Source of the DNA: Myxococcota bacterium | Lineage (GTDB): Bacteria; Myxococcota_A; UBA9160; UBA4427 | Direction: 5' to 3' | Length of the DNA stretch: 64,000 nt | Assembly (NCBI GenBank): GCA_965250285.1 | Contig: OZ252299.1 | Coordinates: forward strand, 3,168,001-3,232,000 | Shown here: positions 1-64,000 of the stretch, one piece after another | Numbering within the stretch: the first letter of the stretch is position 1 | Layout: each line of letters begins with the position of its first letter | Made by a program: the position numbers and the translations under genes | Notes under the pieces: generated by a model | Told to the model about the DNA's origin: nothing | What the model saw: the letters and a program-made list of their open reading frames with translations, nothing else | Database searches by the model: none

Positions 1-266
1 GCGCCGGTCTGCACGATGGTCAGGTCGTAGAAGGCCCGGATCGCGTCCTTGCTGCCCTTCGGGTTCATCGGCTCGAGGTCGGGGACGTCGTGAGCGAGAT
101 AGCGTGGCGACTCACTCAGGGTCTCGACGACGCCTTCGATGTCGGCTCGGGCCTCGGCCTGCATGTGATCGAGCACGAGCTGCAGGTTGCGCCGCACGAC
201 CTCGTCGGTCTCGCTCTTGAGCCGCTCTTCGACGAGGCGCCAGGTCTTGTTCGGGTCGAGCTTCAC
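1..266 (-). CDS. SnoaL/NTF2-like protein, 3' end outside window
   Basis: GTG at 266 after GAAGGAGAG RBS; reads MKLDPNKTWRLVEERLK...HMQAEARADIEGVVETL...GSKDAIRAFY and is open to the window edge. Confidence 0.6.
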   Translation of the reverse strand, partial: MKLDPNKTWRLVEERLKSETDEVVRRNLQLVLDHMQAEARADIEGVVETLSESPRYLAHDVPDLEPMNPKGSKDAIRAFYDLTIVQTG

Positions 267-301
267 GGGGCTCTCCTTCGCTGCGGGTGGCAATAGACCG
301 G

Positions 302-676
302 CTATGCCGACGCCACATCGACTCGGTCGGGATAGAACGCGACGTAGTCGCGAATCGCGGCGACCTCATCGAACGGGTCTTCGTAGCTCCAGGCCACGTT
401 CTCGGCCGGCGTGTCGCCGCAGGTGAACGTCCAGTACGAGGCTTCGCCCTTGAAGGGGCAGAAGCTCTCGTGCTGCGTGCGCTCGGCGAGGTCGAGCCGC
501 ACGTCGGCGCGAGGGAAGTAGATGACCGGCGTGTGGTTCGATTCGCGCACGACCAGGGCGGCGTCGCTCTCGGCGATGACGACGTCGCCGAGCGTGGCGC
601 GCATGCGCTCGGAGCTCGTCTCGGTGTCGACGCGGTAGTCGGGGTGCTTGGCGTAGAGCGATTCGCGCTTCGGCAT
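302..676 (-). CDS. DUF427 domain protein
   Basis: PVIYFPRADV, SFCPFKGEASYW, NVAWSYEDP motifs. Confidence 0.9.
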   Translation of the reverse strand: MPKRESLYAKHPDYRVDTETSSERMRATLGDVVIAESDAALVVRESNHTPVIYFPRADVRLDLAERTQHESFCPFKGEASYWTFTCGDTPAENVAWSYEDPFDEVAAIRDYVAFYPDRVDVASA

Positions 677-801
677 GGTCGAGTCTCCCAGATCGAGTCG
701 GACGAGATGCAGCATCGCACGTCGCCGCGGCGAGAGCGATTCGGTCCGTGGTGCGACCCGGCCTCCACGCCGGCGGGCACGGGTAGCCCGGGCCGTGCGC
801 G

Positions 802-1392
802 TCAGCGCTGCAGCTTGTCTTCGATCGCCGGCACCAGCCAGCGGGACAGAAAGGCCCTGAGCTCGGGTTCGCTGCGTTGCGGTCCGGCATCGGCCAGCAG
901 GCTGCGCAGCAGCCGAACGAGGATCTCGGCGAGCTCGTCCCGCTCGGCCGCAGTCAGCCCGGGTGCGTCGTCGGCCAGCGCGTGCAGCTCCTCCTGCACG
1001 AAGCCGAGCTTCAGCGCCGACGACACGGTGAACGAGTCGCCGGTCTTCACGAGCTCGCTCAGATGCGCGTCGCGTGGAATCTCGGTGGCCGCGACGACGA
1101 GCGCTTCGACGGCGCGAGCCGCGAGCCCCGATTGGCGGCGGACGCGGGCGCGCAGATGCTCGAGAAAGCCACCGCTCGCCAGGACGGCCGCGGCGCCAAA
1201 GAGATCGTCCGCGTCGACGAAGTAGCGGTACACCGTCTGTCGGGTCACCCCCGCCGCCTCGGCGACGTCGGAGAGGCTGACCTTCGAAGGGCCGAACCGG
1301 TCGATGCAGGCCTGGGCCACGTCGAGCAGATGCCGACGTGCCTCGGCCTCGCCGCCGGGCGGCTGGCCGTTCCAGGCCCTGCGTCGCGCCAT
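802..1392 (-). CDS. TetR/AcrR family regulator
   Basis: HTH SLSDVAEAAGVTRQTVYRYF; ATG after GGAGGAG. Confidence 0.9.
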   Translation of the reverse strand: MARRRAWNGQPPGGEAEARRHLLDVAQACIDRFGPSKVSLSDVAEAAGVTRQTVYRYFVDADDLFGAAAVLASGGFLEHLRARVRRQSGLAARAVEALVVAATEIPRDAHLSELVKTGDSFTVSSALKLGFVQEELHALADDAPGLTAAERDELAEILVRLLRSLLADAGPQRSEPELRAFLSRWLVPAIEDKLQR

Positions 1393-1422
1393 CGATCTCT
1401 CCTCCCTCTCGGCTCTCTCAGC

Positions 1423-1460
<38 letters not shown>

Positions 1461-1515
1461 CAGCCGGCCGGGCGCGCGCCCTCCGGGGCAAGCGCGCCGA
1501 TCGAGCCAAGCATAC

Positions 1516-1544
1516 ATCATACATCGACCGTCAACGTGTATGAT
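1516..1544. promoter_or_regulatory. Inverted repeat ATCATACA-N13-TGTATGAT; probable TetR operator with divergent -10 boxes
   Basis: Perfect 8-bp arms between divergent genes; each arm reads TATGAT on its own strand. Confidence 0.65.
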
Positions 1545-1587
1545 CGGGGCCCTTCATCCGAGTGCCGAACGGAGACGCCCACCCGCC

Positions 1588-2616
1588 ATGGAAGAGCCCC
1601 TCTCGTATGCGATGCGCAATCGCGAAGCCGTCGAGCAGTGGATCAGCTTCAACGCGCCGAGCGAGCTACTCGACTGGAGCTTCCTCGCGATCGAGTTCGT
1701 GCTGTTCGTCGGCGTGGTCTGCGCGGTGGCGCACGCGCGCCGACAGGCGCGAGCGACCGGCCGCCTGTCGGCCATCTACACCCTCATCGGCGCGCTCGTG
1801 TTCGGGCTGCTGAACGACATCGTCTCGTACTACACGGTCGAGAGCTTCTGGCACGGCGAGTTCTCGGTGATGCTCGTCTTCAATCGGCTGCCGCTCTACA
1901 TCTCGGTGCTGCTCGCGACGCTGCTCTATCACACGTGCATGACGATCCGGCGCTTCGACTTCTCGCGCCCGGTCGAAGCGCTGAGCGTCGGCTTCTACAC
2001 GGGCGTGATGTACATGATCTTCGACAACCTCGGCCCGATGTTGAACTGGTGGATCTGGGACCGCGCCGATCCGACCAACCTGCCCTTCCTGAACGCCGTG
2101 CCGATCACGAGCTATTTCTGGCTCTTCGCATGGACCGCGATCTTCGCGTACATCCAACGCATCGTGTGCTGGGACTGGGTCGACGAGGGGCGGGCGCCGA
2201 AGCAGATCTGGGCGGGCGTCATGCTCTTTCCGCTCGTGACGTGCATCGTCGGGATCATCGTCTTCATCCCGTTGAACATTCTGGCGATGAACGATCTGCA
2301 CGGCTGGATCGGGGCGCTCTATGCGCTGACCTTCGGCGCGGCCGGCCTGGCCTTCGTGCTGCACTTCAGGCGCCCCGCCGTGCCACGCGACCCGCTGCTC
2401 ATGGTCTTCCCACTCGTGTGGGCCGCCGGGCACGTCTACGTGTACGCCGCGAAGTTCGACATCTACTACGCGGTCACCCCCGACGGCCTCTCGGCCGAGG
2501 GCCTCGCCGTCGGCAACCTCTTCGTCGCGACCCTGGCCATCGTCGCCTTCACGGCCATGACGTTGGTCTCGCATCCAGTCGCCGACGCCACCCACCGCCC
2601 GGAGACCGCCCGATGA
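1588..2616 (+). CDS. Polytopic membrane protein of unknown function
   Basis: Many hydrophobic segments; stop overlaps next start (ATGA). Confidence 0.75.
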   Translation: MEEPLSYAMRNREAVEQWISFNAPSELLDWSFLAIEFVLFVGVVCAVAHARRQARATGRLSAIYTLIGALVFGLLNDIVSYYTVESFWHGEFSVMLVFNRLPLYISVLLATLLYHTCMTIRRFDFSRPVEALSVGFYTGVMYMIFDNLGPMLNWWIWDRADPTNLPFLNAVPITSYFWLFAWTAIFAYIQRIVCWDWVDEGRAPKQIWAGVMLFPLVTCIVGIIVFIPLNILAMNDLHGWIGALYALTFGAAGLAFVLHFRRPAVPRDPLLMVFPLVWAAGHVYVYAAKFDIYYAVTPDGLSAEGLAVGNLFVATLAIVAFTAMTLVSHPVADATHRPETAR

Positions 2617-3452
2617 GCACGCCGCCCGAGATCGCTGCGCCGAAGCGAGCGGAGATCAAGTCGAAGAAGATCCAGATCGATCTCGAGGGCCTCGAGCCCG
2701 CCTGGTGCGACGACGACTTCTACCGGATCTTCTACAACATCCTGAACGCCGCGATCCCGGCCTTCGAACGCTACGTCATTCGTGCCCTGGGCGAGGTCAA
2801 GAAGGACCCGCGCCTCGAAGACGAACCGAGGCTCCGCCAGCTGATCGACGTGTTCATCCGCCAAGAGGCGGAGCACACTCGGCAGCACGTTCGAACCAAT
2901 CGCCTGATCGGCATGGATCGAATCAAGACGATCCAGGTCACCGAGAAGATCACGAGATTCATCCAGCGCCTGACCCCCACGTACGTCTCGGTCGCCGCCG
3001 CCGGCTTCATCGAGTTCGTGGGCTTCGGCTTCTTCAAGAGCCACATCGACCGCGACGTCCTCGACACCAGCGGCATGCAGCATGAGATGGCGAAGCTCTG
3101 GAAGTGGCACATCGCCGAAGAGCTCGAGCACTCGTTCATCAAGCTCAAGGTGATCAACCACCTCGACGACGCGTACTGGATCAAGGCGGCGGGCTTCGTC
3201 GAGGGCAACTTGATGTCGCAGCTCTTCGTGACGGTGCTCATCCCCGAGATCGTCTGGCGCGATGCCAAGACCCACGGCAAGCCGTTCTGGCCCCACCTCA
3301 AGATGTTCCTGTCGGGGCTCCGTGACACCGAGTGGGGCGTCGACAACGAGTCGTTGAGTCAGTACTTCCGAAAGGGCTTCGACCCCGAGATCAAGGATGC
3401 GTGGGTGGCCGAGCGCATCGACCAGTGGGTCGATGAGACCCGCGCGGCCTGA
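2613..3452 (+). CDS. Predicted metal-dependent hydrolase family (ferritin-like, two ExxH motifs)
   Basis: PAFERY, FIRQEAEH, LWKWHIAEELEH. Confidence 0.8.
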   Translation: MSTPPEIAAPKRAEIKSKKIQIDLEGLEPAWCDDDFYRIFYNILNAAIPAFERYVIRALGEVKKDPRLEDEPRLRQLIDVFIRQEAEHTRQHVRTNRLIGMDRIKTIQVTEKITRFIQRLTPTYVSVAAAGFIEFVGFGFFKSHIDRDVLDTSGMQHEMAKLWKWHIAEELEHSFIKLKVINHLDDAYWIKAAGFVEGNLMSQLFVTVLIPEIVWRDAKTHGKPFWPHLKMFLSGLRDTEWGVDNESLSQYFRKGFDPEIKDAWVAERIDQWVDETRAA

Positions 3453-3468
3453 GCCCGGGCGCAGCCCC

Positions 3469-3834
3469 TCAGCGCAGGCGCACCGTCGGGGCGGGGTCGA
3501 GGTACTCCTCGATCTTCGAGATCAGACCGCCTTGCACCGTGACGACGACGCAGGCGTGCATCTTCAACTCTTCGCCCGAGAGGCTCGTGAGGTGCAGCAC
3601 GTGCTGCTGCAGGTAGCCCCCCTCGATCTCTTCGAGTCGCGTGATCTCGTAGTGGCGGCGGGTCGCCTTGCCCTTCATCCACTCGAGCAGCGCCATGTTC
3701 TGATCGACCGTCTGGGTCTGGTCGTCGAAGTTGTGCCAGATGCCTGCATCGGGCGTCAGGCAGGCGCGCGCGCCATCGACATCGCCGGCCTCGAGGACGT
3801 CCATGAAGCGACGTGCGAGCTCGAGCGTCTTCAT
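3469..3834 (-). CDS. SnoaL/NTF2-like protein
   Basis: EAGDVDGARACLTPDAGIWHNFD...ISKIEEYLD. Confidence 0.85.
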   Translation of the reverse strand: MKTLELARRFMDVLEAGDVDGARACLTPDAGIWHNFDDQTQTVDQNMALLEWMKGKATRRHYEITRLEEIEGGYLQQHVLHLTSLSGEELKMHACVVVTVQGGLISKIEEYLDPAPTVRLR

Positions 3835-3878
3835 CGTTCTCGTTCTCCCTCCCGCACCGCCCGGGACGCGACCGAATC

Positions 3879-4307
3879 TCAGTCGACGAGCGCTTCGACC
3901 CACTCGGGCAGCGCCTCGCCGGCCTCGGAGCGAGCGACGAGCCCCGCGTCGAGATAGTCGCGCCAGCCCCGAATGAGACCGTCTTCGAACTCGAAGATCC
4001 CCATGTACGGCGTCCGCAGACGTCGCCCGTCGGCGTTCACATAGTCGTCGACGCCCTCGACGAGCAGGCTGTCGCCGCTCTGGGCGTGATGCACGATGCG
4101 CCAGCGGATCTCGCGCTGTCCCTGGCCGAACTTGTCGAGGAAGCGACGCACCCGGTCACGGCCGACGAGGGGCCGCGTGCCGACGTGGAAGTGGTAGACC
4201 ACGTCTTCGTGCAGCCGGGCGAGCACGGCCTCGACGTCGCCTCGCTTCCAGTCAGCGATCAGCCCTTCGATCACGTCGATGTGGCGGTGGAATGCCGATC
4301 CGGCCAC
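3879..4307 (-). CDS. SnoaL/limonene-1,2-epoxide hydrolase-like protein
   Basis: VEGVDDY, PYMGIFEFEDGLIRGWRDYLD. Confidence 0.85.
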   Translation of the reverse strand: MAGSAFHRHIDVIEGLIADWKRGDVEAVLARLHEDVVYHFHVGTRPLVGRDRVRRFLDKFGQGQREIRWRIVHHAQSGDSLLVEGVDDYVNADGRRLRTPYMGIFEFEDGLIRGWRDYLDAGLVARSEAGEALPEWVEALVD

Positions 4308-4459
4308 GCCTGCGTCTCCGTGGTGGTGGGGGGCTGCGCGTCGCCGCGTTGGCGATGCCAGCGCCGCTCCCTATCGTCATGAGACCAGCTCGCGCCTCAC
4401 CCCGCAAGGGCGTGTCCCGGGCGACGATCGACGCCGAAGACGAGAGGCAGGAGAGGCCG

Positions 4460-5218
4460 ATGAAAATCGAGGGCTGCAGGGCACTCGTGAGTGGGGGCAA
4501 TCGCGGCATCGGCGAGGCATTCGTGCGTGCGCTGCTCGACGCGGGCGCCGCGCGCGTCTACGTCGGCTCGCGCGCGGTCGGCGGCGCGGCTCACATCATC
4601 GACGCTGCGCCGGATCGCGCCGTCGAGATCGAGCTCGACGTCACCGACGATGCGCAGGTCGGCGCCGCCGCGAAGCGGTGCGACGACGTGAACCTCGTCG
4701 TGAACAACGCTGGCCTCTTCGCCGATCGCCGACTGATCGGGGCCGACGACATCCAAGGTGCCCGCGCCGAGATGGAGGTCAACTACTTCGGCACGTTGCG
4801 CATGTGCCGGGCGTTCGCGCCGGTCCTCGCAGAGCACGACGAGAGCGCGATCGTGAACGTGCTCTCGTCCGCGGCCATCGTGAGCGTCCCCGTCATGGGC
4901 GGCTACAGCCCGTCGAAGTTCGCCGCGCGCGCACTCAGTACGAGCGTGCGCGCCGAGCTCGCGAAGCAGCGAACCCAGGTGATCGCGCTGATCGTCGGCT
5001 CGGTCGATACGCGCATGGCGGCGCAGGTCGAGGGCGCGAAGGAGCCGCCCGAGACGATCGCGCTCGCCGGCCTACGCGCGGTGCGCGAGGGCATCCCCGA
5101 GCTCGACACCGACCCCTTCGCCGAGGCGGTGCGCGCGGGGTTCGAACGCGCGCCCGAGAAGCTCGAACGCAACCTCGCCGCGATGCTCGACCAGGAAGGC
5201 ATGTCGACGGGGCGCTAG
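4460..5218 (+). CDS. SDR oxidoreductase
   Basis: SGGNRGIG, NNAG, YSPSK. Confidence 0.9.
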   Translation: MKIEGCRALVSGGNRGIGEAFVRALLDAGAARVYVGSRAVGGAAHIIDAAPDRAVEIELDVTDDAQVGAAAKRCDDVNLVVNNAGLFADRRLIGADDIQGARAEMEVNYFGTLRMCRAFAPVLAEHDESAIVNVLSSAAIVSVPVMGGYSPSKFAARALSTSVRAELAKQRTQVIALIVGSVDTRMAAQVEGAKEPPETIALAGLRAVREGIPELDTDPFAEAVRAGFERAPEKLERNLAAMLDQEGMSTGR

Positions 5219-5228
5219 CCGCGTCGCC

Positions 5229-6500
5229 TCAGCCCGAAGACGCGCCCAGAGAGCTCAGCACGTTGGCCCGCGCACCGAGCGTGTGCGAGATGCCCGAGAG
5301 CAGGGAGAAGACCCGGCCGACGAGCACGAAGTCGCTCGGGACCGTGACGATCGGGTTCTCTCGAATCTCGTCGAAGAGCCCGCCCGTCATCTCCTCGGTC
5401 AGCTCTCCGTCGAACTGATTCGCTTCGCTGCGGCGCATCATGCGGCGCGCCAACGTGGCGAAGCTGTCGGTCTCGCCCGACTTCGTCTCGAAGCCGAGCT
5501 CGGTGAACGCCCGCACCATCGCCGATTCGTTGAGCGTCATCAGCGAGAAGAGCAGCTCGAACATGCCGAGGCCGAAGCCCTCGGGCAGCTCTTTCGAGAG
5601 CCCGAAGTCGATGAGCACGATGTCGCGGTTCGGCCGCACGAAGAGATTGCCCGGGTGCGGATCGGCGTGGAAGAACCCCGCCGCAAAGACCATCTGGACG
5701 AAGATCGCCATCAGGTCGGCCATCACTTCGGTGGGCTCGAGGCCTGCGCTCTTCATCGCGTCGACGTCGGTCACCTTGATGCCGTCGACGAACTCCATGA
5801 CCAGCACGCGCTCGGTCGAGATCTCGCGGTGGATCTCGGGGACGACCACACCGCCCTCGCGCCGAAAGATCTCGCGCACCCGGTCGGCGCAGTCGGCTTC
5901 GCGCCGAAAGTCGAGCTCGAGCGCGAGGTGCTTGGTGACCTCTTCGAGCAGCGGCAACAGCTCGATCGGCTGCGGGTCGAAGTACTCGTAGACCCGACAG
6001 GCGCGGCGCACGTTCGCGAGGTCGGTGTAGACGACCTTCTCGATGTCGGGATACTGCACCTTGACCGCGACGCGCTGGCCGTCGTGCAGTCGCGCTTCGT
6101 GCACCTGCGCAAGCGACGCCGACGCAATCGGGATGGGGGCGAACTCGGCGAACACGGCGTCGAGCGGCTGACCGAGCTCGCGTTCGACCGCGCTGCGGAT
6201 GACATCGAACGACACCGTCGGCACCGCGTCGTGACACTGCTTGAGGATCTCGATGTACGGCGGAGGAAAGATGTCCGACCGCGTCGCGATCACCTGACTC
6301 ACCTTGATGATCACGCCGCGCAGCGAGAGCGTGCACGCGAGGATCTCGCGCGCCGCGCGTTCGTGCGTCTTCGTCAGGTCGTCGGGCGGACCGAGCCGCA
6401 GCAGCCTGCGTCCCCACTCGGGCACCTTGTAGGTGAGATAGATGTAGAGACCGCTGTACGCGATGCGCAGGCTGCGCAGGAACCGGATCAGCGCGTTCAC
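5229..6500 (-). CDS. AarF/ABC1/UbiB family atypical kinase
   Basis: IASASLAQVH, VAVKVQYP, HADPHPGN, IDFG. Confidence 0.92.
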   Translation of the reverse strand: MNALIRFLRSLRIAYSGLYIYLTYKVPEWGRRLLRLGPPDDLTKTHERAAREILACTLSLRGVIIKVSQVIATRSDIFPPPYIEILKQCHDAVPTVSFDVIRSAVERELGQPLDAVFAEFAPIPIASASLAQVHEARLHDGQRVAVKVQYPDIEKVVYTDLANVRRACRVYEYFDPQPIELLPLLEEVTKHLALELDFRREADCADRVREIFRREGGVVVPEIHREISTERVLVMEFVDGIKVTDVDAMKSAGLEPTEVMADLMAIFVQMVFAAGFFHADPHPGNLFVRPNRDIVLIDFGLSKELPEGFGLGMFELLFSLMTLNESAMVRAFTELGFETKSGETDSFATLARRMMRRSEANQFDGELTEEMTGGLFDEIRENPIVTVPSDFVLVGRVFSLLSGISHTLGARANVLSSLGASSG

Positions 6501-7594
6501 CGGGCTGCTTCCGCCTCCAGATCGAGCTCGAAGCCCGTGCGCTCCGGCGGCTGCCAGGGGCGCGCGAGGCCCTCGAATTCCTGTCGGATCGAGTCGGCCG
6601 AGGCGTGGCCGATGAGCGCGTCATCGAGCGCATCACGGGTCTCACCCTGCTGCTCCTCGGGCCGGCTGCGTGTCATCTGGTCGAGGATGCCGTGCAGGTA
6701 GCCGTGCACGAGCCAGCGACCCGGCAGGGTCTCACCCTCGGTCGTTCGCACGGTGCGCGCCGCGAGCTCGCTGAGCGCGGTGCGCAGATACTCGACGTGC
6801 GGCGCCTCGTCGGTCTGGATGTAACCGACCATGGCCGCCGCCTCCTTCGGCGCGGCCGAGACCTGCTCGTTGCCGAGCACCGTCTTGCCCCACTCGAAGA
6901 TCCGCTTCGCGAATACCTCGATCACGTAGACCTGCGCCATGGTCGCCACCATGCGCTCGAGCTTTTCGTCGACCATCGGAAACCGGCGCTCGCGCGCGCC
7001 GCCCCGCCCGCGTCGCCCCATGATGCGCATCAGCACGTCGCCCGGGATCTTCGGGTTGTCGAAGGCGAGATCGCGGGCCGCCTCCCACATCTGCTTGTGG
7101 CCGCCCTCGTTCTTGTGACCAGCCTCGTCGCGCGCATGCGCCTCGAAGAGCCCCTGATCGAGGTGCGCCAACGCCGTGCCGTCGACCGATTCGACGATGT
7201 TCTCGCCGAGATCGGGCACGCGCACGTCGCGGATGATCGCGCCGAAACCCTCGACGATCGAGATCACCGTCACGGTGCGCACGATGGGCTCGACGACGCC
7301 CTCACGCAGGAGCAGGATCGCCTGGTCTTCGTTCGGATACTGCGGCGGAAGCAGCGCCTCGTCGATCTCGACCAGCGCGTGACCGTCGGCCGCGAGCCGC
7401 GCCTGCCACGCGTCGATCGCCGGCTGGCGGTGGAGTGTGCGCGGTGAGAAGTACTGCCCCGCCTCATCGAAACCGCCGTGGCAGCGCACGCCGTTGGCGA
7501 AGAGCGGCTCGAGTCGGTCGCCGCTCGCAAGCAGCTCCTGGGGTGTGAAAACGCGGTTCGACGGATCGACCGTCGCGGACAGGCTCTCGGACAT
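6497..7594 (-). CDS. Ferritin-like diiron-carboxylate protein of unknown function
   Basis: IVEGFG...RDEAGH...VIEVFA...TDEAPH ligand pattern. Confidence 0.6.
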   Translation of the reverse strand: MSESLSATVDPSNRVFTPQELLASGDRLEPLFANGVRCHGGFDEAGQYFSPRTLHRQPAIDAWQARLAADGHALVEIDEALLPPQYPNEDQAILLLREGVVEPIVRTVTVISIVEGFGAIIRDVRVPDLGENIVESVDGTALAHLDQGLFEAHARDEAGHKNEGGHKQMWEAARDLAFDNPKIPGDVLMRIMGRRGRGGARERRFPMVDEKLERMVATMAQVYVIEVFAKRIFEWGKTVLGNEQVSAAPKEAAAMVGYIQTDEAPHVEYLRTALSELAARTVRTTEGETLPGRWLVHGYLHGILDQMTRSRPEEQQGETRDALDDALIGHASADSIRQEFEGLARPWQPPERTGFELDLEAEAAR

Positions 7595-7703
7595 GCGGGT
7601 TCTCCCACCGCACGAGGCGCGCGACCGCGCGGTCGCCCGAGTCTAGCGGGGCTGGCCCGGTGCCCGCGAATCCCCGGGTGCCATCGTGGGCTAGGGTCGT
7701 CGC

Positions 7704-8321
7704 ATGAAGCTGTACACATACTCGGGCGCGCCGAACCCGCGCCGTGTCCACATCTATCTCGCCGAAAAGGGCATCGAGGTGCCCTTCGAGCAGGTCGACA
7801 TCATGAAGCGGGCGAACCGCGAGCCCGGCTTCATGCGCGACGTGAACGCGCTGGGCGGTCTGCCGGTGCTCGAGCTCGACGATGGCTCGCACATCGCCGA
7901 GTCGGTGGCGATCTGCCGCTTCTTCGAGGCGCGCCAGCCCGACCCGCCGCTCTTCGGCGAGTCGCCCGAGGCCCAGGGGCGCGTCGAGATGTGGCTCCGG
8001 CGCGTCGAGCTGAACGGGATGATGCCCGTCGGGATGGTCTGGCTGCACGGCTCACCGCTCACCCGCGCGGTCGTGAAGCAACAGATCCCGGAGGTGGCAG
8101 AGCAGTACCGCCGGGTGTTCCGCGATTTTCACACCCTGCTCGACCGTCGACTCGCGGAGCACGCCTACCTCGCGGGTGACGACTACTCGATGGCCGACAT
8201 CCTTGCGCTCTGCACGCTCGACTTCGCGGCCGGTCTCAATGACCTGCCCTGGTCCGAAGAGCAGACGCATCTCGCGCGCTGGCACGCGTCGGTCTCGGCG
8301 CGGCCCAGCGCGTCGGCGTGA
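7704..8321 (+). CDS. Glutathione S-transferase family protein
   Basis: APNPRRV, LPVLELDDG, ESVAICRF, SMADI. Confidence 0.92.
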   Translation: MKLYTYSGAPNPRRVHIYLAEKGIEVPFEQVDIMKRANREPGFMRDVNALGGLPVLELDDGSHIAESVAICRFFEARQPDPPLFGESPEAQGRVEMWLRRVELNGMMPVGMVWLHGSPLTRAVVKQQIPEVAEQYRRVFRDFHTLLDRRLAEHAYLAGDDYSMADILALCTLDFAAGLNDLPWSEEQTHLARWHASVSARPSASA

Positions 8322-8337
8322 GGCCGCGCCGCCGGTC

Positions 8338-8622
8338 TCAATCCTGGTAGCGGTGCATCGTGGGCGGACCGTCGAGGAAGGGCCCGATCTTCGCCATCTC
8401 GCCCATGGCGGGCGACTTGCCGTGCGCGTCGAGCTCTTCCTGCGAGGCCCACGACTCGACGAGCACATAGCGCGTGTCGCTGTCGACGCTCTTGAAGAGA
8501 TCGTACATCTCGCAGCCGGCGTCCTCGGCCTTGACCTTGGCGATCGCCGCACCGGCGGCGGACTCGAAGTCGGCGGCGCTGCCGGGCTTGATGTTGAACT
8601 GGACGGTGAGTCGGAAGGACAT
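8338..8622 (-). CDS. Antibiotic biosynthesis monooxygenase (ABM) family protein
   Basis: EDAGCEMYDL, YVLVESW, LDAH; 94 aa. Confidence 0.85.
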   Translation of the reverse strand: MSFRLTVQFNIKPGSAADFESAAGAAIAKVKAEDAGCEMYDLFKSVDSDTRYVLVESWASQEELDAHGKSPAMGEMAKIGPFLDGPPTMHRYQD

Positions 8623-8699
8623 GGGGGCTCCATCAGAGGGGTTCGGTTCGTTCGACCCCGTCGATCGGGGACGCGCGAGCCTAGCGCGACCCGAACGCC

Positions 8700-9596
8700 C
8701 TACATCAGCACCCCACGCTCGTCCGGCAAGAGCTTCTCGGGCACATCGGGGTCGCCCACCATCTGCCGCAGGTCGATCTCGATCGTGTTGCAGAGCGCCG
8801 TCATCGGCGTGTCGGAGCCGCGGTTGCGAAACGGATCCTGCAGCTCGAGGGCCACCCCCTCGATCGTGGCGAAGAAGAGCGCGACGAAGAAGCAGATGGG
8901 CACCACGAAGATGTCGGTCGAGTACAGCATGCCGAACGGCAGCATGATCACGAAGATCACGATGCCCGCGCGCGTATAGACGTCGTAATCGACGGGGAAG
9001 ACCGTATTGTTGATGCGCTCGCACTTGCCCATGTGGTCGCAGAGGCGCTTCAGGGTCTCGTCGATGGCGAGGGAGCCGAAGCCGTCGAGCGCCTCGCGTT
9101 CGCGCAGACCCCGCAGCGTCGTCTGCATCGACTCGAGGATCGCGTTGGCCTTGTTTGCACGCCCCTCGAGCGCCGCGCGCTCGGCCGCGTCGAGATGGGC
9201 CTCGAGCCCCTCGAGCGGATCCTCCGCGCGCAGCTGGCTGCGCAGGGCCTTGCACCACGCGACCTGATGGTGGGCGAGCGAGGCGACGACATCGGCGCAG
9301 GCCGGATCGACGAAGCCCCGCAGCTGACGCACGAACGTCCGGCTGTCGTTGACGATGCCGCCCCACACCTTGCGCGCCTCCCACCAGCGGTCGTAGGCCG
9401 CGTTCGTCCGAAAACCGAGCAACAGCGAGACCGAGATGCCGAGCACCGTCGAAATCGACATCGTCAGGTCGATGTGGGTGAAGCCGGCGTATTCGTAGAG
9501 ATAGTGAACGCCGGCAACGAACAAGACGTAGACGAGCGCCGGCAGCCGCAGCTGTCTCAGCAGGTGGGTCGACGTGTGGAGCGGATTCGTGTGCAA
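8700..9596 (-). CDS. Bestrophin family channel
   Basis: LLLGFRTNAAYDRWWEARKVWG, GKCERINNT, LQDPF; TTG start after GAGGT inferred. Confidence 0.9.
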   Translation of the reverse strand: MHTNPLHTSTHLLRQLRLPALVYVLFVAGVHYLYEYAGFTHIDLTMSISTVLGISVSLLLGFRTNAAYDRWWEARKVWGGIVNDSRTFVRQLRGFVDPACADVVASLAHHQVAWCKALRSQLRAEDPLEGLEAHLDAAERAALEGRANKANAILESMQTTLRGLREREALDGFGSLAIDETLKRLCDHMGKCERINNTVFPVDYDVYTRAGIVIFVIMLPFGMLYSTDIFVVPICFFVALFFATIEGVALELQDPFRNRGSDTPMTALCNTIEIDLRQMVGDPDVPEKLLPDERGVLM

Positions 9597-9790
9597 GTGA
9601 GACCTCGGGCAGAATCGGATGCGCGCGTCGGCTGGGCCGCCACGAGCCCCAGCAGGATGCCGCCGTCCGAGAAAAGGACAAGCGCCACACTGCCCGAAAC
9701 CGCAACGAACGTCGCGCGCAGCGTCGGGTTCGATCGAACTCGGGCGAAGACCTATCCTCACCCGCGAGACGCCCTCGACGAGGAGACCCG

Positions 9791-11113
9791 ATGAGCACTG
9801 CGCCCGCCCTCGATGCTTGGTCTGCCCTCCCCCCTCGCCCGTCGACGCCGCAGCTGCGGGGTGAGACCCCGAAACCCACCGGCCAGGTCGACGCCGACCC
9901 CGAGACCTTTCCGATCGATCGCATCGATCCCAGCGACGGCGACCTGTTCGCGGCGAACCAGCACGGCGGCTACTTCGCACGCCTGCGCCGCGAAGATCCG
10001 GTGCACCTCACGCGCGAGAGCCACTTCGGCGCCTACTGGTCGGTCACGAAGTACGACGACATCGTGACGGTCGAGAAGGATCCCGAGACGTACTCGTCGG
10101 CGCGCACGATCACCGTATCGGATCCGCTGCCCGACTCACCGATGGATTCGAGCTTCATCACGATGGACGGGCCGACCCAGGTGGCCCACCGCAAGACCGT
10201 GGCGCCGGCGCTCGGCCCGCGAAACCTCAAGCGGCTCGAGCCGATGGTGCGCGAGCGAGTCGAGCTGATCCTCGACGGGCTCCCCGTCGGCGAAGACTTC
10301 GAGTGGGTCGACCGCGTCTCGGTCGAGCTGACGACCTCGATGCTCGCCGTGCTCATCGACTTTCCGTTCGAGGAGCAGCGTCGGCTCACCTACTGGTCCG
10401 ACATGGTCACGACCCAGCCGAACCTCGACGGCCCGGGCAGCATCACGATCGACCAGCGCCACGCGGCCCTCACCGAGTGCCTCGAGGTCTTCGAGGGCCT
10501 CTGGAAGGAGCGCCAGGGCCAGGGCCGCACCGGCGACTTCATCAGCCTGCTCGCCGACGGCGCCGCGACCCGCGACATGTCGCCGCGCACGTTCCTGGCG
10601 ACGCTGGTGCTGCTGATCGTCGGCGGCAACGACACCACGCGAAACTCGATCAGCGGCGGCGTGCTGGCGTTGAACGAGCACCCGGCCGAGTACGACAAGC
10701 TGCGCGCCGACCCGACCCTGATCCCGAACATGGTGAGCGAGATGATTCGCTGGCAGACGCCGCTCTCGCACATGCGGCGCACCGCCACGCGCGACACCGA
10801 GCTGCGCGGTCGCTCGATTCAGGCCGGCGACAAGGTCGTCATGTGGTACGCATCGGGCAATCGCGACGAAGACGCGATCGAGCACGCGAACGCCTTCCGC
10901 ATCGATCGCCCCGACGCCCGCAAGCACCTTTCGTTCGGCTGGGGTCGCCACTTCTGCGTCGGCAGCCGCGTCGCCGAGATGCAGGTGCGCGTGCTCTGGG
11001 AGGAGATCCTGAAGCGCTTCGAGCACGTCGAGGTCGCGGCCCCCCCCGAGCGCGTGCGCTCAAGCTTCGTCAACGGCATTACGCGGCTGCCGGTGCGTCT
11101 GCACGCACGCTGA
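9791..11113 (+). CDS. Cytochrome P450, CYP153-like
   Basis: LIVGGNDTT, EMIRWQTPL, heme motif FGWGRHFCVG. Confidence 0.92.
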   Translation: MSTAPALDAWSALPPRPSTPQLRGETPKPTGQVDADPETFPIDRIDPSDGDLFAANQHGGYFARLRREDPVHLTRESHFGAYWSVTKYDDIVTVEKDPETYSSARTITVSDPLPDSPMDSSFITMDGPTQVAHRKTVAPALGPRNLKRLEPMVRERVELILDGLPVGEDFEWVDRVSVELTTSMLAVLIDFPFEEQRRLTYWSDMVTTQPNLDGPGSITIDQRHAALTECLEVFEGLWKERQGQGRTGDFISLLADGAATRDMSPRTFLATLVLLIVGGNDTTRNSISGGVLALNEHPAEYDKLRADPTLIPNMVSEMIRWQTPLSHMRRTATRDTELRGRSIQAGDKVVMWYASGNRDEDAIEHANAFRIDRPDARKHLSFGWGRHFCVGSRVAEMQVRVLWEEILKRFEHVEVAAPPERVRSSFVNGITRLPVRLHAR

Positions 11114-11146
11114 GGCGCGCGGGCGGCGCGAAGGGTTTCCGCGGCG

Positions 11147-12295
11147 CTAGCCGCTCAGGGCCGCCACCGCGCCGAATGCGGCGCCTGCGATCTTGCCGCC
11201 GCGCAGGTCGCCGACGAGGCTGCCGGCCATCCGGTTCATCACGTAGGTGATGGTCAAGCGCGCGTCGAGGTCGGTGATCGCGAGCGAGCCACCCCAGCCG
11301 CCCCAGAAGAACGTGCGCGGGTTGGGGCCGATGGGCAGGGTCGCGCTGTTGAGACCGAACCCGTTGCCGAGCGCGAAGGGCACGCCGAGCACGAGGTCTT
11401 CGCCCTCGATCTGCTTCTCGAGGATGCGCGCGACGCCCGCCTCCGAGAGCAGCCGCACGCCGTCGACGGCGCCGCCGCACGCGAGCGCCGAGTGAACCCG
11501 CGCGACCGAGCGCGCGTTGCCCGTGCCGCCGGCGGCCGGGATCTCGGCGCCGCGCCACGCGCGCGAGCGCGGTTCGAGGGCCGTCAGCGGCGCGCCCGCG
11601 AGCGCCCGACCCGCGATCGAATCCTTCGGCGGCGCGCCTTCCCCGGTGCCGAGCGCGTTCGGCGGAGGGACGAGCTGGGCGACGCGCTCATCCTCGCTCG
11701 CGGGCAGGCCGATATGGAAGTCGGCCCCGAGCGGCTCAGCGACTTCTTCGCGAAAGAACGTGCCGATCGAGCGGCCGGTCACGCGACGCACGATCTCGCC
11801 CTGCAGATAGCCCTGGGTCACGGCGTGATAGCCCGACTGCGTGCCCGGCTCCCACCAGGGGGCCTGCGCCGCGAGCCGCTCGACGCACGCGTCCCAGTCG
11901 TAGAGCAGCGGGGCGTCTTCGAGCGGGGGTTCGAAACCCGGCAGCCCCGCCGTATGACTCATGACGTGCGACACGGTGACGCCGGCCTTGCCGTTCTGCG
12001 CGAACTCGGGCCAATAGGTCGCGACCGGGGCGGCCAGGTCGACCTCGCCCCGGTCGGCGAGCATGAGCACGCAGAGCGCGGCCATGGTCTTGGTCGTCGA
12101 GTAGACGTTGATGATCGTGTCACGCTGCCACGGGCGACCGTCGGGGCCGGCTTCGCCCGCCCAGAGATCGACGACGAACTCGCCGTCCTTCGTGATGGCG
12201 ACGCACGCGCCATCCTCGAGCCCCTCTTCGAAGTTGGCGACGAACGCGTCGCGCACGCTCTCGAAGCCCGGCTTCACGAATCCCTCGATGTCCAT
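11147..12295 (-). CDS. Serine hydrolase, beta-lactamase fold (family VIII esterase-like)
   Basis: YSTTK (SxxK), GYHA, WGGWGGS. Confidence 0.9.
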   Translation of the reverse strand: MDIEGFVKPGFESVRDAFVANFEEGLEDGACVAITKDGEFVVDLWAGEAGPDGRPWQRDTIINVYSTTKTMAALCVLMLADRGEVDLAAPVATYWPEFAQNGKAGVTVSHVMSHTAGLPGFEPPLEDAPLLYDWDACVERLAAQAPWWEPGTQSGYHAVTQGYLQGEIVRRVTGRSIGTFFREEVAEPLGADFHIGLPASEDERVAQLVPPPNALGTGEGAPPKDSIAGRALAGAPLTALEPRSRAWRGAEIPAAGGTGNARSVARVHSALACGGAVDGVRLLSEAGVARILEKQIEGEDLVLGVPFALGNGFGLNSATLPIGPNPRTFFWGGWGGSLAITDLDARLTITYVMNRMAGSLVGDLRGGKIAGAAFGAVAALSG

Positions 12296-12483
12296 CGGTT
12301 CCCCCGTCTTGATCGCTGACTCGGTAAGGGCCGACGCGGCGGCACGGCGTCGGCGCGTCACGATCCGAGAGGATGGCTCGTCTGGACCGCCTGCGTCACC
12401 ATGAAATCGAGACGCCGGTGCGGCCATTCTTCGCCTCACGGATCGACATGAACGCGCCTCCAGGCGCGCACAAGGGAGTGCCG

Positions 12484-13287
12484 ATGTCCTTCATTCGGAT
12501 CGAGAAGCCGATCCCCCACACCAGCGTGATCACCATGGATCGGCCCGATCGCATGAACTCGCTGGCGTTCGAGCTGGCCGTGCCGCTGCACGAGGCGTTC
12601 GAGGAGGTCGCGGCCGACAACGACACGCACTGTGTGATCCTCACCGGCACCGGCCGCGGCTTCTGCTCGGGCGCCGACACCCAGCACACCGAGCCGCCCC
12701 CCAACATCGGCGGCATGACGCTCACGCGCATCGCCACGCGCTCGTTCACGATCCTCGCCGATCTCGTGCCGGCGATGCAGCGTATGCCGCAGCCGGTCAT
12801 CTGCGCGGTCAACGGCGCGGCGATCGGCGGCGGCATGTGCCTGACGCTCGGCGCAGACGTCCGACTCGCCGCCGAGTCGGCGTACTTTCGCGCGGCCGGC
12901 ATCAACAACGGGCTCACGGCGGTCGAGCTCGGCTTGAGCTTTCTGCTGCCGCGCGCCATCGGCTCATCGCGCGCGTTCGAGATCTGCCTCTCGGGCCGCG
13001 ACGTGTCGGCCCGCGAGGCCGCCGAGATCGGGCTGGTCTCGCGCGCCGTCCCCGACGACGAGCTCTTGAATGAAGCGCTGAAGCTGGCCGAGCAGATCAA
13101 CGGCTGGAGCACGCAGGGTGTTCAGCTGACGAAGCGCATGCTCTGGTCGGGGCTCGAGACGAACAGCGTGCGCGCGGCGATCGAGATGGAGACGCATACG
13201 CAGCTCTTCGTCCGCCTCACGACGAAGAACTTCGAAGAGGCGACGCGGGCGAGAAAGGAAGGGCGCAAGCCGGTCTTCGAGGACTAG
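12484..13287 (+). CDS. Enoyl-CoA hydratase/isomerase family protein
   Basis: GFCSGAD, QPVICAVNGAAIGGG. Confidence 0.92.
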   Translation: MSFIRIEKPIPHTSVITMDRPDRMNSLAFELAVPLHEAFEEVAADNDTHCVILTGTGRGFCSGADTQHTEPPPNIGGMTLTRIATRSFTILADLVPAMQRMPQPVICAVNGAAIGGGMCLTLGADVRLAAESAYFRAAGINNGLTAVELGLSFLLPRAIGSSRAFEICLSGRDVSAREAAEIGLVSRAVPDDELLNEALKLAEQINGWSTQGVQLTKRMLWSGLETNSVRAAIEMETHTQLFVRLTTKNFEEATRARKEGRKPVFED

Positions 13288-13435
13288 GCGCGCGCCGCGT
13301 TCGAGCGGAGGGCTCGCTCTGGCGTGATGCATCTGGGGCGCGGGGGTCTGGCCCTGGGCCTGCGGGTGCCCGATCGACGCGGTCGACTGCACCTGGCGGA
13401 GAGAACAGAGGCGTTCGCGCTAGGCTAAGCGCGAC

Positions 13436-14683
13436 ATGTCCGAACTCGAATCCCTCCGAAGTGCCCATGAACAGTTGCGGTCGTCCGGCCTGTCGCTCTC
13501 GATGACGCGCGGGCAACCGAGCGACGACCAGTTCGACCTCTCGAATCCGCTCCTGCAGAGCGTCGGGGCCGACGCCACGCGCACGCCCAGCGGCGTCGAC
13601 ATCCGCAACTATCCGGGCGGCGTCGCCGGCCTCGTCGAGGCTCGCCATCTGTTCGGCGAGCTCCTCGGCGCATCGGCCGAAGAGACCATCGTGGGCAACA
13701 ACGCGAGCCTCGAGCTGATGGGCCACGTGCTCGTATGGGGCCTGCTGAAGGGGCTGCGCGCCAGCCCGGCGCCCTGGGTGAGCGAGCGCCCGCGCATGAT
13801 CGTGACGGTCCCGGGCTACGATCGTCACTTCTCGATGCTCGAAGGCTACGGCTACGAACCGGTGCCTGTCGCGATCACGCCGAATGGCCCCGATATCGAT
13901 GCGGTCGAGTCGCTCGCGAAGTCGGACCCGAGGGTGAAGGGCATCCTGTTCGTGCCCGTCTACAGCAATCCGACGGGCGATGTGATCGCAGACGACGTGG
14001 TCGACCGGCTGGTCCAGATGCCCACGGCCGCGCCGGATTTCACGGTGCTCGCCGACAACGCCTATGCGGTCCACCATCTGACCGACGACGAAGTGGTGCC
14101 CCGCAACCTGCTCCGCGCAGCCGAGGCAGCGGGCCATCCCGACCGGGTGATCCTCTTCGGCTCGACCTCGAAGATCACGTTCGCCGGGGCCGGCCTCGGC
14201 TATCTCGCCACCAGCCGGGCCAACGTCGAGTACCTGTCCGGTTTGATGGCGCTCCACACGATCGGGCCGAACAAGATCGAGCAGCACCGGCACGTGCGTT
14301 TTCTGCAGTCGTTCGAGGGGGGCGTCCGCGGTCTCATGCGCGCCCATGCCGAGATCATCCGACCGAAGTTCGAGGCCGTGCAGCGCGTGCTCGAGGCCGA
14401 GCTCGGCGACTCGGGCCTCGCCACGTGGACGAACCCGCGTGGCGGCTACTTCGTGAGCCTCGACACGGCGCGTCCTGTCGCCGACCGCGTCGTCGAGCTT
14501 GCGAACGAGGTGGGCGTCGCTTTGACCCCGGCCGGGGCGACGTACCCGGGCGGGGTGGATCCGAACAACCAGAACATCCGTCTGGCGCCCACGCGGCCCC
14601 CGCTCGAAGACGTCGAGAAGGCGATGCACGTCGTCGGCCACTGCATCAAGCTGGCGTCGGCCGAGTACGACGCGCGCGGGTAG
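13436..14683 (+). CDS. PLP-dependent aminotransferase class I/II (actinobacterial AspB-like)
   Basis: PGYDRHF, YSNPTG, DNAY, STSKIT, NIRLAP. Confidence 0.88.
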   Translation: MSELESLRSAHEQLRSSGLSLSMTRGQPSDDQFDLSNPLLQSVGADATRTPSGVDIRNYPGGVAGLVEARHLFGELLGASAEETIVGNNASLELMGHVLVWGLLKGLRASPAPWVSERPRMIVTVPGYDRHFSMLEGYGYEPVPVAITPNGPDIDAVESLAKSDPRVKGILFVPVYSNPTGDVIADDVVDRLVQMPTAAPDFTVLADNAYAVHHLTDDEVVPRNLLRAAEAAGHPDRVILFGSTSKITFAGAGLGYLATSRANVEYLSGLMALHTIGPNKIEQHRHVRFLQSFEGGVRGLMRAHAEIIRPKFEAVQRVLEAELGDSGLATWTNPRGGYFVSLDTARPVADRVVELANEVGVALTPAGATYPGGVDPNNQNIRLAPTRPPLEDVEKAMHVVGHCIKLASAEYDARG

Positions 14684-14759
14684 GCTTCGAGCCGCCGGCC
14701 GGGCGGAGCGTCACCCACCGATCCTCGAGTGATCCCGAGCGCCACCCTCGGCGCGATGC

Positions 14760-15107
14760 CTAGTACGGATAGCCGAAGACGAAGGGGCGGTTCCAGCTTG
14801 TCGATGCGTCGTCGCGGTCTTGCTCCGCCATCTCCCGGAGCGCGATCGTCGCCATGCCGATCGTTGCGGCGCTGACGTTCGCGGCCTCGTCCTCGTTCTC
14901 GGAGCGGGGCGAGCAGATGCAGCCGACGTTGTCGGCCATGATCGCGACGGCACCGAGCTCCATCCCGATCCGTTCACAGTAGGTCGCGCACTGGTCGGCA
15001 CTGTCGGCGGGCACGTCGACGCCGGTACCCGTGCCGACCGTGGCCTGGCAGGCGAGCAGCATCGCGCACAGCGAGATCATGCAGAGGCGGGCGCGGCGTA
15101 ACGGCAT
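14760..15107 (-). CDS. Small Cys-containing putative lipoprotein
   Basis: Basic N-terminus, hydrophobic stretch, LLAC lipobox; CxxxC and CxC; start uncertain. Confidence 0.55.
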   Translation of the reverse strand: MPLRRARLCMISLCAMLLACQATVGTGTGVDVPADSADQCATYCERIGMELGAVAIMADNVGCICSPRSENEDEAANVSAATIGMATIALREMAEQDRDDASTSWNRPFVFGYPY

Positions 15108-15327
15108 GCGCACGAGACTACCGCCGGGTGACGGCTCGAGCCAAGGCGAAGGCGCCTGCCCACCGCTCGGCTCGACTCGGCTCGGCTGCACGGGGCCGCT
15201 CACCGGTCGGACCGCGCAGCGACGTGCCCGCCTGAGCCACAGGTGCTGCGGCCTGCCTCGCTGCGGGCACATGGTTCGCCCACCTTCGCACGCCGTAGGC
15301 GAACGGCTGCGTTGCATGAGATCGTGA

Positions 15328-17100
15328 CTAGGGGGCCCCGGTCTCCGGCGTGATCGAGCCGTCAGCGCCGGGTGTCGCGCCGGCGCCGCCACTCGCGTCC
15401 GCCGTGCCGTATACGATCTCGCCGGCCACGATCGCGATCGCGCCCGCGTCGCCGCCCTGCGATCCGATGACGCCCGGGTTGGCGTTGCCGCCCGAGCTGT
15501 CCATCGCCGGCTCAACATCGACCGAGCCCGTCGCCACGCCCGCCTCGGCGGCGAGGTCGAACGACAGCCCTACGCTGTCGCCACCGGCGCTCTCACCGTC
15601 GCCGCCCCTGGCAGTCAGGCCGTCGAAGCCGAGGAGGTGGATCGCCTGGGTGCCCTCGCTGATGTCGTTCAGTAGGTAGAAGAAGACGCCGCCTCCCGCG
15701 CCGCCCGTGCCATCGCTGGCCAGAGATTCGCCGCCCGTCGCGATCACCCCGCCCGAGACCCAGATGTCGCCCGCCGGAACGTCGAGCTCGCGCTCTTCGT
15801 AGTCGTCGACGCTCGACCCGGTGAAGAAGATTGCGGAGCCACCAACACCGTAGTAGTCGGCTCCGATCTCGCTCGACGCATCTCCGCCGTGAGCGATGAG
15901 CATGCCGCTCGATCGCAGGTCCGCACCCGCCGCCCCGAGGCCTATCTCGCCCCCACTGCCCGGATACACGAACTGGGCGGCGTCATCGGTGGCGTCGCCG
16001 CCATCACTCGTGAGGTCGCCCGTGTTGCGCAGCTCGCCGCGGTAGTAGCCCGCAACCTGGATGGTGCCGCCGTCGCCGCCCTGGCCAACACCATCGCCGC
16101 CGCTCGCCTGCAGATCGCCCGAGTTGCAGAGCGAGGCGTACGGCAGAATCGCGATCCCGCCGCCACTGCCACCGATCCCCGTGGCGCCCGATGCAGCACC
16201 ACCGCTGCTTCGCATGTCGCCCGTATTCTCGATCAGGCCACCGGGCTCACCGTCGAAGTCCACTTGATAGTTGTAGAAGCCGGTGTAGAAATAGATGCCG
16301 CCGCCGTTGCCGGCTCGACCATCGGTCTGATCGGCGCCATACGAGAGCCACGCGCCGCTGTTGTAGCCACGGCCGAGCGCACCGACGTCGATCGGGCCGC
16401 CATCCTGCCCGGGCAACGTGCCGAACGTCTCGATGCCGCCCCTGCCGATGTAATCGCCATCGGTATAGAGATTGACGGCCCCGCGCTGCTCGCTGTCGAC
16501 GTCGACGACCGTGATCGTGCCGTCGTTGACCAGGTCGTGGCTGAAGGTCAGAACGCCGGCCGGCCGACCATTGCTCGATAGATTCAGGCCCAGCGTGACG
16601 GTGGCACCCGCCTGCACCTCGAAGCCAGTCACGGGCGCCTCGTTGCCGAGGATCAGATCACCGTCCGAGACGTACAGGCTCGAGTCGTCTTCGAGCAGGT
16701 ACGGAACACCGAGGGGAGGCGCCGAGAGCACGACCGGAATCGCGAGATCGCCGCTCACGACGAGTGGATTGGGGCCGAGATCGGGCGAGAACGAACCCGT
16801 GGGCACGAAGCTCGCGTCAACCGAACCGCTCTCGCTCACCTCGATCGAGCCCGCACCCCCGAACCAGATCTCGAAGCCGATGAAGCCCCCCAGGCCGCCC
16901 GTGCCACCGGTCGAGCCGGCGTCGCCCCCCGAGACATCGATCGGGTGCGTCGATGCACTCGCGCCTCCGACGCCCGGATTGCAGAGCACCACCGTCGTCG
17001 TCGTGCTCGTGCGGGTCTGCTTGCAGCCCAGGTGGCCCGCACCGAGCAGGCACACGAGCACGAGCGCGCTGATCCGCACGGCCGGAATCGAGCGATGCAT
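15328..17100 (-). CDS. Gly-rich acidic repeat lipoprotein (surface protein)
   Basis: Signal peptide ending HLGC; recurring N[TS]GD[LM]xxxGG...GGxGG units. Confidence 0.7.
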   Translation of the reverse strand: MHRSIPAVRISALVLVCLLGAGHLGCKQTRTSTTTTVVLCNPGVGGASASTHPIDVSGGDAGSTGGTGGLGGFIGFEIWFGGAGSIEVSESGSVDASFVPTGSFSPDLGPNPLVVSGDLAIPVVLSAPPLGVPYLLEDDSSLYVSDGDLILGNEAPVTGFEVQAGATVTLGLNLSSNGRPAGVLTFSHDLVNDGTITVVDVDSEQRGAVNLYTDGDYIGRGGIETFGTLPGQDGGPIDVGALGRGYNSGAWLSYGADQTDGRAGNGGGIYFYTGFYNYQVDFDGEPGGLIENTGDMRSSGGAASGATGIGGSGGGIAILPYASLCNSGDLQASGGDGVGQGGDGGTIQVAGYYRGELRNTGDLTSDGGDATDDAAQFVYPGSGGEIGLGAAGADLRSSGMLIAHGGDASSEIGADYYGVGGSAIFFTGSSVDDYEERELDVPAGDIWVSGGVIATGGESLASDGTGGAGGGVFFYLLNDISEGTQAIHLLGFDGLTARGGDGESAGGDSVGLSFDLAAEAGVATGSVDVEPAMDSSGGNANPGVIGSQGGDAGAIAIVAGEIVYGTADASGGAGATPGADGSITPETGAP

Positions 17101-17285
17101 GAGAACCTCCTCGGCATGTCGGCGTCTCGGCACCCACGCGCAGCCGGCAAGATCTGCAGTCTACGGCACGCGCAAACAGAATCGGCATCTTCGTCGCGAT
17201 CGGCTGCGTCCTCACGCCCGGGTGCGTGCTCGACAGATAGGTCACTCGCAACATGTCGAAATCAAGCCGGGCCCGAGCGCTGAGC

Positions 17286-17307
17286 GGGGGCGGGGGCGGG
17301 GGCGGGG
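17286..17307 (+). repeat. (GGGGGC)3GGGG tract, canonical G-quadruplex pattern
   Basis: G5-C-G5-C-G5-C-G4 in an intergenic region. Confidence 0.7.
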
Positions 17308-17624
17308 ATCTCGCCTTCCGCCCCGTCGCGCGCGGTCCGTACGCGTCTGCATCTGCGGCGAAGTGCGTGCTGAATTCGGATCTTTCGATCCTGCACCGGG
17401 TCCGACTTGTGCGGCCCGGTCGAGTTCGTGGCATCGCGACCGTTCAGGCGCTGTCGATCACACCCATTGTGAGTTCCGTGAGCGGGCAAGACGCAGGCAG
17501 TTGCGCGGTCGCGATCGCCGCCGAGAACGGACAATGCCGGAAGAGGAAGCACGGCCCTCGCTTGACACGCCTCCAACGAAGGCTCGCGGGGGATTCGCCG
17601 ACCCGCCGCGACACGAACGGGCGT

Positions 17625-18770
17625 CTACTTCTTCGAGTGCACGATCGCGCCGGCCTTCGAGCGGCTGGCGTCGTCCTGCGGCGGGGCGAAGAACCGCTCC
17701 GGGGCCTGCGACGCGTCCCCCCGTTGAATCTGCGTGTTCCGGGCGCCGCCAAAGTCGTTCAGCCCGAGCTGTTCCCGAAAATCCACCGATGCATGGAGTG
17801 ACGTGTCATCCAGGGGAATCCCGCTCAGGTCGGCCGTGCGGACCAGGCCGTTGAAGATCCCCACGATGCCCGACGCCTCGGCCACACCGGCGTCACCCAG
17901 CTCGGCCCGCACGCGCGCGCGGGCCGGGTCCATGTCGTCGCTACCGCGGGTAATGGCCTCGGCAAAGCGCAGCAGGGCCGCACCGTGCGCGACGCCCCCA
18001 TCGCCCTCGCCATCGACCGTGGCGCGCAGTTCGATGTCGACGCCTTCGTTTTCGCCGCTCTCACGGAGCAGGCCGACGTGGGAGGTCGTTCAGTAGAAGC
18101 ACTCGTTCACCGCAGAAACCCGCGCCGCGACGAGCTCGGCCTGGGCGCGCGTGAGCGGGCCGGCCCAGTCGAGGTCGTAGAACCCCCCGCTCTCCCCCGC
18201 GCTGTACATCGCCATGACGTTCTGCATGAAGAGCCGATTGGCACTCGGAACGAGCGACAGTGCACGTCCGACGTTCGGCCCCTGCCACGGCACCATCATC
18301 GGAATGTACGCGCCGGCCTCGCCCGCCTCTGCGAGGCGCTCACCCGTGGGCTCGCCGGGCTCGGGGGTGGGCAGCGGTTCGTGCCCGCGTCCGAGCGCTT
18401 CGCCGAAGGCATCGATCGCCGAGACGGTCGCGACCACCGAGCCGAGCTCGACGTACGGCGCATCACCGAGCGATTCGATCACCTGCTCGGCCCAGGCCCG
18501 GTCGATCTTGTGCGCGTCGGCCGCAATGGTGCGAGCGGCCTCGATGGCGGCGTCGCTGAGCGGCACCTCGGGGTCGGGCAGCGCGCCCCGTGCCCAGGGC
18601 GGGTCGGTGCGCGCCGCACGGGCGGCCCGAGCCTGCCGGGCGATCTCGACGCGCTCGGCCCCCGTCCAGTAGGCCCCCGCCGAGCCGATCTGCTGCCAGC
18701 TGGCACGGTGCAGATCGGCGATCAGATCTCTCACATCGAAGTGATCGCCTGCATAGTCGAATGAGCTCAT
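17625..18770 (-). CDS. AhpD-like alkylhydroperoxidase-related selenoprotein, 381 aa, UGA at 18090-18092 read as Sec
   Basis: ELVAARVSAVNE-CFY-UGA-TTSH; frame stays open 155 more codons and includes ORF 17625-17933; hairpin downstream of UGA. Confidence 0.85.
18054..18073 (-). promoter_or_regulatory. Putative bacterial SECIS
   Basis: GCC-U-GCUC-(CGUGA)-GAGC-GGC; loop begins 25 nt after UGA, G at loop position 2, bulged U. Confidence 0.65.
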
Positions 18771-18877
18771 GCTGCGCCTCCGCTGCGCTTCGCTCGAAGT
18801 GAACGCTCGTCCGGTCGCAGAGGGTAGCGCCAGCCGCGGCTACCCGAGGCCAGCTGGTGCGAACGGGCCTGCGGAGC

Positions 18878-19093
18878 TCGAGCACCAGACCAGATTCGAA
18901 CGGTCGTCCCCTGCCCACATCCGTCCGCCGCCGCACGCTGTGTCGGCGCGCTCATCCGATCTGCTCGCTCATCGCTCGCAGATCGCCCTCACGTTGGCAT
19001 GCCTTAAGCGCACGGGCCTCTAGCCCAAAACCGGCTTCGAGCTCTGGATACAAAAACGGCCCGCCCCACTACGTGGGACGAGCCGATTTTGTA
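18878..19093 (-). repeat. tRNA-Gly-linked 216-bp unit D (distal end degenerate)
   Basis: Same length as 41676-41891 and near-identical over ~18947-19093; tRNA 3' copy has 2 mismatches in 24 nt. Confidence 0.92.
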
Positions 19094-19216
19094 TGGAGCA
19101 CGAGACCAGATTCGAACTGGCATCCCCTTCGCACACCAGACATGCCGTTCCGGCATGTCCGGCGCGCTCATACGATCTGCTCCCTCATCGGTCGCAGATC
19201 GCCCTCAAGTTGGCAA
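19094..19216 (-). repeat. tRNA-Gly-linked unit C, truncated at anticodon-loop heptamer; att-like boundary
   Basis: 28 nt identical to tRNA 3' end; similarity stops after TTGGCAA (19210-19216). Confidence 0.92.
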
Positions 19217-19800
19217 AGCGAAAGAAGCGTGAGGGAGGACAGACACTTACGCTCTCGAGTCGGCAGATCGCGGCAGGGGATGACACTCAGCGGCAGCAGG
19301 CACGTCACCGAACGGCTAGACGTCACCTTACTGCGACCGCCCACACCCTCTGGGAGGGTCCGATCACACTCCCGATGACACTCCCATGGACCGGAGCGAC
19401 GACGCAGCCGGCCAGGCCGATTGGCCCTTTCGACCGTTCTGTTAGGATCGATCTGATCAGATCGAGCGGGATCGGAACGGCGGAGTCCACTCGACCCGAC
19501 TGCCTGGCAGTGTCGGCGAATGCCCTCTCTCGGGATGCTCGTGCGCTCGCGGAGGCCCATCGCGACGTGTCCCGCGCATGCCGCCGCCTTGCGATCGATC
19601 TCGTGCTTGGAGGTCAGGGGCGCTGGCCGGAGCGAATCCGGTATGGCCATCGACTGCGAAAGTTCCGAGAACTCCACGTGAAGTTCTCGGGCTGACGAGC
19701 ATCGGGACTCGGTCCGCCCCCGTAACAGCTGGTTCCTTGCCACGGAACCCTGTACCGACCCGCCGGAATCGAAGACGAAGACCTGGACAGGCACGACTCT

Positions 19801-22497
19801 ATGCATCAAGAACTCCTGAGAACGAAGCTCAATCCCCCTGGTACCGGCAGCCTCCATTTCCGGCGCGAGCGCCTGGTTCGCATCCTGGAAGCGGGTGCGA
19901 GCGATCCTTTCGTGCTCGTCTCGGCGCCAGCCGGCTTCGGAAAGACGACGCTGGTCAGCGACTGGCTCTCGTCATGTGACCGGCCGCATGCCTGGCTGTC
20001 GATCGACGAGCGCGACGGCGACCTCCGGCAATTCCTCAGATACATCGTGGCGGCAGTTCGGACGGCCATTCCCGATGCCCTGCCAACGATGGCGCTGACG
20101 GTGCGAGATTCGCCGCTCCCTCCCGTCGACACGCTGTGCACGACCCTCAGCAACGAGCTCGAAGACCTCGACACACCCATCACTCTGGTGATCGACGACT
20201 TTCATCGCCTCGGGTCGTCGCCCGTGCATGAACTGATGGCCGAGATCGTCACCCGGCCACCCCGGCCGCTCCGGTTGATCCTGATCTCGCGCTTCGACCC
20301 CCCGCTTCCGCTGGCGACATTGCGGGCCCATGGATGGAACACGGAGGTCAGAGCAGAGGATCTTCGCTTCACCCGCAGCGAGTCTGCGCATCTGTTGCGC
20401 GAGCTCGCAGGGGGGGACGTGGGCGATAATGCCCTGGGCAACCTGGAGCATCAGAACGACGGCTGGGCGGCCGGGCTCCAGATGATTGCGGTCTCCCTGC
20501 GCGGCCGCGACGACGCGGATGCCTACCTGCGGAACCTCCAGATCGGGCAGAAGTTCGCCCGAGAGTTTCTGGCGCGCGAAGTGCTCGACGTACAGTCCGA
20601 AGATCTGAGAAACTGGCTGCTCAGAGCCTCCATCGCCGAGCGCTTCTGCGCACCTCTCTGCGAGGCCGTTCAGGATCCGAACGAAAACCAAGCCTCGGGG
20701 ATGAGTGGCGAGGACTTCCTCGCAACGCTCGAGGAACGCGGCTTGTTCGTCATCCCCATGGATGCGACCGGGCGATGGTATCGATTTCATCACCTCTTCC
20801 GCGACCTCTTGCGCTCAGAGCTCGCTGCGCGCTGGAACCCCGAGTCGATCACCGAGCTGCACGAGCGTGCGAGTCGCTGGTTCGCCGAGCAGGGCCTCGT
20901 CGAAGAGGCGCTGGATCACGCGCTGATGCTGGGTGACCCGGCGCTGGCGGTAGAGCTGGTCGCCGAAAACCGACACGCTGCAATGAATCAAGAGGACTGG
21001 CACCGCCTGGGTGCATGGCTCGACCGGCTGCCGGCTGGCAGCGCCACGTCGGATCCGAGGATCATGCTCGCCCGTGGCTGGCATCTCTGCCATATCCCGC
21101 GATTCGAGGAAGCCCTCTCGCTGATCGAGGATGTACGCGCGCTGCCCGCCGAAACACGGGCGTGTCACCGCGGCGTCGAGGGCGAGATCGAAGCGATGGA
21201 TGGCCTGCTCGGCTACATCGGCCAGGGCGTCTTTGGTCGGGACCGCGAGAGAGTCATCCGTCACTGCGAGAAGGCGCTGCTGCAACTCCCAGCAGACTTC
21301 GGGTGCATCCGAGGCTATGCGACCTATTTCCTTTCCTTGTCGCACGCTCTAAGCGGCCAGGGCGAGACGGCTCGCACCATTCTCTGGCGGGCAATGGAAG
21401 AGGACAGTGCGACCGGTGCCGCCTGTCAAGCTCGCGTCCGGAGCGCCCTCGCCCACGTCCTCTTCCGGGCGGGCGACTTGAGGGGGACGCTGGTCGCAGC
21501 ACAACAGCAACTCGACGTGGGGAGTACGCATGACCTCCCTGAAACAGTGCAGATGGCGCGGTCCACGTTGGGATGGTCTCACTATCTGAGGGGTGAGATC
21601 GACCAAGCCGAGGAGCACTTCAAGGCAGGCTCAGCCGCCATCGGAGCCTCGACGCCGGCTCCTCATGCCGAGAGCCACATCGGTCTCGCGCTCAGCAAAC
21701 GGGCTCGGGGAGACGGCGTCGACGCACGCGAGTCCATCGCGTCGCTCACCGCCTCGGCCATCGCGCGCGGCGCGAGCGCCTGGATCGAACACGGGCGCCT
21801 GTATCAGGCCGAGATCGCTCTTCTCGACGGACGGACAGCGGAGGCTCAGGCGCTGCTGAAAGGGATCGAGAAGCCACGCGCCTTCGGCTTCTACTACGAC
21901 GCGGAGCTGACGATCGCGAAGGCCCGCCTGGCAGATGGCGGGGAGGCTGCTCTGAGCGAAGCGGTCTCGATGCTCGAAGCGATGCGACTGCGCCTGGAGG
22001 ACAGACACGACATCATGCGCCTCGGCCCCGTGCTGGCCGTCGAGGCGCTGGTTCATCGGGCCCTGGGTGAAGAGACCGCCGCGATCTCGTTCCTCGAGGC
22101 CTCACTCGCCGCAACCGAGATCGGAGAGGCCATCCAGCCCTACCTCGACCTGGGTGCGCCCATGGCTGCGCTGATGCGAGAGCTCCCTAGCCCGGCGTGC
22201 GACTCGGAACATGCTCGCCGAATCCTCGCGGCCTCGAGCGGCGAATCAGATGGGCAGCCTGCAACTACGGAAAGACGACATCGACCTGAAGAGACCGGAC
22301 TGATCGAGCCGCTCACCAACCGGGAGCTCGATGTTCTGGAGCTCCTGGCCGAGCGATATCGCGACAAGGAGATCGCCGAGAAGCTCGTCATCTCGCCCGG
22401 TACGGTCCGATCGCACCTGAAGCGCGTCTACGGCAAGCTCGGCGTGAGCGGGCGACGAGAGGCGGTGGCTCGGGCCCAAGGCCTCGGTCTCATCTAG
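19801..22497 (+). CDS. MalT-like (STAND ATPase-TPR-LuxR HTH) regulator, copy 1
   Basis: APAGFGKTT, LVIDDFH, GWAAGL, YRFHHLF, EPLTNRELDVL. Confidence 0.93.
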   Translation: MHQELLRTKLNPPGTGSLHFRRERLVRILEAGASDPFVLVSAPAGFGKTTLVSDWLSSCDRPHAWLSIDERDGDLRQFLRYIVAAVRTAIPDALPTMALTVRDSPLPPVDTLCTTLSNELEDLDTPITLVIDDFHRLGSSPVHELMAEIVTRPPRPLRLILISRFDPPLPLATLRAHGWNTEVRAEDLRFTRSESAHLLRELAGGDVGDNALGNLEHQNDGWAAGLQMIAVSLRGRDDADAYLRNLQIGQKFAREFLAREVLDVQSEDLRNWLLRASIAERFCAPLCEAVQDPNENQASGMSGEDFLATLEERGLFVIPMDATGRWYRFHHLFRDLLRSELAARWNPESITELHERASRWFAEQGLVEEALDHALMLGDPALAVELVAENRHAAMNQEDWHRLGAWLDRLPAGSATSDPRIMLARGWHLCHIPRFEEALSLIEDVRALPAETRACHRGVEGEIEAMDGLLGYIGQGVFGRDRERVIRHCEKALLQLPADFGCIRGYATYFLSLSHALSGQGETARTILWRAMEEDSATGAACQARVRSALAHVLFRAGDLRGTLVAAQQQLDVGSTHDLPETVQMARSTLGWSHYLRGEIDQAEEHFKAGSAAIGASTPAPHAESHIGLALSKRARGDGVDARESIASLTASAIARGASAWIEHGRLYQAEIALLDGRTAEAQALLKGIEKPRAFGFYYDAELTIAKARLADGGEAALSEAVSMLEAMRLRLEDRHDIMRLGPVLAVEALVHRALGEETAAISFLEASLAATEIGEAIQPYLDLGAPMAALMRELPSPACDSEHARRILAASSGESDGQPATTERRHRPEETGLIEPLTNRELDVLELLAERYRDKEIAEKLVISPGTVRSHLKRVYGKLGVSGRREAVARAQGLGLI

Positions 22498-22513
22498 CCG
22501 AGCAGAGCGCCAC

Positions 22514-23504
22514 TCAGCTCCCTCCGAGCAGCGGGTTCCCGATGAGCGAAGGGATGACCGGGATGATGTCAAACTTCATCATCGCCACCTTGCCGAACGA
22601 GTCCGGGCTGACCACGGAATACTCGAGCCCAACGTTGATCCGCACTGGGAACTCACCGAAGTTGACCGTCTTTGCGACGCTGATCCCGACCGGCACGGTC
22701 CACTGCTCTCCCTTCGGCTCATTCGCGTTGAACGTGATCGTCGGATCGAACCCGATCTGCCATCCATCCTTCAGGTTGATGTTGAAGTAGTAGAGCATGC
22801 TGAGCTGGCTCAGTTCGGACTTCTGAGTCGGATCGAAGTCGTTTCGATCCGCGACGCGAAAGTAGTACTGCGGCCAGATGAACGCCGTGAAGTGCTTCGG
22901 CGTTGTACCCGAACGTCACGGTTGGTCCGACGCCGACCTGCTGCGACCCGAGCGCGTCATTCGTCGAAGACGGGAAGGAGAAGGTCGGGCCCACTCCGAT
23001 GATCCACCGTCCCGCCGGCGGCGAGACGACGAGTGGCAGCACGATGTCGCCCAGGCCGGCTGCCGACGTGAACTCATCCTGCGCGCCTGTCGGCACGGGT
23101 GTGCTGAGCGTGATCGGAATGACCGGGCGCGTGATCAGCCGCCACTCCTTCTCGCCCTTGCCATGGAGCGGGATCGGCAGTACAGGCTCGAAGAGCAGGT
23201 TGCCGCCGTACTCTGGCCCATCCTCGGCCACGTTCCCGTTGTTGAACGTGAGCTCGAACTCCGTGAACAGCGCCCAGATGTCTGAAGTCGGGTCTGCGAG
23301 CTTGCGGGCAATGTCTCCGAGGCCGCCGTGCTCGGGGTGCTTGTACTCCTTCTTCTCCGGCTTCGCGCCTTCTTGCGCTGCGGCCGCCTCGTCTGTCGCT
23401 CCGTCGGTCTCGGCAGCTCGTGCGACGGTGGCCAGCGCGGGTAAGAACAATAGGACCATCATGAAGAATGTGATCTTGATCCGCGGCTGAGCAGCGAAGG
23501 TCAT
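22514..23504 (-). pseudogene. Outer-membrane beta-barrel/transporter-like protein with one extra base near 22898
   Basis: Signal peptide, EPVLPIPL, GLGDI, GVGPT; removing one base in GCC-G-AAG joins to KHFTAFIWPQYYF...WTVPVG; may be an assembly error. Confidence 0.7.
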
Positions 23505-23598
23505 GAGGTGATCTCCGTCAGTTGGCCCTGCCGCGTCGGGCAGTGCGGACCATTTTCGACTCACGATGTCGGAGGTCGAGGCGTCTTCAGGACGGCGA

Positions 23599-23997
23599 TC
23601 AGCCGCTGCCCTCGACGAACGCCTTGAGCCGCGTCAGAGCCGCGCCCCAATGGGTGTTGCAGTACCCCATGCTGGGGTCGCCATCCTTCCACGCGCCGTC
23701 GCTGAAGTTGACGAGCGTGCCGCCATCTACGTCGGACAGCTCGAACGTGATCTTCTTGCCGACGTCGCCAGGCCCCTCGACTCCTTCCTGGACGAGTCGC
23801 GTGTCCTCGACCATCTCGAGGGTTTTCCAGGCAAAGCTGAGATGGGGCTTGGCCTTCATCGACACGGTGGCGCCGACGGCAATTTCGCCCTCGACCCCGG
23901 CGTAGTGCCACTTCTCGAAGTCGGTCACGTTCGTGAGAGCTTCGTAGACCTTGTCTCTCGGCGCGGCGATCTTGATCGTGTGGTGAAGCGTCGTCAT
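23599..23997 (-). CDS. SRPBCC/START domain protein
   Basis: IKIAAPRDKVYEALT, CNTHWGAALTRLKAFVE. Confidence 0.88.
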   Translation of the reverse strand: MTTLHHTIKIAAPRDKVYEALTNVTDFEKWHYAGVEGEIAVGATVSMKAKPHLSFAWKTLEMVEDTRLVQEGVEGPGDVGKKITFELSDVDGGTLVNFSDGAWKDGDPSMGYCNTHWGAALTRLKAFVEGSG

Positions 23998-24008
23998 CGT
24001 GGATCTCC

Positions 24009-24251
24009 TCACTTCTTTCGCAGCGGGGGAATCGCCGGCATCATCGGAAAGTTGTCCAGGTCGTTCGGATCCAATTTGAACGTCGGGTCGTACTTGTCCC
24101 GGTCCGTCATGTAATCGGGCTCTGTGCTGCGGAAGGTGTAGTTGCAGGTCTTGCACATGTAGACGTCCCACACGCCCTTGACAGGCGACGAGAACACGAC
24201 ATCGAGCGTCTTGGAGCCGCAGCGGGGACAGATCGTGAAGGCATTGGCCAT
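24009..24251 (-). CDS. Hydroxyarylic acid decarboxylase subunit D (BsdD/VdcD family)
   Basis: ICPRC...SPVKGVWDVYMCKTCNYTFRSTEP, directly downstream of a C subunit. Confidence 0.9.
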   Translation of the reverse strand: MANAFTICPRCGSKTLDVVFSSPVKGVWDVYMCKTCNYTFRSTEPDYMTDRDKYDPTFKLDPNDLDNFPMMPAIPPLRKK

Positions 24252-24263
24252 GGGTCGAGTCTC

Positions 24264-25712
24264 CTACTTGCTTGCGTTCGCGAGGTTCTGAATCAAGGCT
24301 TGCACCTTCGGCAGCCACTCCTCGGCTTCGGGCGGATTGTTGATCTGCATCGCGTAATCGCCGTGATCGTCCGGCGGGGCAGGTGTCGCCGCGTCCAGGA
24401 TGATCTTGTCTGTGATGCCGACCGGATCGGACCCCGGGTCGAGTGCGAGGACCGAGTGGTTCGGCACGACCATGCAGTCGAACCTGGGGTTGAACTTCGT
24501 CGACAGTGCCCACATGACCTGCGGCAGGTTGAAGGGGTCGACATCGGCATCGACGATGATGACCACCTTCGCGTAGCCGGTGCCGTGCGGTGTCTGCAGC
24601 ACCGACATCCCGACTGTCTTGGCGAAGCCGCCAACTCTCATCTCGGTCGACACGATCACCACCAGGCCGTGGGTATAGAGCGCGTTCACGTCGACGACTT
24701 CGGGGAACGAGTCCTTGAGCTGCACGTAGAGCGCGGCACCCGTGTTGATGAACATGTAGTCGATCTCGGTCCAGGGCATTCCGATCGCGCAGTACTCGTA
24801 GATCGGATTGTTCCGGTGATAGACCTTCTTCACGTTGACCGAGCACATGAGTCGACAGCCCGAAAGATGACCCGTGAACTCGCCGTAGGGGCCGTCGGGC
24901 ATTCGGACGCGGGGCAGCACCTCGGCCTCGATCACGATCTCGCTGCCCCAAGGCACCTGCAGGCCGTTTTCCATCGTCACCACCGGGTACGGTGCGCCAT
25001 CGGCCATGGCGCTGCACATCGTGTACTCGTCCTGGTCGTACAGCAGCGGCATGCTGGCGATCAGCGGGACGATCGGCTCGTTCCCCATGGTGATATAGAT
25101 CGGTAGAGGCTCGTTTCGCTCTTCGGCGGCCTTGAAGTGCAGCGCGATGTCGTGATCCGGCACCATCTGCATGCTCAGATGGTTCGTCCCCTGGACCTGG
25201 ATCCTATACATCCCGACGTTCTGATCGTCGAAGCTGTCCATGCGGTCGGGGTGGCGAGAGACGACCGAGGACTTGTTGAGGAAGAAGCCGCCGTCCCCCG
25301 GGTTCAGACGGAAGAGCGGCAACAGCTCGAACAGATTGACGTCGTCGCCTTCGATCACGTTCTCTTGCCAGGGCGCGCTGTCCATCTCTTCGATGCTGCC
25401 TTTCTCGAAGTTCTGGTAGCGGCGGTTGAACTCGCGCGCGATGTCCTTGAGCGGAGTGTCCTTCGGCATGCCGAAGGCGAGCGCGATGTTCGGCCACGAC
25501 CCGTGCACGTTCGACACGAGCTTGGCGTCGCTCGTGTACCCCTTGATGTTGTCGAAGGCGATCGCGGGTGCCGTGTCACCGACCCCCTTGTTGTTTGCGC
25601 TCAGGATCGCGGAGATGTCGGGTTCGGGCAGAACCGGATCTGTCATGTGAATCATCTGCCCTTCCTTTTCCAGTAGCTCGAGGAATCCTCTGAAGTCCTT
25701 GTGCGCCATCAT
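24264..25712 (-). CDS. UbiD-family hydroxyarylic acid decarboxylase subunit C (BsdC/VdcC-like)
   Basis: NVHGSW, NVGMYR, DGPYGEFTGH, GMPWTEIDY, NALYTHG, DVDPFNLPQVMWA. Confidence 0.92.
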   Translation of the reverse strand: MMAHKDFRGFLELLEKEGQMIHMTDPVLPEPDISAILSANNKGVGDTAPAIAFDNIKGYTSDAKLVSNVHGSWPNIALAFGMPKDTPLKDIAREFNRRYQNFEKGSIEEMDSAPWQENVIEGDDVNLFELLPLFRLNPGDGGFFLNKSSVVSRHPDRMDSFDDQNVGMYRIQVQGTNHLSMQMVPDHDIALHFKAAEERNEPLPIYITMGNEPIVPLIASMPLLYDQDEYTMCSAMADGAPYPVVTMENGLQVPWGSEIVIEAEVLPRVRMPDGPYGEFTGHLSGCRLMCSVNVKKVYHRNNPIYEYCAIGMPWTEIDYMFINTGAALYVQLKDSFPEVVDVNALYTHGLVVIVSTEMRVGGFAKTVGMSVLQTPHGTGYAKVVIIVDADVDPFNLPQVMWALSTKFNPRFDCMVVPNHSVLALDPGSDPVGITDKIILDAATPAPPDDHGDYAMQINNPPEAEEWLPKVQALIQNLANASK

Positions 25713-25803
25713 CTCTACTCCCACGCAGTCACTTTGGATCGCTCTCGCTGCCGAAGCCGACGTTCGGCTTTTTCGAGTCGAGAGCCTTGTTCGTCGAGAA
25801 CGC

Positions 25804-25878
25804 CTATTGGTCGTCGAATCCCCACCGAGACCAGTTGTCGAGCACCTTTTGCTTGATCGGCTCGGGGATGTGGCTCGA
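25804..25878 (-). pseudogene. Remnant C-terminus of an additional Fdc1-like UbiD
   Basis: PEPIKQKVLDNWSRWGF versus PDPVRQKVLENWSRWGF at the end of 26789-28315 (13/17 identical). Confidence 0.8.
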
Positions 25879-25936
25879 GCGCGAGCCGCGCACGGTTCGG
25901 GATGGAGTTCGCTTCGAGGAGATCCTCTCGGCTCGA

Positions 25937-26347
25937 TCACCCCCCACCCTGCGCCTTCCATGCCGCCTCTTCGGGGCTGCCGGGGACGGGAAGGATCTTG
26001 CCCCCCTCGATGCAATGGCTTGCATCGACTTCGCCCATCACGATTTCGATCTCGCCGGAAGCACACCCGAGGGCGTCGGCGAACGCCTTGCGGATCCCGG
26101 TCTCGATCTTGGCCTTGTCCTCGTCGGTCCTTCCCGCGCGGATCGTGGCGTTCAGGTAGGCCAGCTTTCCTTCCGGCAAATCGGGGAACCCGACCTCGGG
26201 GTCGGCCTCCTCGGAGAAGAAGGCATTCACGAACTGGCGAGGGGCTCCCGTCACATCCACATGGGTCGTGAAGATCCCCTCGGCCATTCTCGAGCGCTGA
26301 TCCTCGGTGGTCGCGCCCGGTTTGACCGTCGTCAGATAGATCGGCAT
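25937..26347 (-). CDS. Tautomerase superfamily, cis-CaaD-like
   Basis: Pro1, His28, IRAGRT arginine pair, CIEGGKILPVPG. Confidence 0.85.
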   Translation of the reverse strand: MPIYLTTVKPGATTEDQRSRMAEGIFTTHVDVTGAPRQFVNAFFSEEADPEVGFPDLPEGKLAYLNATIRAGRTDEDKAKIETGIRKAFADALGCASGEIEIVMGEVDASHCIEGGKILPVPGSPEEAAWKAQGGG

Positions 26348-26392
26348 GAGTCTCCCCTCTCGGTCCGGATCGGGTCCGGACATGTCGGCGCT

Positions 26393-26704
26393 CTAGGTCG
26401 TCACTGTGACTTCGTTCGAGTCGACCCCGGTCTTCTCGACCCACAGGTCACTGAGCGACTTCAGGAGCTTCACACGGTCGTCGTAGGCGATGTCGTTCGG
26501 GACGTCGCAGCGAATCACGGTCGTCGTGCTGGGGTTGCCGCCGGTCCAGGCGAAGCCCTGGTCGACGGACCGCCAGAAGACGGGCGTCGAGGCTGCGTCC
26601 TGACCGAACTGGTCCACCGCGATCCTCTGGATGCCTTCCACCAGCTCGTGTTTTCGCGCGTCGGCCGCCTGGCCCCCTTGGACCAGCACTCGATACTTGG
26701 TCAT
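26393..26704 (-). CDS. Tautomerase-fold protein lacking Pro1
   Basis: Two beta-alpha-beta-like units (RKHELVEGI; RVKLLKSLSDLWVEKTGV..EVTV); begins MTKY; AAGGAG RBS. Confidence 0.6.
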   Translation of the reverse strand: MTKYRVLVQGGQAADARKHELVEGIQRIAVDQFGQDAASTPVFWRSVDQGFAWTGGNPSTTTVIRCDVPNDIAYDDRVKLLKSLSDLWVEKTGVDSNEVTVTT

Positions 26705-26733
26705 CTGTGTTCTCCTTGGAGTCGGTCCGCCTT

Positions 26734-26767
26734 CGTGCCGAGCCACTCGTTCGAGTGACTCGGCACG
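26734..26767 (-). other. Intra-operon stem-loop after ubiD
   Basis: CGTGCCGAGTCACTCG-AA-CGAGTGGCTCGGCACG, one G-U pair, no U tract. Confidence 0.6.
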
Positions 26768-26788
26768 CGCTACAGCGGTCGTCGAGCT

Positions 26789-28315
26789 CTACTTGGCGAA
26801 TCCCCATCGTGACCAGTTCTCGAGCACCTTCTGCCGGACGGGGTCCGGGTAGTTCGTCTCGAAGGTCAGGATGTTCTCCAGCTGCTGCCCGGTCTTGCCT
26901 TCGATGGGCAGGCAGCTGTACGCCGTCAGGCCACTGCCGTGGATGAAGTCGCTCTGGCTGTGATAGGCCTCGAGCCCCGTCCCGACGACGTTCTCGATCT
27001 CGGGGAAGTAGAACGTGCTCCGCGTCGGGTGATTCCGGGTCGCGAAGGCCCAGCACACCTCGAGGGCGCTATCGGGATCGACGTCCTCGTTCACCACGAT
27101 GATCTTCGTGGTGATGTTGCCCACGTGCTGCGACCAGAGCGTCGTGCCGATCTTCCGGACGAACTCCTCCATGCCCAACCCGGTCTTCTGATGCCAGTCG
27201 TTGTCGACGCGAATGACCAGCCACGCCAGGGCAGACTCCATCGTCAGCATGCTGTCGATCACGGGGAGCCCCTCCTTCTGCAAGGCGACGGTGACGTCGC
27301 CCGACATGAAGAAGCCCATGCCGACGGTGCACGAGTCGATCGGCTTTCCCGGCACCGAGACGGGGAAGAGCGGGTTGTTGCGGTACGTGACGTGGGTGAC
27401 GGTCACCCGTGCGCGGTTCGCCGTATCGAAGGGCAGGTAGCCCTGATACTCGCCGAACGGCCCTTCCACCTCCATCGCATCCTTCGAGACGAAGCCTTCG
27501 AGGACGATCTCGGAATCGGCCGGCACCAACAGGTCGTTCGTGTCGCACTTGACCATGCGGATGCCTTCGCCGAGCAGCCGGCTGGCATAGTCGTACTCGT
27601 TCGTGAAGTCGGGCGCCTTCGCCGACGACTGCGTGAGAACGACCGGCGGCACACCGAACGCCATCGCCCACGGCGTGTCCTGCCCTTCCTCGGTCCACTG
27701 ATCGTGCACCATGCCGTTGTGCTGCGAAGAGAGCCAGAGACCCGTCATCGTGGTCTCGTTCACGATCATCGCGCGATTGATCGACCAGCTCGTCCAGCTC
27801 TCGTCTGGAGTCCGAACGATGTTGACGCCCGCGGTTCCGATGTAGCGAGCAGCGTCGCCGTCATGACAGAGCGGCGCGGGGATCTTGTAGATGTCGATCT
27901 CGTCGCCGGTCCACGTGTTCTCCTTGCACGGCGCATCCGACGCATCGACGATGACCGGCTCGTGCACCTCCGTGCCCTCTCGAGCCTCGAGGTACGCCTT
28001 CTGGATGTCCATCAGGCCGGTTTCGGGCGGAAGGCCGAGCATGGCCGCGAGGCGGCACCACTCCCGCCCTGGCGTGCTCGACTTCGTGTACCCGATGTCG
28101 CAGGCGCGGAAGCCTTCGCCCTCTGGCGTGCCCTTGATGTTGTTGAAGATCGGCGTCGGAGCCAGCGTCTCGTAGGAGTGACGGCAGACTGCACCCATCT
28201 CGAGATGCGTGTCGATCTCGTCATCGATCTCGACCGCCTCCCCCATCTTCTTGAGGTTCTCGATGTATTCGCGATAGGTGCGCGGGATCTTTGCTCGGTC
28301 GATCGAAACTGACAT
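26789..28315 (-). CDS. UbiD-family decarboxylase, Fdc1 (ferulic/cinnamic acid)-like
   Basis: WTSWSINR, EGPFGEYQGY, WAFATRNHP, C-terminal KVLENWSRWG. Confidence 0.9.
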   Translation of the reverse strand: MSVSIDRAKIPRTYREYIENLKKMGEAVEIDDEIDTHLEMGAVCRHSYETLAPTPIFNNIKGTPEGEGFRACDIGYTKSSTPGREWCRLAAMLGLPPETGLMDIQKAYLEAREGTEVHEPVIVDASDAPCKENTWTGDEIDIYKIPAPLCHDGDAARYIGTAGVNIVRTPDESWTSWSINRAMIVNETTMTGLWLSSQHNGMVHDQWTEEGQDTPWAMAFGVPPVVLTQSSAKAPDFTNEYDYASRLLGEGIRMVKCDTNDLLVPADSEIVLEGFVSKDAMEVEGPFGEYQGYLPFDTANRARVTVTHVTYRNNPLFPVSVPGKPIDSCTVGMGFFMSGDVTVALQKEGLPVIDSMLTMESALAWLVIRVDNDWHQKTGLGMEEFVRKIGTTLWSQHVGNITTKIIVVNEDVDPDSALEVCWAFATRNHPTRSTFYFPEIENVVGTGLEAYHSQSDFIHGSGLTAYSCLPIEGKTGQQLENILTFETNYPDPVRQKVLENWSRWGFAK

Positions 28316-28445
28316 TCTGGAAGGTCTCCATGGTTCGAGTTGCGGTGAAGGGGCAGCGGTACCGCCGGGCCGTCCGGTCGGTCACGCCAGGTAGTCGTTC
28401 TCCACGACGGCCGGGCGTATGCCGTGTCGAGGAGCTCACGCGTCT

Positions 28446-29111
28446 TTACGCTTCTTCCCGCGATGCGAGGGACCGAGTGGACTCCTCGAAGTCGTTCGTT
28501 TCGGCCTGCCAGTCGCGGCCGTTCTCTCCTCGCTGCTCGCGATGCAACCGACCGCCTTGCCAGCGGTTGACGACACCCGGGTCGATGTCGAACAGATCGA
28601 GCACACGACCCACGCTGTGCAGCACCTGGTCGTCGATCGTCTTCGGCTCGTTGTAGAAGGCCGGCATCGGCGGCGAAATGATCGCGCCCATCTGCGCCGC
28701 TTCGTACAGCAGCTTGCAGTGGCCAACGTGGAGCGGGGTCTCGCGCACCATCAGCACGAGCTTTCGCCGCTCCTTGAGCACGACGTCGGCTGCGCGCACG
28801 AGCAGGCTGTCAGCGAAGGAGTTCACGATGCCCGAGAGCGTCTTGATGGAACACGGCGCCACGATCATTCCGTCCGTGTGGAACGAGCCGCTCGAGATCG
28901 CGGCGGCCTGATCCCGAAAGTTGTGGACGACGTCGGCCTGGGCCTCGACTGCCTTCGCCGAGTAGGGTGTCTCGATCTCGATGTTCTGCTTCGCGTGCGG
29001 ACTCATGACGAGGTGGGTTTCGACGGAGGGGTCCGTCGCGAGTACCTCGAGCATGCGCGCGCCATAGACGACGCCCGATGAGCCTGACATACCGATGATG
29101 ATTCTCTTCAC
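28446..29111 (-). CDS. ubiX: Flavin prenyltransferase
   Basis: GMSGSSG, ISSGS, APCSIKT, RAADVVLKERRKL, RETP, PPMPAFY. Confidence 0.95.
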   Translation of the reverse strand: MKRIIIGMSGSSGVVYGARMLEVLATDPSVETHLVMSPHAKQNIEIETPYSAKAVEAQADVVHNFRDQAAAISSGSFHTDGMIVAPCSIKTLSGIVNSFADSLLVRAADVVLKERRKLVLMVRETPLHVGHCKLLYEAAQMGAIISPPMPAFYNEPKTIDDQVLHSVGRVLDLFDIDPGVVNRWQGGRLHREQRGENGRDWQAETNDFEESTRSLASREEA

Positions 29112-29911
29112 ACGTCGCTCCTCTCTCTGTGGCCCGCCGGCGCCTGCGCGCTGCTCAAGGCGACGCTGATCAAATCGCCGTCGACGATGCCGAGTTCATC
29201 CCGCACGCCGGCCTCAGCGATGACTTCGATCTGGTCGGCGGGGTAGTCTTCTACGTCGGGCAACACGATGGCCGCGCGCCCGATCGAGTGGATCTCGACG
29301 GGGAAGCATCGGGCGCCGCAGCTCTCGGCCTCGTCGCTCGGCGGGTCGATGGGGATGCCTGGCGTTGCTCGCAGGCCGCTCCAGATCGCGCGTGATTGCG
29401 CATCCACCAAACGTGCGTTCAGGGTGCCCGGGTGTGGATCGATCCCGAGCTTGCCGACGAGCTCGGCGCGAACCCAGTCGAGTTGCGTGAAGCCACTGGC
29501 GACGCCCGCGCCGGTCACGACGCGGCCACAGATCGTTCGATGTGCGGCCTCGGACTGGTCTGCCCACTCGAGAAACGTGACCGGGATGCCGTCTGGGTCA
29601 CGAAGCTGGAAGACGCGAGCGCCCCACGACGTCATCTCGGGCGGTGGCGTATCGAGCCCCAGGCGAAGGTGCGCCCCCACGGCGTCTTCGACTTCGATCA
29701 CGAGATGAAAGCGTTCGCCCGGCGAGTGGATCGCGAGAGGAGAACGCTCGCGGCCATTGTCGAGCACCTCGAGGGTCATCCCGCCGAGGTCGAAACGTTG
29801 GCCTCGGCCATTCGCGCGATCCCACTCCGCGATGAGCGGAAGACGAAGCGTGTCGCCGTAGAACTCGACGACTGCGTCGAAGTCGTCTGTCGCAAGGGCG
29901 ACGTAGCTCAT
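29108..29911 (-). CDS. VOC/glyoxalase domain fused to CTP-dependent (archaeal-type) riboflavin kinase domain
   Basis: N-term WGARVFQLRDPDGIPV; C-term GRVVTGAG, HPGTLN, IEVIA..VRDELGIVDGD. Confidence 0.8.
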   Translation of the reverse strand: MSYVALATDDFDAVVEFYGDTLRLPLIAEWDRANGRGQRFDLGGMTLEVLDNGRERSPLAIHSPGERFHLVIEVEDAVGAHLRLGLDTPPPEMTSWGARVFQLRDPDGIPVTFLEWADQSEAAHRTICGRVVTGAGVASGFTQLDWVRAELVGKLGIDPHPGTLNARLVDAQSRAIWSGLRATPGIPIDPPSDEAESCGARCFPVEIHSIGRAAIVLPDVEDYPADQIEVIAEAGVRDELGIVDGDLISVALSSAQAPAGHRERSDV

Positions 29912-31029
29912 GCCGACATCCTTCGTTCGGCGCCCGCATCGAGCGTGTCGAGCGGTGAAGCGCACATCGGCAGGACCTCTTCGATCAGCAGCCGCTCGCT
30001 TCGCTCCCACTCGGCGCGCTCGGCCGTCGCGTCGTAAGCGACGCTCAGAAGGGTTCCGAAGCCCCCGGTCTTCGACTGCAGCTCCGAGATCGACTCCGCC
30101 ACGGTCTCGGGCGAGCCAACGAGCCAGATGTGGTCGGCGAGATACTCGAGATCGATCGCTTCATCGGGGATCGAGGGCTCGGTCTTCAGCAGTGGCCCGA
30201 GGCCCAGGCCGAGGTAGACCGGCAGGAGAAACTCGCGCCAGCAACGTCCCATCATCCCTTCGATGGCGAGCTCGCGCGCCTCCGCGTCCGTGGGCGCAAC
30301 GTAGACGTCGCGCACGACCCGCCAATCGTTACGGTCGGCGACGCGACCGACCGCAGCAGCCCCCTCTGCCACGGTGTCCCAGTGCTTCGCGGTCTCTTCC
30401 GGATCCGGGCCAATGCTGAGACTGACGGGGATGTACCCGCGCTCCCCGGCAAGTCGGTGGTTCGCCGAGCCTTGCGTCATGCCCGCGATCGCGATCGGAG
30501 GATGGGGCTGCTGCAGCGGGGTGACGTGGTACCCGAGCCCCGCGATATCGCTCTGGACAGCGCCCATCGACCAGAACTCGCCCTCGGTGTCGCCATCGCC
30601 GTGAAGCCAGAGGCGCGTCATGAGGTCGAGCGCCTCGAAGGTCATGCGCCGATTGCGTCCGAACTCATCTCCGAGCGCGAAGAGCTCACGGTCGGAGGGC
30701 AAGGCGCTGATCCCGACCCCGAGCTGGTAGCGGCCCTCGGCCATGTGATCGAGATACGCGACGCGATGTGCGAGCTCGACGGGGTGGTGATACGGGAGCA
30801 GGTGACCGAGCGGGCCGAGCCGAATGCGTTCGGTGCGCTGAAGCGCCTGCGCGATCAGGAGATCGGGCGCCGGGCAGGGCTCCCAGGGCGCGGTGAAATG
30901 CTCGCCGATCCACGCCTCGGTGTACCCGAGGCGATCGAGGCGCTCGAGCTCTTCGAGGTCGGCGAGCTGGCCCTCCCGCATGCTTCGTTCGGGGGGATGA
31001 GACGGCATCAGCAGCGCACCAAGCTTCAT
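29908..31029 (-). CDS. Luciferase-like (LLM) flavin-dependent monooxygenase
   Basis: AWIGEH, WEPCPAPD, HLLPYHHP, PLQQPHPPI, LVGSPETV. Confidence 0.9.
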   Translation of the reverse strand: MKLGALLMPSHPPERSMREGQLADLEELERLDRLGYTEAWIGEHFTAPWEPCPAPDLLIAQALQRTERIRLGPLGHLLPYHHPVELAHRVAYLDHMAEGRYQLGVGISALPSDRELFALGDEFGRNRRMTFEALDLMTRLWLHGDGDTEGEFWSMGAVQSDIAGLGYHVTPLQQPHPPIAIAGMTQGSANHRLAGERGYIPVSLSIGPDPEETAKHWDTVAEGAAAVGRVADRNDWRVVRDVYVAPTDAEARELAIEGMMGRCWREFLLPVYLGLGLGPLLKTEPSIPDEAIDLEYLADHIWLVGSPETVAESISELQSKTGGFGTLLSVAYDATAERAEWERSERLLIEEVLPMCASPLDTLDAGAERRMSA

Positions 31030-31204
31030 TTCGTGCTCCTCGTCGTCACGCCGCTCATGAGATCTCTTCACCCGGATGAATCTCGACGGCGTCCAGATCC
31101 GGGCAACGACCTGCGATCGATGCGACGCATCCAACCCCTCATTGCCTTGGTGGCGAAGTCGCTCGAAAGGAGAGCCGAAGGGTCTTGCGTCTCGATCGGC
31201 GGAC

Positions 31205-31260
31205 ACACTAAGTGCCGCCTACCTGAGTGACCTGCCCGGAAACTGGGGAATTTTGAGGGA
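31205..31260 (-). promoter_or_regulatory. Putative activator box plus -10 for the LLM-ubiX-ubiD operon
   Basis: TCCCTCAAAATTCCCCA upstream of TAGTGT; same layout at 33175-33230 and 40062-40118. Confidence 0.6.
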
Positions 31261-31284
31261 ATGGGTGCGCGCGCAGGACGACGG

Positions 31285-31527
31285 CTATTCGATGACGATG
31301 ACTTCGACGATCGGCAGGTGCAGGTCGTGCAGCGCATTGAGCACCCCGATGAGCTGCGACTGGTCGGCCACTTCGCCCTCGAGGGTGGACACGGGTGGGT
31401 GACCGTCAGACGTGACCCTCGAGATCTTCAAGCCGGCGACGAGGGGCCGCATCGCGGGATCGAACCAGCCATCCACGACGATCCGATAGTGACCCGGGTT
31501 CCACATGCGTTGGCTCGGTCGCTGCAT
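31285..31527 (-). CDS. Small conserved ACT-like protein, copy 1
   Basis: YRIVVDGW...STLEGEVADQSQLIGVLNALHDLHLPIVEV; paralog of 33254-33496. Confidence 0.8.
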   Translation of the reverse strand: MQRPSQRMWNPGHYRIVVDGWFDPAMRPLVAGLKISRVTSDGHPPVSTLEGEVADQSQLIGVLNALHDLHLPIVEVIVIE

Positions 31528-31830
31528 GCCTCGCCCCCGCGCTCGTTGACGCAACACACGTCGAGGTCAGGCGTCGCACCCTGAAAACGGGACGCGCACT
31601 CGTCCCGGCAGTGCACCGCGCACCTGGAGCCGCATCGCCCTACTACGACGACCATTCGAATCTAGTCGCGCACCTGAACGCCGGCCTCTCCTGTAACCGG
31701 ACAATTACTGGGTACCCGGCTCCTGGCCATGCACCGAAGACCTGACAAAACTGATGGGTTCGCGAAATCGATCTCGAGTAGTTCGACATCGGCCGGTGAC
31801 ACGGACTTTTGCTGGAGTACTGTGGTTCTG

Positions 31831-32436
31831 ATGGAGCCCGCCCCCTTCGGTCCTGCAGCAAACGACGAAGCCAACCGACTCAGTCGGCCGGGCGAAGAAT
31901 GGGTCGTTCTGGTCAACGAGCGCGACGAGCAGATCGGCGTGATGGAGAAGCTCGATGCGCATCGCGATGGAGGGAGGCTCCATCGCGCGTTCTCGGTGTT
32001 CGTCTTCGATGAGCGGGGCCGAATGCTCCTGCAACGTCGCGCATCCGTGAAGTATCACTTCCCGCTGCTGTGGACGAACGCGTGCTGCGGGCACCCTCGT
32101 CCGGGCGAAGACGTGAAGGTCGCGGCGCGGCGACGAGTCGGTGAGGAGCTCGGCGTCGACGTCGAGGTCGCCCCTCGCTTCACGTTCGAGTATCAGGCGA
32201 CTGACCCTGCGACGCGTCTATCCGAACACGAGATCGACCACGTCTTCGTGGGTCGGCTGCGCGGGTCGCCAGACCCCAACCCGGACGAGGTCGATGCCTT
32301 GGCCTGGTGGCCGATCGGCGATCTGTTGACCGACGTCGATGTTCGACCGCACGCGTATACGCCATGGTTCCGACGGGCACTCGAGGAGATGCGCACGAGA
32401 GACATCATCGACCCGAGCGCGTTGATCGAGCTCTAG
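31831..32436 (+). CDS. idi: Isopentenyl-diphosphate delta-isomerase type 1
   Basis: LHRAFSVF, WTNACCGHP, EHEIDHVF, PNPDEV, YTPWF; start uncertain. Confidence 0.93.
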   Translation: MEPAPFGPAANDEANRLSRPGEEWVVLVNERDEQIGVMEKLDAHRDGGRLHRAFSVFVFDERGRMLLQRRASVKYHFPLLWTNACCGHPRPGEDVKVAARRRVGEELGVDVEVAPRFTFEYQATDPATRLSEHEIDHVFVGRLRGSPDPNPDEVDALAWWPIGDLLTDVDVRPHAYTPWFRRALEEMRTRDIIDPSALIEL

Positions 32437-33092
32437 GTCTCTGCGTTCGACGCATCGTTGCGCTTCATGGCTTCGTCGTAGCTCGGGCGCGCCGCCACGC
32501 GCCCGCGATAGCTCTGCAGCGCGTCGGAGACCTTCATGTCGTAGCCCAGGGCCCAGTCGAGGCACGTCACGAGCAGGATGTCGGGGACTCCGAACTCGTC
32601 TCCCATGACGAACGATCGCCCGTCGGAGAGCCAGCGCTCTGCCTCGGTGAACCCCCGCTGGACATAGTTCTTTGCCGCATCGCACGCCACGGGCGCCTCA
32701 CCGTAGGTCTCTGACAGCCCAAGCGGCGGCTGGGCGTGCATCCGCACCGTGTACAGCCGCGCGTCGATCTCGGTCATGATGTAGAAGACGTGGTCGTAGA
32801 AGTCGGCGAGCTCGGCCGAACCGTGCTCGGGCATGCGCAGCCCCTGATCTCCGCCGTGCCGATTGGCGAGGTAGCAGCAAATGCCGGCGCTCTCGCCGAT
32901 CTTGACGCGATCGTCCTCGTAGAAGGGGACCTTGTGGCGCGGACTCACGGCCAGCAGGCCGGAGTTTTCGATGCCACCGCCTCGTGGCAGGATCTTCTTG
33001 TGCTCGTAGTCGAGTCCGAGCTCGATGAGTGCCCACTGCGGACGGACCGTCCGCGACGTGCCAATGCCCCAGACCGTTCTCGGCGAGCTCAT
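32433..33092 (-). CDS. Glutathione S-transferase family protein
   Basis: GTSRT, KVP, ESAGICCYL, FGVPDI. Confidence 0.88.
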   Translation of the reverse strand: MSSPRTVWGIGTSRTVRPQWALIELGLDYEHKKILPRGGGIENSGLLAVSPRHKVPFYEDDRVKIGESAGICCYLANRHGGDQGLRMPEHGSAELADFYDHVFYIMTEIDARLYTVRMHAQPPLGLSETYGEAPVACDAAKNYVQRGFTEAERWLSDGRSFVMGDEFGVPDILLVTCLDWALGYDMKVSDALQSYRGRVAARPSYDEAMKRNDASNAET

Positions 33093-33174
33093 GGTGTTCT
33101 CCGTTGTGTGATGTGCGATTGAGTGGCGACTCCGAGTCGCGCGGCGTGTCGCAACCGGACAGGCCCAGTGAACC

Positions 33175-33230
33175 AGCGTAGTTCTCAGCGTCCGAGCAAC
33201 CCTCTCCGGTTGTTGGGGATTTATGTGGGA
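33175..33230 (-). promoter_or_regulatory. Putative activator box plus -10 for GST
   Basis: TCCCACATAAATCCCCA upstream of TACGCT; spacing identical to 31205-31260. Confidence 0.6.
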
Positions 33231-33253
33231 GTCGGCGTGCGGGGGATGGCCAT

Positions 33254-33496
33254 CTACCCGGTCATCGTGACCTCGACGATCGGAAGGTTGAGGTCGTGCA
33301 GAGCGGTCAGCACGCCGATCAGCTGAGCCTGGTCCTCGATCTCGCCCGAGAGGATCGAGGTTGGTGCGTCATCGTCCCTCGTTGCGCTCTGGATCTGCAA
33401 GCCAGCTACACGCGCACTCATCTCGGGGTCGACCCATCCGTCGACCACGGTCCGGAAGTGACCGGGCGTCCACATTCGTCGTCGCCCGCGCTCCAA
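33254..33496 (-). CDS. Small conserved ACT-like protein, copy 2
   Basis: FRTVVDGW...LSGEIEDQAQLIGVLTALHDLNLPIVEV; TTG start after GAGGAG. Confidence 0.8.
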   Translation of the reverse strand: MERGRRRMWTPGHFRTVVDGWVDPEMSARVAGLQIQSATRDDDAPTSILSGEIEDQAQLIGVLTALHDLNLPIVEVTMTG

Positions 33497-33975
33497 GCCC
33501 TCTCCTCACCCAACGTGCATTGGGCGCCTCGAGCCCCGTCGACTCGAGTGACGAGCGGTCACGCTAACCACCGACTCACGCGCCGCCCTCTCCCCAAACC
33601 GGACAATCTCGGTTTACCTGCCCCACGCGGCGCGTGACTGCATCGCGCGTTCTCGATCTTCTGACGCGCGTTCGCGGGGCGTGGCTCCCGAAGCCGGATC
33701 TGGACAGAACGGATCGCCGTGCGCGGGGGCGACACGGGCCATTCCCTGCCTCGATGGGCGCCCGGGCGACTCTGCGAGACGGCAAGACGCGCTCCTTCAT
33801 CTGATTCTGATTGTCGCCTCGGACTCGCGATCTAGAATGTGTCGCCCGCGGGCGCGGGTCGACGGACGCCCTCGAGCTGGGTGTCTCGCCCTAGCGGGAT
33901 GGGGCGAGACGGCCTCACAGGTGCGAGCCCACTCGACTCGCAGAGTGCGGTCCGCGATCGCCGAGAAGGAACGCA

Positions 33976-36684
33976 TTGAATCCGGATGTTCTGAAATCCA
34001 AGCTCAACCGTCCGTATGTCGGTCGCGAGCACACGGTCCGGGAGCGGCTCTGGCATCAGCTCGACGGCGCCGCGACCGCCCCGTTCGTGCTCGTGTCGGC
34101 CCCCGCCGGGTTCGGCAAGACGACCCTGGTCAGCAGCTGGCTCGACACGCGCGGAGAACGCTTCGCCTGGCTCTCGGTCGATGCGGGTGATGACGACCTC
34201 CGGACTTTCCTCCGCTATCTGCTTGCCGCGGTGCGCACCGTCGCGCCCGATACAGCCCGGCGAACCGGCGTGTTGTTGCAGGAGCCTGCCCTCCCCCCGG
34301 TGGCCGAGCTGAGCGCAGCGCTCAGCAACGACCTCGACGAGCTGGAGATGCCATTCCACCTGGCGCTCGACGACTACCATCACATCAAGGCGAGCGAGGT
34401 GCACGAGCTCGTCTCGTCGCTCGTCATGCGCCCCCCTCGAACACTGCGGCTGATACTCCTCGCGCGCCATGACCCTCCCCTGCCGCTGGAGACGCTCCGA
34501 GCTCAGAACAGAATCGCGGAAGTCCGTGCCCAACAGCTTCGGTTCACGCGAGAAGAAGCTGCGGACATGGTCGCCACACTGTCGGGGACAGTCCCCGGAG
34601 ATCGAGCCCTCGACAACCTCGAGGTGCAGAACGACGGCTGGGCCGTTGGGCTGCAACTGATCTCGCTGGCGGCTCGGGAGCGAAAGGATGTCGATGCGTA
34701 CCTGCGTGATCTGCAGGTGGGGCCACGTACGACCCGGGACTATCTGGCTCGTGAGGTGCTCGACGCTCAGCCGCCGCAGTTGCAGGCGTGGCTCCTCAGG
34801 ATCTCGATTCTGGACCGCTTCTGCGCCCCGTTGTGCGAGACCCTCAAGCCCACAGCCGACGGAGAGCCAGACGATGGATCGGACTTCCTCGCGCTCTCGG
34901 GAGCGGACTTCGTCGCTGAGTTGGAGCATCGCGGCCTCTTCGTGATCGCACTCGACGACCAGAACGAGTGGTTTCGGTTTCACCACGTGTTCCGCGATCT
35001 ACTCAGCAGCGAGCTGAACGGACGAGAATCTCCGGGCGGTGTTCTAGACCTCCACAGCAGCGCCAGCGCGTGGTTCGCCGAGCACGACTTCGTCGAAGAG
35101 GCATTGGATCACGCGTGTACGGCAGGCGACATGGATTCGGCGACTTCGATCGTCGCCGAACGTCGTCACGTAGCGACGGGCCTCGAAGACTGGCACCGCC
35201 TGAACGCATGGCTCGAGCGACTCCCGCCCGCGGACCTCGAAGCCGATCCGAGACTCGTTCTGGCCCGAGCCTGGTTCGCGTCGTTTTGCGCTCAGTTCGA
35301 TCTCATGATCGAGTACATGGTCAAGGCAAGCGGCTTCGAGCTCGACAGCCGCCCGGACGGTCCGAGCCTCGAAGGAGAGATTCGGGCGCTGGAGGCCTCG
35401 ATGTACTTCATCGGCCTCGATGCGCCAGGCGTCATTCGCAGCGCAGAGCGGGCGCTCGAGCTACTGCCCCTCGACTTCGAATGCGTGCGGGGCTACGCCA
35501 TATTCCTGCTCTCCTGGGGCTACAGTGCGAGCGGACGCGGTCGCGAGGCGCGTGAAGCCCTCTGGCGTGAGATGGATGCGGGACGGAATGCGGGGCCCGC
35601 GTTCCGCGGGCGCGTTCGCGGCGGCCTGGCCCACGTGTTGCTGCGAGAGGGAGATCTCGCCGGCAGCCTGACCGCCGCCCGCCAGCTGTTCGAGATTGGC
35701 GAGGAGCATGACCTCCTCGAGACCGTCATCATGGCGCGGTCTTTCATGGCGTGGGCACACTACCTCCGCGACGAGCTCGAAGAAGCGGAGGCGCACTTCA
35801 AAGCGATCCTCCTGACCAGACGCTCGGCCATTCATATCGGCCACGTGGAGGGACACATCGGGCTGGCGCTATGCATGCAAGCTCGAGGGCACTACGAGAA
35901 GGCTCGACAGTGGGCCCAGGAGATGACCGCCCTGGGCATCGCGCGGGATCAGCCCATGTGGATCGAAGAAGGACGCATCTACGAAGCAGAGATCGCGCTG
36001 CGTCAGGGCGGGGTCGACGAAGCGAAGACCCTGGTCGAGCACCACCAGGCACTTCAGCCGCGTTGGGGATTCATGTACGAGCCCCAGCTCACTCGCCCGC
36101 GACTGTGGCTCGCCGAGGGCACACCTGCGTCTCTCGAACGGGCGAAGGCGGAGCTCGCGCCGATCCGCGAACGCTTCGAGGCATCGAACGATCGGATGCG
36201 CCTGGCCGAAGTGCTGGCCGTGGAGGCCCTGGTCGAGGATGCGCTCGGCCATGCGGAGATCGCGCGCGATCGCCTGTCGATGGCGCTTCCGCTCACGCGG
36301 CAGGGGGGAGCCATACGGCCCTACCTCGACCGCGGGCCTTCGATGGCATCGTTGCTGCGAAAGGTCGAGCTGCCACCCGAAGAGTCGGAGCAGGTCGACC
36401 GGATTCTCCAGGCTCTGGGAAGCACGACGGCGACCGAACGATCGACTTTGCAAACGGAGCGCCCGAGCGGCGAAGAGCTCGTGGAGCCTTTGACCAACCG
36501 CGAGCTCGATGTTCTCGAGCTACTCGACGAGCGCTTCCGAGACAAGGAGATCGCGGAGAGGCTGTCGATCGCACCGGGGACCGTGCGATCCCACCTCAAG
36601 TCGGCCTACCGCAAGCTGGACGTGAACGGTCGGCGGAGCGCCGTCGAGCGAGCGCGCGAGCTGGGGATCTTGAAGAAGAACTGA
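33976..36684 (+). CDS. MalT-like (STAND ATPase-TPR-LuxR HTH) regulator, copy 2
   Basis: APAGFGKTT, ALDDYH, FRFHHVF, EPLTNRELDVL; collinear with 19801-22497. Confidence 0.93.
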   Translation: MNPDVLKSKLNRPYVGREHTVRERLWHQLDGAATAPFVLVSAPAGFGKTTLVSSWLDTRGERFAWLSVDAGDDDLRTFLRYLLAAVRTVAPDTARRTGVLLQEPALPPVAELSAALSNDLDELEMPFHLALDDYHHIKASEVHELVSSLVMRPPRTLRLILLARHDPPLPLETLRAQNRIAEVRAQQLRFTREEAADMVATLSGTVPGDRALDNLEVQNDGWAVGLQLISLAARERKDVDAYLRDLQVGPRTTRDYLAREVLDAQPPQLQAWLLRISILDRFCAPLCETLKPTADGEPDDGSDFLALSGADFVAELEHRGLFVIALDDQNEWFRFHHVFRDLLSSELNGRESPGGVLDLHSSASAWFAEHDFVEEALDHACTAGDMDSATSIVAERRHVATGLEDWHRLNAWLERLPPADLEADPRLVLARAWFASFCAQFDLMIEYMVKASGFELDSRPDGPSLEGEIRALEASMYFIGLDAPGVIRSAERALELLPLDFECVRGYAIFLLSWGYSASGRGREAREALWREMDAGRNAGPAFRGRVRGGLAHVLLREGDLAGSLTAARQLFEIGEEHDLLETVIMARSFMAWAHYLRDELEEAEAHFKAILLTRRSAIHIGHVEGHIGLALCMQARGHYEKARQWAQEMTALGIARDQPMWIEEGRIYEAEIALRQGGVDEAKTLVEHHQALQPRWGFMYEPQLTRPRLWLAEGTPASLERAKAELAPIRERFEASNDRMRLAEVLAVEALVEDALGHAEIARDRLSMALPLTRQGGAIRPYLDRGPSMASLLRKVELPPEESEQVDRILQALGSTTATERSTLQTERPSGEELVEPLTNRELDVLELLDERFRDKEIAERLSIAPGTVRSHLKSAYRKLDVNGRRSAVERARELGILKKN

Positions 36685-36797
36685 GCGCACCGGCGGGGGC
36701 GGCAAGCGCCGCAGCTGACGGTCATCGCGATCGCCTGCGAGGCGCAGCCCGACCTCGACGTCCCGTGGCTCGGCGGGGAGGCCACATCGGCAAGCGT

Positions 36798-37676
36798 GTG
36801 CTGAGACGGGCTGAAAGGCACTTTGTCCTTCATCGTCGCGATGGAGTTCGTGATGGCGACCGTGAGCAGCGCGCCCACGTCCGGGCCCGACGGATCGTCC
36901 CGACGAGAGCGGGGGCGCAAGGCCTCGCCTACCTCTGGGCACTGCTCGGGTGCCTCTCGGGTGCATGCGCGCTCGAGCCTCCGGGTGAACCCACGCTCGG
37001 CCTGTTCGGCAACGCCGACCCCCGCGTCTTCTACGGGCGCGAGATCGCCGAGCCTCTGATCGCGCTCACGATCGACGACGCGCCCGATCGCGAGTCGACG
37101 CCGCGCATCCTCGACGCGCTCCGCGCGCACGATGCCCGCGCGACCTTCTTCGTCATCGGTGATCAGGTACCCGGCAACGAGATGCTCCTTCGACGGATCG
37201 TCCGGGACGGGCACGAGATCGGCAATCACATGGCGAGCGACGTCAAGAGCGTCGATCTCGACCCGAGCGAGTTCGAACGGCGGCTGGTGCACACGCAAAG
37301 AGAGCTCTCACGCTTCGCGCCGGTGCGCTGGTTTCGCCCCGGCTCCGGCTACTACAGCACCGAGATGCTCGACATCCTCGACCGCCACGATCTGCAGTGC
37401 GCCCTCGGCAAGGTGTACCCGCTCGACGCACAGCTACGTTGGGGCTGGCTCGTCAGATCCTGGATCGGCTGGCGCAAGAGGCCAGGCGCCGTCGTCATTC
37501 TGCATGATCGAGGTTCCCGGGGCCTACGCACGGCGGCCACCTTGGAGCGTGTGCTGCCCCGTCTTCGGGAGGCCGGCTATCGCGCCGTCACACTCAGCGA
37601 ACTGGCCGACTGGTCCGGAGCTGAGCCCCCCGCTTGGGACGCCGGCGTCGCCCCCCACCCAACGCACGGCGGCTAG
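36798..37676 (+). CDS. Polysaccharide deacetylase (NodB) family protein; start uncertain
   Basis: LTIDDAP, ATFFVIG, HEIGNH, WFRPG, VILHD; in-frame GTG at 36798, or ATG at 36853 with a frameshift. Confidence 0.8.
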   Translation: MLRRAERHFVLHRRDGVRDGDREQRAHVRARRIVPTRAGAQGLAYLWALLGCLSGACALEPPGEPTLGLFGNADPRVFYGREIAEPLIALTIDDAPDRESTPRILDALRAHDARATFFVIGDQVPGNEMLLRRIVRDGHEIGNHMASDVKSVDLDPSEFERRLVHTQRELSRFAPVRWFRPGSGYYSTEMLDILDRHDLQCALGKVYPLDAQLRWGWLVRSWIGWRKRPGAVVILHDRGSRGLRTAATLERVLPRLREAGYRAVTLSELADWSGAEPPAWDAGVAPHPTHGG

Positions 37677-37682
37677 ACGGGC

Positions 37683-39053
37683 TCAGTTCATCGTCGACGA
37701 TGACTCTTCCTCGCGGAGCTCCCGCCTGCGTCGATCCCAGGCTTCGCTCGACTCTCTCAGCATCTCCCGACGAAGCCCCTCGATCTCGCGAAATCTCTCG
37801 GCGGCATCGATGGTGCGATTTCGGGCATTCTCGATGTACTCGTAGTAGATGCCTCGATCTTCGAGAAAGCGTTTGCTCCGGACGGCGTCCGTCCAGCTCT
37901 TGGCTTCCTCGCGACCCTCGAGGATCTCGTCGTATCTCGTCACGAAGTAGCGGAGATTGGCGTCGATCCGGAGGTAACGACCATCGGCGAGCAGCTTCTG
38001 AGCATGCTTCCGCGTGCCATTGCTGAACCAGCCACCGAGCACGAACATGCGCTGCTTCGTGTCGTAGAGCGAGTTGATCTGAAGAACCGGGAGCGTGACG
38101 AGCAGCGCGCCAGGCACGGCAGGCAGCCACTGATGCTCGGTCAGGCCCTTCCAGCGTAGGTCGTCTCGCTGGATCTTCGGAAAGTCCTCGATCGGGTACT
38201 CGTTCGACAGCATCGCGAGATCGATGACGGTGTTGGCGGGCACGGCCAGATTGAAGAACTGACGGAGCTTCGTCGCGCGCACCGACTTCGGCTTCCACAC
38301 CCCCGCTGCGGCGAGCGCGTTGTGTAGCGTGTGGACGCAGTTGTCCGAGAGCCCGTTCCAGTCGTAGTCGGCCTCGCCGTTGTAATATTCTTCGTTGAGG
38401 CCGTTCAGGTAGTCCATCGCCGCAACGAGCATCTCCTCGCGGAGCGGCAGTCGCGCGCAGTAGGCTGTCCGCCCGAATCGAACCGCGAAATCGGTTCCAA
38501 TGCCGTCGGTGCGCACGAACTCTTCGAGCGAGGGCGCTTCGGAGGCATCACGGATCGGGCGCAGCTCGATGCCGTCATAGAGCCCGAGATCGACCGCGCG
38601 CTGCACCGCCTGATCGAAGCGCTCCTGGTCGAGCATCTCGAACGTCTCGACACCGCCATTGAAGAAGAGGAAGCGAGTCGGGGTCGCCACCCAGTTGGCG
38701 TTCTTGAACCAGCGATTCACGCTCACGCCCGCGCCGTGCTCCGGATCTCGTGTGTCGCCGGTTGCGTACCTGCAGCGACGAAGCCTCGGGTAGTCGGCTG
38801 TCTCATCGACGCAGGCGCCCTTGATGTACATGGCCGCGTGCCCGGGCGATCCGCCCATGACTCCGTCCCTCGGCCGGTATTGCGTGACGGCACACAGCTC
38901 GACGTAGTGGTCGACGATCTCCTCGTAGATCGCGTCGGGCTCACTGAGCGGCGCGATCGCCTCCCGCGGACCGCGGAAGAGTTCCCCCACCGCGCAGCCG
39001 AGCGACTGAGAGACGAGACAGACAGCGACGAGCAGAAGGATGCGAGCTTGCAT
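37683..39053 (-). CDS. Putative lipoprotein with permuted papain-like (DUF4105/Lnb-like) His...Cys motifs
   Basis: SLGC lipobox; SPGHAAMY; YDWNGLSDNCVH. Confidence 0.55.
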   Translation of the reverse strand: MQARILLLVAVCLVSQSLGCAVGELFRGPREAIAPLSEPDAIYEEIVDHYVELCAVTQYRPRDGVMGGSPGHAAMYIKGACVDETADYPRLRRCRYATGDTRDPEHGAGVSVNRWFKNANWVATPTRFLFFNGGVETFEMLDQERFDQAVQRAVDLGLYDGIELRPIRDASEAPSLEEFVRTDGIGTDFAVRFGRTAYCARLPLREEMLVAAMDYLNGLNEEYYNGEADYDWNGLSDNCVHTLHNALAAAGVWKPKSVRATKLRQFFNLAVPANTVIDLAMLSNEYPIEDFPKIQRDDLRWKGLTEHQWLPAVPGALLVTLPVLQINSLYDTKQRMFVLGGWFSNGTRKHAQKLLADGRYLRIDANLRYFVTRYDEILEGREEAKSWTDAVRSKRFLEDRGIYYEYIENARNRTIDAAERFREIEGLRREMLRESSEAWDRRRRELREEESSSTMN

Positions 39054-39295
39054 CGGCAGAATGGTCTCCGGTTTCGAAATGTTCTCGAGGCTGACCGTAG
39101 AGGTCGACCCATACCGCGCCTTCCCGAGTGCGCGTCGTAGTCGGGGTTGCCGCATGAGAGGACGGTTGCGACACGGCCTCATGCTCGACTGAAGATCCTG
39201 ATGACTCGGCGCTCGTCGCTGCCTCACGTCACGTGCGGGCGGCGTGAGATCGAGCGTCGACCATCACGCAAGCAGCGGATGATCGGACGCCCAGC

Positions 39296-39903
39296 TCAGT
39301 TTCTCCGATCGAGGTAACCAGCGGGGAGCTCACTCGGAGCACAGTTGATGACTTCGTCGTTGTCGCGTCCTCGATCCTCCATGAAGGTGATCTCGGCGTA
39401 GTCCCAGTTCACGAACATGGGGAGCACGGGACCCTTGTCGCGGTGTTCCCGCATCGCGGGAAGGTGCTCGTTCTGGTGGACGGTCGTGACCTCCGGATTC
39501 TTGGTGATCCATTGCGCCATCGTGAAGAACCCGTGAATGAACCGCTTTGCGAAGTTGAAGTTGAGCACGCAGATGGATCCGGTCGGTTCGCACCACGCAA
39601 CCTTGTAGTTGCCGTCCCCCAGATTGGTCGTCAGCAGTCGCTGGTGCGTCGTCCATCGCTCCGCAACCAGCCCGCTCGAGATGCGGTAGTCGCCGAGCTT
39701 CTCGTTCCGGAAGTAGAACTCGTAGTGCCATCCGTTCGCGCATGTGTAGATGATGTGTTCCCCACGATCTCGCTCAGATCATTCGCTTCGGGCGGCTCGG
39801 TCTTGACCGGCTGCTGGGGATCCGTGTTGTCCTGCCAGTCGCAAACGGGGTTGTCGGTGGGCTGCCAGCTCGAGTAGTCCGTGACGATCACCTTGTCGGC
39901 CAT
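39296..39903 (-). pseudogene. Cofactor-free phenolic acid decarboxylase (PadA/PadC family), one base missing near 39760
   Basis: Shifted frame reads HIIYTCANGWHYEFY...DYRISSGLVAERW...YKVAWCEPTG...HQNEH...AEITFMED.G.DNDEVI; locus length 608 = 3n+2. Confidence 0.85.
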
Positions 39904-40061
39904 GCTCTTTCTCTCCTTGGGCGAGGCTTGCCTCGTCTTCCATCTGAGCGCCGTTGTCCTCGCTACGACTGTGGCAGCGCACCGAGTAGGGGCGGCGACG
40001 GCAGTGGGCTCCAGATGCCCACCCGCGGCTCAGCTCCAATCTATGGGGCCCGCGAGTAATC

Positions 40062-40118
40062 AAGTTAGAGAGGACCGATCGCAGGAGACTCTCTCACTTT
40101 GAGGGGTTTTTCGGAGGG
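40062..40118 (-). promoter_or_regulatory. Putative activator box plus -10 for pad
   Basis: CCCTCCGAAAAACCCCT upstream of TAACTT; spacing within 1 nt of the other two. Confidence 0.5.
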
Positions 40119-40432
40119 TCGGCGCCCTCGTGGATGCTCACGCAGCTTCGAAGCCGAGCGTTGGCGAGGCGCTACTCCGCGCCTGACGCACCCTTCGCGA
40201 ATCGATCCAGCTCGAGCGCGAGAATCGAACAAGTGGAAGAGACCACCTGGTGAGGTGGCGCCACACATCCGAGTGGGGCAGCCAGCGGCTACGCGAGGCC
40301 GACGCCGAATCAGCTGCTGGAGGCCTCAACGCCTCGGGTCCCCGCGCGGAGTGATCGGATCCGGAACGAGACACGGGCCTGACGCTGCTCCTCCGCACCG
40401 ACCGACCGATCAAGCTGACGGGCCCGATGACG

Positions 40433-40455
40433 TGAAGCACGAGACCAGACTCGAA
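40433..40455 (-). repeat. Degenerate tRNA-Gly 3'-end copy
   Basis: TGAAGCACGAGACCAGACTCGAA, 21/23 to the tRNA end. Confidence 0.8.
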
Positions 40456-40605
40456 GGGGCGTTATTGCCGCAGGCGTCGTCGAAACACGCAGTCGCGCCA
40501 TCCACGAGACGGCACAGGCGGAGAGGCCCCGTAGTGTGGCAGTTGCCGAAGCTTGATCATCTTCCTCGTGACAGCCGCCCGAACCTTCGCAGGCTGCGGA
40601 ACTCT

Positions 40606-41247
40606 TCACTTGGAATCAGAACGGTCGGAGTAGCCATCCCTGATGCGGTGCAGCAGCGGAGCGAGCAATGGGAAGGCCATCCACACGAACGGGGCGCGGC
40701 GTGGTGCGGCCCATCCAGCCAGGCACGCGACAACGGTGATCACGAGCATCAGAATCGTCGACGACCGCGGCGAGGTGACCGCGCGGTTGGTCAGGGCCTG
40801 TTGGACGAAAAAAGAGCGTTCGACGCTCCACATGCGGTCCAGGGCGATTCCGCCCATGATCAGCGTCAGGGAGAACACGACCACGGACCACGGATTGTTG
40901 CGGTGCTCCGCGATCAATGCGGTGGTGAAAGGAATGACGGACACAGCGGCCAGGAAGGCGAAGTTCCAACCCATGAATGCCCTCGACCGGTGACCACCCC
41001 CTACGAGCAGTGCGTGCTGGACGATCCACAGTCGCGCCAGGATCGCGAAGCTCAAGACCCAGGCCAGGAAGTGAGGAAGCTGCCTCAACAGCGCGCGTTC
41101 GGTGAACTCGCCGGTCGCTTCAGGCTCGAGGTTCAGGGGATCGAGGGCGGGCAACTTCAGATCGAGCACGAGAAGGGTCAGCGCAATGGCGAAGACCCCA
41201 TCGCTCAACGCGGCAAGGCGAGACGAGTCGAACCGAGCCTGCCTCAT
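40606..41247 (-). CDS. TMEM175 (DUF1211) family K+ channel
   Basis: RLAALSDGVFAIALTLLVLDL, SFAIL..LW..QH, IPFTT. Confidence 0.9.
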   Translation of the reverse strand: MRQARFDSSRLAALSDGVFAIALTLLVLDLKLPALDPLNLEPEATGEFTERALLRQLPHFLAWVLSFAILARLWIVQHALLVGGGHRSRAFMGWNFAFLAAVSVIPFTTALIAEHRNNPWSVVVFSLTLIMGGIALDRMWSVERSFFVQQALTNRAVTSPRSSTILMLVITVVACLAGWAAPRRAPFVWMAFPLLAPLLHRIRDGYSDRSDSK

Positions 41248-41416
41248 CCCCTGATCGCCATATGGAACCCCTCCATCCATCGAAGGCTAGCTTGCCGTTG
41301 ACGTCTTAATCAGGCGGCCCCCTGACTGCGCGGGGGTGGTCGTGGATCGCGTGGTGCGGCTATGTGAAGAGAGCCGCTCCGGAAAGCTAAAGGCCTGGCG
41401 GGGTGACTTCTTGACA

Positions 41417-41675
41417 TGGAGCACGAGATCAGATTCGAACTGGCGTTCCCTTCGCGACGGCGCGCGGGGCTGGCGCGCGAACTGGCATCCCCTTCGCACA
41501 CTGGGCGCGCCCTTTCGGGCACACCCAGCGCGCTCATACGATCTGCTCGCTCATCGCTCGCAGATCGCCCTCAAGTTGGCATGCCTTGAGCGCACGAGCC
41601 TCTAGCCCGAAACCGGCTTCGAGCTCTGGATACAAAAACGGCCCGCCCCACTACGTGGGACGAGCCGATTTTGTA
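41417..41675 (-). repeat. tRNA-Gly-linked unit B (259 bp, internal 42-bp duplication/insert)
   Basis: Matches unit A; CGAACTGGCnTnCCTTCGC-type segment at both 41436 and 41478. Confidence 0.92.
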
Positions 41676-41891
41676 TGGAGCACGAGACCAGATTCGAACT
41701 GGCATTCCCTTCGCACATCAGTCCGCCGCTTCGCGGCGAACCGATGCGCTCATACGATCTGCTCGCTCATCGCTCGCAGATCGCCCTCAAGTTGGCATGC
41801 CTTAAGCGCACGGGCCTCTAGCCCGAAACCGGCTTCGAGCTCTGGATACAAAAACGGCCCGCCCCACTACGTGGGACGAGCCGATTTTGTA
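41676..41891 (-). repeat. tRNA-Gly-linked 216-bp unit A
   Basis: Abuts tRNA CCA; ends in an exact 28-nt copy of the tRNA 3' end. Confidence 0.95.
41847..41891 (-). terminator. Terminator-like hairpin after tRNA, repeated at 41631-41675 and 19049-19093
   Basis: CGGCTCGTCCCAC-GTA-GTGGGGCGGGCCG-TTTTT. Confidence 0.7.
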
Positions 41892-41967
41892 TGGAGCACG
41901 AGACCAGATTCGAACTGGCGACCCTCACGTTGGCAACGTGATGCTCTACCAACTGAGCTACTCGTGC
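41892..41967 (-). tRNA. tRNA-Gly (GCC)
   Basis: 76-nt cloverleaf: GCACGAG/CTCGTGC acceptor, TCACG-TTGCCAA-CGTGA anticodon arm, GTTCGAATC, TCCA end. Confidence 0.97.
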
Positions 41968-41988
41968 TTGAAACGGGTCGGGAGGCAG

Positions 41989-42017
41989 TTTTTAGGGAAG
42001 GGGGTCGGCGGCGTCAA
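41989..42017 (-). promoter_or_regulatory. Sigma70-like promoter of tRNA-Gly
   Basis: TTGACG-N17-TAAAAA with upstream A tract. Confidence 0.55.
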
Positions 42018-42202
42018 CCATCGACGGCGGCTCATTTTTTTCCTTGCTCGCCGAGCCCGGCGGCTCGACCTCTTCGGCCGGGTGGGCCCCGTGGGGTTCG
42101 GGCGGATCGGGCGGATCCGGGGGCGCGCCTTGGCCGATCGGCTGTTCGCCGCAGCTGGCTCGTCCGAGACTGCCGAAGATCGCCACCGCGCCGGCCGCCG
42201 AC

Positions 42203-43519
42203 CTAGAGCTTCGTGACCTTCTCGCCGTCGTGCTCGATACCGGCGGTCGCGTTGCGCGTATCGAAGACGCGCGGCACGTGGCGGATGATGCGCTCGTAGT
42301 CGGTGCCGTCGTGGTCGGTGAGGATCACGGCGATGTCGGTCGCATCGAGCAGCTCGTCGGTCATGTCGACGTTCTTGTAGCGGGCGCCGTCGATCTCGCA
42401 CTCGCTCACGAACGGGTCGTGGTACTTGATCTCGGCGCCGCGTGTCGCCAGCTGTGCGATCACGTCGAGGGCCGGTGACTCGCGCATGTCGCCGACGTTC
42501 TTCTTGTAGGCGATGCCCACGATCAGCACGCGCGCGCCGTTCACCGCGAGGCGGTCTTCGTTCAGCAGCTCGGCCACGCGATCGGTCACGTGCTCGGGCA
42601 TGCGCGAGTTGATCTCGATGGCGAGGTCGATGAAGCGGGCCGGGAAGTTCAGGCTCTTCATCTTCCAGGCGAGATACGAAGGATCGACGGGGATGCAGTG
42701 GCCGCCGAGGCCGGGCCCGGGCAGGAACTTCATGAAGCCGTAGGGCTTCGTCGCCGCCGCCTCGATCACCTCCCAGACGTCGAGGCCGAGGCGCTCGCAC
42801 ATCAGCGCGATCTCGTTGGCGAGGCCGATGTTGATGGCGCGGAACGTATTCTCGAGCAGCTTCACCATCTCGGCCGCCTGGGTCGAGCTGACGGGCACCG
42901 TCTCGTCGAAGACCGTGCCGAAGACCTTGCAGGCGAGCTCGGTGCAGATCGGCGTCTCACCGCCCACCACCTTCGGCACGTTCTGCACCTTGTAGGTCTG
43001 GTTGGCGGGGTCGATGCGCTCGGGCGCGAACGCGAGCGAGAAGTCGCGTCCGACCTTGAGGCCGCTCTCTTCGAGGGCGCCCACGAAGAGGTCGTGGGTC
43101 GTGCCGGGGTAGGTCGTCGAGCCGAGCACGACGAGCTCACCCGGGTGCAGCCGGTCGCGAATCTGCTCGACCGCCTGGGCCATGAACGAGACGTCGGGGT
43201 CCTTCGAGCGCGTGAGCGGCGTGGGCACGCAGACGTTCACGACCTGCACGCCGTGCAGGTCGTCGAAGTCGGTCGAGGCGCGCAGCTTGCCGGCCTCGAC
43301 CATCGCCGCGATGTCCTCGGTCGGAACGTCGCCGATGTACGACTGGCGCTGATTGATGAGCCGCACCTTCTCGGCGTCGATGTCGAAACCGATCACCGAG
43401 AAGCCGGCCTTCGCGAACTCGACGGCGAGCGGCAGGCCCACGTAGCCGAGGCCGATCACGCCGATGCAGGCGCTGCGGTCATCGATCTTGCGGCCGAGCT
43501 CTTCGAGGGGAGCGGACAT
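42203..43519 (-). CDS. Nucleotide sugar dehydrogenase (UDP-GlcNAc 6-dehydrogenase, WbpA/WecC-like)
   Basis: GLGYVGLP, CVPTP, PERIDP, KLLENTFR, GGHCIPVDP, AYKKNVGDMRESP. Confidence 0.93.
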   Translation of the reverse strand: MSAPLEELGRKIDDRSACIGVIGLGYVGLPLAVEFAKAGFSVIGFDIDAEKVRLINQRQSYIGDVPTEDIAAMVEAGKLRASTDFDDLHGVQVVNVCVPTPLTRSKDPDVSFMAQAVEQIRDRLHPGELVVLGSTTYPGTTHDLFVGALEESGLKVGRDFSLAFAPERIDPANQTYKVQNVPKVVGGETPICTELACKVFGTVFDETVPVSSTQAAEMVKLLENTFRAINIGLANEIALMCERLGLDVWEVIEAAATKPYGFMKFLPGPGLGGHCIPVDPSYLAWKMKSLNFPARFIDLAIEINSRMPEHVTDRVAELLNEDRLAVNGARVLIVGIAYKKNVGDMRESPALDVIAQLATRGAEIKYHDPFVSECEIDGARYKNVDMTDELLDATDIAVILTDHDGTDYERIIRHVPRVFDTRNATAGIEHDGEKVTKL

Positions 43520-43599
43520 GAGAAGGGACTCCTGGGGAGCCGGGTCTTCACCCGGGCGTTCAGGGATGAGTAACCGGTGGGGGACGGGCGGTGACGCCC

Positions 43600-44331
43600 T
43601 CAGGCCTCGTTTCCGAAATAATCGGAGAAGTACACCCAGCCCGACCAGAGGGTCAGGACCGAGGCCGCGAACAGCAGCACGAGCCCCAGCATGTGCGAGT
43701 CGATGCCGATCGTCGTGTAGTGGAAGAGCAGCGCGCCGACGGCGACGTTCTGCACGAAGGCCTTGAGCTTGCCCTGCCAGGCGGCGCCGACCGCGTGACC
43801 GTCGGTCGAGGCCATGCCCCGCAGGCCGGTCACCGCGAGCTCGCGGCCCACGATCACCACGACCATCCAGGCCGCCTCGACCGGGATGCGCCCGGCCGCC
43901 AGCAGCATGATGAGGGCCGTGCTGACGAGCAGCTTGTCGGCGAGGGGATCGAGCAGCTTGCCGAGTCGCGTGATGCCCTCGCCCCCGCCGCGCCGGGCGA
44001 GCCAGCCGTCGACCAGATCGGACACCGCCGCCACGATGAAGCACCAGGCCATGACCTGACTGCCGAACTTGGTCATGAAGAAGGGGAACGGGATCAGCAG
44101 CATCACCGGCACCATGGCGATGCGCGCGAACGTGATCGCGTTCGGCAGGTTCCAGATGACCTCGCGGCCCTGGCGCGTGCCGGCGAACTCGGAGCGACCC
44201 GACTCGGCGGCCGGCGGCACCACGGGATCGACCGTGGGCGGCAAGGCGCCCGGCGCCTGGGAGGCGTCTTCACCCGCAGTGGGGGCGATCGGCTGGGTGC
44301 TCTGGTCGGGCGGCAAGGGCTCCCGCTCCAT
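43600..44331 (-). CDS. pgsA: CDP-diacylglycerol--glycerol-3-phosphate 3-phosphatidyltransferase
   Basis: NLPNAIT, DLVDGWLAR...GKLLDPLADK, RELAVTGLR, GKLK. Confidence 0.93.
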   Translation of the reverse strand: MEREPLPPDQSTQPIAPTAGEDASQAPGALPPTVDPVVPPAAESGRSEFAGTRQGREVIWNLPNAITFARIAMVPVMLLIPFPFFMTKFGSQVMAWCFIVAAVSDLVDGWLARRGGGEGITRLGKLLDPLADKLLVSTALIMLLAAGRIPVEAAWMVVVIVGRELAVTGLRGMASTDGHAVGAAWQGKLKAFVQNVAVGALLFHYTTIGIDSHMLGLVLLFAASVLTLWSGWVYFSDYFGNEA

Positions 44332-44460
44332 CCCGGGCCGGCCGCGGCCCGGTGGTGATGCGCTGGTTGGCCAGCGGTCGACTCGATTTGCCGAGATCGG
44401 CCTCTCTGGCGCTTCTGGCGCTTCTGGCGGCGAGATCGGCGATCGCCCGTCGCCGTGCGG

Positions 44461-45114
44461 CTAGCGGCTCGCGAACTCGCGCAGGTAGCCGCGATAGTAA
44501 TCCAGAACCCGCACGACGTAAGCCTGGGTCTCGCGGTACGGAGGAATCCCGTCGTAGCGGTCGACGGCGGTCGGGCCGGCGTTGTACGCCGCGAGCGCGC
44601 GGTGGACGTCGCCGTAGCGGTCGAGCATGGCCCGCAGGTATCGCACGCCGCCGTCGATGTTCTCGGCCGCTTCGAACGGGGCGACGACACCCATCTCGTC
44701 GGCGGTGGCGGGCATCAGCTGCATCAGCCCCTGGGCCCCCGCGCGGCTGACGGCGTTCGGGTCGAAGGCCGACTCGGCGGCGATCACCGCCTTCACGAGG
44801 GCCGGCTCGACGCCGTGGCGGCGCCCGAGATAGTGGATCAACGCGTCGTAGGTGTCGTCCGCCGGCGCTCGCTGGCGACGCGGCTTCGCGAGCGAGGCCC
44901 CGCGGCGGCCGCGCGGCACACGCACCTCGCGGTACCGCCGGTCGGTGGGTCGGTCGCTGAAGTGCAGCACGCCGCGCTCGTCGATGTAGGTAAAGATGCC
45001 GCTACCGGCTTCGGCCGGCGTCGCTCCGCCCAGCACGAGCCCGACGCACACCGCCACCCAAGCGAGCGAGCGCACGGCGAGCCGGCGAGATCGATGCGTC
45101 GTGGGCGGGGACAC
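44461..45114 (-). CDS. SLT lytic transglycosylase with DUF4124-like N-terminus
   Basis: AES, GLMQL, AAYNAG, PPYRET; YIDERGVLHFSDRP. Confidence 0.92.
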   Translation of the reverse strand: MSPPTTHRSRRLAVRSLAWVAVCVGLVLGGATPAEAGSGIFTYIDERGVLHFSDRPTDRRYREVRVPRGRRGASLAKPRRQRAPADDTYDALIHYLGRRHGVEPALVKAVIAAESAFDPNAVSRAGAQGLMQLMPATADEMGVVAPFEAAENIDGGVRYLRAMLDRYGDVHRALAAYNAGPTAVDRYDGIPPYRETQAYVVRVLDYYRGYLREFASR

Positions 45115-45386
45115 GGGGCGGCGACTCCATCGAGGGCGCGGCGCTCGCGCCGCGGTTTCGCGCGTCGGATGAGGCGGACTTGCCCCGCGGGAATCGACCC
45201 TGGGCCATCGTCCCGTTAGACTCGCGTTTGATTCGTGATCCTTCTCCTATCGGAGCCCTCGCGAATCGGCCTGAGTCCCCTTCGCCCCCTCTTTGCTTCG
45301 CCTCGGTTCTCACGCCTGTGTCACACTGAGCGTCCCCGAGGGCACACCGACCTCGATGCCCGCTCCCCCCGGCCGGGCCCGCCACG

Positions 45387-47042
45387 ATGAGCACGTCCCC
45401 GATGACCGATCCTCAGCGATTCGACTTTCTCGTGCTCGGCAGCGGCCTCGCCGGCCTGCACTTCGCGCTGCGCGTGGCCGACCAGGGCGAGGTCGCGATC
45501 GTCACGAAGCGGCTCAGCAGCGAGGGGGCCACGAGCTGGGCCCAGGGCGGCATCGCTGCCGTCATGGCCGAGAGCGACAGCTTCGATGCACACGTGCGCG
45601 ACACGCTCGATGCCGGCGCCGGGCTGTGCGACGAAGACGTCGCGCGCTTCGTCGTCGAACGCGGTCCCGAGGCGATCGATGCGCTGCTCAAGTGGGGCGT
45701 CGAGTTCGACCGCCACGAAGATCCGGCCGTCGTCGAAGCCAACCAGACCCCCTTCGACCTTGGCAAGGAAGGCGCGCACAGCTTTCGCCGCATCCTGCAC
45801 GCCGCCGATGCGACCGGGCGCGCGATCAGCGAGAGCCTGCTCGCCCGTGCGCGGGCGAACCCGCGCATCCACTTCTTCGAGAATCACTGCGCCGTCGATC
45901 TACTGACGTCGCACAAGTCGGGCCGCACCGAGGCGAACCGCGCGCTCGGCGCCTACGTACTCGACGCGGGCACGGGCGAGGTGGTGCGTTTTCAGGCGCC
46001 GATCACGCTGCTCGCCACCGGCGGCGCGGGCAAGGTCTACCTCTACACGTCGAACCCCGACGTCGCGTCGGGCGACGGCATCGCGATGGCGTACCGCGCC
46101 GGCGCCACCGTCGCGAACATGGAGTTCATGCAGTTCCACCCGACCTGCCTCTACCACCCCGAGGCGAAGTCGTTCCTCATCACCGAGGCCGTGCGGGGCG
46201 AAGGCGGCGTGCTGCGCAGCGAATCGGGCGAGCCCTTCATGTCGAAGTACCACCCGCTGCGCGACCTCGCGCCCCGCGACGTGGTCGCCCGGGCCATCGA
46301 CACCGAGCTCAAGCGTTCGGGCGACGACTACGTGCTGCTCGACATCACGCACAAGCCGGCCGACTTCATCCGCAAGCGCTTTCCGACGATCCACCGGCGC
46401 TGCCTCGAGTTCGGTATCGACATGACCGAACGACCGATCCCCGTGGTGCCCGCCGCGCACTACTGCTGCGGCGGCGTGCGGACGAACCTGTCGGGCGAGA
46501 CCGACCTGCCCAACCTCTTCGCCGCGGGCGAGGTGACGAGCACCGGCCTGCACGGCGCAAACCGCCTGGCTTCGAACTCGCTGCTCGAGGCGATCGTCTT
46601 TGCCGAGGCCGCCGCGACGTCGGCCATCGAGCGCCACGGCGACGTCGAGATGCCCGAAGACGTCGCCCCCTGGCGCCACGGTGACGCGATCGAGAGCCAC
46701 GAAGCAGTGATCATCACGCAGAACTGGGACGAGATTCGGCGCTTCATGTGGAACTTCGTCGGCATCGTCCGCAGCGACCGGCGCCTCGCGCGCGCGTTCC
46801 ACCGCATCGAGATGCTCGACGACGAGATCAACCAGTACTACTGGAACTACCGTCTCACGCCCGATCTGGTCGAGCTGCGCAACCTCGCGGTCGTCGCCCG
46901 ACTCGTGGTCGAGTCGGCGCGGTTCCGCGACGAGAGTCGCGGCCTGCACTACAACCTCGACCATCCGAACCGCGACGACGGCCGATTCGCCTCCGACACG
47001 CTGATGCAGCGCGGCGAAGGGCCGCGGATCCGGCCGCGCTGA
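45387..47042 (+). CDS. nadB: L-aspartate oxidase
   Basis: [51 protein letters not shown]. Confidence 0.96.
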
Positions 47043-47064
47043 GCCCGGCCCCCGCTTCGACCCG

Positions 47065-49005
47065 ATGAAAGCAGACGGTGGCTTCGCGGCGACGTGCGCG
47101 CTGATGCTCGTGCTCTGCTGCTGCGTCTTCGGCTGCGCGTCGAAGGCCCCACCCGAGACGGCAGCGGCCCCCGAGCGCAGTCGGGTGCTTGCATCGCTGC
47201 CGAGCAGCGAGGCGGCCGAGCGCGAGCGAGCGGCGCGCCGCTCCGTGCAGGATGCGAGGGCGTTCCTCATGCAGGGCCGGCCCGAGGCGGCGCTGCGTGC
47301 GACCACCCGCGGCCTGCTCGCTCGCCCCGACGACGCGGCGCTGCTGCGCGAGCGGGCAAGGGCGCTGACGTGGCTCGGTCGCGTGGCCGAGGCCGAGACG
47401 GCCCAGGCGAATGCCGATCGACTCGATCCGCCCGCCCCACCCTTGCCCGATACGCCCCGCGCCGGCGCCTTCGACGATCTGCTGATCGTGCTGCAGGCGC
47501 CCGATATCGACCTCGGCTCAGAGCGTGCCGTCGCCGATGCGCGCGCGGCCCGCGCAGGAAGGCCGGCCCTCGTTGCGCGCTTGCGCACCCGACTCCCCGG
47601 CGTCGCTCTCGTCGAAGAAGCAAAGGCCGGCACCGACACCGTGCCCGACGCACGCGCCTGGCTCGTCGCTGCCGGTCGACCTCGCATCGCGGGCGTGCGC
47701 ATCGTGCGCGCGCTCTGCGGCGAGTCGGTCAAGGATGGGCGCTACGCCATCGCCAGCCTGCACCGCACCGAAGCGAGCCCGGCAGCGGCCACACCCGTCG
47801 ATGGCCCGGTGCGCTTCAGCGGCGCGCGCGAAGCCGACGACGCGGCGATCTGCGCGGAGCACGCGCTGGCCCGGGCTCTCGAGCGCTGGCTCGCATCGCC
47901 CTTCTTCGATGCGGGGACCGCGTCGCCTCAGTCTGCGGATGTCGCCGCTCCGGCCCCGCGGCCCGCGACGCCCGATCGTGAAACGGTGCTCGCCCTGATG
48001 CCGGGTCTCCGCGGGCGCATCGAGGCCGAGCACGCCTCGGCGCGGCGTGCCCTCTTCGTGGGCGACCTCGAGCGGGCGCGCGCCGCCTACACGCGCATTC
48101 GCACGCTCGACCCCGAAGACACCGACGTCACGGCGCACCTCGAAGAGATCGACGCGACGATCGAGCTCGGCCGCGAGCTCGCGGCGCTCGAAGCCGCCCA
48201 GCGAGGCGACGCTGCGGCGCCGCGCGCCCAAGACGCCCAGGCGGGGCTTCCGCCGGCGCTGACGCCAGCTCAGCGTGCGGCCCTCGAGGCCCAGCTCGAA
48301 GACGAGCGCCGCCGACGCGACGATCTGCTCGCCACCCTGGCCACCGTCAGCGGGGACCGGCGCGCCGCGCACGTGCCCGAGGCCGCGCTCCGCTCGACCG
48401 ACGTCGTCGATCCGCAGGCACCGGGCGTGCGCCGCGCGCTGGCGGCGCTCGAGTCGGGGGCCCCAGGCGGACCGATCGTCCCGGATCGGCTCCGGGTGAA
48501 GACGCTGCACGCGCCGAGCGGCGCGCTCCTCGCCCGCTACTACTTCGACGCACATGCCACGGCGCAGACCGTTGATGCACCGGCGCCGCCGCTCCTCGTC
48601 GAAGAAGACGTGAGCGGCGATGGCCAGCTCGATCGCTGGACGAGCTACCGAGACGGGATCCGCACGGCCGTCTGGGAGCAGCGTCGCGGCGACGACCTGC
48701 CCGATCTGCACGTGCACTACGACGCCGACGGCAGGTCGCCCGAGCGGCTCGAGCTCGATGCCGGGCTCGACGGTCGGCCCGACCGCGTGTACGAGTACGA
48801 GCGGGGCCGTCTGGTGCGCGCGGCCCGGGATACGAATGACGACGGAATCCCCGACCGATTCGATACGTTCGACGCCGACGGCCGCGTCGCCCTGCGCGAA
48901 GAAGACCTCACGGGCGACGGCCAGATCGATATCCGCACCACCTTCGTCGAAGGGCGTCTCGTGAAGCGCGAGCTGATGGATCCGGAGACCGTGATCGCGA
49001 GATGA
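47065..49005 (+). CDS. TPR-like lipoprotein with C-terminal DxxGDG-type repeats
   Basis: VFGC lipobox; DVSGDGQLD, DTNDDGIPD, DLTGDGQID. Confidence 0.65.
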   Translation: MKADGGFAATCALMLVLCCCVFGCASKAPPETAAAPERSRVLASLPSSEAAERERAARRSVQDARAFLMQGRPEAALRATTRGLLARPDDAALLRERARALTWLGRVAEAETAQANADRLDPPAPPLPDTPRAGAFDDLLIVLQAPDIDLGSERAVADARAARAGRPALVARLRTRLPGVALVEEAKAGTDTVPDARAWLVAAGRPRIAGVRIVRALCGESVKDGRYAIASLHRTEASPAAATPVDGPVRFSGAREADDAAICAEHALARALERWLASPFFDAGTASPQSADVAAPAPRPATPDRETVLALMPGLRGRIEAEHASARRALFVGDLERARAAYTRIRTLDPEDTDVTAHLEEIDATIELGRELAALEAAQRGDAAAPRAQDAQAGLPPALTPAQRAALEAQLEDERRRRDDLLATLATVSGDRRAAHVPEAALRSTDVVDPQAPGVRRALAALESGAPGGPIVPDRLRVKTLHAPSGALLARYYFDAHATAQTVDAPAPPLLVEEDVSGDGQLDRWTSYRDGIRTAVWEQRRGDDLPDLHVHYDADGRSPERLELDAGLDGRPDRVYEYERGRLVRAARDTNDDGIPDRFDTFDADGRVALREEDLTGDGQIDIRTTFVEGRLVKRELMDPETVIAR

Positions 49006-50081
49006 GACACCGCCCGCCCCGTTCACCCACGCGGCGAGTCGCGCACGCGCTCGTGTGCGGCGGGCTCGCGCTTGGCCTGTTCGTCTGCGCCGCGCTCACC
49101 GCCGAGCCGGCGCGCGCCGTCATCGTCGACTCCGGCGATGGCGCGGGCAACATCGATCCGCCCGACGACCTGCCCTGGTGGGATCACGTCAACGAACGGC
49201 TCGGCGGCACCACGATCATCTACCTCGGTCATGGCTGGGTGCTGACGGCCCGGCACGTCGGGATGGGCAGCCTGCTGATCGGAGGCAAGCGCTTCGAGCC
49301 CGACCCCGAGACCCTCATCGAGTTCGGCGAACCAGGTCGCCCCGCCGACCTGATCGCGTTCCGCCTCAAGGCCGATCGCGTCTGGCCCGACCTGCCGCTG
49401 CTGCCGATCAGCGAGGTGACACCAGCGCGCGGTGAAGAGGTGCTGATGGTCGGCAACGGGCGCAACCGCGGCAAGCGGCTGCGCGCCCGCCGCGAGGGCG
49501 AGACGCGCGCGACCGGCTGGAGCTGGGGCCCCGGATCGAAGAAGCGCTGGGGGACGAACTCGGTCGACCTGGTCGACCAGGTCATCGAGCACTCCGATAC
49601 GTCGACGCCCTCGTTCGCGACGCGCTTCGAGTCGATCTTCATGGGCGACACGACCATGCACGAGGCGCAGGCGGCGAGCGGCGACAGCGGCGGCGCCGTG
49701 TTCAAGCGCGTCGACCCCGATGATCCCGAGAGCGAGTGGGTGCTCGCCGGCGTGATGTTCACCGTGCGTCATCCCTACGGCGGCCCCGACAAGGCTGCGC
49801 TCTACGGCGACTTCACCTACATCGTCGACGTGGCGCGGTACCGCGACGAGCTGATCGCGGCCGTGCGTCCGGTCTGTGCGAACGAGCGCGACGACGACGG
49901 CGATGGCCTGATCGACCACCCCGACGATCCCGACTGCGTGAGCCCGTTCACCCTCGACGAGGGCAGCGGTGAGGTCGGCCCCGGCCGGTGGACGCTGTTG
50001 CAGGTTCAGATTGTGTCGATCGCGGCGGTCGCGCTGTTCGGCCTCATGATGCTGACGGTTGCGCTCTGGCCGCGGCGCTGA
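49002..50081 (+). CDS. Trypsin-like serine protease, secreted, C-terminal membrane anchor
   Basis: VLTARH, ADLIAF, GDSGG; C-terminal hydrophobic helix plus RR. Confidence 0.8.
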   Translation: MRHRPPRSPTRRVAHALVCGGLALGLFVCAALTAEPARAVIVDSGDGAGNIDPPDDLPWWDHVNERLGGTTIIYLGHGWVLTARHVGMGSLLIGGKRFEPDPETLIEFGEPGRPADLIAFRLKADRVWPDLPLLPISEVTPARGEEVLMVGNGRNRGKRLRARREGETRATGWSWGPGSKKRWGTNSVDLVDQVIEHSDTSTPSFATRFESIFMGDTTMHEAQAASGDSGGAVFKRVDPDDPESEWVLAGVMFTVRHPYGGPDKAALYGDFTYIVDVARYRDELIAAVRPVCANERDDDGDGLIDHPDDPDCVSPFTLDEGSGEVGPGRWTLLQVQIVSIAAVALFGLMMLTVALWPRR

Positions 50082-50121
50082 CGCCACGGGCCGCTCACAC
50101 CGACCGGCGCTTCGCCATCGA

Positions 50122-50901
50122 TCACTCGGGTGTGACGTAGGCGGCGTTGATGCCGCCGTCGACGAGAAACGTCGTCCCGGTCACGTACGACGCCTCGTCG
50201 CTCGCGAGAAAGAGCGTCGCGTTCGCGATCTCGTCGGCCTCGGCGAGCCGACCGAGCGGGATATGGACGAGGCGGCGCGCGCGCTGCGCGGGGTCGGCGA
50301 GGAACTCTTCGAGCAGCGGCGTGTTGACCGGCCCCGGGCAGAGCGCGTTGGCCCGCACCCCCTGGCGCGCGTACTCCACCGCGATCTCGCGGGTCATCGC
50401 GAGCACGGCCCCCTTGCTCGCCGTGTAGGCGATCTGCGAAGTCGCCGCGCCGACCACGGCGACGAACGACGCGGTGTTGATGATCGAGCCGCCGCCCGAC
50501 TCGAGCATGGCCGGCAGGCCGTGCTTGCAGCCGAGGAACACGCCCTTGGCGTTCACGTCCATCACGAGATCCCAGGTGGCGAGCGGCGTGTCGACCGGCG
50601 AGCCGTCGTCTTCGGGGAAGATGCCCGCGTTGTTGAAGAGCACGTGCAACCCGCCGAGCTCGCGCGTGCAGGCCGCGACCGCGGCCTGCACCTGGTCGTC
50701 GACCGTGACGTCGCAGGCGACGTCGATGGCGCGCCCCCCGGCATCGCGAATCTGCTCTGCGGTGTGGCGGCCGGCATCGGCGTCGCGGTCGCAGACCGCC
50801 ACGGCGGCGCCCTCCGCTGCGAAGAGCAGCGCCGTCTTGAGGCCGATGCCGCTGCCCGCGCCGGTGATCAGCGCCGCCTTGCCTTCGAGTCGCTTCGTCA
50901 T
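50122..50901 (-). CDS. SDR oxidoreductase
   Basis: TGAGSGIG, NNAG, YTASK. Confidence 0.92.
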   Translation of the reverse strand: MTKRLEGKAALITGAGSGIGLKTALLFAAEGAAVAVCDRDADAGRHTAEQIRDAGGRAIDVACDVTVDDQVQAAVAACTRELGGLHVLFNNAGIFPEDDGSPVDTPLATWDLVMDVNAKGVFLGCKHGLPAMLESGGGSIINTASFVAVVGAATSQIAYTASKGAVLAMTREIAVEYARQGVRANALCPGPVNTPLLEEFLADPAQRARRLVHIPLGRLAEADEIANATLFLASDEASYVTGTTFLVDGGINAAYVTPE

Positions 50902-51509
50902 GCGGGGTCTTCCCAGCTGGTGACGGCCGTGCAGAGGCCGTCGATCAAGGTGTGCAGGTCGGGGCTGCGCGAGATCCCCTCGTGATCCGACCAGCCCCAC
51001 TCCTTGCGATTCCACCGGATGGTCGGCGGCAGCTCGATCTGCACGCCCGACTCGGGCGGTCGGTTGACCGGGTTGCGTGGATGCTGCCCACGCAGCTCCT
51101 TCGGGATCGTCTCGAGGTCGTCGACGACCTGATAGGGGGCGCGCAGCACGTCGCGCAGATGTTCGGAGATGTGGGCGGCGAGCGTGCGATTGCGCCCGCC
51201 GACGAGCAGATGGTGCCAGGACGTCTCGCGACCGTAGCCGTGGATCGAGATCGCGACGTCGACGTGCCCGAGAAACCGAGCGAGCGCGTCCGATTCGGCC
51301 GGGTCGAAGGCGAGCGACGAGATGTGGCGGCGAAGCGGCGCGCGCTGCAGCACCGCGTAGAGCGAAGAACCGGTGCGCTCGGCCACCTCGCGGGCGACCG
51401 CGTCGGTGCTGCGTTCGAGGTTGCCCCCGTGGTACGCCATCAAGCCGATGCGACCGCGCAGCTCGCACACTTCGGTCACGTCGGGATGGGCGAGCAGGGC
51501 AGCCAGCAT
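50898..51509 (-). CDS. Poly-gamma-glutamate hydrolase family (DUF867) protein
   Basis: HGGNLE, HISS, SIHG, NPVN, GVQIE. Confidence 0.8.
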   Translation of the reverse strand: MLAALLAHPDVTEVCELRGRIGLMAYHGGNLERSTDAVAREVAERTGSSLYAVLQRAPLRRHISSLAFDPAESDALARFLGHVDVAISIHGYGRETSWHHLLVGGRNRTLAAHISEHLRDVLRAPYQVVDDLETIPKELRGQHPRNPVNRPPESGVQIELPPTIRWNRKEWGWSDHEGISRSPDLHTLIDGLCTAVTSWEDPA

Positions 51510-51516
51510 CCGTCGT

Positions 51517-51939
51517 CTACTCCGCCACCTCGGCGTGGCCGAGACCGCGGAGCGCGTCGCGCACGCGCACCGCGGCGGCAGCGAGCGCGTCCTGCCCGAC
51601 CGACGCATCGGCCCGACTGAAGTTGACGTCGCCCTCGCTGTCGATCGGCACCACGTGGACGTGCACGTGGGGCACCTCCATGCCCAGCACCATCGTCGCG
51701 ACCCGCGCTGGCTCGAAGGCCTGCATCAGGGCCTGCCCGACCTTCTGCGCGACGCGCGTGAGGTGCGCGTTGATTTCAGGGTCGAGGTCGAGCCAGTGAT
51801 CGACCTCGGCGCGCGGCACCACGAGGCAGTGCCCCGGCTTGAGTGGCGCGATCGAGAGAAAGACGACGCAGTGCTCGTCCTTCCAGACGAAGTGCGCCGG
51901 CAGCGCCCCTTCGATGATCTTCGTGAAGATCGTCGGCAT
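51517..51939 (-). CDS. HIT family protein
   Basis: TIFTKII, GHCLVVP, HVHVH. Confidence 0.93.
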
Positions 51940-52253
51940 GCTTGCTGTGCTCCCTTGCTCCCGCGCGGCGCGGTGGGTGGCGTATCTCGGGCGGCTTCCG
52001 ACGTGTCCGAAACGCGGCGAGCGAGCCCCGGCGCACCGGCAAAAGTGCCGCAACGCCGGAGAGTTGCGCCACCCCTCGACGTGACGTTCCCGGCGCGGGC
52101 CACACGCACCGGCAGGCCGCACTCTGCTACGCTGCACGTCTCGCGGGCGCGCCCCCCGCGGCGATCATCCAAACGTCTTCAACCGCAGCGCGCGGGACCG
52201 ATCTCGGCCCGCAGCCGCGATCCCCACTCGGGGACCGACAAGGGAGCACCCAC

Positions 52254-53444
52254 ATGAGCAGGAAGGTCTACGTCGTTGGCGTCGGCATGACGAAGTTCGA
52301 GAAGCCCGGCGGCCGAGATTGGGATTACCCCGACATGGCCCGCGAGGCCGGCACCAAGGCGATCGAAGACGCCGGCATTCAGTTCGACGACATCGAGCAA
52401 GCGGCGGTCGGTTACTGCTACGGCGACAGCACGACCGGTGAGCGCGCCTTCTACGAGCTCGGCCACTCGGGCATCCCGATCTACAACGTGAACAACAACT
52501 GCTCGACGGGCTCGACGGCGCTCTTCATGGCCAAGCAGTTCATCGAGGGTGGGCTGGCCGACTGCGCCATGGCGCTCGGCTTCGAGAAGATGGAAAAGGG
52601 CTCGCTCGGCATCAAGTACACCGACCGAACCAACGCCCTCGACAAGCACTTCACCGTGATGAACGAACAGCGCGGCTTCGCCAAGGCGCCGCCGGCGGCT
52701 CAGATGTTCGGCAACGCCGGCATCGAGCACATGGAGAAGTACGGCACCAAGCCCGAGCACTTCGCGAAGATCGGCTGGAAGAACCACAAGCACTCGGTCA
52801 ACAACCCGTACTCGCAGTTCCAGGACGAGTACAGCCTCGAAGACATCCAGAACGCGCCGCAGGTCTTCGGCCCGCTGACCAAGCTGCAGTGCTGCCCGAC
52901 GAGCGATGGTTCGGGCGCCGCGATCCTCGCGAGCGAAGACTTCATCAAGAAGCACGGCCTCGAGGCCAAGGCGGTCGAGATCCTCGGCATGGCCATGACC
53001 ACCGACTACCCGTCGAGCTACGAGGGGTCGATGATCAAGATGGTCGGTCAGGACATGACCATGAAGGCCGCCCAGAAGGTGTACGAGCAGGCCGGCTACG
53101 GCCCCGAGAACGCCGACGTGGTCGAGCTGCACGACTGCTTCTCGTGCAATGAGCTGGTGACCTACGAGGGTCTCGGCCTCTGCCCGGAGGGCAAGGCCGG
53201 CGAGTTCGTCGACGCCGAAGCCTTCACGTACGGCGGTCAGTGCGTCGTGAACCCGTCGGGCGGCCTGATCTCGAAGGGCCACCCGCTGGGTGCCACCGGT
53301 CTGGCCCAGTGCGCCGAGCTCAACTGGCAGCTGCGCGGCGAAGCCGAGAAGCGCCAGGTCGACGGCGCGAAGATCGCGCTTCAGCACAACCTCGGCCTCG
53401 GTGGCGCCGCCGTGGTCGCGATGTACAAGAAGGCCGAGCTCTAG
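52254..53444 (+). CDS. SCP2-type thiolase (lipid-transfer protein)
   Basis: [30 protein letters not shown]. Confidence 0.93.
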
Positions 53445-53468
53445 CGTCGAGCCCAGCCGAGTCGATTC

Positions 53469-53506
53469 GGGCCCCGGTGGCGTCGCCACCGGGGCCCTTG
53501 TCTTTT
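53469..53506 (+). terminator. Intrinsic terminator
   Basis: GGGCCCCGGTGGCG-T-CGCCACCGGGGCCC followed by TTGTCTTTT. Confidence 0.8.
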
Positions 53507-53564
53507 CGAACGACACGAAGTGCGGTGGGTGTGCACCACGCCGCCCCCTACCCTCCCGGCACCG

Positions 53565-54944
53565 ATGCCCTCGCCTTCGACCGAGCTCGCGAAGATCCCG
53601 ACGTGGCGAAAGACCGTGTTCGCCCTGGGCGACCACACGGTCAACGTCGCACTGTCTGCGCTCTCGCTCGTCTTCTTCTTCTTCTTGACCACCGTCGTCG
53701 GCCTCGAGCCGTGGCGCGCGGGCGCCCTGGTCGGCGCGGCCCGGTTCATCGACGCCATCAGCGACCCGATGATGGGTCGCATCTCGGATCACACCCGCTC
53801 GCGCTTCGGTCGCCGACGCCCCTGGTTCTTGATTGGCGCCCTGCCCTTCGGCCTGTCGTTCGCGCTGCTCTGGCAGGTACCGTTCAGCGGGCAGACGGCG
53901 ATGATGCTCTACTACCTGGTCGTCTACGTCGCGGTGGCCGTTTCGATGACCGTCGTATCGGTGCCCTACATGGCGCTGATCCCCGAGTGGAGCCGCGACT
54001 TCGACGAGCGCACATCGCTCAACACGGTGCGGTCGGCCTTCGCCGTAATCGGCACGATGGTCGCAGCCGGCATCCTCAAGCTCGCCGACGTACTCGGCGG
54101 CGACGCCGCGGCGTACGGCTGGATCGGCGCGGGGCTCGGCGTCTGGCTCGCGGTGCCGTGGCTCGCCGTCTTTTTCGTGTGCGACGACCCGCCGCGTCCC
54201 CCCGACGACGCACCGCCGACGCCGCTCTTCGAGAGCCTCCGCACGCTCGCCGGTCACGGCAACTACCTGCGGCTCTGCGGCCTCTACATCGCCGCGCGCA
54301 TCTCGGTCGACCTGCTCGGTCTCGCGTTTCCGCTCTACATGGCGATCTGGCTCGGTCGCAAGAGTGAGACGACCTGGGTACTGCTCGTGATGCTCTGCGT
54401 CGTGGTCGTATCGCTGCCGATCTGGCTGCGCGTCTCGCGCGAGACCGAGAAACACAAGGTCTTCATCGCGGGCGCGGCGTGGTTCGCGCTCGTGCTGTTC
54501 GGCGTCGGCTTCGCCCGACCCGATTGGCCTGTCTGGGCCACCTTCGCCCTCGCCGCGCTGCTGGGGGTCGGCTACGCGATCTGCGATCTGATGCCCTGGG
54601 CCATGGTGGGCGAGGTGATCGACGAGGACGAGCTGCGCACGGGCGAGCGCCGCGAGGGGCTGTACAACGGCACGTTCACATTCCTGCGTAAGGTGGGGGG
54701 CGCCGCCGCATCGGGCCTCGCGGGTGTCGCCCTGTCGGCGGCCGGCTACGAAGCCGAACGTGAAGTGACGCCGGCGGCGCGTGAGGTCGTGCGCGGGCTC
54801 ACGTCGGTCATCCCGGCGCTGTTCCTGGTCGGCTCGATCGGCCTCGCGATCGGCTACCCGCTCTCGCGGGCGCGCCACGACGAGATCCTCGCGGCGCTTG
54901 CGGCCCGTGAGCGCGGCGGGGCCCTCGGCGGGGGCACCGACTGA
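53565..54944 (+). CDS. MFS transporter, GPH (MelB-like) family
   Basis: DAISDPMMGRISD, RFGRRRPW, TGERREGLY. Confidence 0.9.
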   Translation: MPSPSTELAKIPTWRKTVFALGDHTVNVALSALSLVFFFFLTTVVGLEPWRAGALVGAARFIDAISDPMMGRISDHTRSRFGRRRPWFLIGALPFGLSFALLWQVPFSGQTAMMLYYLVVYVAVAVSMTVVSVPYMALIPEWSRDFDERTSLNTVRSAFAVIGTMVAAGILKLADVLGGDAAAYGWIGAGLGVWLAVPWLAVFFVCDDPPRPPDDAPPTPLFESLRTLAGHGNYLRLCGLYIAARISVDLLGLAFPLYMAIWLGRKSETTWVLLVMLCVVVVSLPIWLRVSRETEKHKVFIAGAAWFALVLFGVGFARPDWPVWATFALAALLGVGYAICDLMPWAMVGEVIDEDELRTGERREGLYNGTFTFLRKVGGAAASGLAGVALSAAGYEAEREVTPAAREVVRGLTSVIPALFLVGSIGLAIGYPLSRARHDEILAALAARERGGALGGGTD

Positions 54945-55039
54945 GCCGCCATCGGCGCGTGGGTCCATCCTCACACTTCGGCGTCGGTCCCGGTCGAGCG
55001 CGCTTCCGATTCAGGGTGCGCGGGTGATAGACTCAGCCG

Positions 55040-57433
55040 ATGCCGTCGCAGGGCCCCACGACGCACACACCGCCGGCCCCCGCCTGGCCCACCGTGGCCG
55101 ACGACGCGCCGGTCCTCTTTCTACTCGACGCTTCGAGTGCGCTCGAGCGGCGGCGGCTGGTGCAGTGGATCGAAGAGACGCGGCCCGCCGGCCGCGCCCC
55201 CGAGCACGACAGCTGGACCCAGATCCCGCCGAGCCGACGCCGGCGCGCGTCGACCCACCCGCCGGCCGAGCTCGAAGCGGCACTTGCGACGCAGGACGAC
55301 CCGCTGCTCGTGCCGCTGCGCATCGCGTGGCTGCCGGGCCTCAAGGACGGCGAGCGCCAGGTGCGCCTCACCGACGTATTGAGCTTCGGCGACCCGCGCG
55401 ATCCCGGGCCCCTGCGACAGCGCTGGGTCGCGATGCGCTTCAAGGATCGCGTGCGCGTCGTGCAGGGCGAGCCCGCCCATGCACGCGAGCTGCGCGAACG
55501 CTGGGCCGACGCCTGCCGCACCGACACCGGCGCGACCACCGGCCTGGCCGAGTTCGTGAGCGCCCAGGCCCAGCTCGCGCTCGAGCGCTCGGAGCGGCGA
55601 CTGCGCGGCAATCGCTACAAGGTGCCGCGCCTCGTCGGCGAGCAGATTCTGTCGAGCCCGGCCTTTCGCGGCGGGCTCTCGCGCATCGCGCAGCAGACCG
55701 GACGCAGCGAAGCCGACGTCTCACGCGAAGCAGGCCGGATCCTCAAGGAGATCAAGGCGACCCACAGCCCCTTCGTGATCGACATCGCGTCGCACCTCAT
55801 CAAGTGGATGTACACGCAAGGCTACGCCGAGAGCCTCGAGTACGACCGCGAGCAGCTGGCCGGCATTGCCTCGCTCGCCCAACGCAACCCGGTCGTCTTT
55901 CTGCCGACGCACAAGTCGAACCTCGACCATCTGGTGCTGCAGTTCATGCTGCACGAGAACGGGCTGCCGCCGAATCACACGGCGGGCGGCATCAACATGA
56001 ACTTCTTCCCAGTGGGTCCGATCGTGCGGCGCAGCGGTGTGTTCTTCATCCGCCGTACGTTCAAGGACAACGAGCTCTACAAACACGTGCTCGGCAGCTA
56101 CATCGACTACCTGGTCGAGAAGCGCTTCTCGCTCGAGTGGTACATCGAGGGGGGCCGTTCTCGCTCGGGCAAGCTGCTGCCGCCGCGCTTCGGCCTGCTC
56201 GCCTACGTCGTCGACGCCTATCGCCGCGGCAAGTCGGACGACGTGCACCTGATCCCGATCTCGGTGGCCTACGACCAGATCCAGGATCTCGGCAGCTACG
56301 TGAACGAGCAGCTCGGCAAGCAGAAAGAGAAGGAGAGCCTCGGCTGGTTCATCGGTGTGATCCGCGGCCTGCGCAAGCGCTACGGCAAGGTACACATCCG
56401 CTTCGGCGAGCCGATGAGCCTGCGCGCCGCCCTCGGGCCGCCCGATCCGTCGAGCCTGCCCGACCCCGACGAGCGCAACGTCGAGCTCCAGAAGCTCGCC
56501 TTCGAGGTCTCGGTGCGAATCAACCGCGCCACGCCGATCACACCCACGGCGATGCTGACGATGGTGCTGCTCGGCGCAGGCGACCGCGCGAGCACGCTCG
56601 AAGAGATCCGCGTGCGCATGCGCAACTCGCTCACCTACGCCGAGGAGCGCAAGCTGCCCGTCAGCGCCGACTTCCACGACCTCGAGACCGACGCGGGCGT
56701 GCTGCGGACCCTCGACGAGCTGATCGAGAACGACGTCGTGAGCCGCTACGACGGCGGGCCCGACGCCGTGTACCGAATCGGCCCCGATCAGCAGCTCGCG
56801 GCCGCGTACTATCGCAACACGATCGTTCACTACTTCGTGAACGAGGCCATCGTCGAGCTCGCTGTGCTGCGCGCGGCCGAGATGGAGACCGACGACCCCG
56901 TCGAGTCGTTCTGGGACGAAGCGTTCCGACTGCGCGATCTGCTCAAGTTCGAGTTCTTCTTTGCGGAGAAGGACATCTTCCGCGCCGAGCTGCGCGCCGA
57001 GATCGAGCGCATCTCGCGCACGTGGGAGGACGACCTGCGCGAGGGCAACGCAAGGCAGCTCACGGTTCAGCTGCGCCCCTACATGGCGCACCGCGCCCTG
57101 CGTCCCTTCCTCGAGGCGTACCAGGTGGTCGCAGACCGCCTGCAGATCTGCGACCCCGACAAGCCCTTCAACGAACCGATCTTCGTGCCCGGCTGCCTGG
57201 GCCTCGGATCACAGTATCTGCTGCAGGGTCACATCCACAGCGCGTCGTCGATCTCGAAGGCGCTCTTCGAGACGGCCCTCAAGCTCGCGCGCAACCGCGG
57301 CCTGCTCGAGGGCAGCGGCGAAGAGCTGGCAGCGCGCCGCCACGCGTTCAGCGAGGAGATCCACGACGTGCTGCGGCGGGTCGACGCCATCGAGGCGCTC
57401 GCTGCGAGCCGGCGAGCCGGGTTGATCGCCTAG
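55040..57433 (+). CDS. plsB: Glycerol-3-phosphate O-acyltransferase
   Basis: HKSNLD, FFIRR, EGGRSRSGKLLPP. Confidence 0.88.
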   Translation: MPSQGPTTHTPPAPAWPTVADDAPVLFLLDASSALERRRLVQWIEETRPAGRAPEHDSWTQIPPSRRRRASTHPPAELEAALATQDDPLLVPLRIAWLPGLKDGERQVRLTDVLSFGDPRDPGPLRQRWVAMRFKDRVRVVQGEPAHARELRERWADACRTDTGATTGLAEFVSAQAQLALERSERRLRGNRYKVPRLVGEQILSSPAFRGGLSRIAQQTGRSEADVSREAGRILKEIKATHSPFVIDIASHLIKWMYTQGYAESLEYDREQLAGIASLAQRNPVVFLPTHKSNLDHLVLQFMLHENGLPPNHTAGGINMNFFPVGPIVRRSGVFFIRRTFKDNELYKHVLGSYIDYLVEKRFSLEWYIEGGRSRSGKLLPPRFGLLAYVVDAYRRGKSDDVHLIPISVAYDQIQDLGSYVNEQLGKQKEKESLGWFIGVIRGLRKRYGKVHIRFGEPMSLRAALGPPDPSSLPDPDERNVELQKLAFEVSVRINRATPITPTAMLTMVLLGAGDRASTLEEIRVRMRNSLTYAEERKLPVSADFHDLETDAGVLRTLDELIENDVVSRYDGGPDAVYRIGPDQQLAAAYYRNTIVHYFVNEAIVELAVLRAAEMETDDPVESFWDEAFRLRDLLKFEFFFAEKDIFRAELRAEIERISRTWEDDLREGNARQLTVQLRPYMAHRALRPFLEAYQVVADRLQICDPDKPFNEPIFVPGCLGLGSQYLLQGHIHSASSISKALFETALKLARNRGLLEGSGEELAARRHAFSEEIHDVLRRVDAIEALAASRRAGLIA

Positions 57434-57672
57434 TCGACGGCGCACGGGCGCGGCGCCGGTTGCCCCGCCGTCGGCGCTCGGGTGACGTCGGCCCCCGGCT
57501 AACCAGAAGCGAGCCGATCTCGTATCCTTCGCCCCGGGATGGGGGGCCCGCGGCGCGCCCTCGTCTTCACGCACGCCCGGCTTGCGCGCGCCGCGCCAAC
57601 GAGGAGACCCGCGATGACGACGGCCTCACCGAGGCCTCGGGCGCAGCATCTGCGTCGCGCGGGGCCCGTATC

Positions 57673-58338
57673 ATGCTGCGTCTGATGCTCGTCCTCGTCG
57701 TCCTCGTCCCGCTCGGCACCGTCGCCGTGCTGCTCGGCGCCTACGTCGCCATCGCGCGCGCCACGGACGGCCTCGTATTCACCGAGGTCGAGCGGCTCCC
57801 CGACCGACAGTTCGGCCTCGTGCTCGGCACGACCCCGCGGTTGCGCGACGGCAACGCCAACGCCTACTTCGACTACCGGATGGACGCCGCGGCCGAGCTC
57901 TGGCGCACCGGCAAGGTCGAGCAGCTCATCCTCTCGGGCGACAACACCGACCGGCGCTACGACGAACCGAGATACATGCGCGACGCCCTGCTCGCGCGCG
58001 GCGTCGCCGAAGACGCGCTGATCCTCGACGGCGCGGGCGTGCGCACGTTCGACTCGGTGCTGCGCGCGCGCGTCACGTACGAGGTCGAACAGCCGATCGT
58101 CATCTCGCAGGAGTTCCACAATCGCCGCGCGCTCTTCATTGCACGGCACTACGGCATCGACGCGATCGGCTTCAATGCCCGCGACGTGGCCCCCGACCAG
58201 GGCCTGCGCACGAAGACCCGCGAAGCCTTCGCGCGGGTGAAGACGCTGCTCGACCTCTGGGTGCTCGGCACCCGGCCCGCCGACCTCGCCGAGAGCCGCT
58301 CGCGCCAGAAGGCGGCCGAGGAGGAGCGCGCCTCTTGA
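57673..58338 (+). CDS. SanA/YdcF (DUF218) family protein
   Basis: GLVLGT, SGDN, RTFDS, ISQEFH.RA. Confidence 0.88.
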   Translation: MLRLMLVLVVLVPLGTVAVLLGAYVAIARATDGLVFTEVERLPDRQFGLVLGTTPRLRDGNANAYFDYRMDAAAELWRTGKVEQLILSGDNTDRRYDEPRYMRDALLARGVAEDALILDGAGVRTFDSVLRARVTYEVEQPIVISQEFHNRRALFIARHYGIDAIGFNARDVAPDQGLRTKTREAFARVKTLLDLWVLGTRPADLAESRSRQKAAEEERAS

Positions 58339-60998
58339 GTTCCCCTGGAGCCGGCGCCGACGCCTCTGCGGCCGGCGCGGCCCCGTCGGCCGCGGCGATT
58401 CGGCGCGCGCGACGTTTTCGACTGACGCCCGACGTCCGCCCGAACGACGTCGATATCCACCTCGAGATCGACCCGAACCGCCCCACCTTCAGGGGACACG
58501 TCGCCATGGGCCTCGTGCTCGAGCGCGGCAGCCGCACGCTCACGCTGCACGCCGCCGAGCTCGAGCCGAGCCGGGCAAGGGCGCTGATCGGCGAGCGCGC
58601 CGCCGATGCCGAGATCGAGATCGATCCCTTGCGAGAGGTCATGCGACTGCGATTCGCGCGCCCCCTGCCTCGCGGCCCCGTGCGGGTCGAGATCGAGTTC
58701 GAGGGCCGCGTGCGCGACGATCTCGAAGGGCTCTACCGGGTCGAATGTGGCGGGCAGCGCTTCGCGTTCTCGCAGCTCTGCACCACGCGCGCGCGCAACT
58801 TGTTCCCGTGCTTCGACGAGCCCGGTTTCAAGGCGCGCTACGCGCTCACGGTCGCGACCCCCGCGCCGAACGACGTCGTATCGAACATGCCGGTGGCGTC
58901 GATGCGAGTCGATACAGCGGGGCACCGCACGTTCGAGTTCGAGCGCACGCCGCTGCTCTCGACCTACCTGCTGACCGTCGCGGTGGGCGAGCTCGAGCGC
59001 TCGCCCGTCGCCACGGCGGGCGAGACGCCCATCACGGTCATCACCACCCCTGGCAAGACGGCGCTGACCGATATCGCCCTCGACGTCGCGCAGCGCGCAT
59101 TGCCGGTGCTCGAGGCCTGGTTCGGCATCCCCTACCCCTACCCGAAGCTCGACCTCGTCGCCGTGCCCGACTTCTCGTTCGGCGCGATGGAGAACGCGGG
59201 CGCGGTGTTCTTTCGCGAGACGCTCCTGCTGGCCGATCCGGCAACCACGAGCTTCGACGAGCGGAAACGACTCACCGAGACCATCTGCCACGAGCTCGCC
59301 CACATGTGGTTCGGCAACCTGGTGACGATGGCCTGGTGGGACGATCTGTGGCTCAACGAGTCGTTCGCCACCTGGATGGCGTTCCACGTCGTCGACCAGA
59401 TCTGGCCCGAGTGGTCGACCTGGCAGACGTTCCAGCACCGGAAGGACGCGGCGCTCGACCTCGACGCGCTAGCGCACACCCACCCCGTCTACGTGCCCGT
59501 CGCGAGCGCCGAGGAGGCGAACGAGAACTTCGATCTGATCACCTACGAGAAGGGCGCGTCGGTGATCCGCATGCTGGCCGGCTATCTCGGCGCCGAGGCG
59601 TTTCGCGACGGCGTACGGCGCTACCTGGAAGCGAACCTCGAGGACAACGCCGTGGCCGCCGACCTGTGGTCGGCGCTCGAAACGGTCTCCGACGTCCCGG
59701 TCGCGCGCATCATGCGCGCATGGGTCGAGCGGGCCGGCCACCCCCGCGTGCGCATCGAGCGAAGCGACGCGGCGGGCGAGCCGGTGTTTCGGCTCAGCCA
59801 GACGCTGCACCAGACGGTGCCGGCGCGCCGCGCCCGGGCGACCGAGCAGCGCAGCGCCGACGAGACGCCGTGGCCCGTGCCCGTCATCGCGCGCATCGGC
59901 GACGCGCAGGGCGACGCGGTGCGCACCGAACGCCTCCTGCTCGAACCGCGCGACGCCACGCTGAGCGCGCAGAACGCAGGCTGGATCCACGGCAATGCCG
60001 GCGAGGCGGGCTTCTACCGCCCCTGGCTCGACGAGGCGCAGGAGGCGGCGCTGCGCAGCGCGACGGATCGGCTCGAGCCCGTCGAGCGCCAGGGCTTGGT
60101 CGGCCACACCTGGGCGCTCGTGCAGGCGACCGTCACCCCGGTGGCGTCGCTCCTCGCGCTCATCGAAGCGCTCGGCGACGAGCGTGATCCCGACGTGCTG
60201 AAGGCGATCGTCACCCCGGTCACGCTCCTTTCGCGCGGCCTGGTCCACGACCTGTCCCCCGACACCGCGCCAGCGTTTCGGGGCTGGGTCGAGGCGACCT
60301 TCTCGGGGGCGCTCGACGCGGTGGGCTTCGCGGACGCCGCGGCCCGCGCTCCCGTGCACGATTCGAGACGACGCGCCCGCGCCGAGCTGCTCGCGTTGGT
60401 CGGCGGTGTGGCCGAGCGCACATCCGTCGTCGAGGCCGCACCGGGCTGGGCCGCACGCGTGCTCGACGGCGACGCATCGGTCGACGCCGAGCTCACGGTG
60501 CCCTGGCTCTCGATCGCCGCCGCTCATGGCGACGCCGCGCTCTACGATCGATGCGTCGCGGCGCTCCAACATGTCCACACGCCCCAGGGCCGGCAGCGCG
60601 CGCTCTTCGCACTCACCGAGTTCACGCGGCCCGAGCTGATCGCAGAGACCCTCGACCGCTGCGCAACGGGTCGGGTATCGAGTCAGGATCTCGTCTTCGT
60701 GCTCGGCCGTTTGCTCGCGCACCCGAAGGCCCAGGCCGAGACCTGGTCGTTCATTCGTGCGCGCTGGGCCGAGATCGCCGCCCATCTGCCGGGCATGCAC
60801 GTGCCCCGCTTGATCGCGGCGACGCCGGCGCTGCGATCGAGCGCGCATCGCCGCGAGGTCAGTCGCTTCTTCAAGTCGCTCGACCTGCCGTCGACCCGAC
60901 GCGCGATCGATCAGGCGACCGAGCGATTCGAGGCCCAGGCGCGCCTGCGCGCCCATGCGGGGGCCGATCTCGAACGCTGGCTGGCCGCCCGAAGCTGA
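58335..60998 (+). CDS. M1 family aminopeptidase
   Basis: GAMEN, HELAH...NE, YEKG. Confidence 0.93.
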   Translation: MSSPGAGADASAAGAAPSAAAIRRARRFRLTPDVRPNDVDIHLEIDPNRPTFRGHVAMGLVLERGSRTLTLHAAELEPSRARALIGERAADAEIEIDPLREVMRLRFARPLPRGPVRVEIEFEGRVRDDLEGLYRVECGGQRFAFSQLCTTRARNLFPCFDEPGFKARYALTVATPAPNDVVSNMPVASMRVDTAGHRTFEFERTPLLSTYLLTVAVGELERSPVATAGETPITVITTPGKTALTDIALDVAQRALPVLEAWFGIPYPYPKLDLVAVPDFSFGAMENAGAVFFRETLLLADPATTSFDERKRLTETICHELAHMWFGNLVTMAWWDDLWLNESFATWMAFHVVDQIWPEWSTWQTFQHRKDAALDLDALAHTHPVYVPVASAEEANENFDLITYEKGASVIRMLAGYLGAEAFRDGVRRYLEANLEDNAVAADLWSALETVSDVPVARIMRAWVERAGHPRVRIERSDAAGEPVFRLSQTLHQTVPARRARATEQRSADETPWPVPVIARIGDAQGDAVRTERLLLEPRDATLSAQNAGWIHGNAGEAGFYRPWLDEAQEAALRSATDRLEPVERQGLVGHTWALVQATVTPVASLLALIEALGDERDPDVLKAIVTPVTLLSRGLVHDLSPDTAPAFRGWVEATFSGALDAVGFADAAARAPVHDSRRRARAELLALVGGVAERTSVVEAAPGWAARVLDGDASVDAELTVPWLSIAAAHGDAALYDRCVAALQHVHTPQGRQRALFALTEFTRPELIAETLDRCATGRVSSQDLVFVLGRLLAHPKAQAETWSFIRARWAEIAAHLPGMHVPRLIAATPALRSSAHRREVSRFFKSLDLPSTRRAIDQATERFEAQARLRAHAGADLERWLAARS

Positions 60999-61000
60999 CA

Positions 61001-61079
61001 CAAACCCCTGATTTCAATGCGCAAATGGAATCTTCTTTTTTTGTGATCAGCGTTTATTTTTTGCTGTTAGACTAACTGC
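61001..61079 (+). promoter_or_regulatory. AT-rich promoter with extended -10 inside a palindrome
   Basis: TGtTAGACT at 61065-61073; GTTAG-A-CTAAC at 61066-61076; no RBS before ATG 61080. Confidence 0.6.
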
Positions 61080-61733
61080 ATGGGACGCCCCGCCCTCCAG
61101 CCCGACGAGATTCACGCCTTCCGCGAGCGGCTGTGCGACGCCGCGCTCCATCTCTTTGCCGAGCATGGCTACGACGGGTTCACCCTGCGCGCGCTCGGCG
61201 ACGCGCTCGGCTGCAGTCCGGCCACGCCGTATCGCTACTTCGAGAACAAGGCCGAGATCTACGCGGCCGTCTGTGAGCGCGCGTTCGAAGCGCTGTGCCG
61301 CTTCCAGGAGGAGGCTGGGCGAGACGTGCCCGACGTCTGGGAGGGCATTCGCCGACAGGGCCGCAGCTATGTCGCCTTCACGCGCCAGAACCCCCACGCC
61401 TATCGCGTGATGTTCGACCTGCGCGACGTCGGCGAGACCCGCGCGTTGATCGGCGCGGACGGCGTCGGCTCGCAGGTGCGTCGTTCGTGGGAGCTGCTCT
61501 TCGAAGCGTTCGATCGCGCGCACCAGACCGGCGAACTCGACGGCGACCCGCAGCACCTCGCCCTCTCGTTCTGGGCCTCGATCCATGGCGTGATGTCGCT
61601 CGAGCTCGGCGGCCGCATCATCATGGGCGCGAGCGGCGACGACCTGGTCGCCGAGATCTTCGATCGCTTCGAGCGGGCCTACGGGCCCGGCGGCCGAAGC
61701 CACCCCCCTTTCCTGACCGGAGACCCGTCATGA
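61080..61733 (+). CDS. TetR family regulator (WHG-type C-terminus)
   Basis: TLRALGDALGCSPATPYRYF; FWASIHG. Confidence 0.9.
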   Translation: MGRPALQPDEIHAFRERLCDAALHLFAEHGYDGFTLRALGDALGCSPATPYRYFENKAEIYAAVCERAFEALCRFQEEAGRDVPDVWEGIRRQGRSYVAFTRQNPHAYRVMFDLRDVGETRALIGADGVGSQVRRSWELLFEAFDRAHQTGELDGDPQHLALSFWASIHGVMSLELGGRIIMGASGDDLVAEIFDRFERAYGPGGRSHPPFLTGDPS

Positions 61734-62896
61734 AGCACGACGAGCAGGTCCGACTTCTCAAGCACCTGATCCATCAGCTCGATACGGGCACGAATCTCGA
61801 TGCCGGTCACGTCGTCAAGAACCCCGCGAGCGCGTACACGTGCCCCGAACGGGCGAAGAAGGAGCGCCAGCTCTTCTTCGACGAGCAGCCGCGCATGATC
61901 GGCATGAGCGGCGACCTGCCCGAGAACGGCTCGTTCCTGACCCACGACGAGCTGGGCCTCTCGGTGCTGGCGACGCGCGACCGCGACGGGCGCTTTCGGG
62001 CTTTCCTCAACGGCTGCCGCCACCGCGGCGTGGCGATCGAGTCGGAAGAGCGCGGCAAGCGCACGCGCTTCATGTGCCCGTTCCACGCCTGGACCTACTC
62101 GAGCGAAGGCGAACTCGTGAAAGTGCCGCGACCCGAGCACTTCGGCGAGATCGACAAGAGCTGCCACGGGCTCGTCGAGCTGCCGGCCGTCGAGCGCTAC
62201 GGCGTGCTGCTCATTCACCCGAACCCGTCTGCCACGATCGATGCCGAGAAGACACTCGAGGGCCTCGGCGCCGACTTCGACAGCTGGGGCTTCGACGAGT
62301 ACGCCTACGTCGGATCCGACGCCTACGACATGCCGCTCAACTGGAAGCTCGCCGTCGACACGTTCGGCGAGACGTACCACTTCAACGCGCTCCACAAGGA
62401 CACGCTCAACCTGAGCTTCCACGGCAACGTGCAGGGTTGGGATCACTGGGAACGAAACCACCGCATGGTGCTCTGCACGCGCATGATCGACGTGATGCGT
62501 CACCAGCCCGAGAGCGAGTGGAACATCCGCGGCCCGGCGTTCCCCGTCTACTGGATGTTCCCGAACGTGCTCTTCAACATCGGCGAGCGCGTGGTCATCG
62601 TCGTGCGCGTGCTGCCGCACGAGAGCGAAGTCGGGCGCTCGACGTCGAAGCTGTCGTTCTATGCGAGCCCCAGCGTCTTCGACGAGATCAGCGGCGACGA
62701 GCTGAGCTTGCAGATCAAGCAGACCTTCTCAGACATCATCCGCGACGAGGACTACGCCGCGGCCTCGCTCTCGCAGCGCAGCGCCGAGTCGGGTCTGATC
62801 GACCACTTCGTCTTCGGCCGCAACGAGCCCACGCTCCACCACTACCACTCGACGTACAACCGCCTGCTCGGCCTGCCGCCGCTCGAGAAGATGTAG
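61730..62896 (+). CDS. Rieske non-heme iron oxygenase alpha subunit
   Basis: CRH...CPFH; NWK..D...ETYHFNALH. Confidence 0.93.
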   Translation: MKHDEQVRLLKHLIHQLDTGTNLDAGHVVKNPASAYTCPERAKKERQLFFDEQPRMIGMSGDLPENGSFLTHDELGLSVLATRDRDGRFRAFLNGCRHRGVAIESEERGKRTRFMCPFHAWTYSSEGELVKVPRPEHFGEIDKSCHGLVELPAVERYGVLLIHPNPSATIDAEKTLEGLGADFDSWGFDEYAYVGSDAYDMPLNWKLAVDTFGETYHFNALHKDTLNLSFHGNVQGWDHWERNHRMVLCTRMIDVMRHQPESEWNIRGPAFPVYWMFPNVLFNIGERVVIVVRVLPHESEVGRSTSKLSFYASPSVFDEISGDELSLQIKQTFSDIIRDEDYAAASLSQRSAESGLIDHFVFGRNEPTLHHYHSTYNRLLGLPPLEKM

Positions 62897-62953
62897 GCCC
62901 GCGAGCGACCCGATCGTGGTCTAGTCTCCTCGAAACGACGAGGAGACCCCGCC

Positions 62954-63787
62954 ATGGCCGCGAGCGACGAACGCAAGTCCATCTTCATCACCGGCGCCGC
63001 GAGCGGGATCGGGCTCGCGACGGCCCGGCTCTTCGCCCACGAGGGTTGGCGCGTCGGCGGCTTCGACGTCGACGCCGCCGGGCTCGAGAAGCTCGAGGCC
63101 GAGATCGCACCGGGCGGCGGCGTCACCGGCCGACTGGACGTCACCGACAAGGCGGCGTTCGACGCCGCCATCGCCCGCTTCGGCGAGGTCACCGGCGGAC
63201 GGCTCGATCTCTTTCACAACAACGCAGGCATCGCCGAGTCGGGCTGGTTCGACGACGTGCCCCATGACCTCGTTCGACGATTGATCGAGGTCAACTTCGT
63301 CGGGGTGGTCAACGGGGTGTACGCGGCTCTTCCGCTGCTCAAGCAGACCGAGGGCTCGCTCTGCTTCAACACCTCGTCGTCGTCGGCGATCTTCGGCATG
63401 CCGCGACTCGCCGTCTATTCGGCGACCAAGTTCGGCGTGAAGGGGCTCACCGAGGCGCTGAGCGTCGAGTTCGAGCGCTACGGGGTGCGCGTCGTCGACG
63501 TCTTGCCGGGTCTCATCGATACGCCTCTGCTCGACGCGACGGCGAACCACTCGGGCGCGCCCGACGAGGCGATCCTGGCCCGCGAGAACATGGGCACCGA
63601 GGGCCCGTTTCGTCTGATCTCGGCCGACGAGGTCGCGCGCTCGGTCTGGGATGCGTACCACGACCAGACCGGCCGGCTGCACTGGTACGTGCCCCCCGAG
63701 CTCGAGCAGATCGAGACCGCCAAGGGCCAGGACGTGCTCGCGATTCGGTCGATGCTCAAGGCCCAGATCGAGGCCACGCTCGGCTGA
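62954..63787 (+). CDS. SDR oxidoreductase
   Basis: TGAASGIG, NNAG, YSATK. Confidence 0.92.
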   Translation: MAASDERKSIFITGAASGIGLATARLFAHEGWRVGGFDVDAAGLEKLEAEIAPGGGVTGRLDVTDKAAFDAAIARFGEVTGGRLDLFHNNAGIAESGWFDDVPHDLVRRLIEVNFVGVVNGVYAALPLLKQTEGSLCFNTSSSSAIFGMPRLAVYSATKFGVKGLTEALSVEFERYGVRVVDVLPGLIDTPLLDATANHSGAPDEAILARENMGTEGPFRLISADEVARSVWDAYHDQTGRLHWYVPPELEQIETAKGQDVLAIRSMLKAQIEATLG

Positions 63788-63936
63788 GGCACGCCGCCTG
63801 CCACACCGGCATCCGAGGGGGACGCCGAACGAGACGCCTGCGTGATCGATTCTGTGTAGGCTCTCGATCGAAGCGCAGCGGCGTATCCTCCCATGGAACG
63901 CGCCCGCCCCCCTCTTGCCCCGCACTGGAGACCCCG

Positions 63937-64000
63937 ATGACTTCGACTGCCCCCCGCACCACCGAAGGCCGCGGCCGACGCTACGACAGCGTGATGGACA
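63937..64000 (+). CDS. Gene start, possibly cysteine synthase (partial)
   Basis: GGAG RBS then MTSTAPRTTEGRGRRYDSVMD, resembling CysK-type N-termini; only 21 codons visible. Confidence 0.4.
   Translation, partial: MTSTAPRTTEGRGRRYDSVMD

Follow-up and report, generated by a model that had tools for sequence, protein, structure and literature searches.

The window analysed here, 64,000 nt of the genome of a Myxococcota bacterium, contains a sole tRNA gene, a tRNA-Gly(GCC) that is genome-wide the only GCC tRNA without an intron. Repeat units U1 and U2 directly abut this gene on its downstream side, and two further units, U3p and U4, lie beyond a 22.2-kb island; what had originally been described as a single array is therefore two pairs of units with an island between them. 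The features of the locus, with the parts of U1 given separately, are as follows.

41892-41967, minus strand: intact tRNA-Gly(GCC) gene, the anchor for the repeats and the island
41676-41891, minus strand: unit U1, complete, 216 nt
41847-41891, minus strand: hairpin A of U1, with a 20-pair stem, a 3-nt GTA loop and a T-run
41798-41846, minus strand: mirror arm of U1, in which the tRNA-Gly 3′ half is copied, imperfectly, in reverse complement
41784-41797, minus strand: direct copy in U1, comprising the anticodon loop, 3′ stem and variable loop to nt 46
41755-41783, minus strand: core hairpin 1 of U1, with a 5-nt loop on a stem that is conserved, covaries and contains a GA/GA internal mismatch
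41704-41755, minus strand: core module 2 of U1, comprising a GTAT tag, unpaired GA, a 17-pair hypervariable stem-loop, a GAA tail and a linker
41676-41703, minus strand: direct copy in U1, comprising the T-arm, acceptor 3′ strand and CCA
41417-41675, minus strand: unit U2, 259 nt, with its insert at 41445-41567
40433-40461, minus strand: decayed tRNA 3′ end that closes a TMEM175 segment of about 1 kb
19217-41416: island, 22.2 kb, between U3p and U2
19094-19216, minus strand: U3p, a partial unit, with its insert at 19122-19201
18878-19093, minus strand: unit U4, 216 nt, the most decayed

All four units are located where the original prediction placed them, although the proposed length of about 216 bp holds for U1 and U4 and not for U2. 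The relic proposed at 40433 is a decayed T-arm and acceptor end, but has no recognisable core (unit model E = 0.008). The island carries genes for two LuxR/MalT regulators, two UbiD proteins, a flavoprotein, a luciferase-like monooxygenase, NUDIX, GST, a polysaccharide deacetylase and TMEM175, and its 22.2 kb yielded no match to tyrosine (PF00589) or large serine (PF07508) recombinases. At U3p the island gives way to a tRNA 3′ half that bears the core, and the join falls on the first base of the 7-nt anticodon loop.

Anatomy of the units

A full unit begins with the perfect-stem hairpin A, continues with the mirror arm and ends with the tRNA 3′ half in direct orientation, which the core splits after nt 46. 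Hairpin A has the same sequence in U1, U2 and U4; it is terminator-like, as had been predicted for the unit front, and is also the tip of a long fold-back. The second hairpin of the original prediction is not a separate structure but part of the inverted mirror arm, which in U1 stops at the anticodon-loop junction. The core is, as claimed, 80 nt in place of tRNA nt 47–48 in U1, U3p and U4, but the insert of U2 is 123 nt long, its extra 43 nt holding a repeated linker and T-stem start. The tail from T-arm to CCA is identical to the tRNA at 28/28 positions in U1, 27/28 in U2, 28/28 in U3p and 24/28 in U4, and the loop word is conserved across all units; module 2 of U4 is partly unpaired. Folding of U1 goes far beyond that of its shuffles (RNA z −8.3, DNA z −6.1; 0/200 shuffles as good), with a predicted multibranch RNA fold ending in CCA, and hairpin 1 covaries, with 28 double-change cells observed and 7.5 when shuffled. 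With a conserved core inside the tRNA half, the units are indeed structured repeat elements and more than plain att copies.

The available reads support U1, U2 and U3p as separate copies. In one study, possibly of the source sample, short-read contigs hold the U1-specific hairpin at a depth of 40.6, one contig of 22,466 nt runs from U3p through the whole island into U2 at a depth of 42.9, equal to the flank level, and a contig from another run covers all of U2, where two positions have the letters typical of U1. These contigs contradict, for the three units, the concern that they are assembly duplications. Unit fronts are nonetheless near-identical (2–5 differences in 143 nt) and short-read contigs end within repeats, both of which favour such duplication, but unit-specific hairpins at single-copy depth and a layout repeated in many independent assemblies make assembly duplication or plain att debris extremely improbable.

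Distribution and junctions of the core

Matches to the unit model are present in 33 of the 68 family genomes, about 27 of them convincing, and in none of 140 other genomes of the phylum. The strict set comprises 27 genomes; the six with the weakest matches were dropped as probably plain tRNA halves, since the search model (R1) has its T-stem two columns off. There are seven matches in this genome, where the core also occurs on Arg(CCG) and Arg(TCG) halves, and the expectation of analogous units on other tRNAs, each built on the 3′ half of its own tRNA, is borne out by, for example, the Arg(CCG) unit at C1:1420202-1420383, which abuts the Arg(CCG) gene. The core flanks match their target on all three tRNAs, and the copies per locus number four at Gly and one at Arg(CCG). 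Of the searches originally proposed, those of this genome and its relatives thus gave matches, and that of Rfam gave only tRNA at the gathering level and no credible other hit at E≤10; viral contigs gave no unit matches.

The core is a polymorphic insertion, with empty and filled versions at two kinds of site. Homologous island ends of the tmRNA array include two that are empty and two filled with the core, and a tRNA-free, REP-like host repeat likewise has two filled and two empty versions, although the filled sites could alternatively stem from gene conversion or deletion. A census of 92 junctions, biased in that loci were chosen by presence of the insert, contains no tRNA front joined to an insert-bearing half and 27 joined to a plain one, 18 unit fronts with the insert and none without it, and 29 island ends with the insert and 18 without it. 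The core is thus absent from the working tRNA-Gly gene, and there were no tRNA fronts among 40 metagenomic core matches. In one relative (G034) a full-length Arg(CCG) gene does carry the core, accompanied by an intact second copy of the gene; this, together with the 0/27 working tRNA-Gly fronts with an insert, led us to reject a tRNA intron. No intermediate or excision circle of the core was seen.

The census bears on the proposal that the units are renewable landing pads. Ordinary integration in the anticodon loop of a unit should put a unit front next to a 3′ half that lacks the insert, and the occurrence of this junction in 0/18 unit fronts, including both arrays seen end to end (this genome and G023), leaves the proposal unsupported. 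That the units act as spare attB sites, or as locks, for tRNA-targeting islands has attractions, in that U3p begins precisely at the 7-nt anticodon loop, core-bearing halves joined to island ends are common (29/92 junctions), every unit keeps the loop word, and in G023 units separate 7–9-kb integrase-less segments. It is nevertheless improbable given the missing junction, and also because at several island ends unit-type letters start only past the variable loop and not at the anticodon loop, and islands stack at tRNA-Gly in genomes without units too (L026 and L027).

Mirror arms, loops and the nature of the element

The mirror arm of U1 matches the tRNA 3′ half with z 4.3 under strict pairing and 5.9 with wobble (0/300 shuffles), and over the units of the window the values are 2.9–4.3 and 5.2–5.9, with the cognate tRNA ranking 1–2 of 44. 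Among 17 Gly units, 11 pass at ≤3/300 shuffles, counting as a miss one that was mis-parsed (rank 31); the 10 Arg units are left out of this evidence, as the stem used for picking them lay inside the scored stretch. In one unit of relative G123 the arm is identical at 30/37 positions (z 11), and in relative G004 there is a near-perfect head-to-head junction at the loop, but with a different insert. Together, the tRNA half, hairpin A and mirror arm are predicted to form a single 55-pair hairpin (RNA z −8.7), and in the predicted folds the mirror arm pairs better as RNA than as DNA, and completely only under RNA energies. Drift in the mirror arm is mostly A>G and C>T (65 versus 18 reverse transitions). 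In the literature we found no account of the variable-loop insert or the mirror arm, though the latter may be in Rudd 1999 or Egan and Landy 1978.

Loop composition, with triloops called by a procedure that favours the shortest loop, is a further guide. Hairpin A has a 3-nt C..G loop in 14/14 cases, against 9/63 other Gly ends and 5/26 control hairpins, and the loops of module 2 include 33/46 triloops, 16 GNA and two GNRA. Mini-hairpins with such 3-nt loops are far more stable as DNA than as RNA (PMC13037366), and the three-base loops therefore point to folded single-stranded DNA, with the G.U-type changes leaving room for an RNA role, such as the source of tRNA-like RNAs originally suggested. 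In one such role the units would be kept as RNA made by read-through of hairpin A, either as a tRNA mimic (an acceptor and T-arm helix with CCA) or as an anti-tRNA arm that changes the fold of the precursor and adjusts how much tRNA-Gly is produced. The RNA fold of U1 and its CCA end, the wobble-type drift of the mirror arm and the covariation of hairpin 1 speak for it, as does the transcription and processing of three E. coli rRNA-operon repeats of the class of tRNA-linked repeats (TLRs), as far as PMC8144298 describes these. We consider it unlikely, because 3-nt loops predominate and GNRA loops are rare, the units are downstream of a terminator-like hairpin and patchily present (33/68 family genomes), and island ends and tRNA-free repeats have cores too. 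Moreover, deamination of an exposed strand likewise gives A>G and C>T changes, and arm-to-arm template switching can yield paired changes without selection.

An integron integrase or XerCD might instead use the folded unit as an attC-like single-strand site, the units then being a cassette array at a tRNA. In keeping with this, the unit is a long, imperfect hairpin that contains bulges, this genome has an integron integrase scoring above cut-off, and integrase and units show a crude association (19/8/15/26, Fisher p 0.013), but p is 0.14 when all 33 matches are used, integrase and units are both concentrated in one genus, and 8/27 unit-bearing genomes have no integrase match. Furthermore, the integrase of this genome is 2.25 Mb away (C1:5.46 Mb, with the window at 3.17–3.23 Mb), and the unit loop word and T-loop do not fit the attC core-site consensus, RYYYAAC / GTTRRRY; the idea is very doubtful.

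Other enzymes were sought as well. This genome has no match to Y1, reverse transcriptase, large serine recombinase or RAYT (PF01797); Y1 is present in 19/68 family genomes, with no core near 30 Y1 loci of the family. Unit neighbourhoods contain no recurrent nuclease or recombinase: clustering of 3151 neighbouring ORFs yielded cargo and housekeeping genes and, in four genomes, one IS481/IS3-like rve family, and the 80 of 160 longest ORFs examined at metagenome loci include one IS91-type transposase and no recurrent enzyme. A small GIY-YIG nuclease was rejected as mobiliser, this genome having only 326- and 694-aa frames and the lone short hit among five relatives being on an AT-rich, unlinked contig.

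The unit is a hairpin with inverted and direct copies of a tRNA half, and we think it somewhat more probable than otherwise that its core is mobile, a small non-autonomous element that acts in the form of folded single-stranded DNA. Such a core would insert at the foot of a stem, behind a G-run, and would kill any tRNA that it entered, surviving only in spare copies. At an essential gene the core could persist through fold-back copying, for which hairpin A and the anticodon loop provide two natural hairpin tips; the resulting direct-inverted-direct triplication would keep the gene at its front intact, and units may then multiply via their 28-bp shared end. Integrase-less islands would enter the real tRNA at its anticodon loop, with an integrase in trans, pushing units outwards, and the long fold-back may bring two loop words close to each other, with frequent deletion of the intervening stretch, fusing island ends to core-bearing halves, as perhaps at U3p. 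Such a scheme would need no host function. Against the mobile-core reading stand the lack of a mobilising enzyme among those sought, the low copy number (seven in this genome), the predominance of A>G and C>T drift in a mirror arm that pairs fully only with RNA energies, and its weakness in genus g14, where the cognate tRNA ranks ≤3 in just 7/17 units.

Comparison with known systems

The 22.2-kb segment resembles tRNA-targeting islands (PMC4383910) in that a displaced 3′ fragment, beginning at the anticodon loop, lies at its end; it differs in that the island has no integrase, the displaced fragment carries the core and the units are without island arm sequence. For island annotation, core-bearing displaced fragments break the tRNA-fragment match normally used to map island ends. 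The direct-inverted-direct geometry, with fold-back junctions at short hairpins, recalls the ODIRA inverted triplications as PMC4689423 outlines them, but by analogy only, as the units are on a scale of about 50 bp, bacterial and always with a hairpin insert.

Module 2 resembles GTAG-1 REPs and REPINs (PMC3733652, PMC3116915, PMC8266576) in what appears to be an order of tag, unpaired GA, stem-loop and 3-nt tail, and like them it is probably a non-autonomous, strand-specific hairpin that inserts into other palindromes. A stem of at least 5 pairs directly follows the tag and GA in 43/52 cases (the tag having been part of the search pattern), the tail is GAA or GAC in 28/43 of these, and the full REP-type layout occurs in 28/52. 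Unlike GTAG-1 REPs, the tag is GTAT in 26/52 and GTAG in 16/52, the core has an extra upstream hairpin and is tied to tRNA halves, and there are seven copies rather than hundreds. The module is found on 5/557 tag sites of this genome, three of them in the window, short of the high copy number that defines REPs, and unlike REPINs with a RAYT (TnpA-REP), there is no RAYT in this genome and none beside the core.

The closest parallel is with the TLRs of E. coli at tyrT/tyrV and lysT (Egan and Landy 1978 and Rudd 1999, as cited in PMC8144298), whose class, as characterised there, lies behind a tRNA or rRNA gene, ends in 18–19 bp of the tRNA 3′ end and has one to five copies; that account gives small-RNA processing of transcripts for rrA/B/F and states that no function or origin has been known since 1978. 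The Gly units likewise lie behind a tRNA gene in few tandem copies, and by their tail identities the last 18–19 bp are the 3′ end of that tRNA. By our computation the E. coli tyr repeats too have an inverted copy of the tRNA 3′ end (4/4, z 4.6–5.4), and, within the direct copy, a hairpin insert bearing the motif GAGCG-N(1-3)-AGCGAG, although the mirror arm is significant in just 1/5 lys repeats. The E. coli insert is in the T-loop and the main insert here after nt 46, but the Arg(TCG) and Arg(CCG) units of relatives have a second insert at the same T-loop position; unlike in E. coli, the copy here extends back to the anticodon loop. There is no significant sequence match (unit model E 3.6), RtT of Rfam gave no hit at E≤10, and the short motif in common with E. 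coli is not enriched genome-wide (108 versus 148 for the control in this genome). The predicted kinship to the tyrT repeats is thus one of kind, in the mirror-plus-direct layout and not in sequence, and the Gly/Arg units are likely members of the TLR class with novel variant features, and likely selfish fold-back DNA.

More tentatively, and with rather less confidence than in the mobile core itself, we propose that TLRs from E. coli to Myxococcota may be one class of single-stranded DNA mobile elements that build both arms from their target, with core insertion coupled to gene-regenerating fold-back copying and driven in trans by a non-RAYT host enzyme. If true, spread would here be templated by the target itself, and a class of repeats that has lacked an explanation since 1978 would have one. 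The Gly/Arg unit family offers material missing from E. coli: dozens of copies that have diverged on three different tRNAs, sites with and without the core, mirror arms both young and old, and an independent second origin of TLRs. How TLRs arise thereby becomes testable with short oligonucleotides and the 68-genome presence/absence profile.

Repeat units linked to tRNA-Gly(GCC)

The repeats are all on the minus strand and are linked to the sole tRNA gene of the window (G000:C1:3168001-3232000), which is also the only intron-less GCC tRNA in the source genome (G000).

Features of the window (matches are those of the last 28 nt to the tRNA)
41892-41967, minus strand: tRNA-Gly(GCC)
41676-41891, minus strand: U1, full unit; insert 80 nt; 28/28
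41417-41675, minus strand: U2, full unit; insert 123 nt; 27/28
19094-19216, minus strand: U3p, partial unit; insert 80 nt; 28/28
18878-19093, minus strand: U4, full unit; insert 80 nt; 24/28

The positions in the original prediction are confirmed for all four units, and in each the insert (the core) replaces tRNA nt 47-48. The predicted relic survives in part, in that a decayed T-arm/acceptor end is present at 40433-40461 but the core is absent from it. The U1 fold beats 200/200 shuffles (z -8.3 as RNA, -6.1 as DNA). In short-read contigs the U1-specific hairpin is present at depth 40.6, and one piece of 22,466 nt extends from U3p into U2 at depth 42.9; in a second run U2 carries U1-type letters at two places; this check covers U1, U2 and U3p, with runs from one study that may include the source sample.

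Between hairpin A, the tip of a long fold-back, and the loop, the unit contains a stretch overlooked in the original prediction: the tRNA 3′ half copied imperfectly in reverse complement. Because this mirror arm is an inverted tRNA-half copy, the layout is direct copy, tip, inverted copy, loop, and direct copy with insert. Compared with shuffles, the arms of U1, U2 and U4 score z 4.3, 2.9 and 3.5 under strict pairing and 5.9, 5.2 and 5.5 with wobble allowed, and the cognate tRNA ranks 2, 1 and 2 among 44, the competitor being a Gly(CCC) paralogue. Eleven of 17 Gly units pass the test (≤3/300 shuffles), the cognate is within the top three for just 7 of the 17, and one unit in G123 has a nearly perfect arm (30/37, z 11). 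The tRNA half, hairpin A and mirror arm together fold, as RNA, into a single 55-pair hairpin (z -8.7) from the anticodon loop to the hairpin A tip; under DNA energies pairing is confined to the inner part of this long fold-back. In one of 193 genomes searched, G004, two Gly halves meet head to head at the loop in a near-perfect junction that carries a different insert, which suggests recurrent anticodon-loop fold-back. This young 3′-half junction (L151 1123-1256, G004:C285), with the different hairpin insert in one arm, has an IS200-like Y1 fragment ~250 nt away and adjoins an antitoxin/RES-like gene pair.

The core and its distribution

The core comprises hairpin 1 and module 2. Hairpin 1 is conserved, with changes on both sides in 5/10 pairs and 28 double-change cells versus 7.5 shuffled (0/500; 25 related sequences). 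Module 2 is hypervariable, with window units agreeing with each other at 20-27 of 37-38 letters; the other 143 nt of the unit front have just 2-5 differences. A stem begins directly after a four-letter tag and GA in 43/52 core copies, 28 of which have a GAA or GAC tail; the tag, itself part of the search pattern, is GTAT in 26/52 and GTAG in 16/52. The arrangement resembles that of GTAG-1 REPs (PMC3733652, PMC3116915, PMC8266576).

The core is polymorphic as an insertion. In tmRNA arrays, island ends that are homologous are empty at two G000 sites and filled at one site each in G000 and G021, with the core at the same position in both genomes, and a REP-like repeat unrelated to tRNA has the core at two G153 sites and is empty at one site each in G153 and G128. 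The tmRNA array of G000 (G000:C1:2525000-2605800) is a tandem island array at the tmRNA gene in which four tmRNA ends are displaced; at several of its island ends there is an almost complete tRNA-Arg(TCG)-like fragment, empty or core-filled, far from the real gene, and one fragment, at 2527867, is inverted. The REP-like repeat is a separate intergenic element at gene 3′ ends, hosting the core away from tRNA (L104 3566-3740, L105 4700-4880, L173); in L092 and L103 the empty form lies behind tRNA-Arg(CCG).

Among 92 distinct junctions, at loci mostly chosen via the insert, tRNA fronts join an insert in 0 cases and a plain half in 27, unit fronts 18 and 0, and island ends 29 and 18 (one of the 29 is an Arg site and a few may be decayed units). 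None of 40 metagenome matches has a tRNA front. The sole full-length gene with a core, after nt 46, is a tRNA-Arg(CCG) in G034 (L085 1470-1616, G034:C201) that stands behind a displaced tRNA-Val fragment, and an intact copy lies elsewhere, on G034:C787. The core therefore appears to be tolerated only in spare copies, and a tRNA intron is rejected.

That other tRNAs have units with their own 3′ halves is shown by an Arg(CCG) unit (G000 C1:1420202-1420383), also split by the core, as are two Arg(TCG)-type fragments of the tmRNA array (C1:2525079 and 2527455). In some Arg units (L023, L024, L025, L094) the T-loop contains an additional hairpin insert, positioned as in E. coli tyr repeats. The search model R1 (E≤1e-4) matches 33 of 68 genomes of the taxonomic family, with up to 15 copies each; a strict set of 27 drops six whose matches are weak or plain tRNA. 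There are no matches in 140 sampled phylum genomes outside the family. An exact pattern occurs in 22 stretches of 10 species-collection assemblies (8 titled Myxococcota, Myxococcales or Deltaproteobacteria), in 40 metagenome stretches and in no viral contigs.

Mobility, islands and the form of action

No mobilising enzyme emerged. In G000 neither a Y1 nor a reverse transcriptase nor a large serine recombinase was matched, and short GIY-YIG frames were absent. Y1 is found in 19/68 genomes of the family, the 30 Y1 loci retrieved have no core nearby, and no nuclease or recombinase recurs in neighbour surveys of unit loci. Integron integrases occur in 34/68. Their association with units would fit attC-like sites; p is 0.013 in the strict 27 and 0.14 with all 33 genomes, both values ignoring kinship, and 8/27 lack the integrase. 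An attC-like site is very improbable. G000 has one integron integrase above cut-off (C1:5462777-5463781), with no obvious cassette array in 1.6 kb upstream, and a divergent tyrosine-recombinase-like frame (C1:2096437-2097933) with a partial catalytic-domain match, of a kind seen in 5/5 relatives checked. A ~229-aa Y1-type transposase family is greatly expanded in G153 (31 matches, ~30 loci, e.g. L164, L168) and G007 (11).

The units do not seem to be the renewable landing pads originally proposed. U3p does start at the anticodon loop, where crossover is known to occur (PMC4383910), but integration into a unit would join a unit front to a plain half, seen in 0/18, and we consider the idea unlikely. 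More economically, islands would enter the true tRNA gene rather than units, and fold-back would later bring two loop words (anticodon-loop sequences) together, deleting the intervening stretch. The island that separates U2 from U3p (22.2 kb) carries metabolic and regulatory cargo but matches neither tyrosine nor large serine recombinases, and none is found for the G023 array on its contig. Inside this island, two paralogous LuxR/MalT regulators (window 19801-22497 and 33976-36684, 14.2 kb apart, ~71% DNA identity in places) flank a double-UbiD and flavoprotein cluster. Elsewhere, segments of 1-9 kb that lack an integrase are arrayed at tRNA-Gly (L021, L022 [G023:C6:22222-45868], L098, L063); they have several recurring types of island arm sequence, and among their cargo are sulfatases, SDRs, Fic, DUF4143 ATPases and toxin-antitoxin pairs.

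A role as RNA is doubtful, if less so. Among mirror-arm changes, A>G (36) and C>T (29) far outnumber G>A (12) and T>C (6), a drift that preserves G.U pairs but would also result from deamination of an exposed strand. The hairpin A loop is 3 nt and C-G closed in 14/14 units (controls: 9/63 other hairpins behind Gly ends, 5/26 T-run hairpins of G000), and module 2 has 33/46 triloops, 16 of them GNA, and 2 GNRA tetraloops, though copies are related and the script prefers short loops. Against an RNA role, mini-hairpins of the GNA type have much greater stability as DNA than as RNA (PMC13037366).

Comparison with known repeats

The repeats are tRNA-linked repeats (TLRs) by the definition in PMC8144298. 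They are real and a new form within this class, and on balance we favor the reading that they are selfish fold-back DNA whose hairpin core is mobile; through them an old open question on TLRs becomes testable, although the mechanism is an inferred one. Neither variable-loop insert nor mirror arm was found described in a literature search that covered few subscription papers and neither Rudd 1999 nor Egan and Landy 1978. REP/REPINs work in a similar mode, but the units are not classed with them because the copy number is too low and no RAYT linkage was found. Model-level homology to E. coli repeats is absent. Of the 18 matches of a short motif, GAGCG..AGCGAG, in the E. coli chromosome, 7 lie in the two 3.4-kb tyr/lys repeat loci, but genome-wide enrichment of the motif is not seen. 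The tyr repeats nonetheless have this motif and the split direct copy in common with our units, and likewise the inverted copy (4/4 fetched, z 4.6-5.4), which is significant in 1/5 lys repeats.

Follow-up and report, generated by a model that had tools for sequence, protein, structure and literature searches.

Nested hairpin inserts in displaced tRNA halves at genomic island ends of a Myxococcota genome: probably very small mobile elements folded as single-stranded DNA

Organization of the tRNA-Gly locus

The window, which is the whole stretch of 64,000 nucleotides analysed here, carries an intact tRNA-Gly(GCC) gene that is followed downstream, on the same strand, by five tRNA 3' fragments, the arrangement that marks attachment scars with displaced fragments. 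The initial annotation had overlooked this context of its repeat units, which are split tRNA-Gly halves behind a tRNA gene; each unit is the displaced 3' half of tRNA-Gly(GCC) and an attachment scar of an island. The features are as follows.

41892..41967, minus strand: intact tRNA-Gly(GCC), target of the island and sole GCC gene in the genome
41848..41890, minus strand: terminator-like hairpin with a GTA triloop; identical copies at 41632-41674 and 19050-19092
41784..41798, minus strand: unit A, remnant of the tRNA-Gly anticodon arm up to G46
41755..41783, minus strand: unit A, first hairpin of the module in the variable loop; conserved, with an 8-bp stem, tandem GA/GA, 2 bp and a 5-nt loop
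41713..41749, minus strand: unit A, 17-bp hairpin, a GC-GNA-GC mini-hairpin interrupted by an insert of 30 nt (41715-41744)
41676..41703, minus strand: unit A, T-arm plus the 3' strand of the acceptor, including CCA, 28/28 identical to the gene
41539..41582, minus strand: unit B, anticodon remnant and first hairpin
41496..41533, minus strand: unit B, 17-bp hairpin with a 31-nt inner insert
41417..41486, minus strand: unit B, T-stem, then the tRNA 3' end (1 mismatch); T-loop broken by an extra hairpin piece with a repeated linker
40433..40459, minus strand: degraded relic of a further tRNA-Gly 3' end
19236..41416: island cargo without an integrase, GC 64% against 68-70% outside
19173..19235, minus strand: unit C, right arm of the island; anticodon remnant plus first hairpin, the latter showing a compensatory change from GC/GC to CC/GG
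19131..19167, minus strand: unit C, 17-bp hairpin with a 30-nt inner insert
19094..19121, minus strand: unit C, tRNA-Gly T-arm and 3' end, 28/28 identical
18880..19000, minus strand: unit D, decayed copy with the first hairpin intact, the second stem (18915-18951) broken and the 3' end worn

The cargo genes encode two MalT/LuxR regulators, UbiD/UbiX, a luciferase-like monooxygenase, a GST, a NUDIX protein and TMEM175. In each tRNA-Gly half, a 78-nt insert sits in the variable loop, and this insert is itself nested; a 48-nt module of two hairpins has its GC-GNA-GC mini-hairpin split by a hairpin of approximately 30 nt. The part of the 17-bp hairpin earlier described as hypervariable is this innermost insert, and the flanks described as nearly constant do exist but are really the two halves of the older mini-hairpin. 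The cores of approximately 30 nt are present or absent among copies, and their 5' arms are 8-83% alike. Additionally, GGG is repeated at the variable-loop junctions, which may represent a 3-nt target duplication.

Pairing, strand bias and loop types

Three minus-strand hairpins had been reported as fully paired, and we found both their positions and their ungapped 17/17 pairing to be correct; the hairpins at 41713-41749 and 19131-19167 each contain 14 Watson-Crick and 3 G-T pairs, and that at 41496-41533 contains 13 and 4, with all wobbles being G-T on the minus strand. The hairpin is not intact in every unit, as had been stated, since the fourth unit (18880-19092) is broken; its 37-nt stretch at 18915-18951 retained only 9/17 pairs, four of the mismatches were A-C, and the fold gave a z-score of -2.0. 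Similarly, the GNA triloop holds for the 41713 copy (C-GNA-G) but not for the other two, which have G-GAA-C and C-GAAA-G loops. Compared with shuffled sequences, DNA folding of the 91-nt inserts gave z-scores of -5.2, -6.3 and -6.3 for the minus strand and -2.8, -2.8 and -3.5 for the plus strand, and RNA folding gave -7.5, -9.0 and -8.0. On folding energy alone, RNA and DNA cannot be told apart.

Among 16 homologues, 13 of the 17 pairs were changed on both sides and 91% of the pairing cells were paired, a value that none of 500 shuffles reached. The pairing thus covaries, as had been claimed for the locus, although not as variation of one ancestral stem, the cores being a separate insert of approximately 30 nt. 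Across relatives, 8 of 21 distinct long hairpins were fully paired, while the other intact ones had one to three mismatches. The G-T bias persisted on the tRNA-sense strand of the homologous inner cores, with 20 G-T and no A-C pairs in 14 intact hairpins (7 versus 0 when counted as distinct events, p 0.016). By itself, this bias is equally compatible with RNA.

The initial annotation had regarded recognition of folded single-stranded DNA (ssDNA) as being as plausible as an RNA role, and the loops of the inserts favour ssDNA. Triloops of the type cGNAg closed 23 of 89 distinct hairpins, compared with 0.6 in shuffles and 2 on the other strand; the same 89 hairpins included 7 cGNYAg, 4 cGNABg, 1 GNRA and 0 UNCG loops. 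The d(GNA) loop with C-G closing is described as very stable in DNA (PMC3201870). Genome-wide, GNA hairpins showed no excess over the reversed genome. The inserts are shorter than 100 nt and palindromic, and they show compensatory change.

Distribution in displaced tRNA halves

A strict genome-wide search with the first hairpin gave five matches, all in tRNA 3' fragments, and one in the reversed genome. The genome contains seven module copies, at tRNA-Gly-GCC, Arg-CCG and Arg-TCG remnants, and all lie in tRNA fragments; the Gly-GCC, Arg-CCG and Arg-TCG halves of relatives are filled by the same modules. In metagenomes, 16 of 22 matches were in tRNA 3' fragments, the other six being one chance ORF family. 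Interrupted Gly halves numbered 40, in 17 of 225 genomes of the class, and the reversed pattern gave none. All 54 filled halves lacked a 5' half, none of 36 intact tRNA genes was interrupted, and 20 clean halves were counted in the same survey; most loci analysed were fetched because they were filled, and the homologues are related, so these counts are not independent. Clean displaced halves begin at the anticodon loop. Modules of approximately 48 nt also occur in the T-loop, singly or four in tandem.

Scanning the species genomes gave eight loci, of which six were true and two were chance. The sample of the phylum (261 genomes) gave six matches, all inside the order, a result that does not establish absence outside it because the pattern depends on the tRNA-Arg sequence of the lineage. 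A pattern for the T-loop module, applied to 193 genomes, proved too loose; the control matched widely and only one of 30 fetched loci was a true tRNA fragment. Loci with a short left arm carried a filled half in 20 of 20 cases and a clean half in none, overlapping loci being counted. These always-filled loci would also fit an insert that is a fixed part of a mini-island.

Empty and filled sites and a second target in IS110

Homologous empty and filled sites and nested insertion were both found for the modules. In particular, one island arm carried no insert here, whereas four relatives had it filled, and two of these four lacked the 30-nt core. Of 17 matches to a 22-nt module, 10 were in tRNA halves and five in ribosome-binding sites of IS110 elements, with five matches in controls. 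Among 30 loci, the IS110 ribosome-binding site was filled in seven, empty in 22 and unreadable in one; the fillings were of at least three different kinds, and further inserts were found inside the transposase ORFs. In a 19-row IS110 tree, filled copies were scattered among empty ones, although the tree was largely unresolved, with good support at 4 of its 16 inner branches. One filled copy had an open ORF and a filled relative, 92% identical, in another family. IS110 is less likely as the source of the modules because 22 of 29 readable copies lack a module and this genome has no IS110. Overall, the inserts are hairpins of approximately 20-80 bases that lie in tRNA half-copies at island ends and in some transposon copies, in one group of Myxococcota.

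Precise excision of an insert was not observed in the contigs, and no joints that skipped an insert were found in four read runs. The single long read joint that appeared to go back was unit C mapping onto unit A.

Searches for a mobiliser, an integrase and the origin of the stems

No Y1/RAYT gene (PF01797) was found in this genome; the domain was present in two of five relatives, in neither case flanked by modules. The genome contained no IS110, and its GIY-YIG domains were confined to two multi-domain ORFs. No single-domain GIY-YIG gene was found next to modules; of four short frames in relatives, none lay beside a tRNA or module. Clustering of 1206 six-frame segments beside filled sites revealed no recurrent protein family, the only recurrent clusters being read-throughs of attachment arms, a housekeeping neighbour and one transposase remnant.

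A cognate tyrosine integrase was absent from the window and from 120 ORFs of the relatives' islands. However, one integrase clade occurs at Gly-GCC/CCC and Arg-TCG/CCG/TCT, and 13 of 23 loci lay beside such a gene; the clade is present in 16 of 68 family genomes and was not found in this genome at E<=1e-30.

The initial annotation had suggested comparing the stems with phages and mobile elements. An origin as spacers or guides was not supported; no match was found in 50,697 phage records, and plasmids gave only 28-nt chance matches at E 0.4 in six records. Matches to the integron region were 16 nt or shorter. In viral contigs, a loose pattern gave 23 matches, all chance on inspection, and two tighter patterns gave 0 and 0. 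A coding role on the opposite strand was rejected, as the insert lengths were not in frame (remainders of 0, 1 and 2 in 29, 12 and 21 of 62).

A model for the inserts and the alternatives

We propose, with a probability of roughly 0.6, that the 17-bp hairpin is an insert of approximately 30 bases nested in a 48-base module, that this module breaks up the variable loop of the tRNA 3' halves left at island ends, and that the inserts are very small mobile elements that fold as ssDNA and are moved by an enzyme whose existence we infer. Islands with tyrosine integrases would integrate at the anticodon loop and displace the tRNA 3' half. Modules would then insert after a G-rich run (the variable loop or the IS110 Shine-Dalgarno sequence), in the T-loop and in the loops of one another. 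Mobility would require folding, which would explain why the stems drift yet stay paired and why copies carry different cores. Selection would purge insertions in working genes, so that modules would be seen only in dispensable mobile DNA, and the integrase would later reshuffle filled halves between island ends. The model also predicts a side effect: if an island were excised through a filled half, the single-copy tRNA would be reconstituted in a broken form, so that filled islands would be locked in. The mobiliser would most likely be an ssDNA cut-and-join enzyme of the HUH or small GIY-YIG type, supplied in trans from passing mobile elements.

A broader version of this model is doubtful. It would make the inserts undescribed ssDNA micro-transposons, orphaned from their enzyme and present in both prokaryotic domains, that target tRNA loops and runs resembling Shine-Dalgarno sequences, become nested in one another and act as a ratchet domesticating mobile DNA through lethal island excision and throttled IS110 transposases.

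Among the alternatives, the best placed, although unlikely, is that the insert is a functional ssDNA signal, serving as a priming site, nuclease shield or recombination aid, in islands that lack an integrase but can be mobilised; it would lie in their attachment arm and travel with the island, and the crossover would fall 3' of it, at the T-loop or the acceptor junction. In its favour are covariation and DNA-type loops; in addition, short units are always filled, the last 18-28 nt are closest to the host gene, and the anticodon remnant carries shared derived changes. Against it, a single derived half was found with four different left contexts, the junction lying at the anticodon loop in each. 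Moreover, homologous arms are often empty, 20 halves are clean, insert type, place and number vary freely, and the same modules break IS110 ORFs. All seven copies here lie on the lagging-strand-template strand and three head-on fragments are clean, but 32 of 46 tRNA genes are co-directional anyway. The strand pattern is suggestive only: the seven filled copies (three loci) are co-directional, and the clean fragments comprise three head-on and one co-directional. Synteny of the relatives' contigs did not settle orientation.

It is improbable that the host or a resident element plants the hairpins in mobile DNA in order to block island excision and to damp or break IS110 transposases. Both known targets are indeed mobile-element DNA, but the same picture is expected if selection removes insertions from functional genes. 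At least three different hairpins have struck the IS110 ribosome-binding site, and each of the four well-preserved Gly halves in the window holds an insert; conversely, the filled IS110 copy with an open ORF and its 92% identical filled relative in another family argue against taming, and no host gene is linked to the inserts.

Even less probable is that the units give structured, tRNA-like small RNAs through read-through and processing of the CCA end. RNA folding is strong, the G-U bias is on the sense strand, and the T-arm and CCA are intact in units A and C; however, a terminator precedes each unit, T-loops are often broken by more inserts, the loops are neither GNRA nor UNCG, and Rfam matches only the tRNA. 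A 168-nt contig (depth 3) from an RNA library spans the insert of a relative but may be DNA; RNA-library contigs from other samples mostly cover tRNA of other organisms.

The least probable alternative is neutral damage, in which template switching and palindrome correction at hairpin-prone attachment scars give fold-back insertions with no mobile unit; the targets are dispensable, some inserts are plain perfect palindromes and some anticodon arms have turned palindromic, but fold-back predicts perfect Watson-Crick stems rather than one-strand G-T pairs and GNA loops, the lengths cluster at 30-nt cores and 48-nt modules, and the same multi-motif modules recur across many genera, in tRNAs of three types and in IS110.

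The movement of palindromic repeats shorter than 100 nt is an old question. The inserts described here provide a case in which copy number is low and the target is constant and known (the variable loop and T-loop of tRNA); alleles with and without an insert, IS110 as a second target and a cognate integrase clade are also at hand, so that the requirement for ssDNA folding and the predicted excision lock are directly testable. The mobile-insert model would also explain the permanence of integrase-less islands and why island ends are misplaced or missed by finders that seek intact displaced tRNA fragments.

Comparison with known systems

The initial annotation had suggested recognition similar to that of attC or REP, but a resemblance to either in defining features was not supported. 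Islander (PMC4383910) and tycheposons (bioRxiv 10.1101/2020.12.28.424599) describe tyrosine-integrase islands at tRNA genes with displaced 3' fragments, tandem arrays and integrase-less remnants, as observed here; fragment damage in these accounts amounts to a small 3'-proximal deletion, and they are not known to describe structured nested insertions into the fragment. In the literature searched, we likewise encountered no account of hairpins inserted into such fragments.

The REP/REPIN/BIME sequences with RAYT (PMC3733652, PMC3116915) are similar in being short imperfect hairpins with strand asymmetry, clustering and presumed ssDNA mobility. In contrast, this genome has no RAYT, and its seven copies are neither abundant nor dispersed extragenically. 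The tetramers GTAG and CGTC occurred anywhere in 21/62 and 31/62 inserts, ends not being singled out, and no fixed terminal tag was visible in the alignment.

Ssn GIY-YIG nucleases recognise the hairpin repeats NTS/SRM on one ssDNA strand (PMC11893778), and by analogy an Ssn-type enzyme is a plausible partner type for the inserts; tRNA is not mentioned in the main-text sections of that paper. Unlike the Ssn system, neither the genome nor the filled sites have a single-domain GIY-YIG gene, and the degenerate SRM motif was found in 0/62 inserts and 34 times in the genome (40 in the reversed genome).

Integron attC sites are likewise strand-specific folded ssDNA, with structure kept while sequence varies. 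The genome carries an integron integrase (TIGR02249, 438 bits, cut-off 265) and a long separate attC array, 2.2 Mb away from the inserts. However, there were no gene cassettes between the inserts, no resemblance to the genome's own attC sites, and no R''/R' cores (RYYYAAC, GTTRRRY) around the hairpins (0/62). As regards MITE features, the modules are side-by-side hairpins with no TIRs spanning the element, and IS110 left ends mostly lack a module. Rfam matched no known structured RNA other than the tRNA.

The small dispersed repeats (SDR) of Nostoc reportedly show nesting and compensatory change (Elhai et al. 2008), as do the inserts here. SDRs are palindromic repeats of approximately 20-30 nt that are probably mobile and prefer a target motif, as with our inserts (PMC2884548, PMC5861425); they belong to another phylum, and the likeness is drawn from their description. 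In contrast to SDRs, the inserts described here occur in fewer than 10 copies per genome, their targets are the tRNA variable loop and T-loop in attachment scars and the IS110 ribosome-binding site, and their loops point to folding as DNA.

Anatomy of the hairpin units

The three variable hairpins were found on the minus strand where the initial annotation had placed them, each in a displaced 3' half of tRNA-Gly(GCC) (units A to C), and each was indeed paired at 17 of 17 positions, with 3, 4 and 3 G-T wobbles on that strand. On the minus strand, their 91-nt surroundings fold far more stably than shuffled sequences (DNA z -5.2 to -6.3, with -2.8 to -3.5 on the opposite strand; RNA z -7.5 to -9.0). 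Full pairing in every unit, as had been claimed, was contradicted by a fourth half, unit D, whose second stem is broken and retains 9 of 17 pairs.

41892-41967, minus strand: tRNA-Gly(GCC), directly behind which the repeats begin
41713-41749, minus strand: variable hairpin of unit A
41496-41533, minus strand: variable hairpin of unit B
19131-19167, minus strand: variable hairpin of unit C
18880-19092: unit D

The 6.25-Mb genome, a single contig, has no other gene with this anticodon among its 61 ARAGORN calls. In the tRNA direction, each unit runs from an anticodon-arm remnant ending at G46 through a first hairpin, a 5-nt linker, the variable hairpin and a purine linker to the T-arm and CCA. 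The conserved first hairpin comprises an 8-bp stem, tandem GA/GA, 2 bp and a 5-nt loop. A terminator-like hairpin and a short arm precede units A, B and D; unit C forms the end of a 22-kb block of lower GC whose cargo genes are metabolic and regulatory and include no integrase. In the short units (41792-41891, 41576-41675 and 18994-19093), the junction between left arm and anticodon loop is fixed. The same arm stops at that junction in two relatives (G021 and G027) and is followed by cargo, which hints at a second recombination site. Inside the island there are also two MalT/LuxR regulator paralogues, separated by about 14 kb (19801-22497 and 33976-36684), and a pair of small ORFs of 80-90 aa (31285-31557 and 33254-33496) with a common 232-nt repeat (71%).

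Nested inserts and covariation

An island arm that carries no insert in this genome was aligned with four homologues that have one. Their outer layer is a 48-nt module placed in the variable loop, and its end forms a GC-GNA-GC mini-hairpin; two of these homologues also have a 30-nt inner piece that splits this mini-hairpin to give the 17-bp stem. By this alignment, the constant flanks of the initial description are the halves of the older mini-hairpin, and the variability belongs to a separate 29-33-nt core. Distinct modules, each about 48 nt long, occupied the T-loop, with as many as four arranged in tandem.

The 14 intact cores, a count that leaves out decayed unit D, contained 140 Watson-Crick, 20 G-T, 0 A-C and 8 other positions, with 7 distinct G-T wobble events versus 0 A-C (p 0.016). 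All 21 long hairpins, unit D included, gave 271, 42, 7 and 23, respectively. Covariation was borne out when 16 inserts were aligned: both partners had changed in 13 of 17 pairs, and 91% of cells were paired, compared with 22-39% in slid controls. None of 500 shuffles scored as high, a result that is not a probability because the 16 sequences are related.

Distribution

A strict scan of this genome for the first hairpin returned 5 matches, every one within a tRNA fragment, compared with 1 in the reversed genome; two looser copies near tmRNA islands bring the number to 7. Across the class, 25 motif matches occurred in 13 of 225 genomes (21 clearly and 1 probably tRNA-derived, 3 chance), and 40 interrupted Gly halves in 17 of 225 (control 0). 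Metagenomes yielded 22 loci, of which 16 were true and 6 came from one chance ORF family; named species genomes gave 6 true matches, four in Myxococcota. Pattern and sequence searches revealed no true match in viral contigs, phage records or plasmid records. Among all loci collected, 54 of 54 filled halves lacked the 5' half, all 36 intact tRNA genes were clean and 20 displaced halves were clean, the filled share being inflated by the way loci were fetched.

tRNA scars and integrase

In relatives, the clean counterpart is a half that extends without interruption from the anticodon loop to CCA and recurs at the ends of islands arranged in tandem; it corresponds to what the Islander scheme terms a displaced fragment (PMC4383910). 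Tyrosine integrases were absent from 120 ORFs of the relatives' islands. One integrase clade, present in 16 of 68 family genomes, was located at Gly-GCC/CCC and Arg-TCG/CCG/TCT, adjoined an intact tRNA gene at 13 of 23 loci, and has targets that include all three tRNAs with filled fragments. A cognate tyrosine integrase ORF (L082:17370-18740 in G046; also L187-L209) extends over the tRNA 3' half in antisense, which puts the att site inside the integrase C-terminus; integration thereby alters the protein end. Myxophage Mx8 reportedly behaves likewise.

Four tandem islands lie at tmRNA (G000:C1:2525000-2605800); several left ends have tRNA-Arg(TCG) remnants, of which one is clean and two are filled. 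Behind tRNA-Arg(TCG) at loci L313, L316 and L317, "echo" units of 100-140 nt contain GNA-loop hairpins and terminate in the final ~20 bases of the gene; the module of one of them recurs in a T-loop insert of another genus (L314).

A second target in IS110

A 22-nt module matched 17 times, across 9 of 193 genomes; the reversed pattern matched 5 times. Of the 17 matches, 10 were in tRNA halves, 5 at ribosome-binding sites of an IS110-family element, 1 elsewhere and 1 by chance. At this site, 22 of 30 IS110 loci were empty, 7 filled, with at least three different hairpins, and 1 unreadable. Three copies had further inserts within the transposase ORF, one being a 48-nt two-hairpin module. With the insertion site removed, filled copies were scattered among empty ones in a mostly unresolved 19-row tree. 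The IS110 site has an AAC-N1-2-GAGG run, as does the variable loop of tRNA-Gly; this genome contains 59 to 206 such runs, and target choice is therefore not explained by sequence alone. In an intact IS110-family element (L212:1377-2954), found in 39 of 225 genomes of the class, the left end spans 150 nt and the right end is long. At L220 (G146:C6), the module lies outside tRNA and IS110 and is followed by more GNA-loop hairpins.

Proposed mechanism and alternatives

We favor, at a probability of roughly 0.6, the reading that the inserts are tiny mobile hairpins. As ssDNA they would insert into loops and G-rich runs, movement would require the fold, and they would last only in dispensable mobile DNA. 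Integrase traffic would reshuffle filled halves among island ends, as is suggested by a derived half that meets four different left contexts at the anticodon loop. Were excision to run through a filled half, the only tRNA-Gly(GCC) gene would be left broken, a putative island lock. Against ssDNA mobility stands the absence of a mobilizer, as no RAYT was found in this genome; nor was IS110, its GIY-YIG genes were all multi-domain, and no protein family recurred beside filled sites. Four sequencing runs showed no excision joint, and the short units are filled without exception.

An ssDNA signal of mobilizable islands, with a fixed signal arm, is an unlikely alternative that accounts equally well for the filled short units. 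Deliberate taming by planted hairpins appears less likely still, a small RNA product is improbable, and neutral fold-back damage is the least probable source.

In Rfam, tRNA was the sole match. RNA loops favor GNRA and UNCG; among 89 distinct hairpins from 62 inserts these numbered 1 and 0, while cGNAg closed 23 (shuffle mean 0.6; other strand 2), cGNYAg 7 and cGNABg 4. Genome-wide, cGNAg on either strand occurred in 26 of 791 perfect hairpins. A d(GNA) loop with C-G closing is described as very stable in DNA (PMC3201870), where the tetraloop motifs figure in a cited reference's title. All 7 copies here occupy the lagging-strand template, and the 3 fragments oriented head-on carry no insert, a weak pattern because 32 of 46 tRNA genes are co-directional anyway.

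Comparison with known systems

Searches of openly available articles turned up no account of hairpin inserts in displaced tRNA fragments. The inserts failed the tests for attC, REP/RAYT and Ssn/SRM (PMC11893778). This genome encodes an integron integrase, but the attC array is unrelated to the inserts: in the chromosomal integron (G000:C1:5462588-5489500), the integrase scores above the TIGR02249 cut-off and >30 related attC sites, each of ~130 nt, come after it. Separately, an AT-rich contig (L134, G128:C61) with an SLX1-like GIY-YIG and RING-like ORF is probably viral or eukaryotic DNA binned into G128. In mode of working, the inserts resemble REPs (PMC3733652, PMC3116915) and cyanobacterial SDRs (PMC2884548, PMC5861425). 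Real and structured, they are best filed with very small mobile palindromic repeats, with a target range of tRNA scar and IS110.

Follow-up and report, generated by a model that had tools for sequence, protein, structure and literature searches.

Poor cofactor loading and maturation of UbiD decarboxylases is the main obstacle to their use in CO2 fixation and with lignin aromatics, and the UbiD helpers found described, in a literature search that mostly covered papers outside subscription, are LpdD and PhdC/YclD. In the accessible text of PMC13040415, the phdABC unit of Mycolicibacterium fortuitum and the vdcBCD-yclD unit of Bacillus/Priestia each combine a UbiD, a UbiX and one or more small accessory genes. 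There, PhdC is an HpaC-like split barrel with an ExW motif, the role of PhdC/YclD is independent of the decarboxylase substrate, and Fdc1 self-matures its cofactor, PhdC giving no improvement. For LpdB/LpdC/LpdD of Lactobacillus plantarum, the accessible part of PMC10865409 describes LpdD as a prFMNH2 chaperone/carrier tied to ubiX and not to one ubiD. In VdcBCD/BsdBCD (ShVdcCD, PDB 7AE4), the available portion of PMC8379154 has VdcC followed by VdcD, a CxxC/CxxC protein with a proline-rich tail and the role of an activator subunit. Fungal Fdc1/Pad1 and Pseudomonas HudA (PA0254) share a UbiD branch, as far as the accessible text of PMC7976604 goes. Maturation of Fdc1 has been proposed to proceed via a C4a-peroxo adduct (PMC5818171). 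FMN-4a-hydroperoxide is formed by luciferases, and LuxF, which derives from LuxB, binds C6-alkylated FMN (PMC6279958).

Studied here is a region within a 64,000-nt stretch of a Myxococcota genome (the window); it was acquired as an island at tRNA-Gly and harbors a conserved LLM-VOC-UbiX cassette, LLM being a luciferase-like protein. The island covers about 19.1–41.7 kb of the window (22.6 kb, low GC) and is larger than the 22,514–32,436 run delimited in the first-pass annotation. Repeats of the tRNA-Gly 3′ end flank it on both sides, core genes past the right boundary are kept in 5/5 relatives, and the ubiD query from the window matched 0/60 relatives. The 3′-end direct repeats, atypical GC and absence from relatives are those of a tRNA-targeted island. 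A Pfam scan of the island ORFs, which covered the small ones in part, found no integrase, and a promoter/terminator scan gave no excess over shuffles. The only ubiX, the only ubiDs and the only type-1 idi of the genome are all on the island; ribF and ispH lie elsewhere in the host genome, and its two flavin-reductase-family genes (PF01613) are both outside the island as well.

Features of the island and its boundaries (window coordinates)
Feature	Position	Strand	Basis or remark
Left boundary repeat with tRNA-Gly 3′-end copies	18877..19215	none	
MalT/LAL-type LuxR regulator (left)	19801..22497	+	
Exported protein, porin-like by pattern only, frameshifted	22514..23504	-	
SRPBCC/AHSA1 protein	23599..23997	-	Pfam
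VdcD zinc-ribbon activator subunit (putative)	24009..24251	-	NF041205 passes; two CxxC, proline-rich tail
VdcC/BsdC-like ubiD	24264..25712	-	NF041204 624.6 bits, cut-off 650
Stump of second Fdc1-like ubiD 3′ end	25804..25875	-	34/38 nt match intact gene's end
Tautomerase-superfamily protein 2, with Pro-1	25937..26347	-	Pfam E 2.5e-7
Tautomerase-like small protein 1, without Pro-1	26393..26704	-	weak: E 0.006, under Pfam cut-off
Fdc1-like ubiD (Fdc1/HudA branch)	26789..28315	-	
ubiX flavin prenyltransferase	28446..29111	-	
VOC-riboflavin kinase fusion	29108..29911	-	Glyoxalase E 3e-9 + CTP-dep_RFKase E 3e-25
CTP-dependent (archaeal-type) riboflavin kinase domain	29108..29557	-	
VOC-fold domain, N-terminal part of fusion	29558..29911	-	
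Luciferase-like (LLM) flavoprotein	29908..31029	-	Bac_luciferase E 1e-40
Type-1 idi	about 31831..32436	+	NF002995 + TIGR02150 pass
Glutathione S-transferase (GST)	32433..33092	-	Pfam
MalT/LAL-type LuxR regulator (right)	33976..36684	+	50% identical to left one
Right boundary: tandem 216-nt repeats + tRNA-Gly(GCC) 41892-41967 (-)	41416..41967		

Family profiles and coordinates bore out the gene content and order read from the sequence in the first-pass annotation. Transcription of the minus-strand run starts with LLM, followed by the VOC-riboflavin kinase, ubiX, the Fdc1-like ubiD, tautomerase-fold protein 1, tautomerase 2, the VdcC/BsdC-like ubiD, VdcD, SRPBCC and the last gene. The overlaps claimed among the first three are 4 nt at each junction, and idi is indeed close by on the other strand, head-to-head with LLM at a distance of 801 nt. 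From ubiX downstream the intergenic gaps are 130, 84, 45, 224, 12, 11 and 94 nt, and a single transcript is putative. The ubiD stump, in the 224-nt gap upstream of the VdcC/BsdC-like ubiD, reads as a remnant left by a gene swap or deletion. The last gene, annotated as a porin, had no Pfam family match and its homologues are unnamed. It is split by a frameshift near 22,890–22,900; an assembly slip was rejected, as contigs of two sequencing runs, one of which may be the source sample, cross the site without an indel. A paralogous pair of the tautomerases also occurs elsewhere in the genome and in loci L159 and L168. Relatives of SRPBCC (26–37% identity) were found in 30/51 cassette loci with room, and close relatives of the GST (57–68%) stand beside the cassette in L040 and L057.

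The first-pass annotation overlooked LLM, VOC and UbiX as the conserved core of this run. Comparable loci were found via VOC, from the best 80 of 268 and the best 80 of 515 matches, and are non-independent, many of them being related Acidobacteriaceae and Acetobacteraceae bins. Among the 51 VOC-anchored loci with enough flank, LLM was present within 5 kb in 47, ubiX in 45 and ubiD in 46. By record title, the hosts are Acidobacteria, Alpha- and Gammaproteobacteria, Verrucomicrobia, Gemmatimonadota, Mycobacterium and a cyanobacterium; the LLM and VOC pair is found in cultured Microbulbifer agarilyticus, Terracidiphilus gabretensis and Silvibacterium bohemicum. Between the two main UbiD groups, defined by identity clustering, mean identity was 28% for UbiD, compared with 71% for LLM, 61% for VOC and 57% for UbiX (294 pairs, 35 loci). 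In five hand-picked locus pairs, LLM was 75–80% and UbiX 78–85% identical, UbiD only 29–31%. The UbiD pockets contrast sharply between the groups, for example with Asp/Arg versus hydrophobic residues at Fdc1 positions 185/187. Class changes of UbiD on the LLM tree (42 rows) numbered two at the coarse level and six at the fine level. That LLM and VOC stay with UbiX while UbiD is swapped suggests that both are likely new cofactor-handling proteins. Downstream catabolic enzymes or transporters did not recur among 133 neighboring ORFs of 34 loci, and Pfam searches of the same ORFs showed no IDI-2, Nudix or other DMAP source. An AraC regulator adjoins many marine loci. The literature search, with supplements excluded and subscription papers mostly beyond its scope, found no description of these gene links.

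The nearest solved relative of LLM is 3,6-diketocamphane monooxygenase (34% identity, TM 0.88), and LLM retains its family's motifs as an ordinary two-component monooxygenase would have them. The cassette LLMs form a monophyletic clade (57/57, split support 1.0), in which all LLMs at ≥65% identity came via VOC, with 27 diagnostic residues relative to 44 outgroup LLMs and 163/359 columns conserved at ≥95%. Within 1.5 kb of the 44 outgroup LLMs (41–58% identity) there is no ubiX, no ubiD and no VOC of this kind, and a sister clade often adjoins carboxylesterase-like genes. LLM searches of 301, 301, 301, 251 and 151 genomes (four group-wide and the own phylum) returned outgroups and no new clade member; the plasmid search found no LLM of the cassette clade, the best match being 44–45%. 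Of 113 loci with room upstream, 7 lacked LLM; ubiX is still present in four of these 7 (L026, L131, L136 and L179). L028, L059 and L110 have VOC alone. L029 has intact LLM and VOC with neither ubiX nor ubiD within 10 kb, both being elsewhere in its genome. Genome G1187 lacks ubiX and ubiD. Its LLM differs at 40/159 conserved positions, including H44, E50 and H76, compared with 0–7/163 in the LLMs of nine further cassette loci; among 79 VOCs, that of G1187 shows the most erosion. These patterns, read with the luciferase chemistry cited above, make LLM a candidate prFMN maturase or rescue enzyme.

In the VOC domain, the metal-ligand positions are occupied by Tyr3, Glu48, His69 and Thr112. We take the usual ligands of metal-dependent VOC enzymes (GloA/FosA type) to be His/Glu/His/Glu, read onto the window alignment; two of the four (Tyr3, Thr112) are thus replaced and the four-ligand set of these enzymes is incomplete. 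Trp30, Trp96, Arg36, Glu48 and Glu73 are invariant. The top fold matches include the drug-binding TnmS1/S3 and the mitomycin-binding MRD. The fold search singled out no flavin binders, the VOC protein TnmS3 has been crystallized with riboflavin (5UMX), and an Atlas search with VOC returned generic VOC clusters only. The domain is a candidate flavin or prFMN carrier. The kinase domain scores 89 bits against PF01982 (cut-off 25) and keeps the G-x-G loop, the GTLN motif and Glu229; the fusion falls outside the whole-protein kinase equivalogs because its architecture differs. Fusions of kinases of this type with HAD or split-barrel domains occur as well; the split-barrel domain in L086 had no PhdC match in the PDB. 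In other kinase loci, ubiX or ubiD lies within 10 kb in 8/33 and neither in 25/33.

UbiX scores above both family cut-offs (TIGR00421, 216.6 versus 108.9; NF004685, 254.9 versus 188). Residues E47, E124, Y153 and W184, equivalent by position to P. aeruginosa E49, E140, Y169 and W200, are invariant in 39/39 sequences. His165 aligns with H164 of O157 UbiX and Q203 of A. niger, and this β-phosphate position is His or Gln, and not Phe, in 39/39. The His is compatible with use of DMAPP by the predicted enzyme, although in the accessible text of PMC6541611 the position is not the only factor behind DMAPP use. The idi product is a type-1 IDI (NF002995, 198 versus 127) with visible C/E/W motifs, and its gene is the only type-1 idi both in the window genome and in Microbulbifer G333. 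IDI-2 or a mevalonate route in the host was rejected. A relative has, in a carotenoid-type cluster, an idi 62% identical to that of the window; the idi genes of other cassette loci are 38–50% identical to the window gene and belong to different lineages. The window and L057 have GSTs that are 68% and UbiDs that are 80% identical, but idi genes, next to GST in both, that are only 38% identical. Outside the window there are two independent cases of idi, versus about 0.2–0.3 expected even with one idi per genome (rough P 0.02–0.035). In L118 and L119, ribAB follows ubiX.

The first-pass annotation had named as an argument against its own reading that idi and the kinase might never co-occur with similar clusters. 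This is contradicted because both recur: ubiX stands beside 16/18 VOC-kinase loci, and idi occurs in 3/126 VOC-anchored loci, many of the remaining 123 being short. The island genes likely supply both prFMN building blocks, as had been proposed. Strict self-sufficiency was not upheld, because ribF and ispH are present in the host and the PF01613 genes lie outside the island; with ribF and ispH elsewhere in the genome, the kinase and idi are therefore boosters and not essentials.

In both UbiDs of the window, all three UbiD domains are present along with the R-X(n)-E/D-X4-E motif. The Fdc1-like protein keeps the catalytic R/E/E in a changed substrate pocket: Fdc1 residues I187, M283, T323, I327, Y394, T395 and F437 are L, Y, C, M, N, I and T, and N168 is S. 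It scores about 332–343 bits to each of Fdc1 and HudA. The positions of N318 and W322 of HudA, a pyrrole-2-carboxylate decarboxylase, placed at Fdc1 T323 and I327 by offset mapping, are Cys and Met, leaving only the Y279 equivalent in common, and a plasmid search found no close relative (best 36%). The acrylate side chain assigned to this enzyme earlier is unsupported because the pocket is rebuilt and the heteroaromatic decarboxylase HudA scores equally, and cinnamate was rejected as an assignable substrate. The second UbiD has 7AE4 as its best PDB match (E 1e-145), VdcC as its best family even below the cut-off, and 48–53% identity to named VdcC on plasmids. Its VdcD neighbor (NF041205, 103 versus 30 bits) has four Cys and follows after a gap of 12 nt. 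Hydroxybenzoates or vanillate are the predicted substrates of the VdcCD-type enzyme. Two decarboxylase classes are therefore present, as claimed, without the acrylate substrate. Their pairing was seen only in the window and in 0/126 related VOC-anchored loci, so a conserved two-decarboxylase unit was rejected and the pairing looks like a local mosaic.

About evenly balanced, in our judgment, is the proposal that the LLM-VOC-UbiX cassette makes and activates prFMN for whichever UbiD adjoins. On the known chemistry of these enzymes, FMN would come from the kinase, DMAPP from IPP through IDI, and prFMNH2 from UbiX, with FMNH2 presumably supplied by a host reductase and the kinase and idi acting as add-on boosters. 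A VOC dimer might carry the flavin. LLM, as an O2-handling FMNH2-binding barrel, might mature prFMNH2 or restore the active iminium from the prFMN radical, a role like that of PhdC/YclD or LpdD elsewhere, performed by unrelated folds. Since Fdc1 self-matures and gained nothing from PhdC, partners of the Fdc1 branch may need no maturase. A more detailed version is tentative: a luciferase-like barrel recruited as prFMN maturase or for radical rescue, a metal-free VOC dimer as carrier, both forming with UbiX a plug-in cofactor factory for any UbiD class, and a flavin kinase, ribAB or idi gained several times. If true, two new folds would enter prFMN biology; LLM and VOC follow UbiX whatever the UbiD class and offer two candidate helpers.

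The main rival is an LLM that oxygenates a shared decarboxylation product. Different UbiDs would then yield one product type, which LLM would oxidize as a conventional FMNH2/O2 monooxygenase; VOC, SRPBCC, GST and the tautomerases would bind or dispose of reactive intermediates, and the kinase would feed FMN to LLM and UbiX. We consider this rather unlikely. It agrees with the type II Baeyer-Villiger relative of LLM, and the decay of LLM without UbiD and UbiX in G1187 fits it equally well. An AraC gene by many marine loci would be expected of an inducible catabolic or detoxification unit, GST recurs in L040 and L057, the Pro-1 tautomerase in 6/126 loci, and, in the accessible text of PMC7976604, where a UbiD falls in the family tree is not fundamentally tied to its substrate. 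A shared product is harder to reconcile with partner pockets that diverge strongly while LLM is nearly fixed, with the lack of recurring downstream catabolic genes or transporters in the 133 ORFs, and with a VOC fused to a flavin kinase. If it were true, the pair would mark an undescribed oxygenase and two unassigned UbiD groups with a common product.

Sequestration of a toxin appears improbable. VOC and SRPBCC would bind a planar aromatic antimicrobial, UbiD, LLM and GST would inactivate it, and the cofactor genes would be passengers. The likeness of VOC to TnmS1/S3 and MRD, its two replaced metal-ligand positions and a minimal gene set with a patchy distribution are in line with this, but the exchange of UbiD class with constant LLM and VOC is left unexplained, as are the kinase fusion and the additions of ribAB and idi. 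An origin of idi and the kinase as unrelated cargo at a tRNA hotspot, in a cluster assembled as a chance mosaic, is very improbable. The island is indeed mosaic, a ubiD stump is present and the last gene of the run is broken, idi is rare and transcribed away from the cassette, and ribF and ispH are already in the host. The kinase, however, forms an in-frame fusion that has ubiX next to it in nearly all VOC-kinase loci, GST and UbiD are common to the window and L057 although their idi genes by the GST differ, and idi occurs independently more often than expected.

As regards LLM, 3,6-diketocamphane 1,6-monooxygenase (type II BVMO, PDB 4UWM) shares its fold, but the window LLM belongs to a separate clade without a ketone-catabolism context. 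The archaeal CTP-dependent riboflavin kinases (MJ0056, the T. acidophilum RbkR domain) share the G-x-G loop, GTLN and the conserved Glu with the window kinase, which is bacterial, is fused behind a VOC domain and has ribF in the same genome. The Fdc1-like UbiD belongs to the branch of Fdc1 and HudA and keeps the equivalents of Fdc1 R173/E277/E282, Q190, H191 and E233, with the Tyr at M283 as in HudA Y279. The order of VdcC-like gene and VdcD is that of VdcBCD/BsdBCD, whereas an adjacent VdcB is missing, the pair shares the island UbiX, and SRPBCC follows in place of YclD. PF21758, which we take to be the LpdD-type family, had no match in the window genome (G000); the candidate carrier there is the VOC domain instead, and the tie to ubiX is similar. 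As in phdABC and vdcBCD-yclD, UbiD, UbiX and small accessory genes form one unit, and a role independent of the decarboxylase substrate is proposed for LLM and VOC as for PhdC/YclD. In place of the HpaC-like split barrel with ExW, the window has a luciferase-like TIM barrel and a VOC of glyoxalase fold, together with the kinase and idi. By analogy, LLM and VOC may work like the PhdC/YclD maturase, from which they differ in kind.

The gene list of the first-pass annotation for the minus-strand cluster was borne out by Pfam and NCBIfam. The luciferase-like gene (LLM), the VOC-fold gene fused to a CTP-dependent riboflavin kinase, and ubiX overlap by 4 nt at each junction. The gaps after ubiX are 130, 84, 45, 224, 12, 11 and 94 nt, in order, and lead through an Fdc1-like ubiD, two tautomerase-like genes, a VdcC-like ubiD, VdcD, SRPBCC and a 'porin'. 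The first tautomerase-like gene gave a weak family match and lacks Pro-1; loci L159 and L168 likewise have such a pair behind an Fdc1-like ubiD. The 'porin' gave no family match, and its reading frame is broken by a frameshift, present in contigs of two sequencing runs. On the plus strand, idi passes the equivalog cut-off and points away from LLM at a distance of 801 nt, its end overlapped by a GST gene.

The cluster lies on a real island. No integrase was seen there, and short pieces of the border repeat occur at two further genome sites. GC content of 22.5-32.5 kb is 63.5% versus 68.6% for the genome, a value as low being found in 2% of 10-kb windows. The ubiD query matched none of 60 relatives, and the genes past tRNA-Gly are kept in 5/5 relatives. 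The genome's sole ubiX, ubiDs and type-1 idi are all on the island, while two PF01613 flavin reductases lie outside it.

Coordinates of island, cluster and related features (window positions unless a contig or locus is named)
Feature	Position	Strand	Remark
tRNA-Gly(GCC)	41892-41967		right island border
Copies of tRNA-Gly 3' end with 216-nt unit	41416-41930 and 18877-19215		both island borders
Border repeats	18877-19215, 40432-40471, 41416-41967		tandem 216-nt units, each opening with a tRNA-Gly 3'-end copy
Fdc1-like ubiD	26789-28315	-	residue 176 Ser
Two paralogous small ORFs	31285-31557 and 33254-33496	-	60% identical, no Pfam match; bracket idi-GST, the second just before the right-hand LAL regulator
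Second tautomerase-like pair, window's genome	G000:C1:4570742-4571424		same order; 42% and 36% identical; without ubiD
Locus in genome G1187	L243:180-5668		eroded LLM and VOC-kinase, then SDR, aconitase X, its swivel subunit, OprB porin

It had been proposed that the cluster provides the precursors of its own prenylated FMN (prFMN). The recurrence of kinase and idi speaks for this. The VOC-kinase fusion is a real family, both domains occurring in about 50 of 120 matches listed (148 in all). Two scans with an alignment of these proteins, of which the best 80 hits were kept (out of 268 in one and 515 in the other), gave 160 loci, 126 with VOC. The kinase directly follows VOC in 18 loci of these scans, accompanied by ubiX in 16, by an Fdc1-like ubiD in 14 and by a UbiD of another group in none. 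Among 34 kinase-only loci of the best-80 scans, one is probably a truncated fusion; ubiX or ubiD lies within 10 kb in 8 of the others and neither in 25. Some of their kinases are fused to a HAD hydrolase or PNPOx-like split barrel (L068, L069, L076, L078, L083, L086, L090, L093, L094, L096), several of these adjoining ubiD or ubiX. Stand-alone kinases directly precede a mandelate racemase/MLE enolase in L066, L075, L079, L081, L082, L091, L092 and L095, all Proteobacteria and mostly Alphaproteobacteria, often near FAA-hydrolase genes and with no evident prFMN link. In L118 and L119, ribAB follows ubiX.

In the best-80 scans, idi occurs in 3/126 VOC loci (L057, L171 and L172, the last two 89% alike); a rough Poisson estimate for two idi cases gives P 0.02-0.035. 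These genes share 38-50% identity with the window idi; the idi genes of the window's relatives share 55-62% with it. Between the window and Microbulbifer L057, UbiD is 80% and GST 68% identical, but the idi genes adjoining GST differ, each being the sole type-1 idi of its genome. All 39 of 39 cassette UbiX proteins have His or Gln at the position that contacts the beta-phosphate of DMAPP; the available text of PMC6541611 ties these residues to DMAPP-using enzymes, yet not as sole determinant. Against strict self-provisioning, the host has ispH and ribF. Only 3/60 relatives have idi above cut-off, and judging by translations it adjoins ORFs of carotenoid or methyltransferase type there. This lineage can thus do without idi, and the supply genes serve as boosters. 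No HMG-CoA reductase was found in the host genome, nor IDI-2 above cut-off.

The further proposal, that acrylate and ring-carboxylate decarboxylases are both served, held in part. The first UbiD (332-343 bits to fungal Fdc1, 332 to HudA) retains the catalytic residues of Fdc1 but is altered at M283Y, T323C, I327M, Y394N, T395I and F437T; with the pocket so changed, an acrylate substrate is not established. Ser at its residue 176 replaces Fdc1 N168, a Mn ligand, as in 4/25 other Fdc1-branch cassette UbiDs. The second UbiD is VdcC-like (7AE4, E 1e-145) and accompanied by VdcD, which the available part of PMC8379154 shows to be needed as an activator. Hydroxybenzoate or vanillate can fairly be predicted as the substrate of this enzyme. 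The absence of VdcC and VdcD from 126 related loci (best-80 scans), together with a stump of another Fdc1-like ubiD upstream of the VdcC-like gene, points to a local mosaic.

LLM, VOC and UbiX form a conserved core. Among 51 loci with enough flank (best-80 scans), all found through VOC and related to one another, 47 have LLM, 45 ubiX, 46 ubiD and 30 SRPBCC. The partner UbiDs (59 near-full proteins) comprise 30 in an unassigned group without close solved relative, 27 of the Fdc1 branch and two singletons. In Acidobacteriaceae and Acetobacteraceae (L030-L039, L027, L045, others), the 30-protein group (about 530 aa, with Asp/Arg at positions 185/187 of Fdc1) is accompanied by LLM, VOC, UbiX and SRPBCC. 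Across the two main groups mean identity is 28% for UbiD, versus 71% for LLM, 61% for VOC and 57% for UbiX; in five selected pairs, UbiD is at 29-31%, LLM 75-80% and UbiX 78-85%. Cassette LLMs form a single clade (support 1.0, 27 diagnostic residues), and none of 44 outgroup LLMs has ubiX, ubiD or this VOC less than 1.5 kb away. A sister clade (56-58%; L181-L188, window's own phylum), often behind a carboxylesterase-like ORF in translations, possibly consists of ordinary Baeyer-Villiger enzymes.

Since LLM and VOC stay with UbiX while decarboxylase and pocket change, they would most simply act on what the UbiDs share, the cofactor. Maturation of prFMN has been proposed via a C4a-peroxo adduct (PMC5818171, in part); luciferases make FMN-4a-hydroperoxide, and a protein derived from a luciferase binds FMN alkylated at C6 (both PMC6279958, in part). 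By analogy, VOC may be a cofactor carrier and LLM a prFMN maturase or rescue enzyme. We give a cofactor role of the pair roughly an even chance; these specific assignments are more tentative. Matches of the VOC model (pLDDT 89.5) are numerous among VOC proteins and include TnmS proteins, which bind drugs and one of which was crystallised with riboflavin; the VOC domain lacks two usual metal ligands and keeps Trp and Arg residues. The LLM model best matched 3,6-diketocamphane monooxygenase (TM 0.88).

Several points count against the cofactor reading. Fdc1 self-matures and was not helped by PhdC, according to the available text of PMC13040415. LLM is missing in 7/113 loci of the best-80 scans, four of which retain ubiX, and L029 has LLM and VOC apart from ubiX and ubiD. 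The relatedness of the loci and their discovery through VOC also weigh here, as do UbiD class switches on the LLM tree numbering only 2 (coarse) to 6 (fine). Alternatively, LLM could act on a product common to the different partner UbiDs, a reading we consider less likely than a cofactor role. It explains equally well the decay in G1187, a draft genome, where the LLM deviates at 40/159 conserved positions, the VOC is the most eroded among 79, and ubiX and ubiD were not found, an absence that the draft does not prove.

A search of listings of openly available papers turned up no account that links LLM, VOC, CTP-kinase or idi to UbiX/UbiD. According to the available part of PMC10865409, many of the genes linked to UbiD have no known function. 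The cluster represents a new form of UbiD/UbiX-plus-accessory operon, and its interest rests on the LLM-VOC pair.
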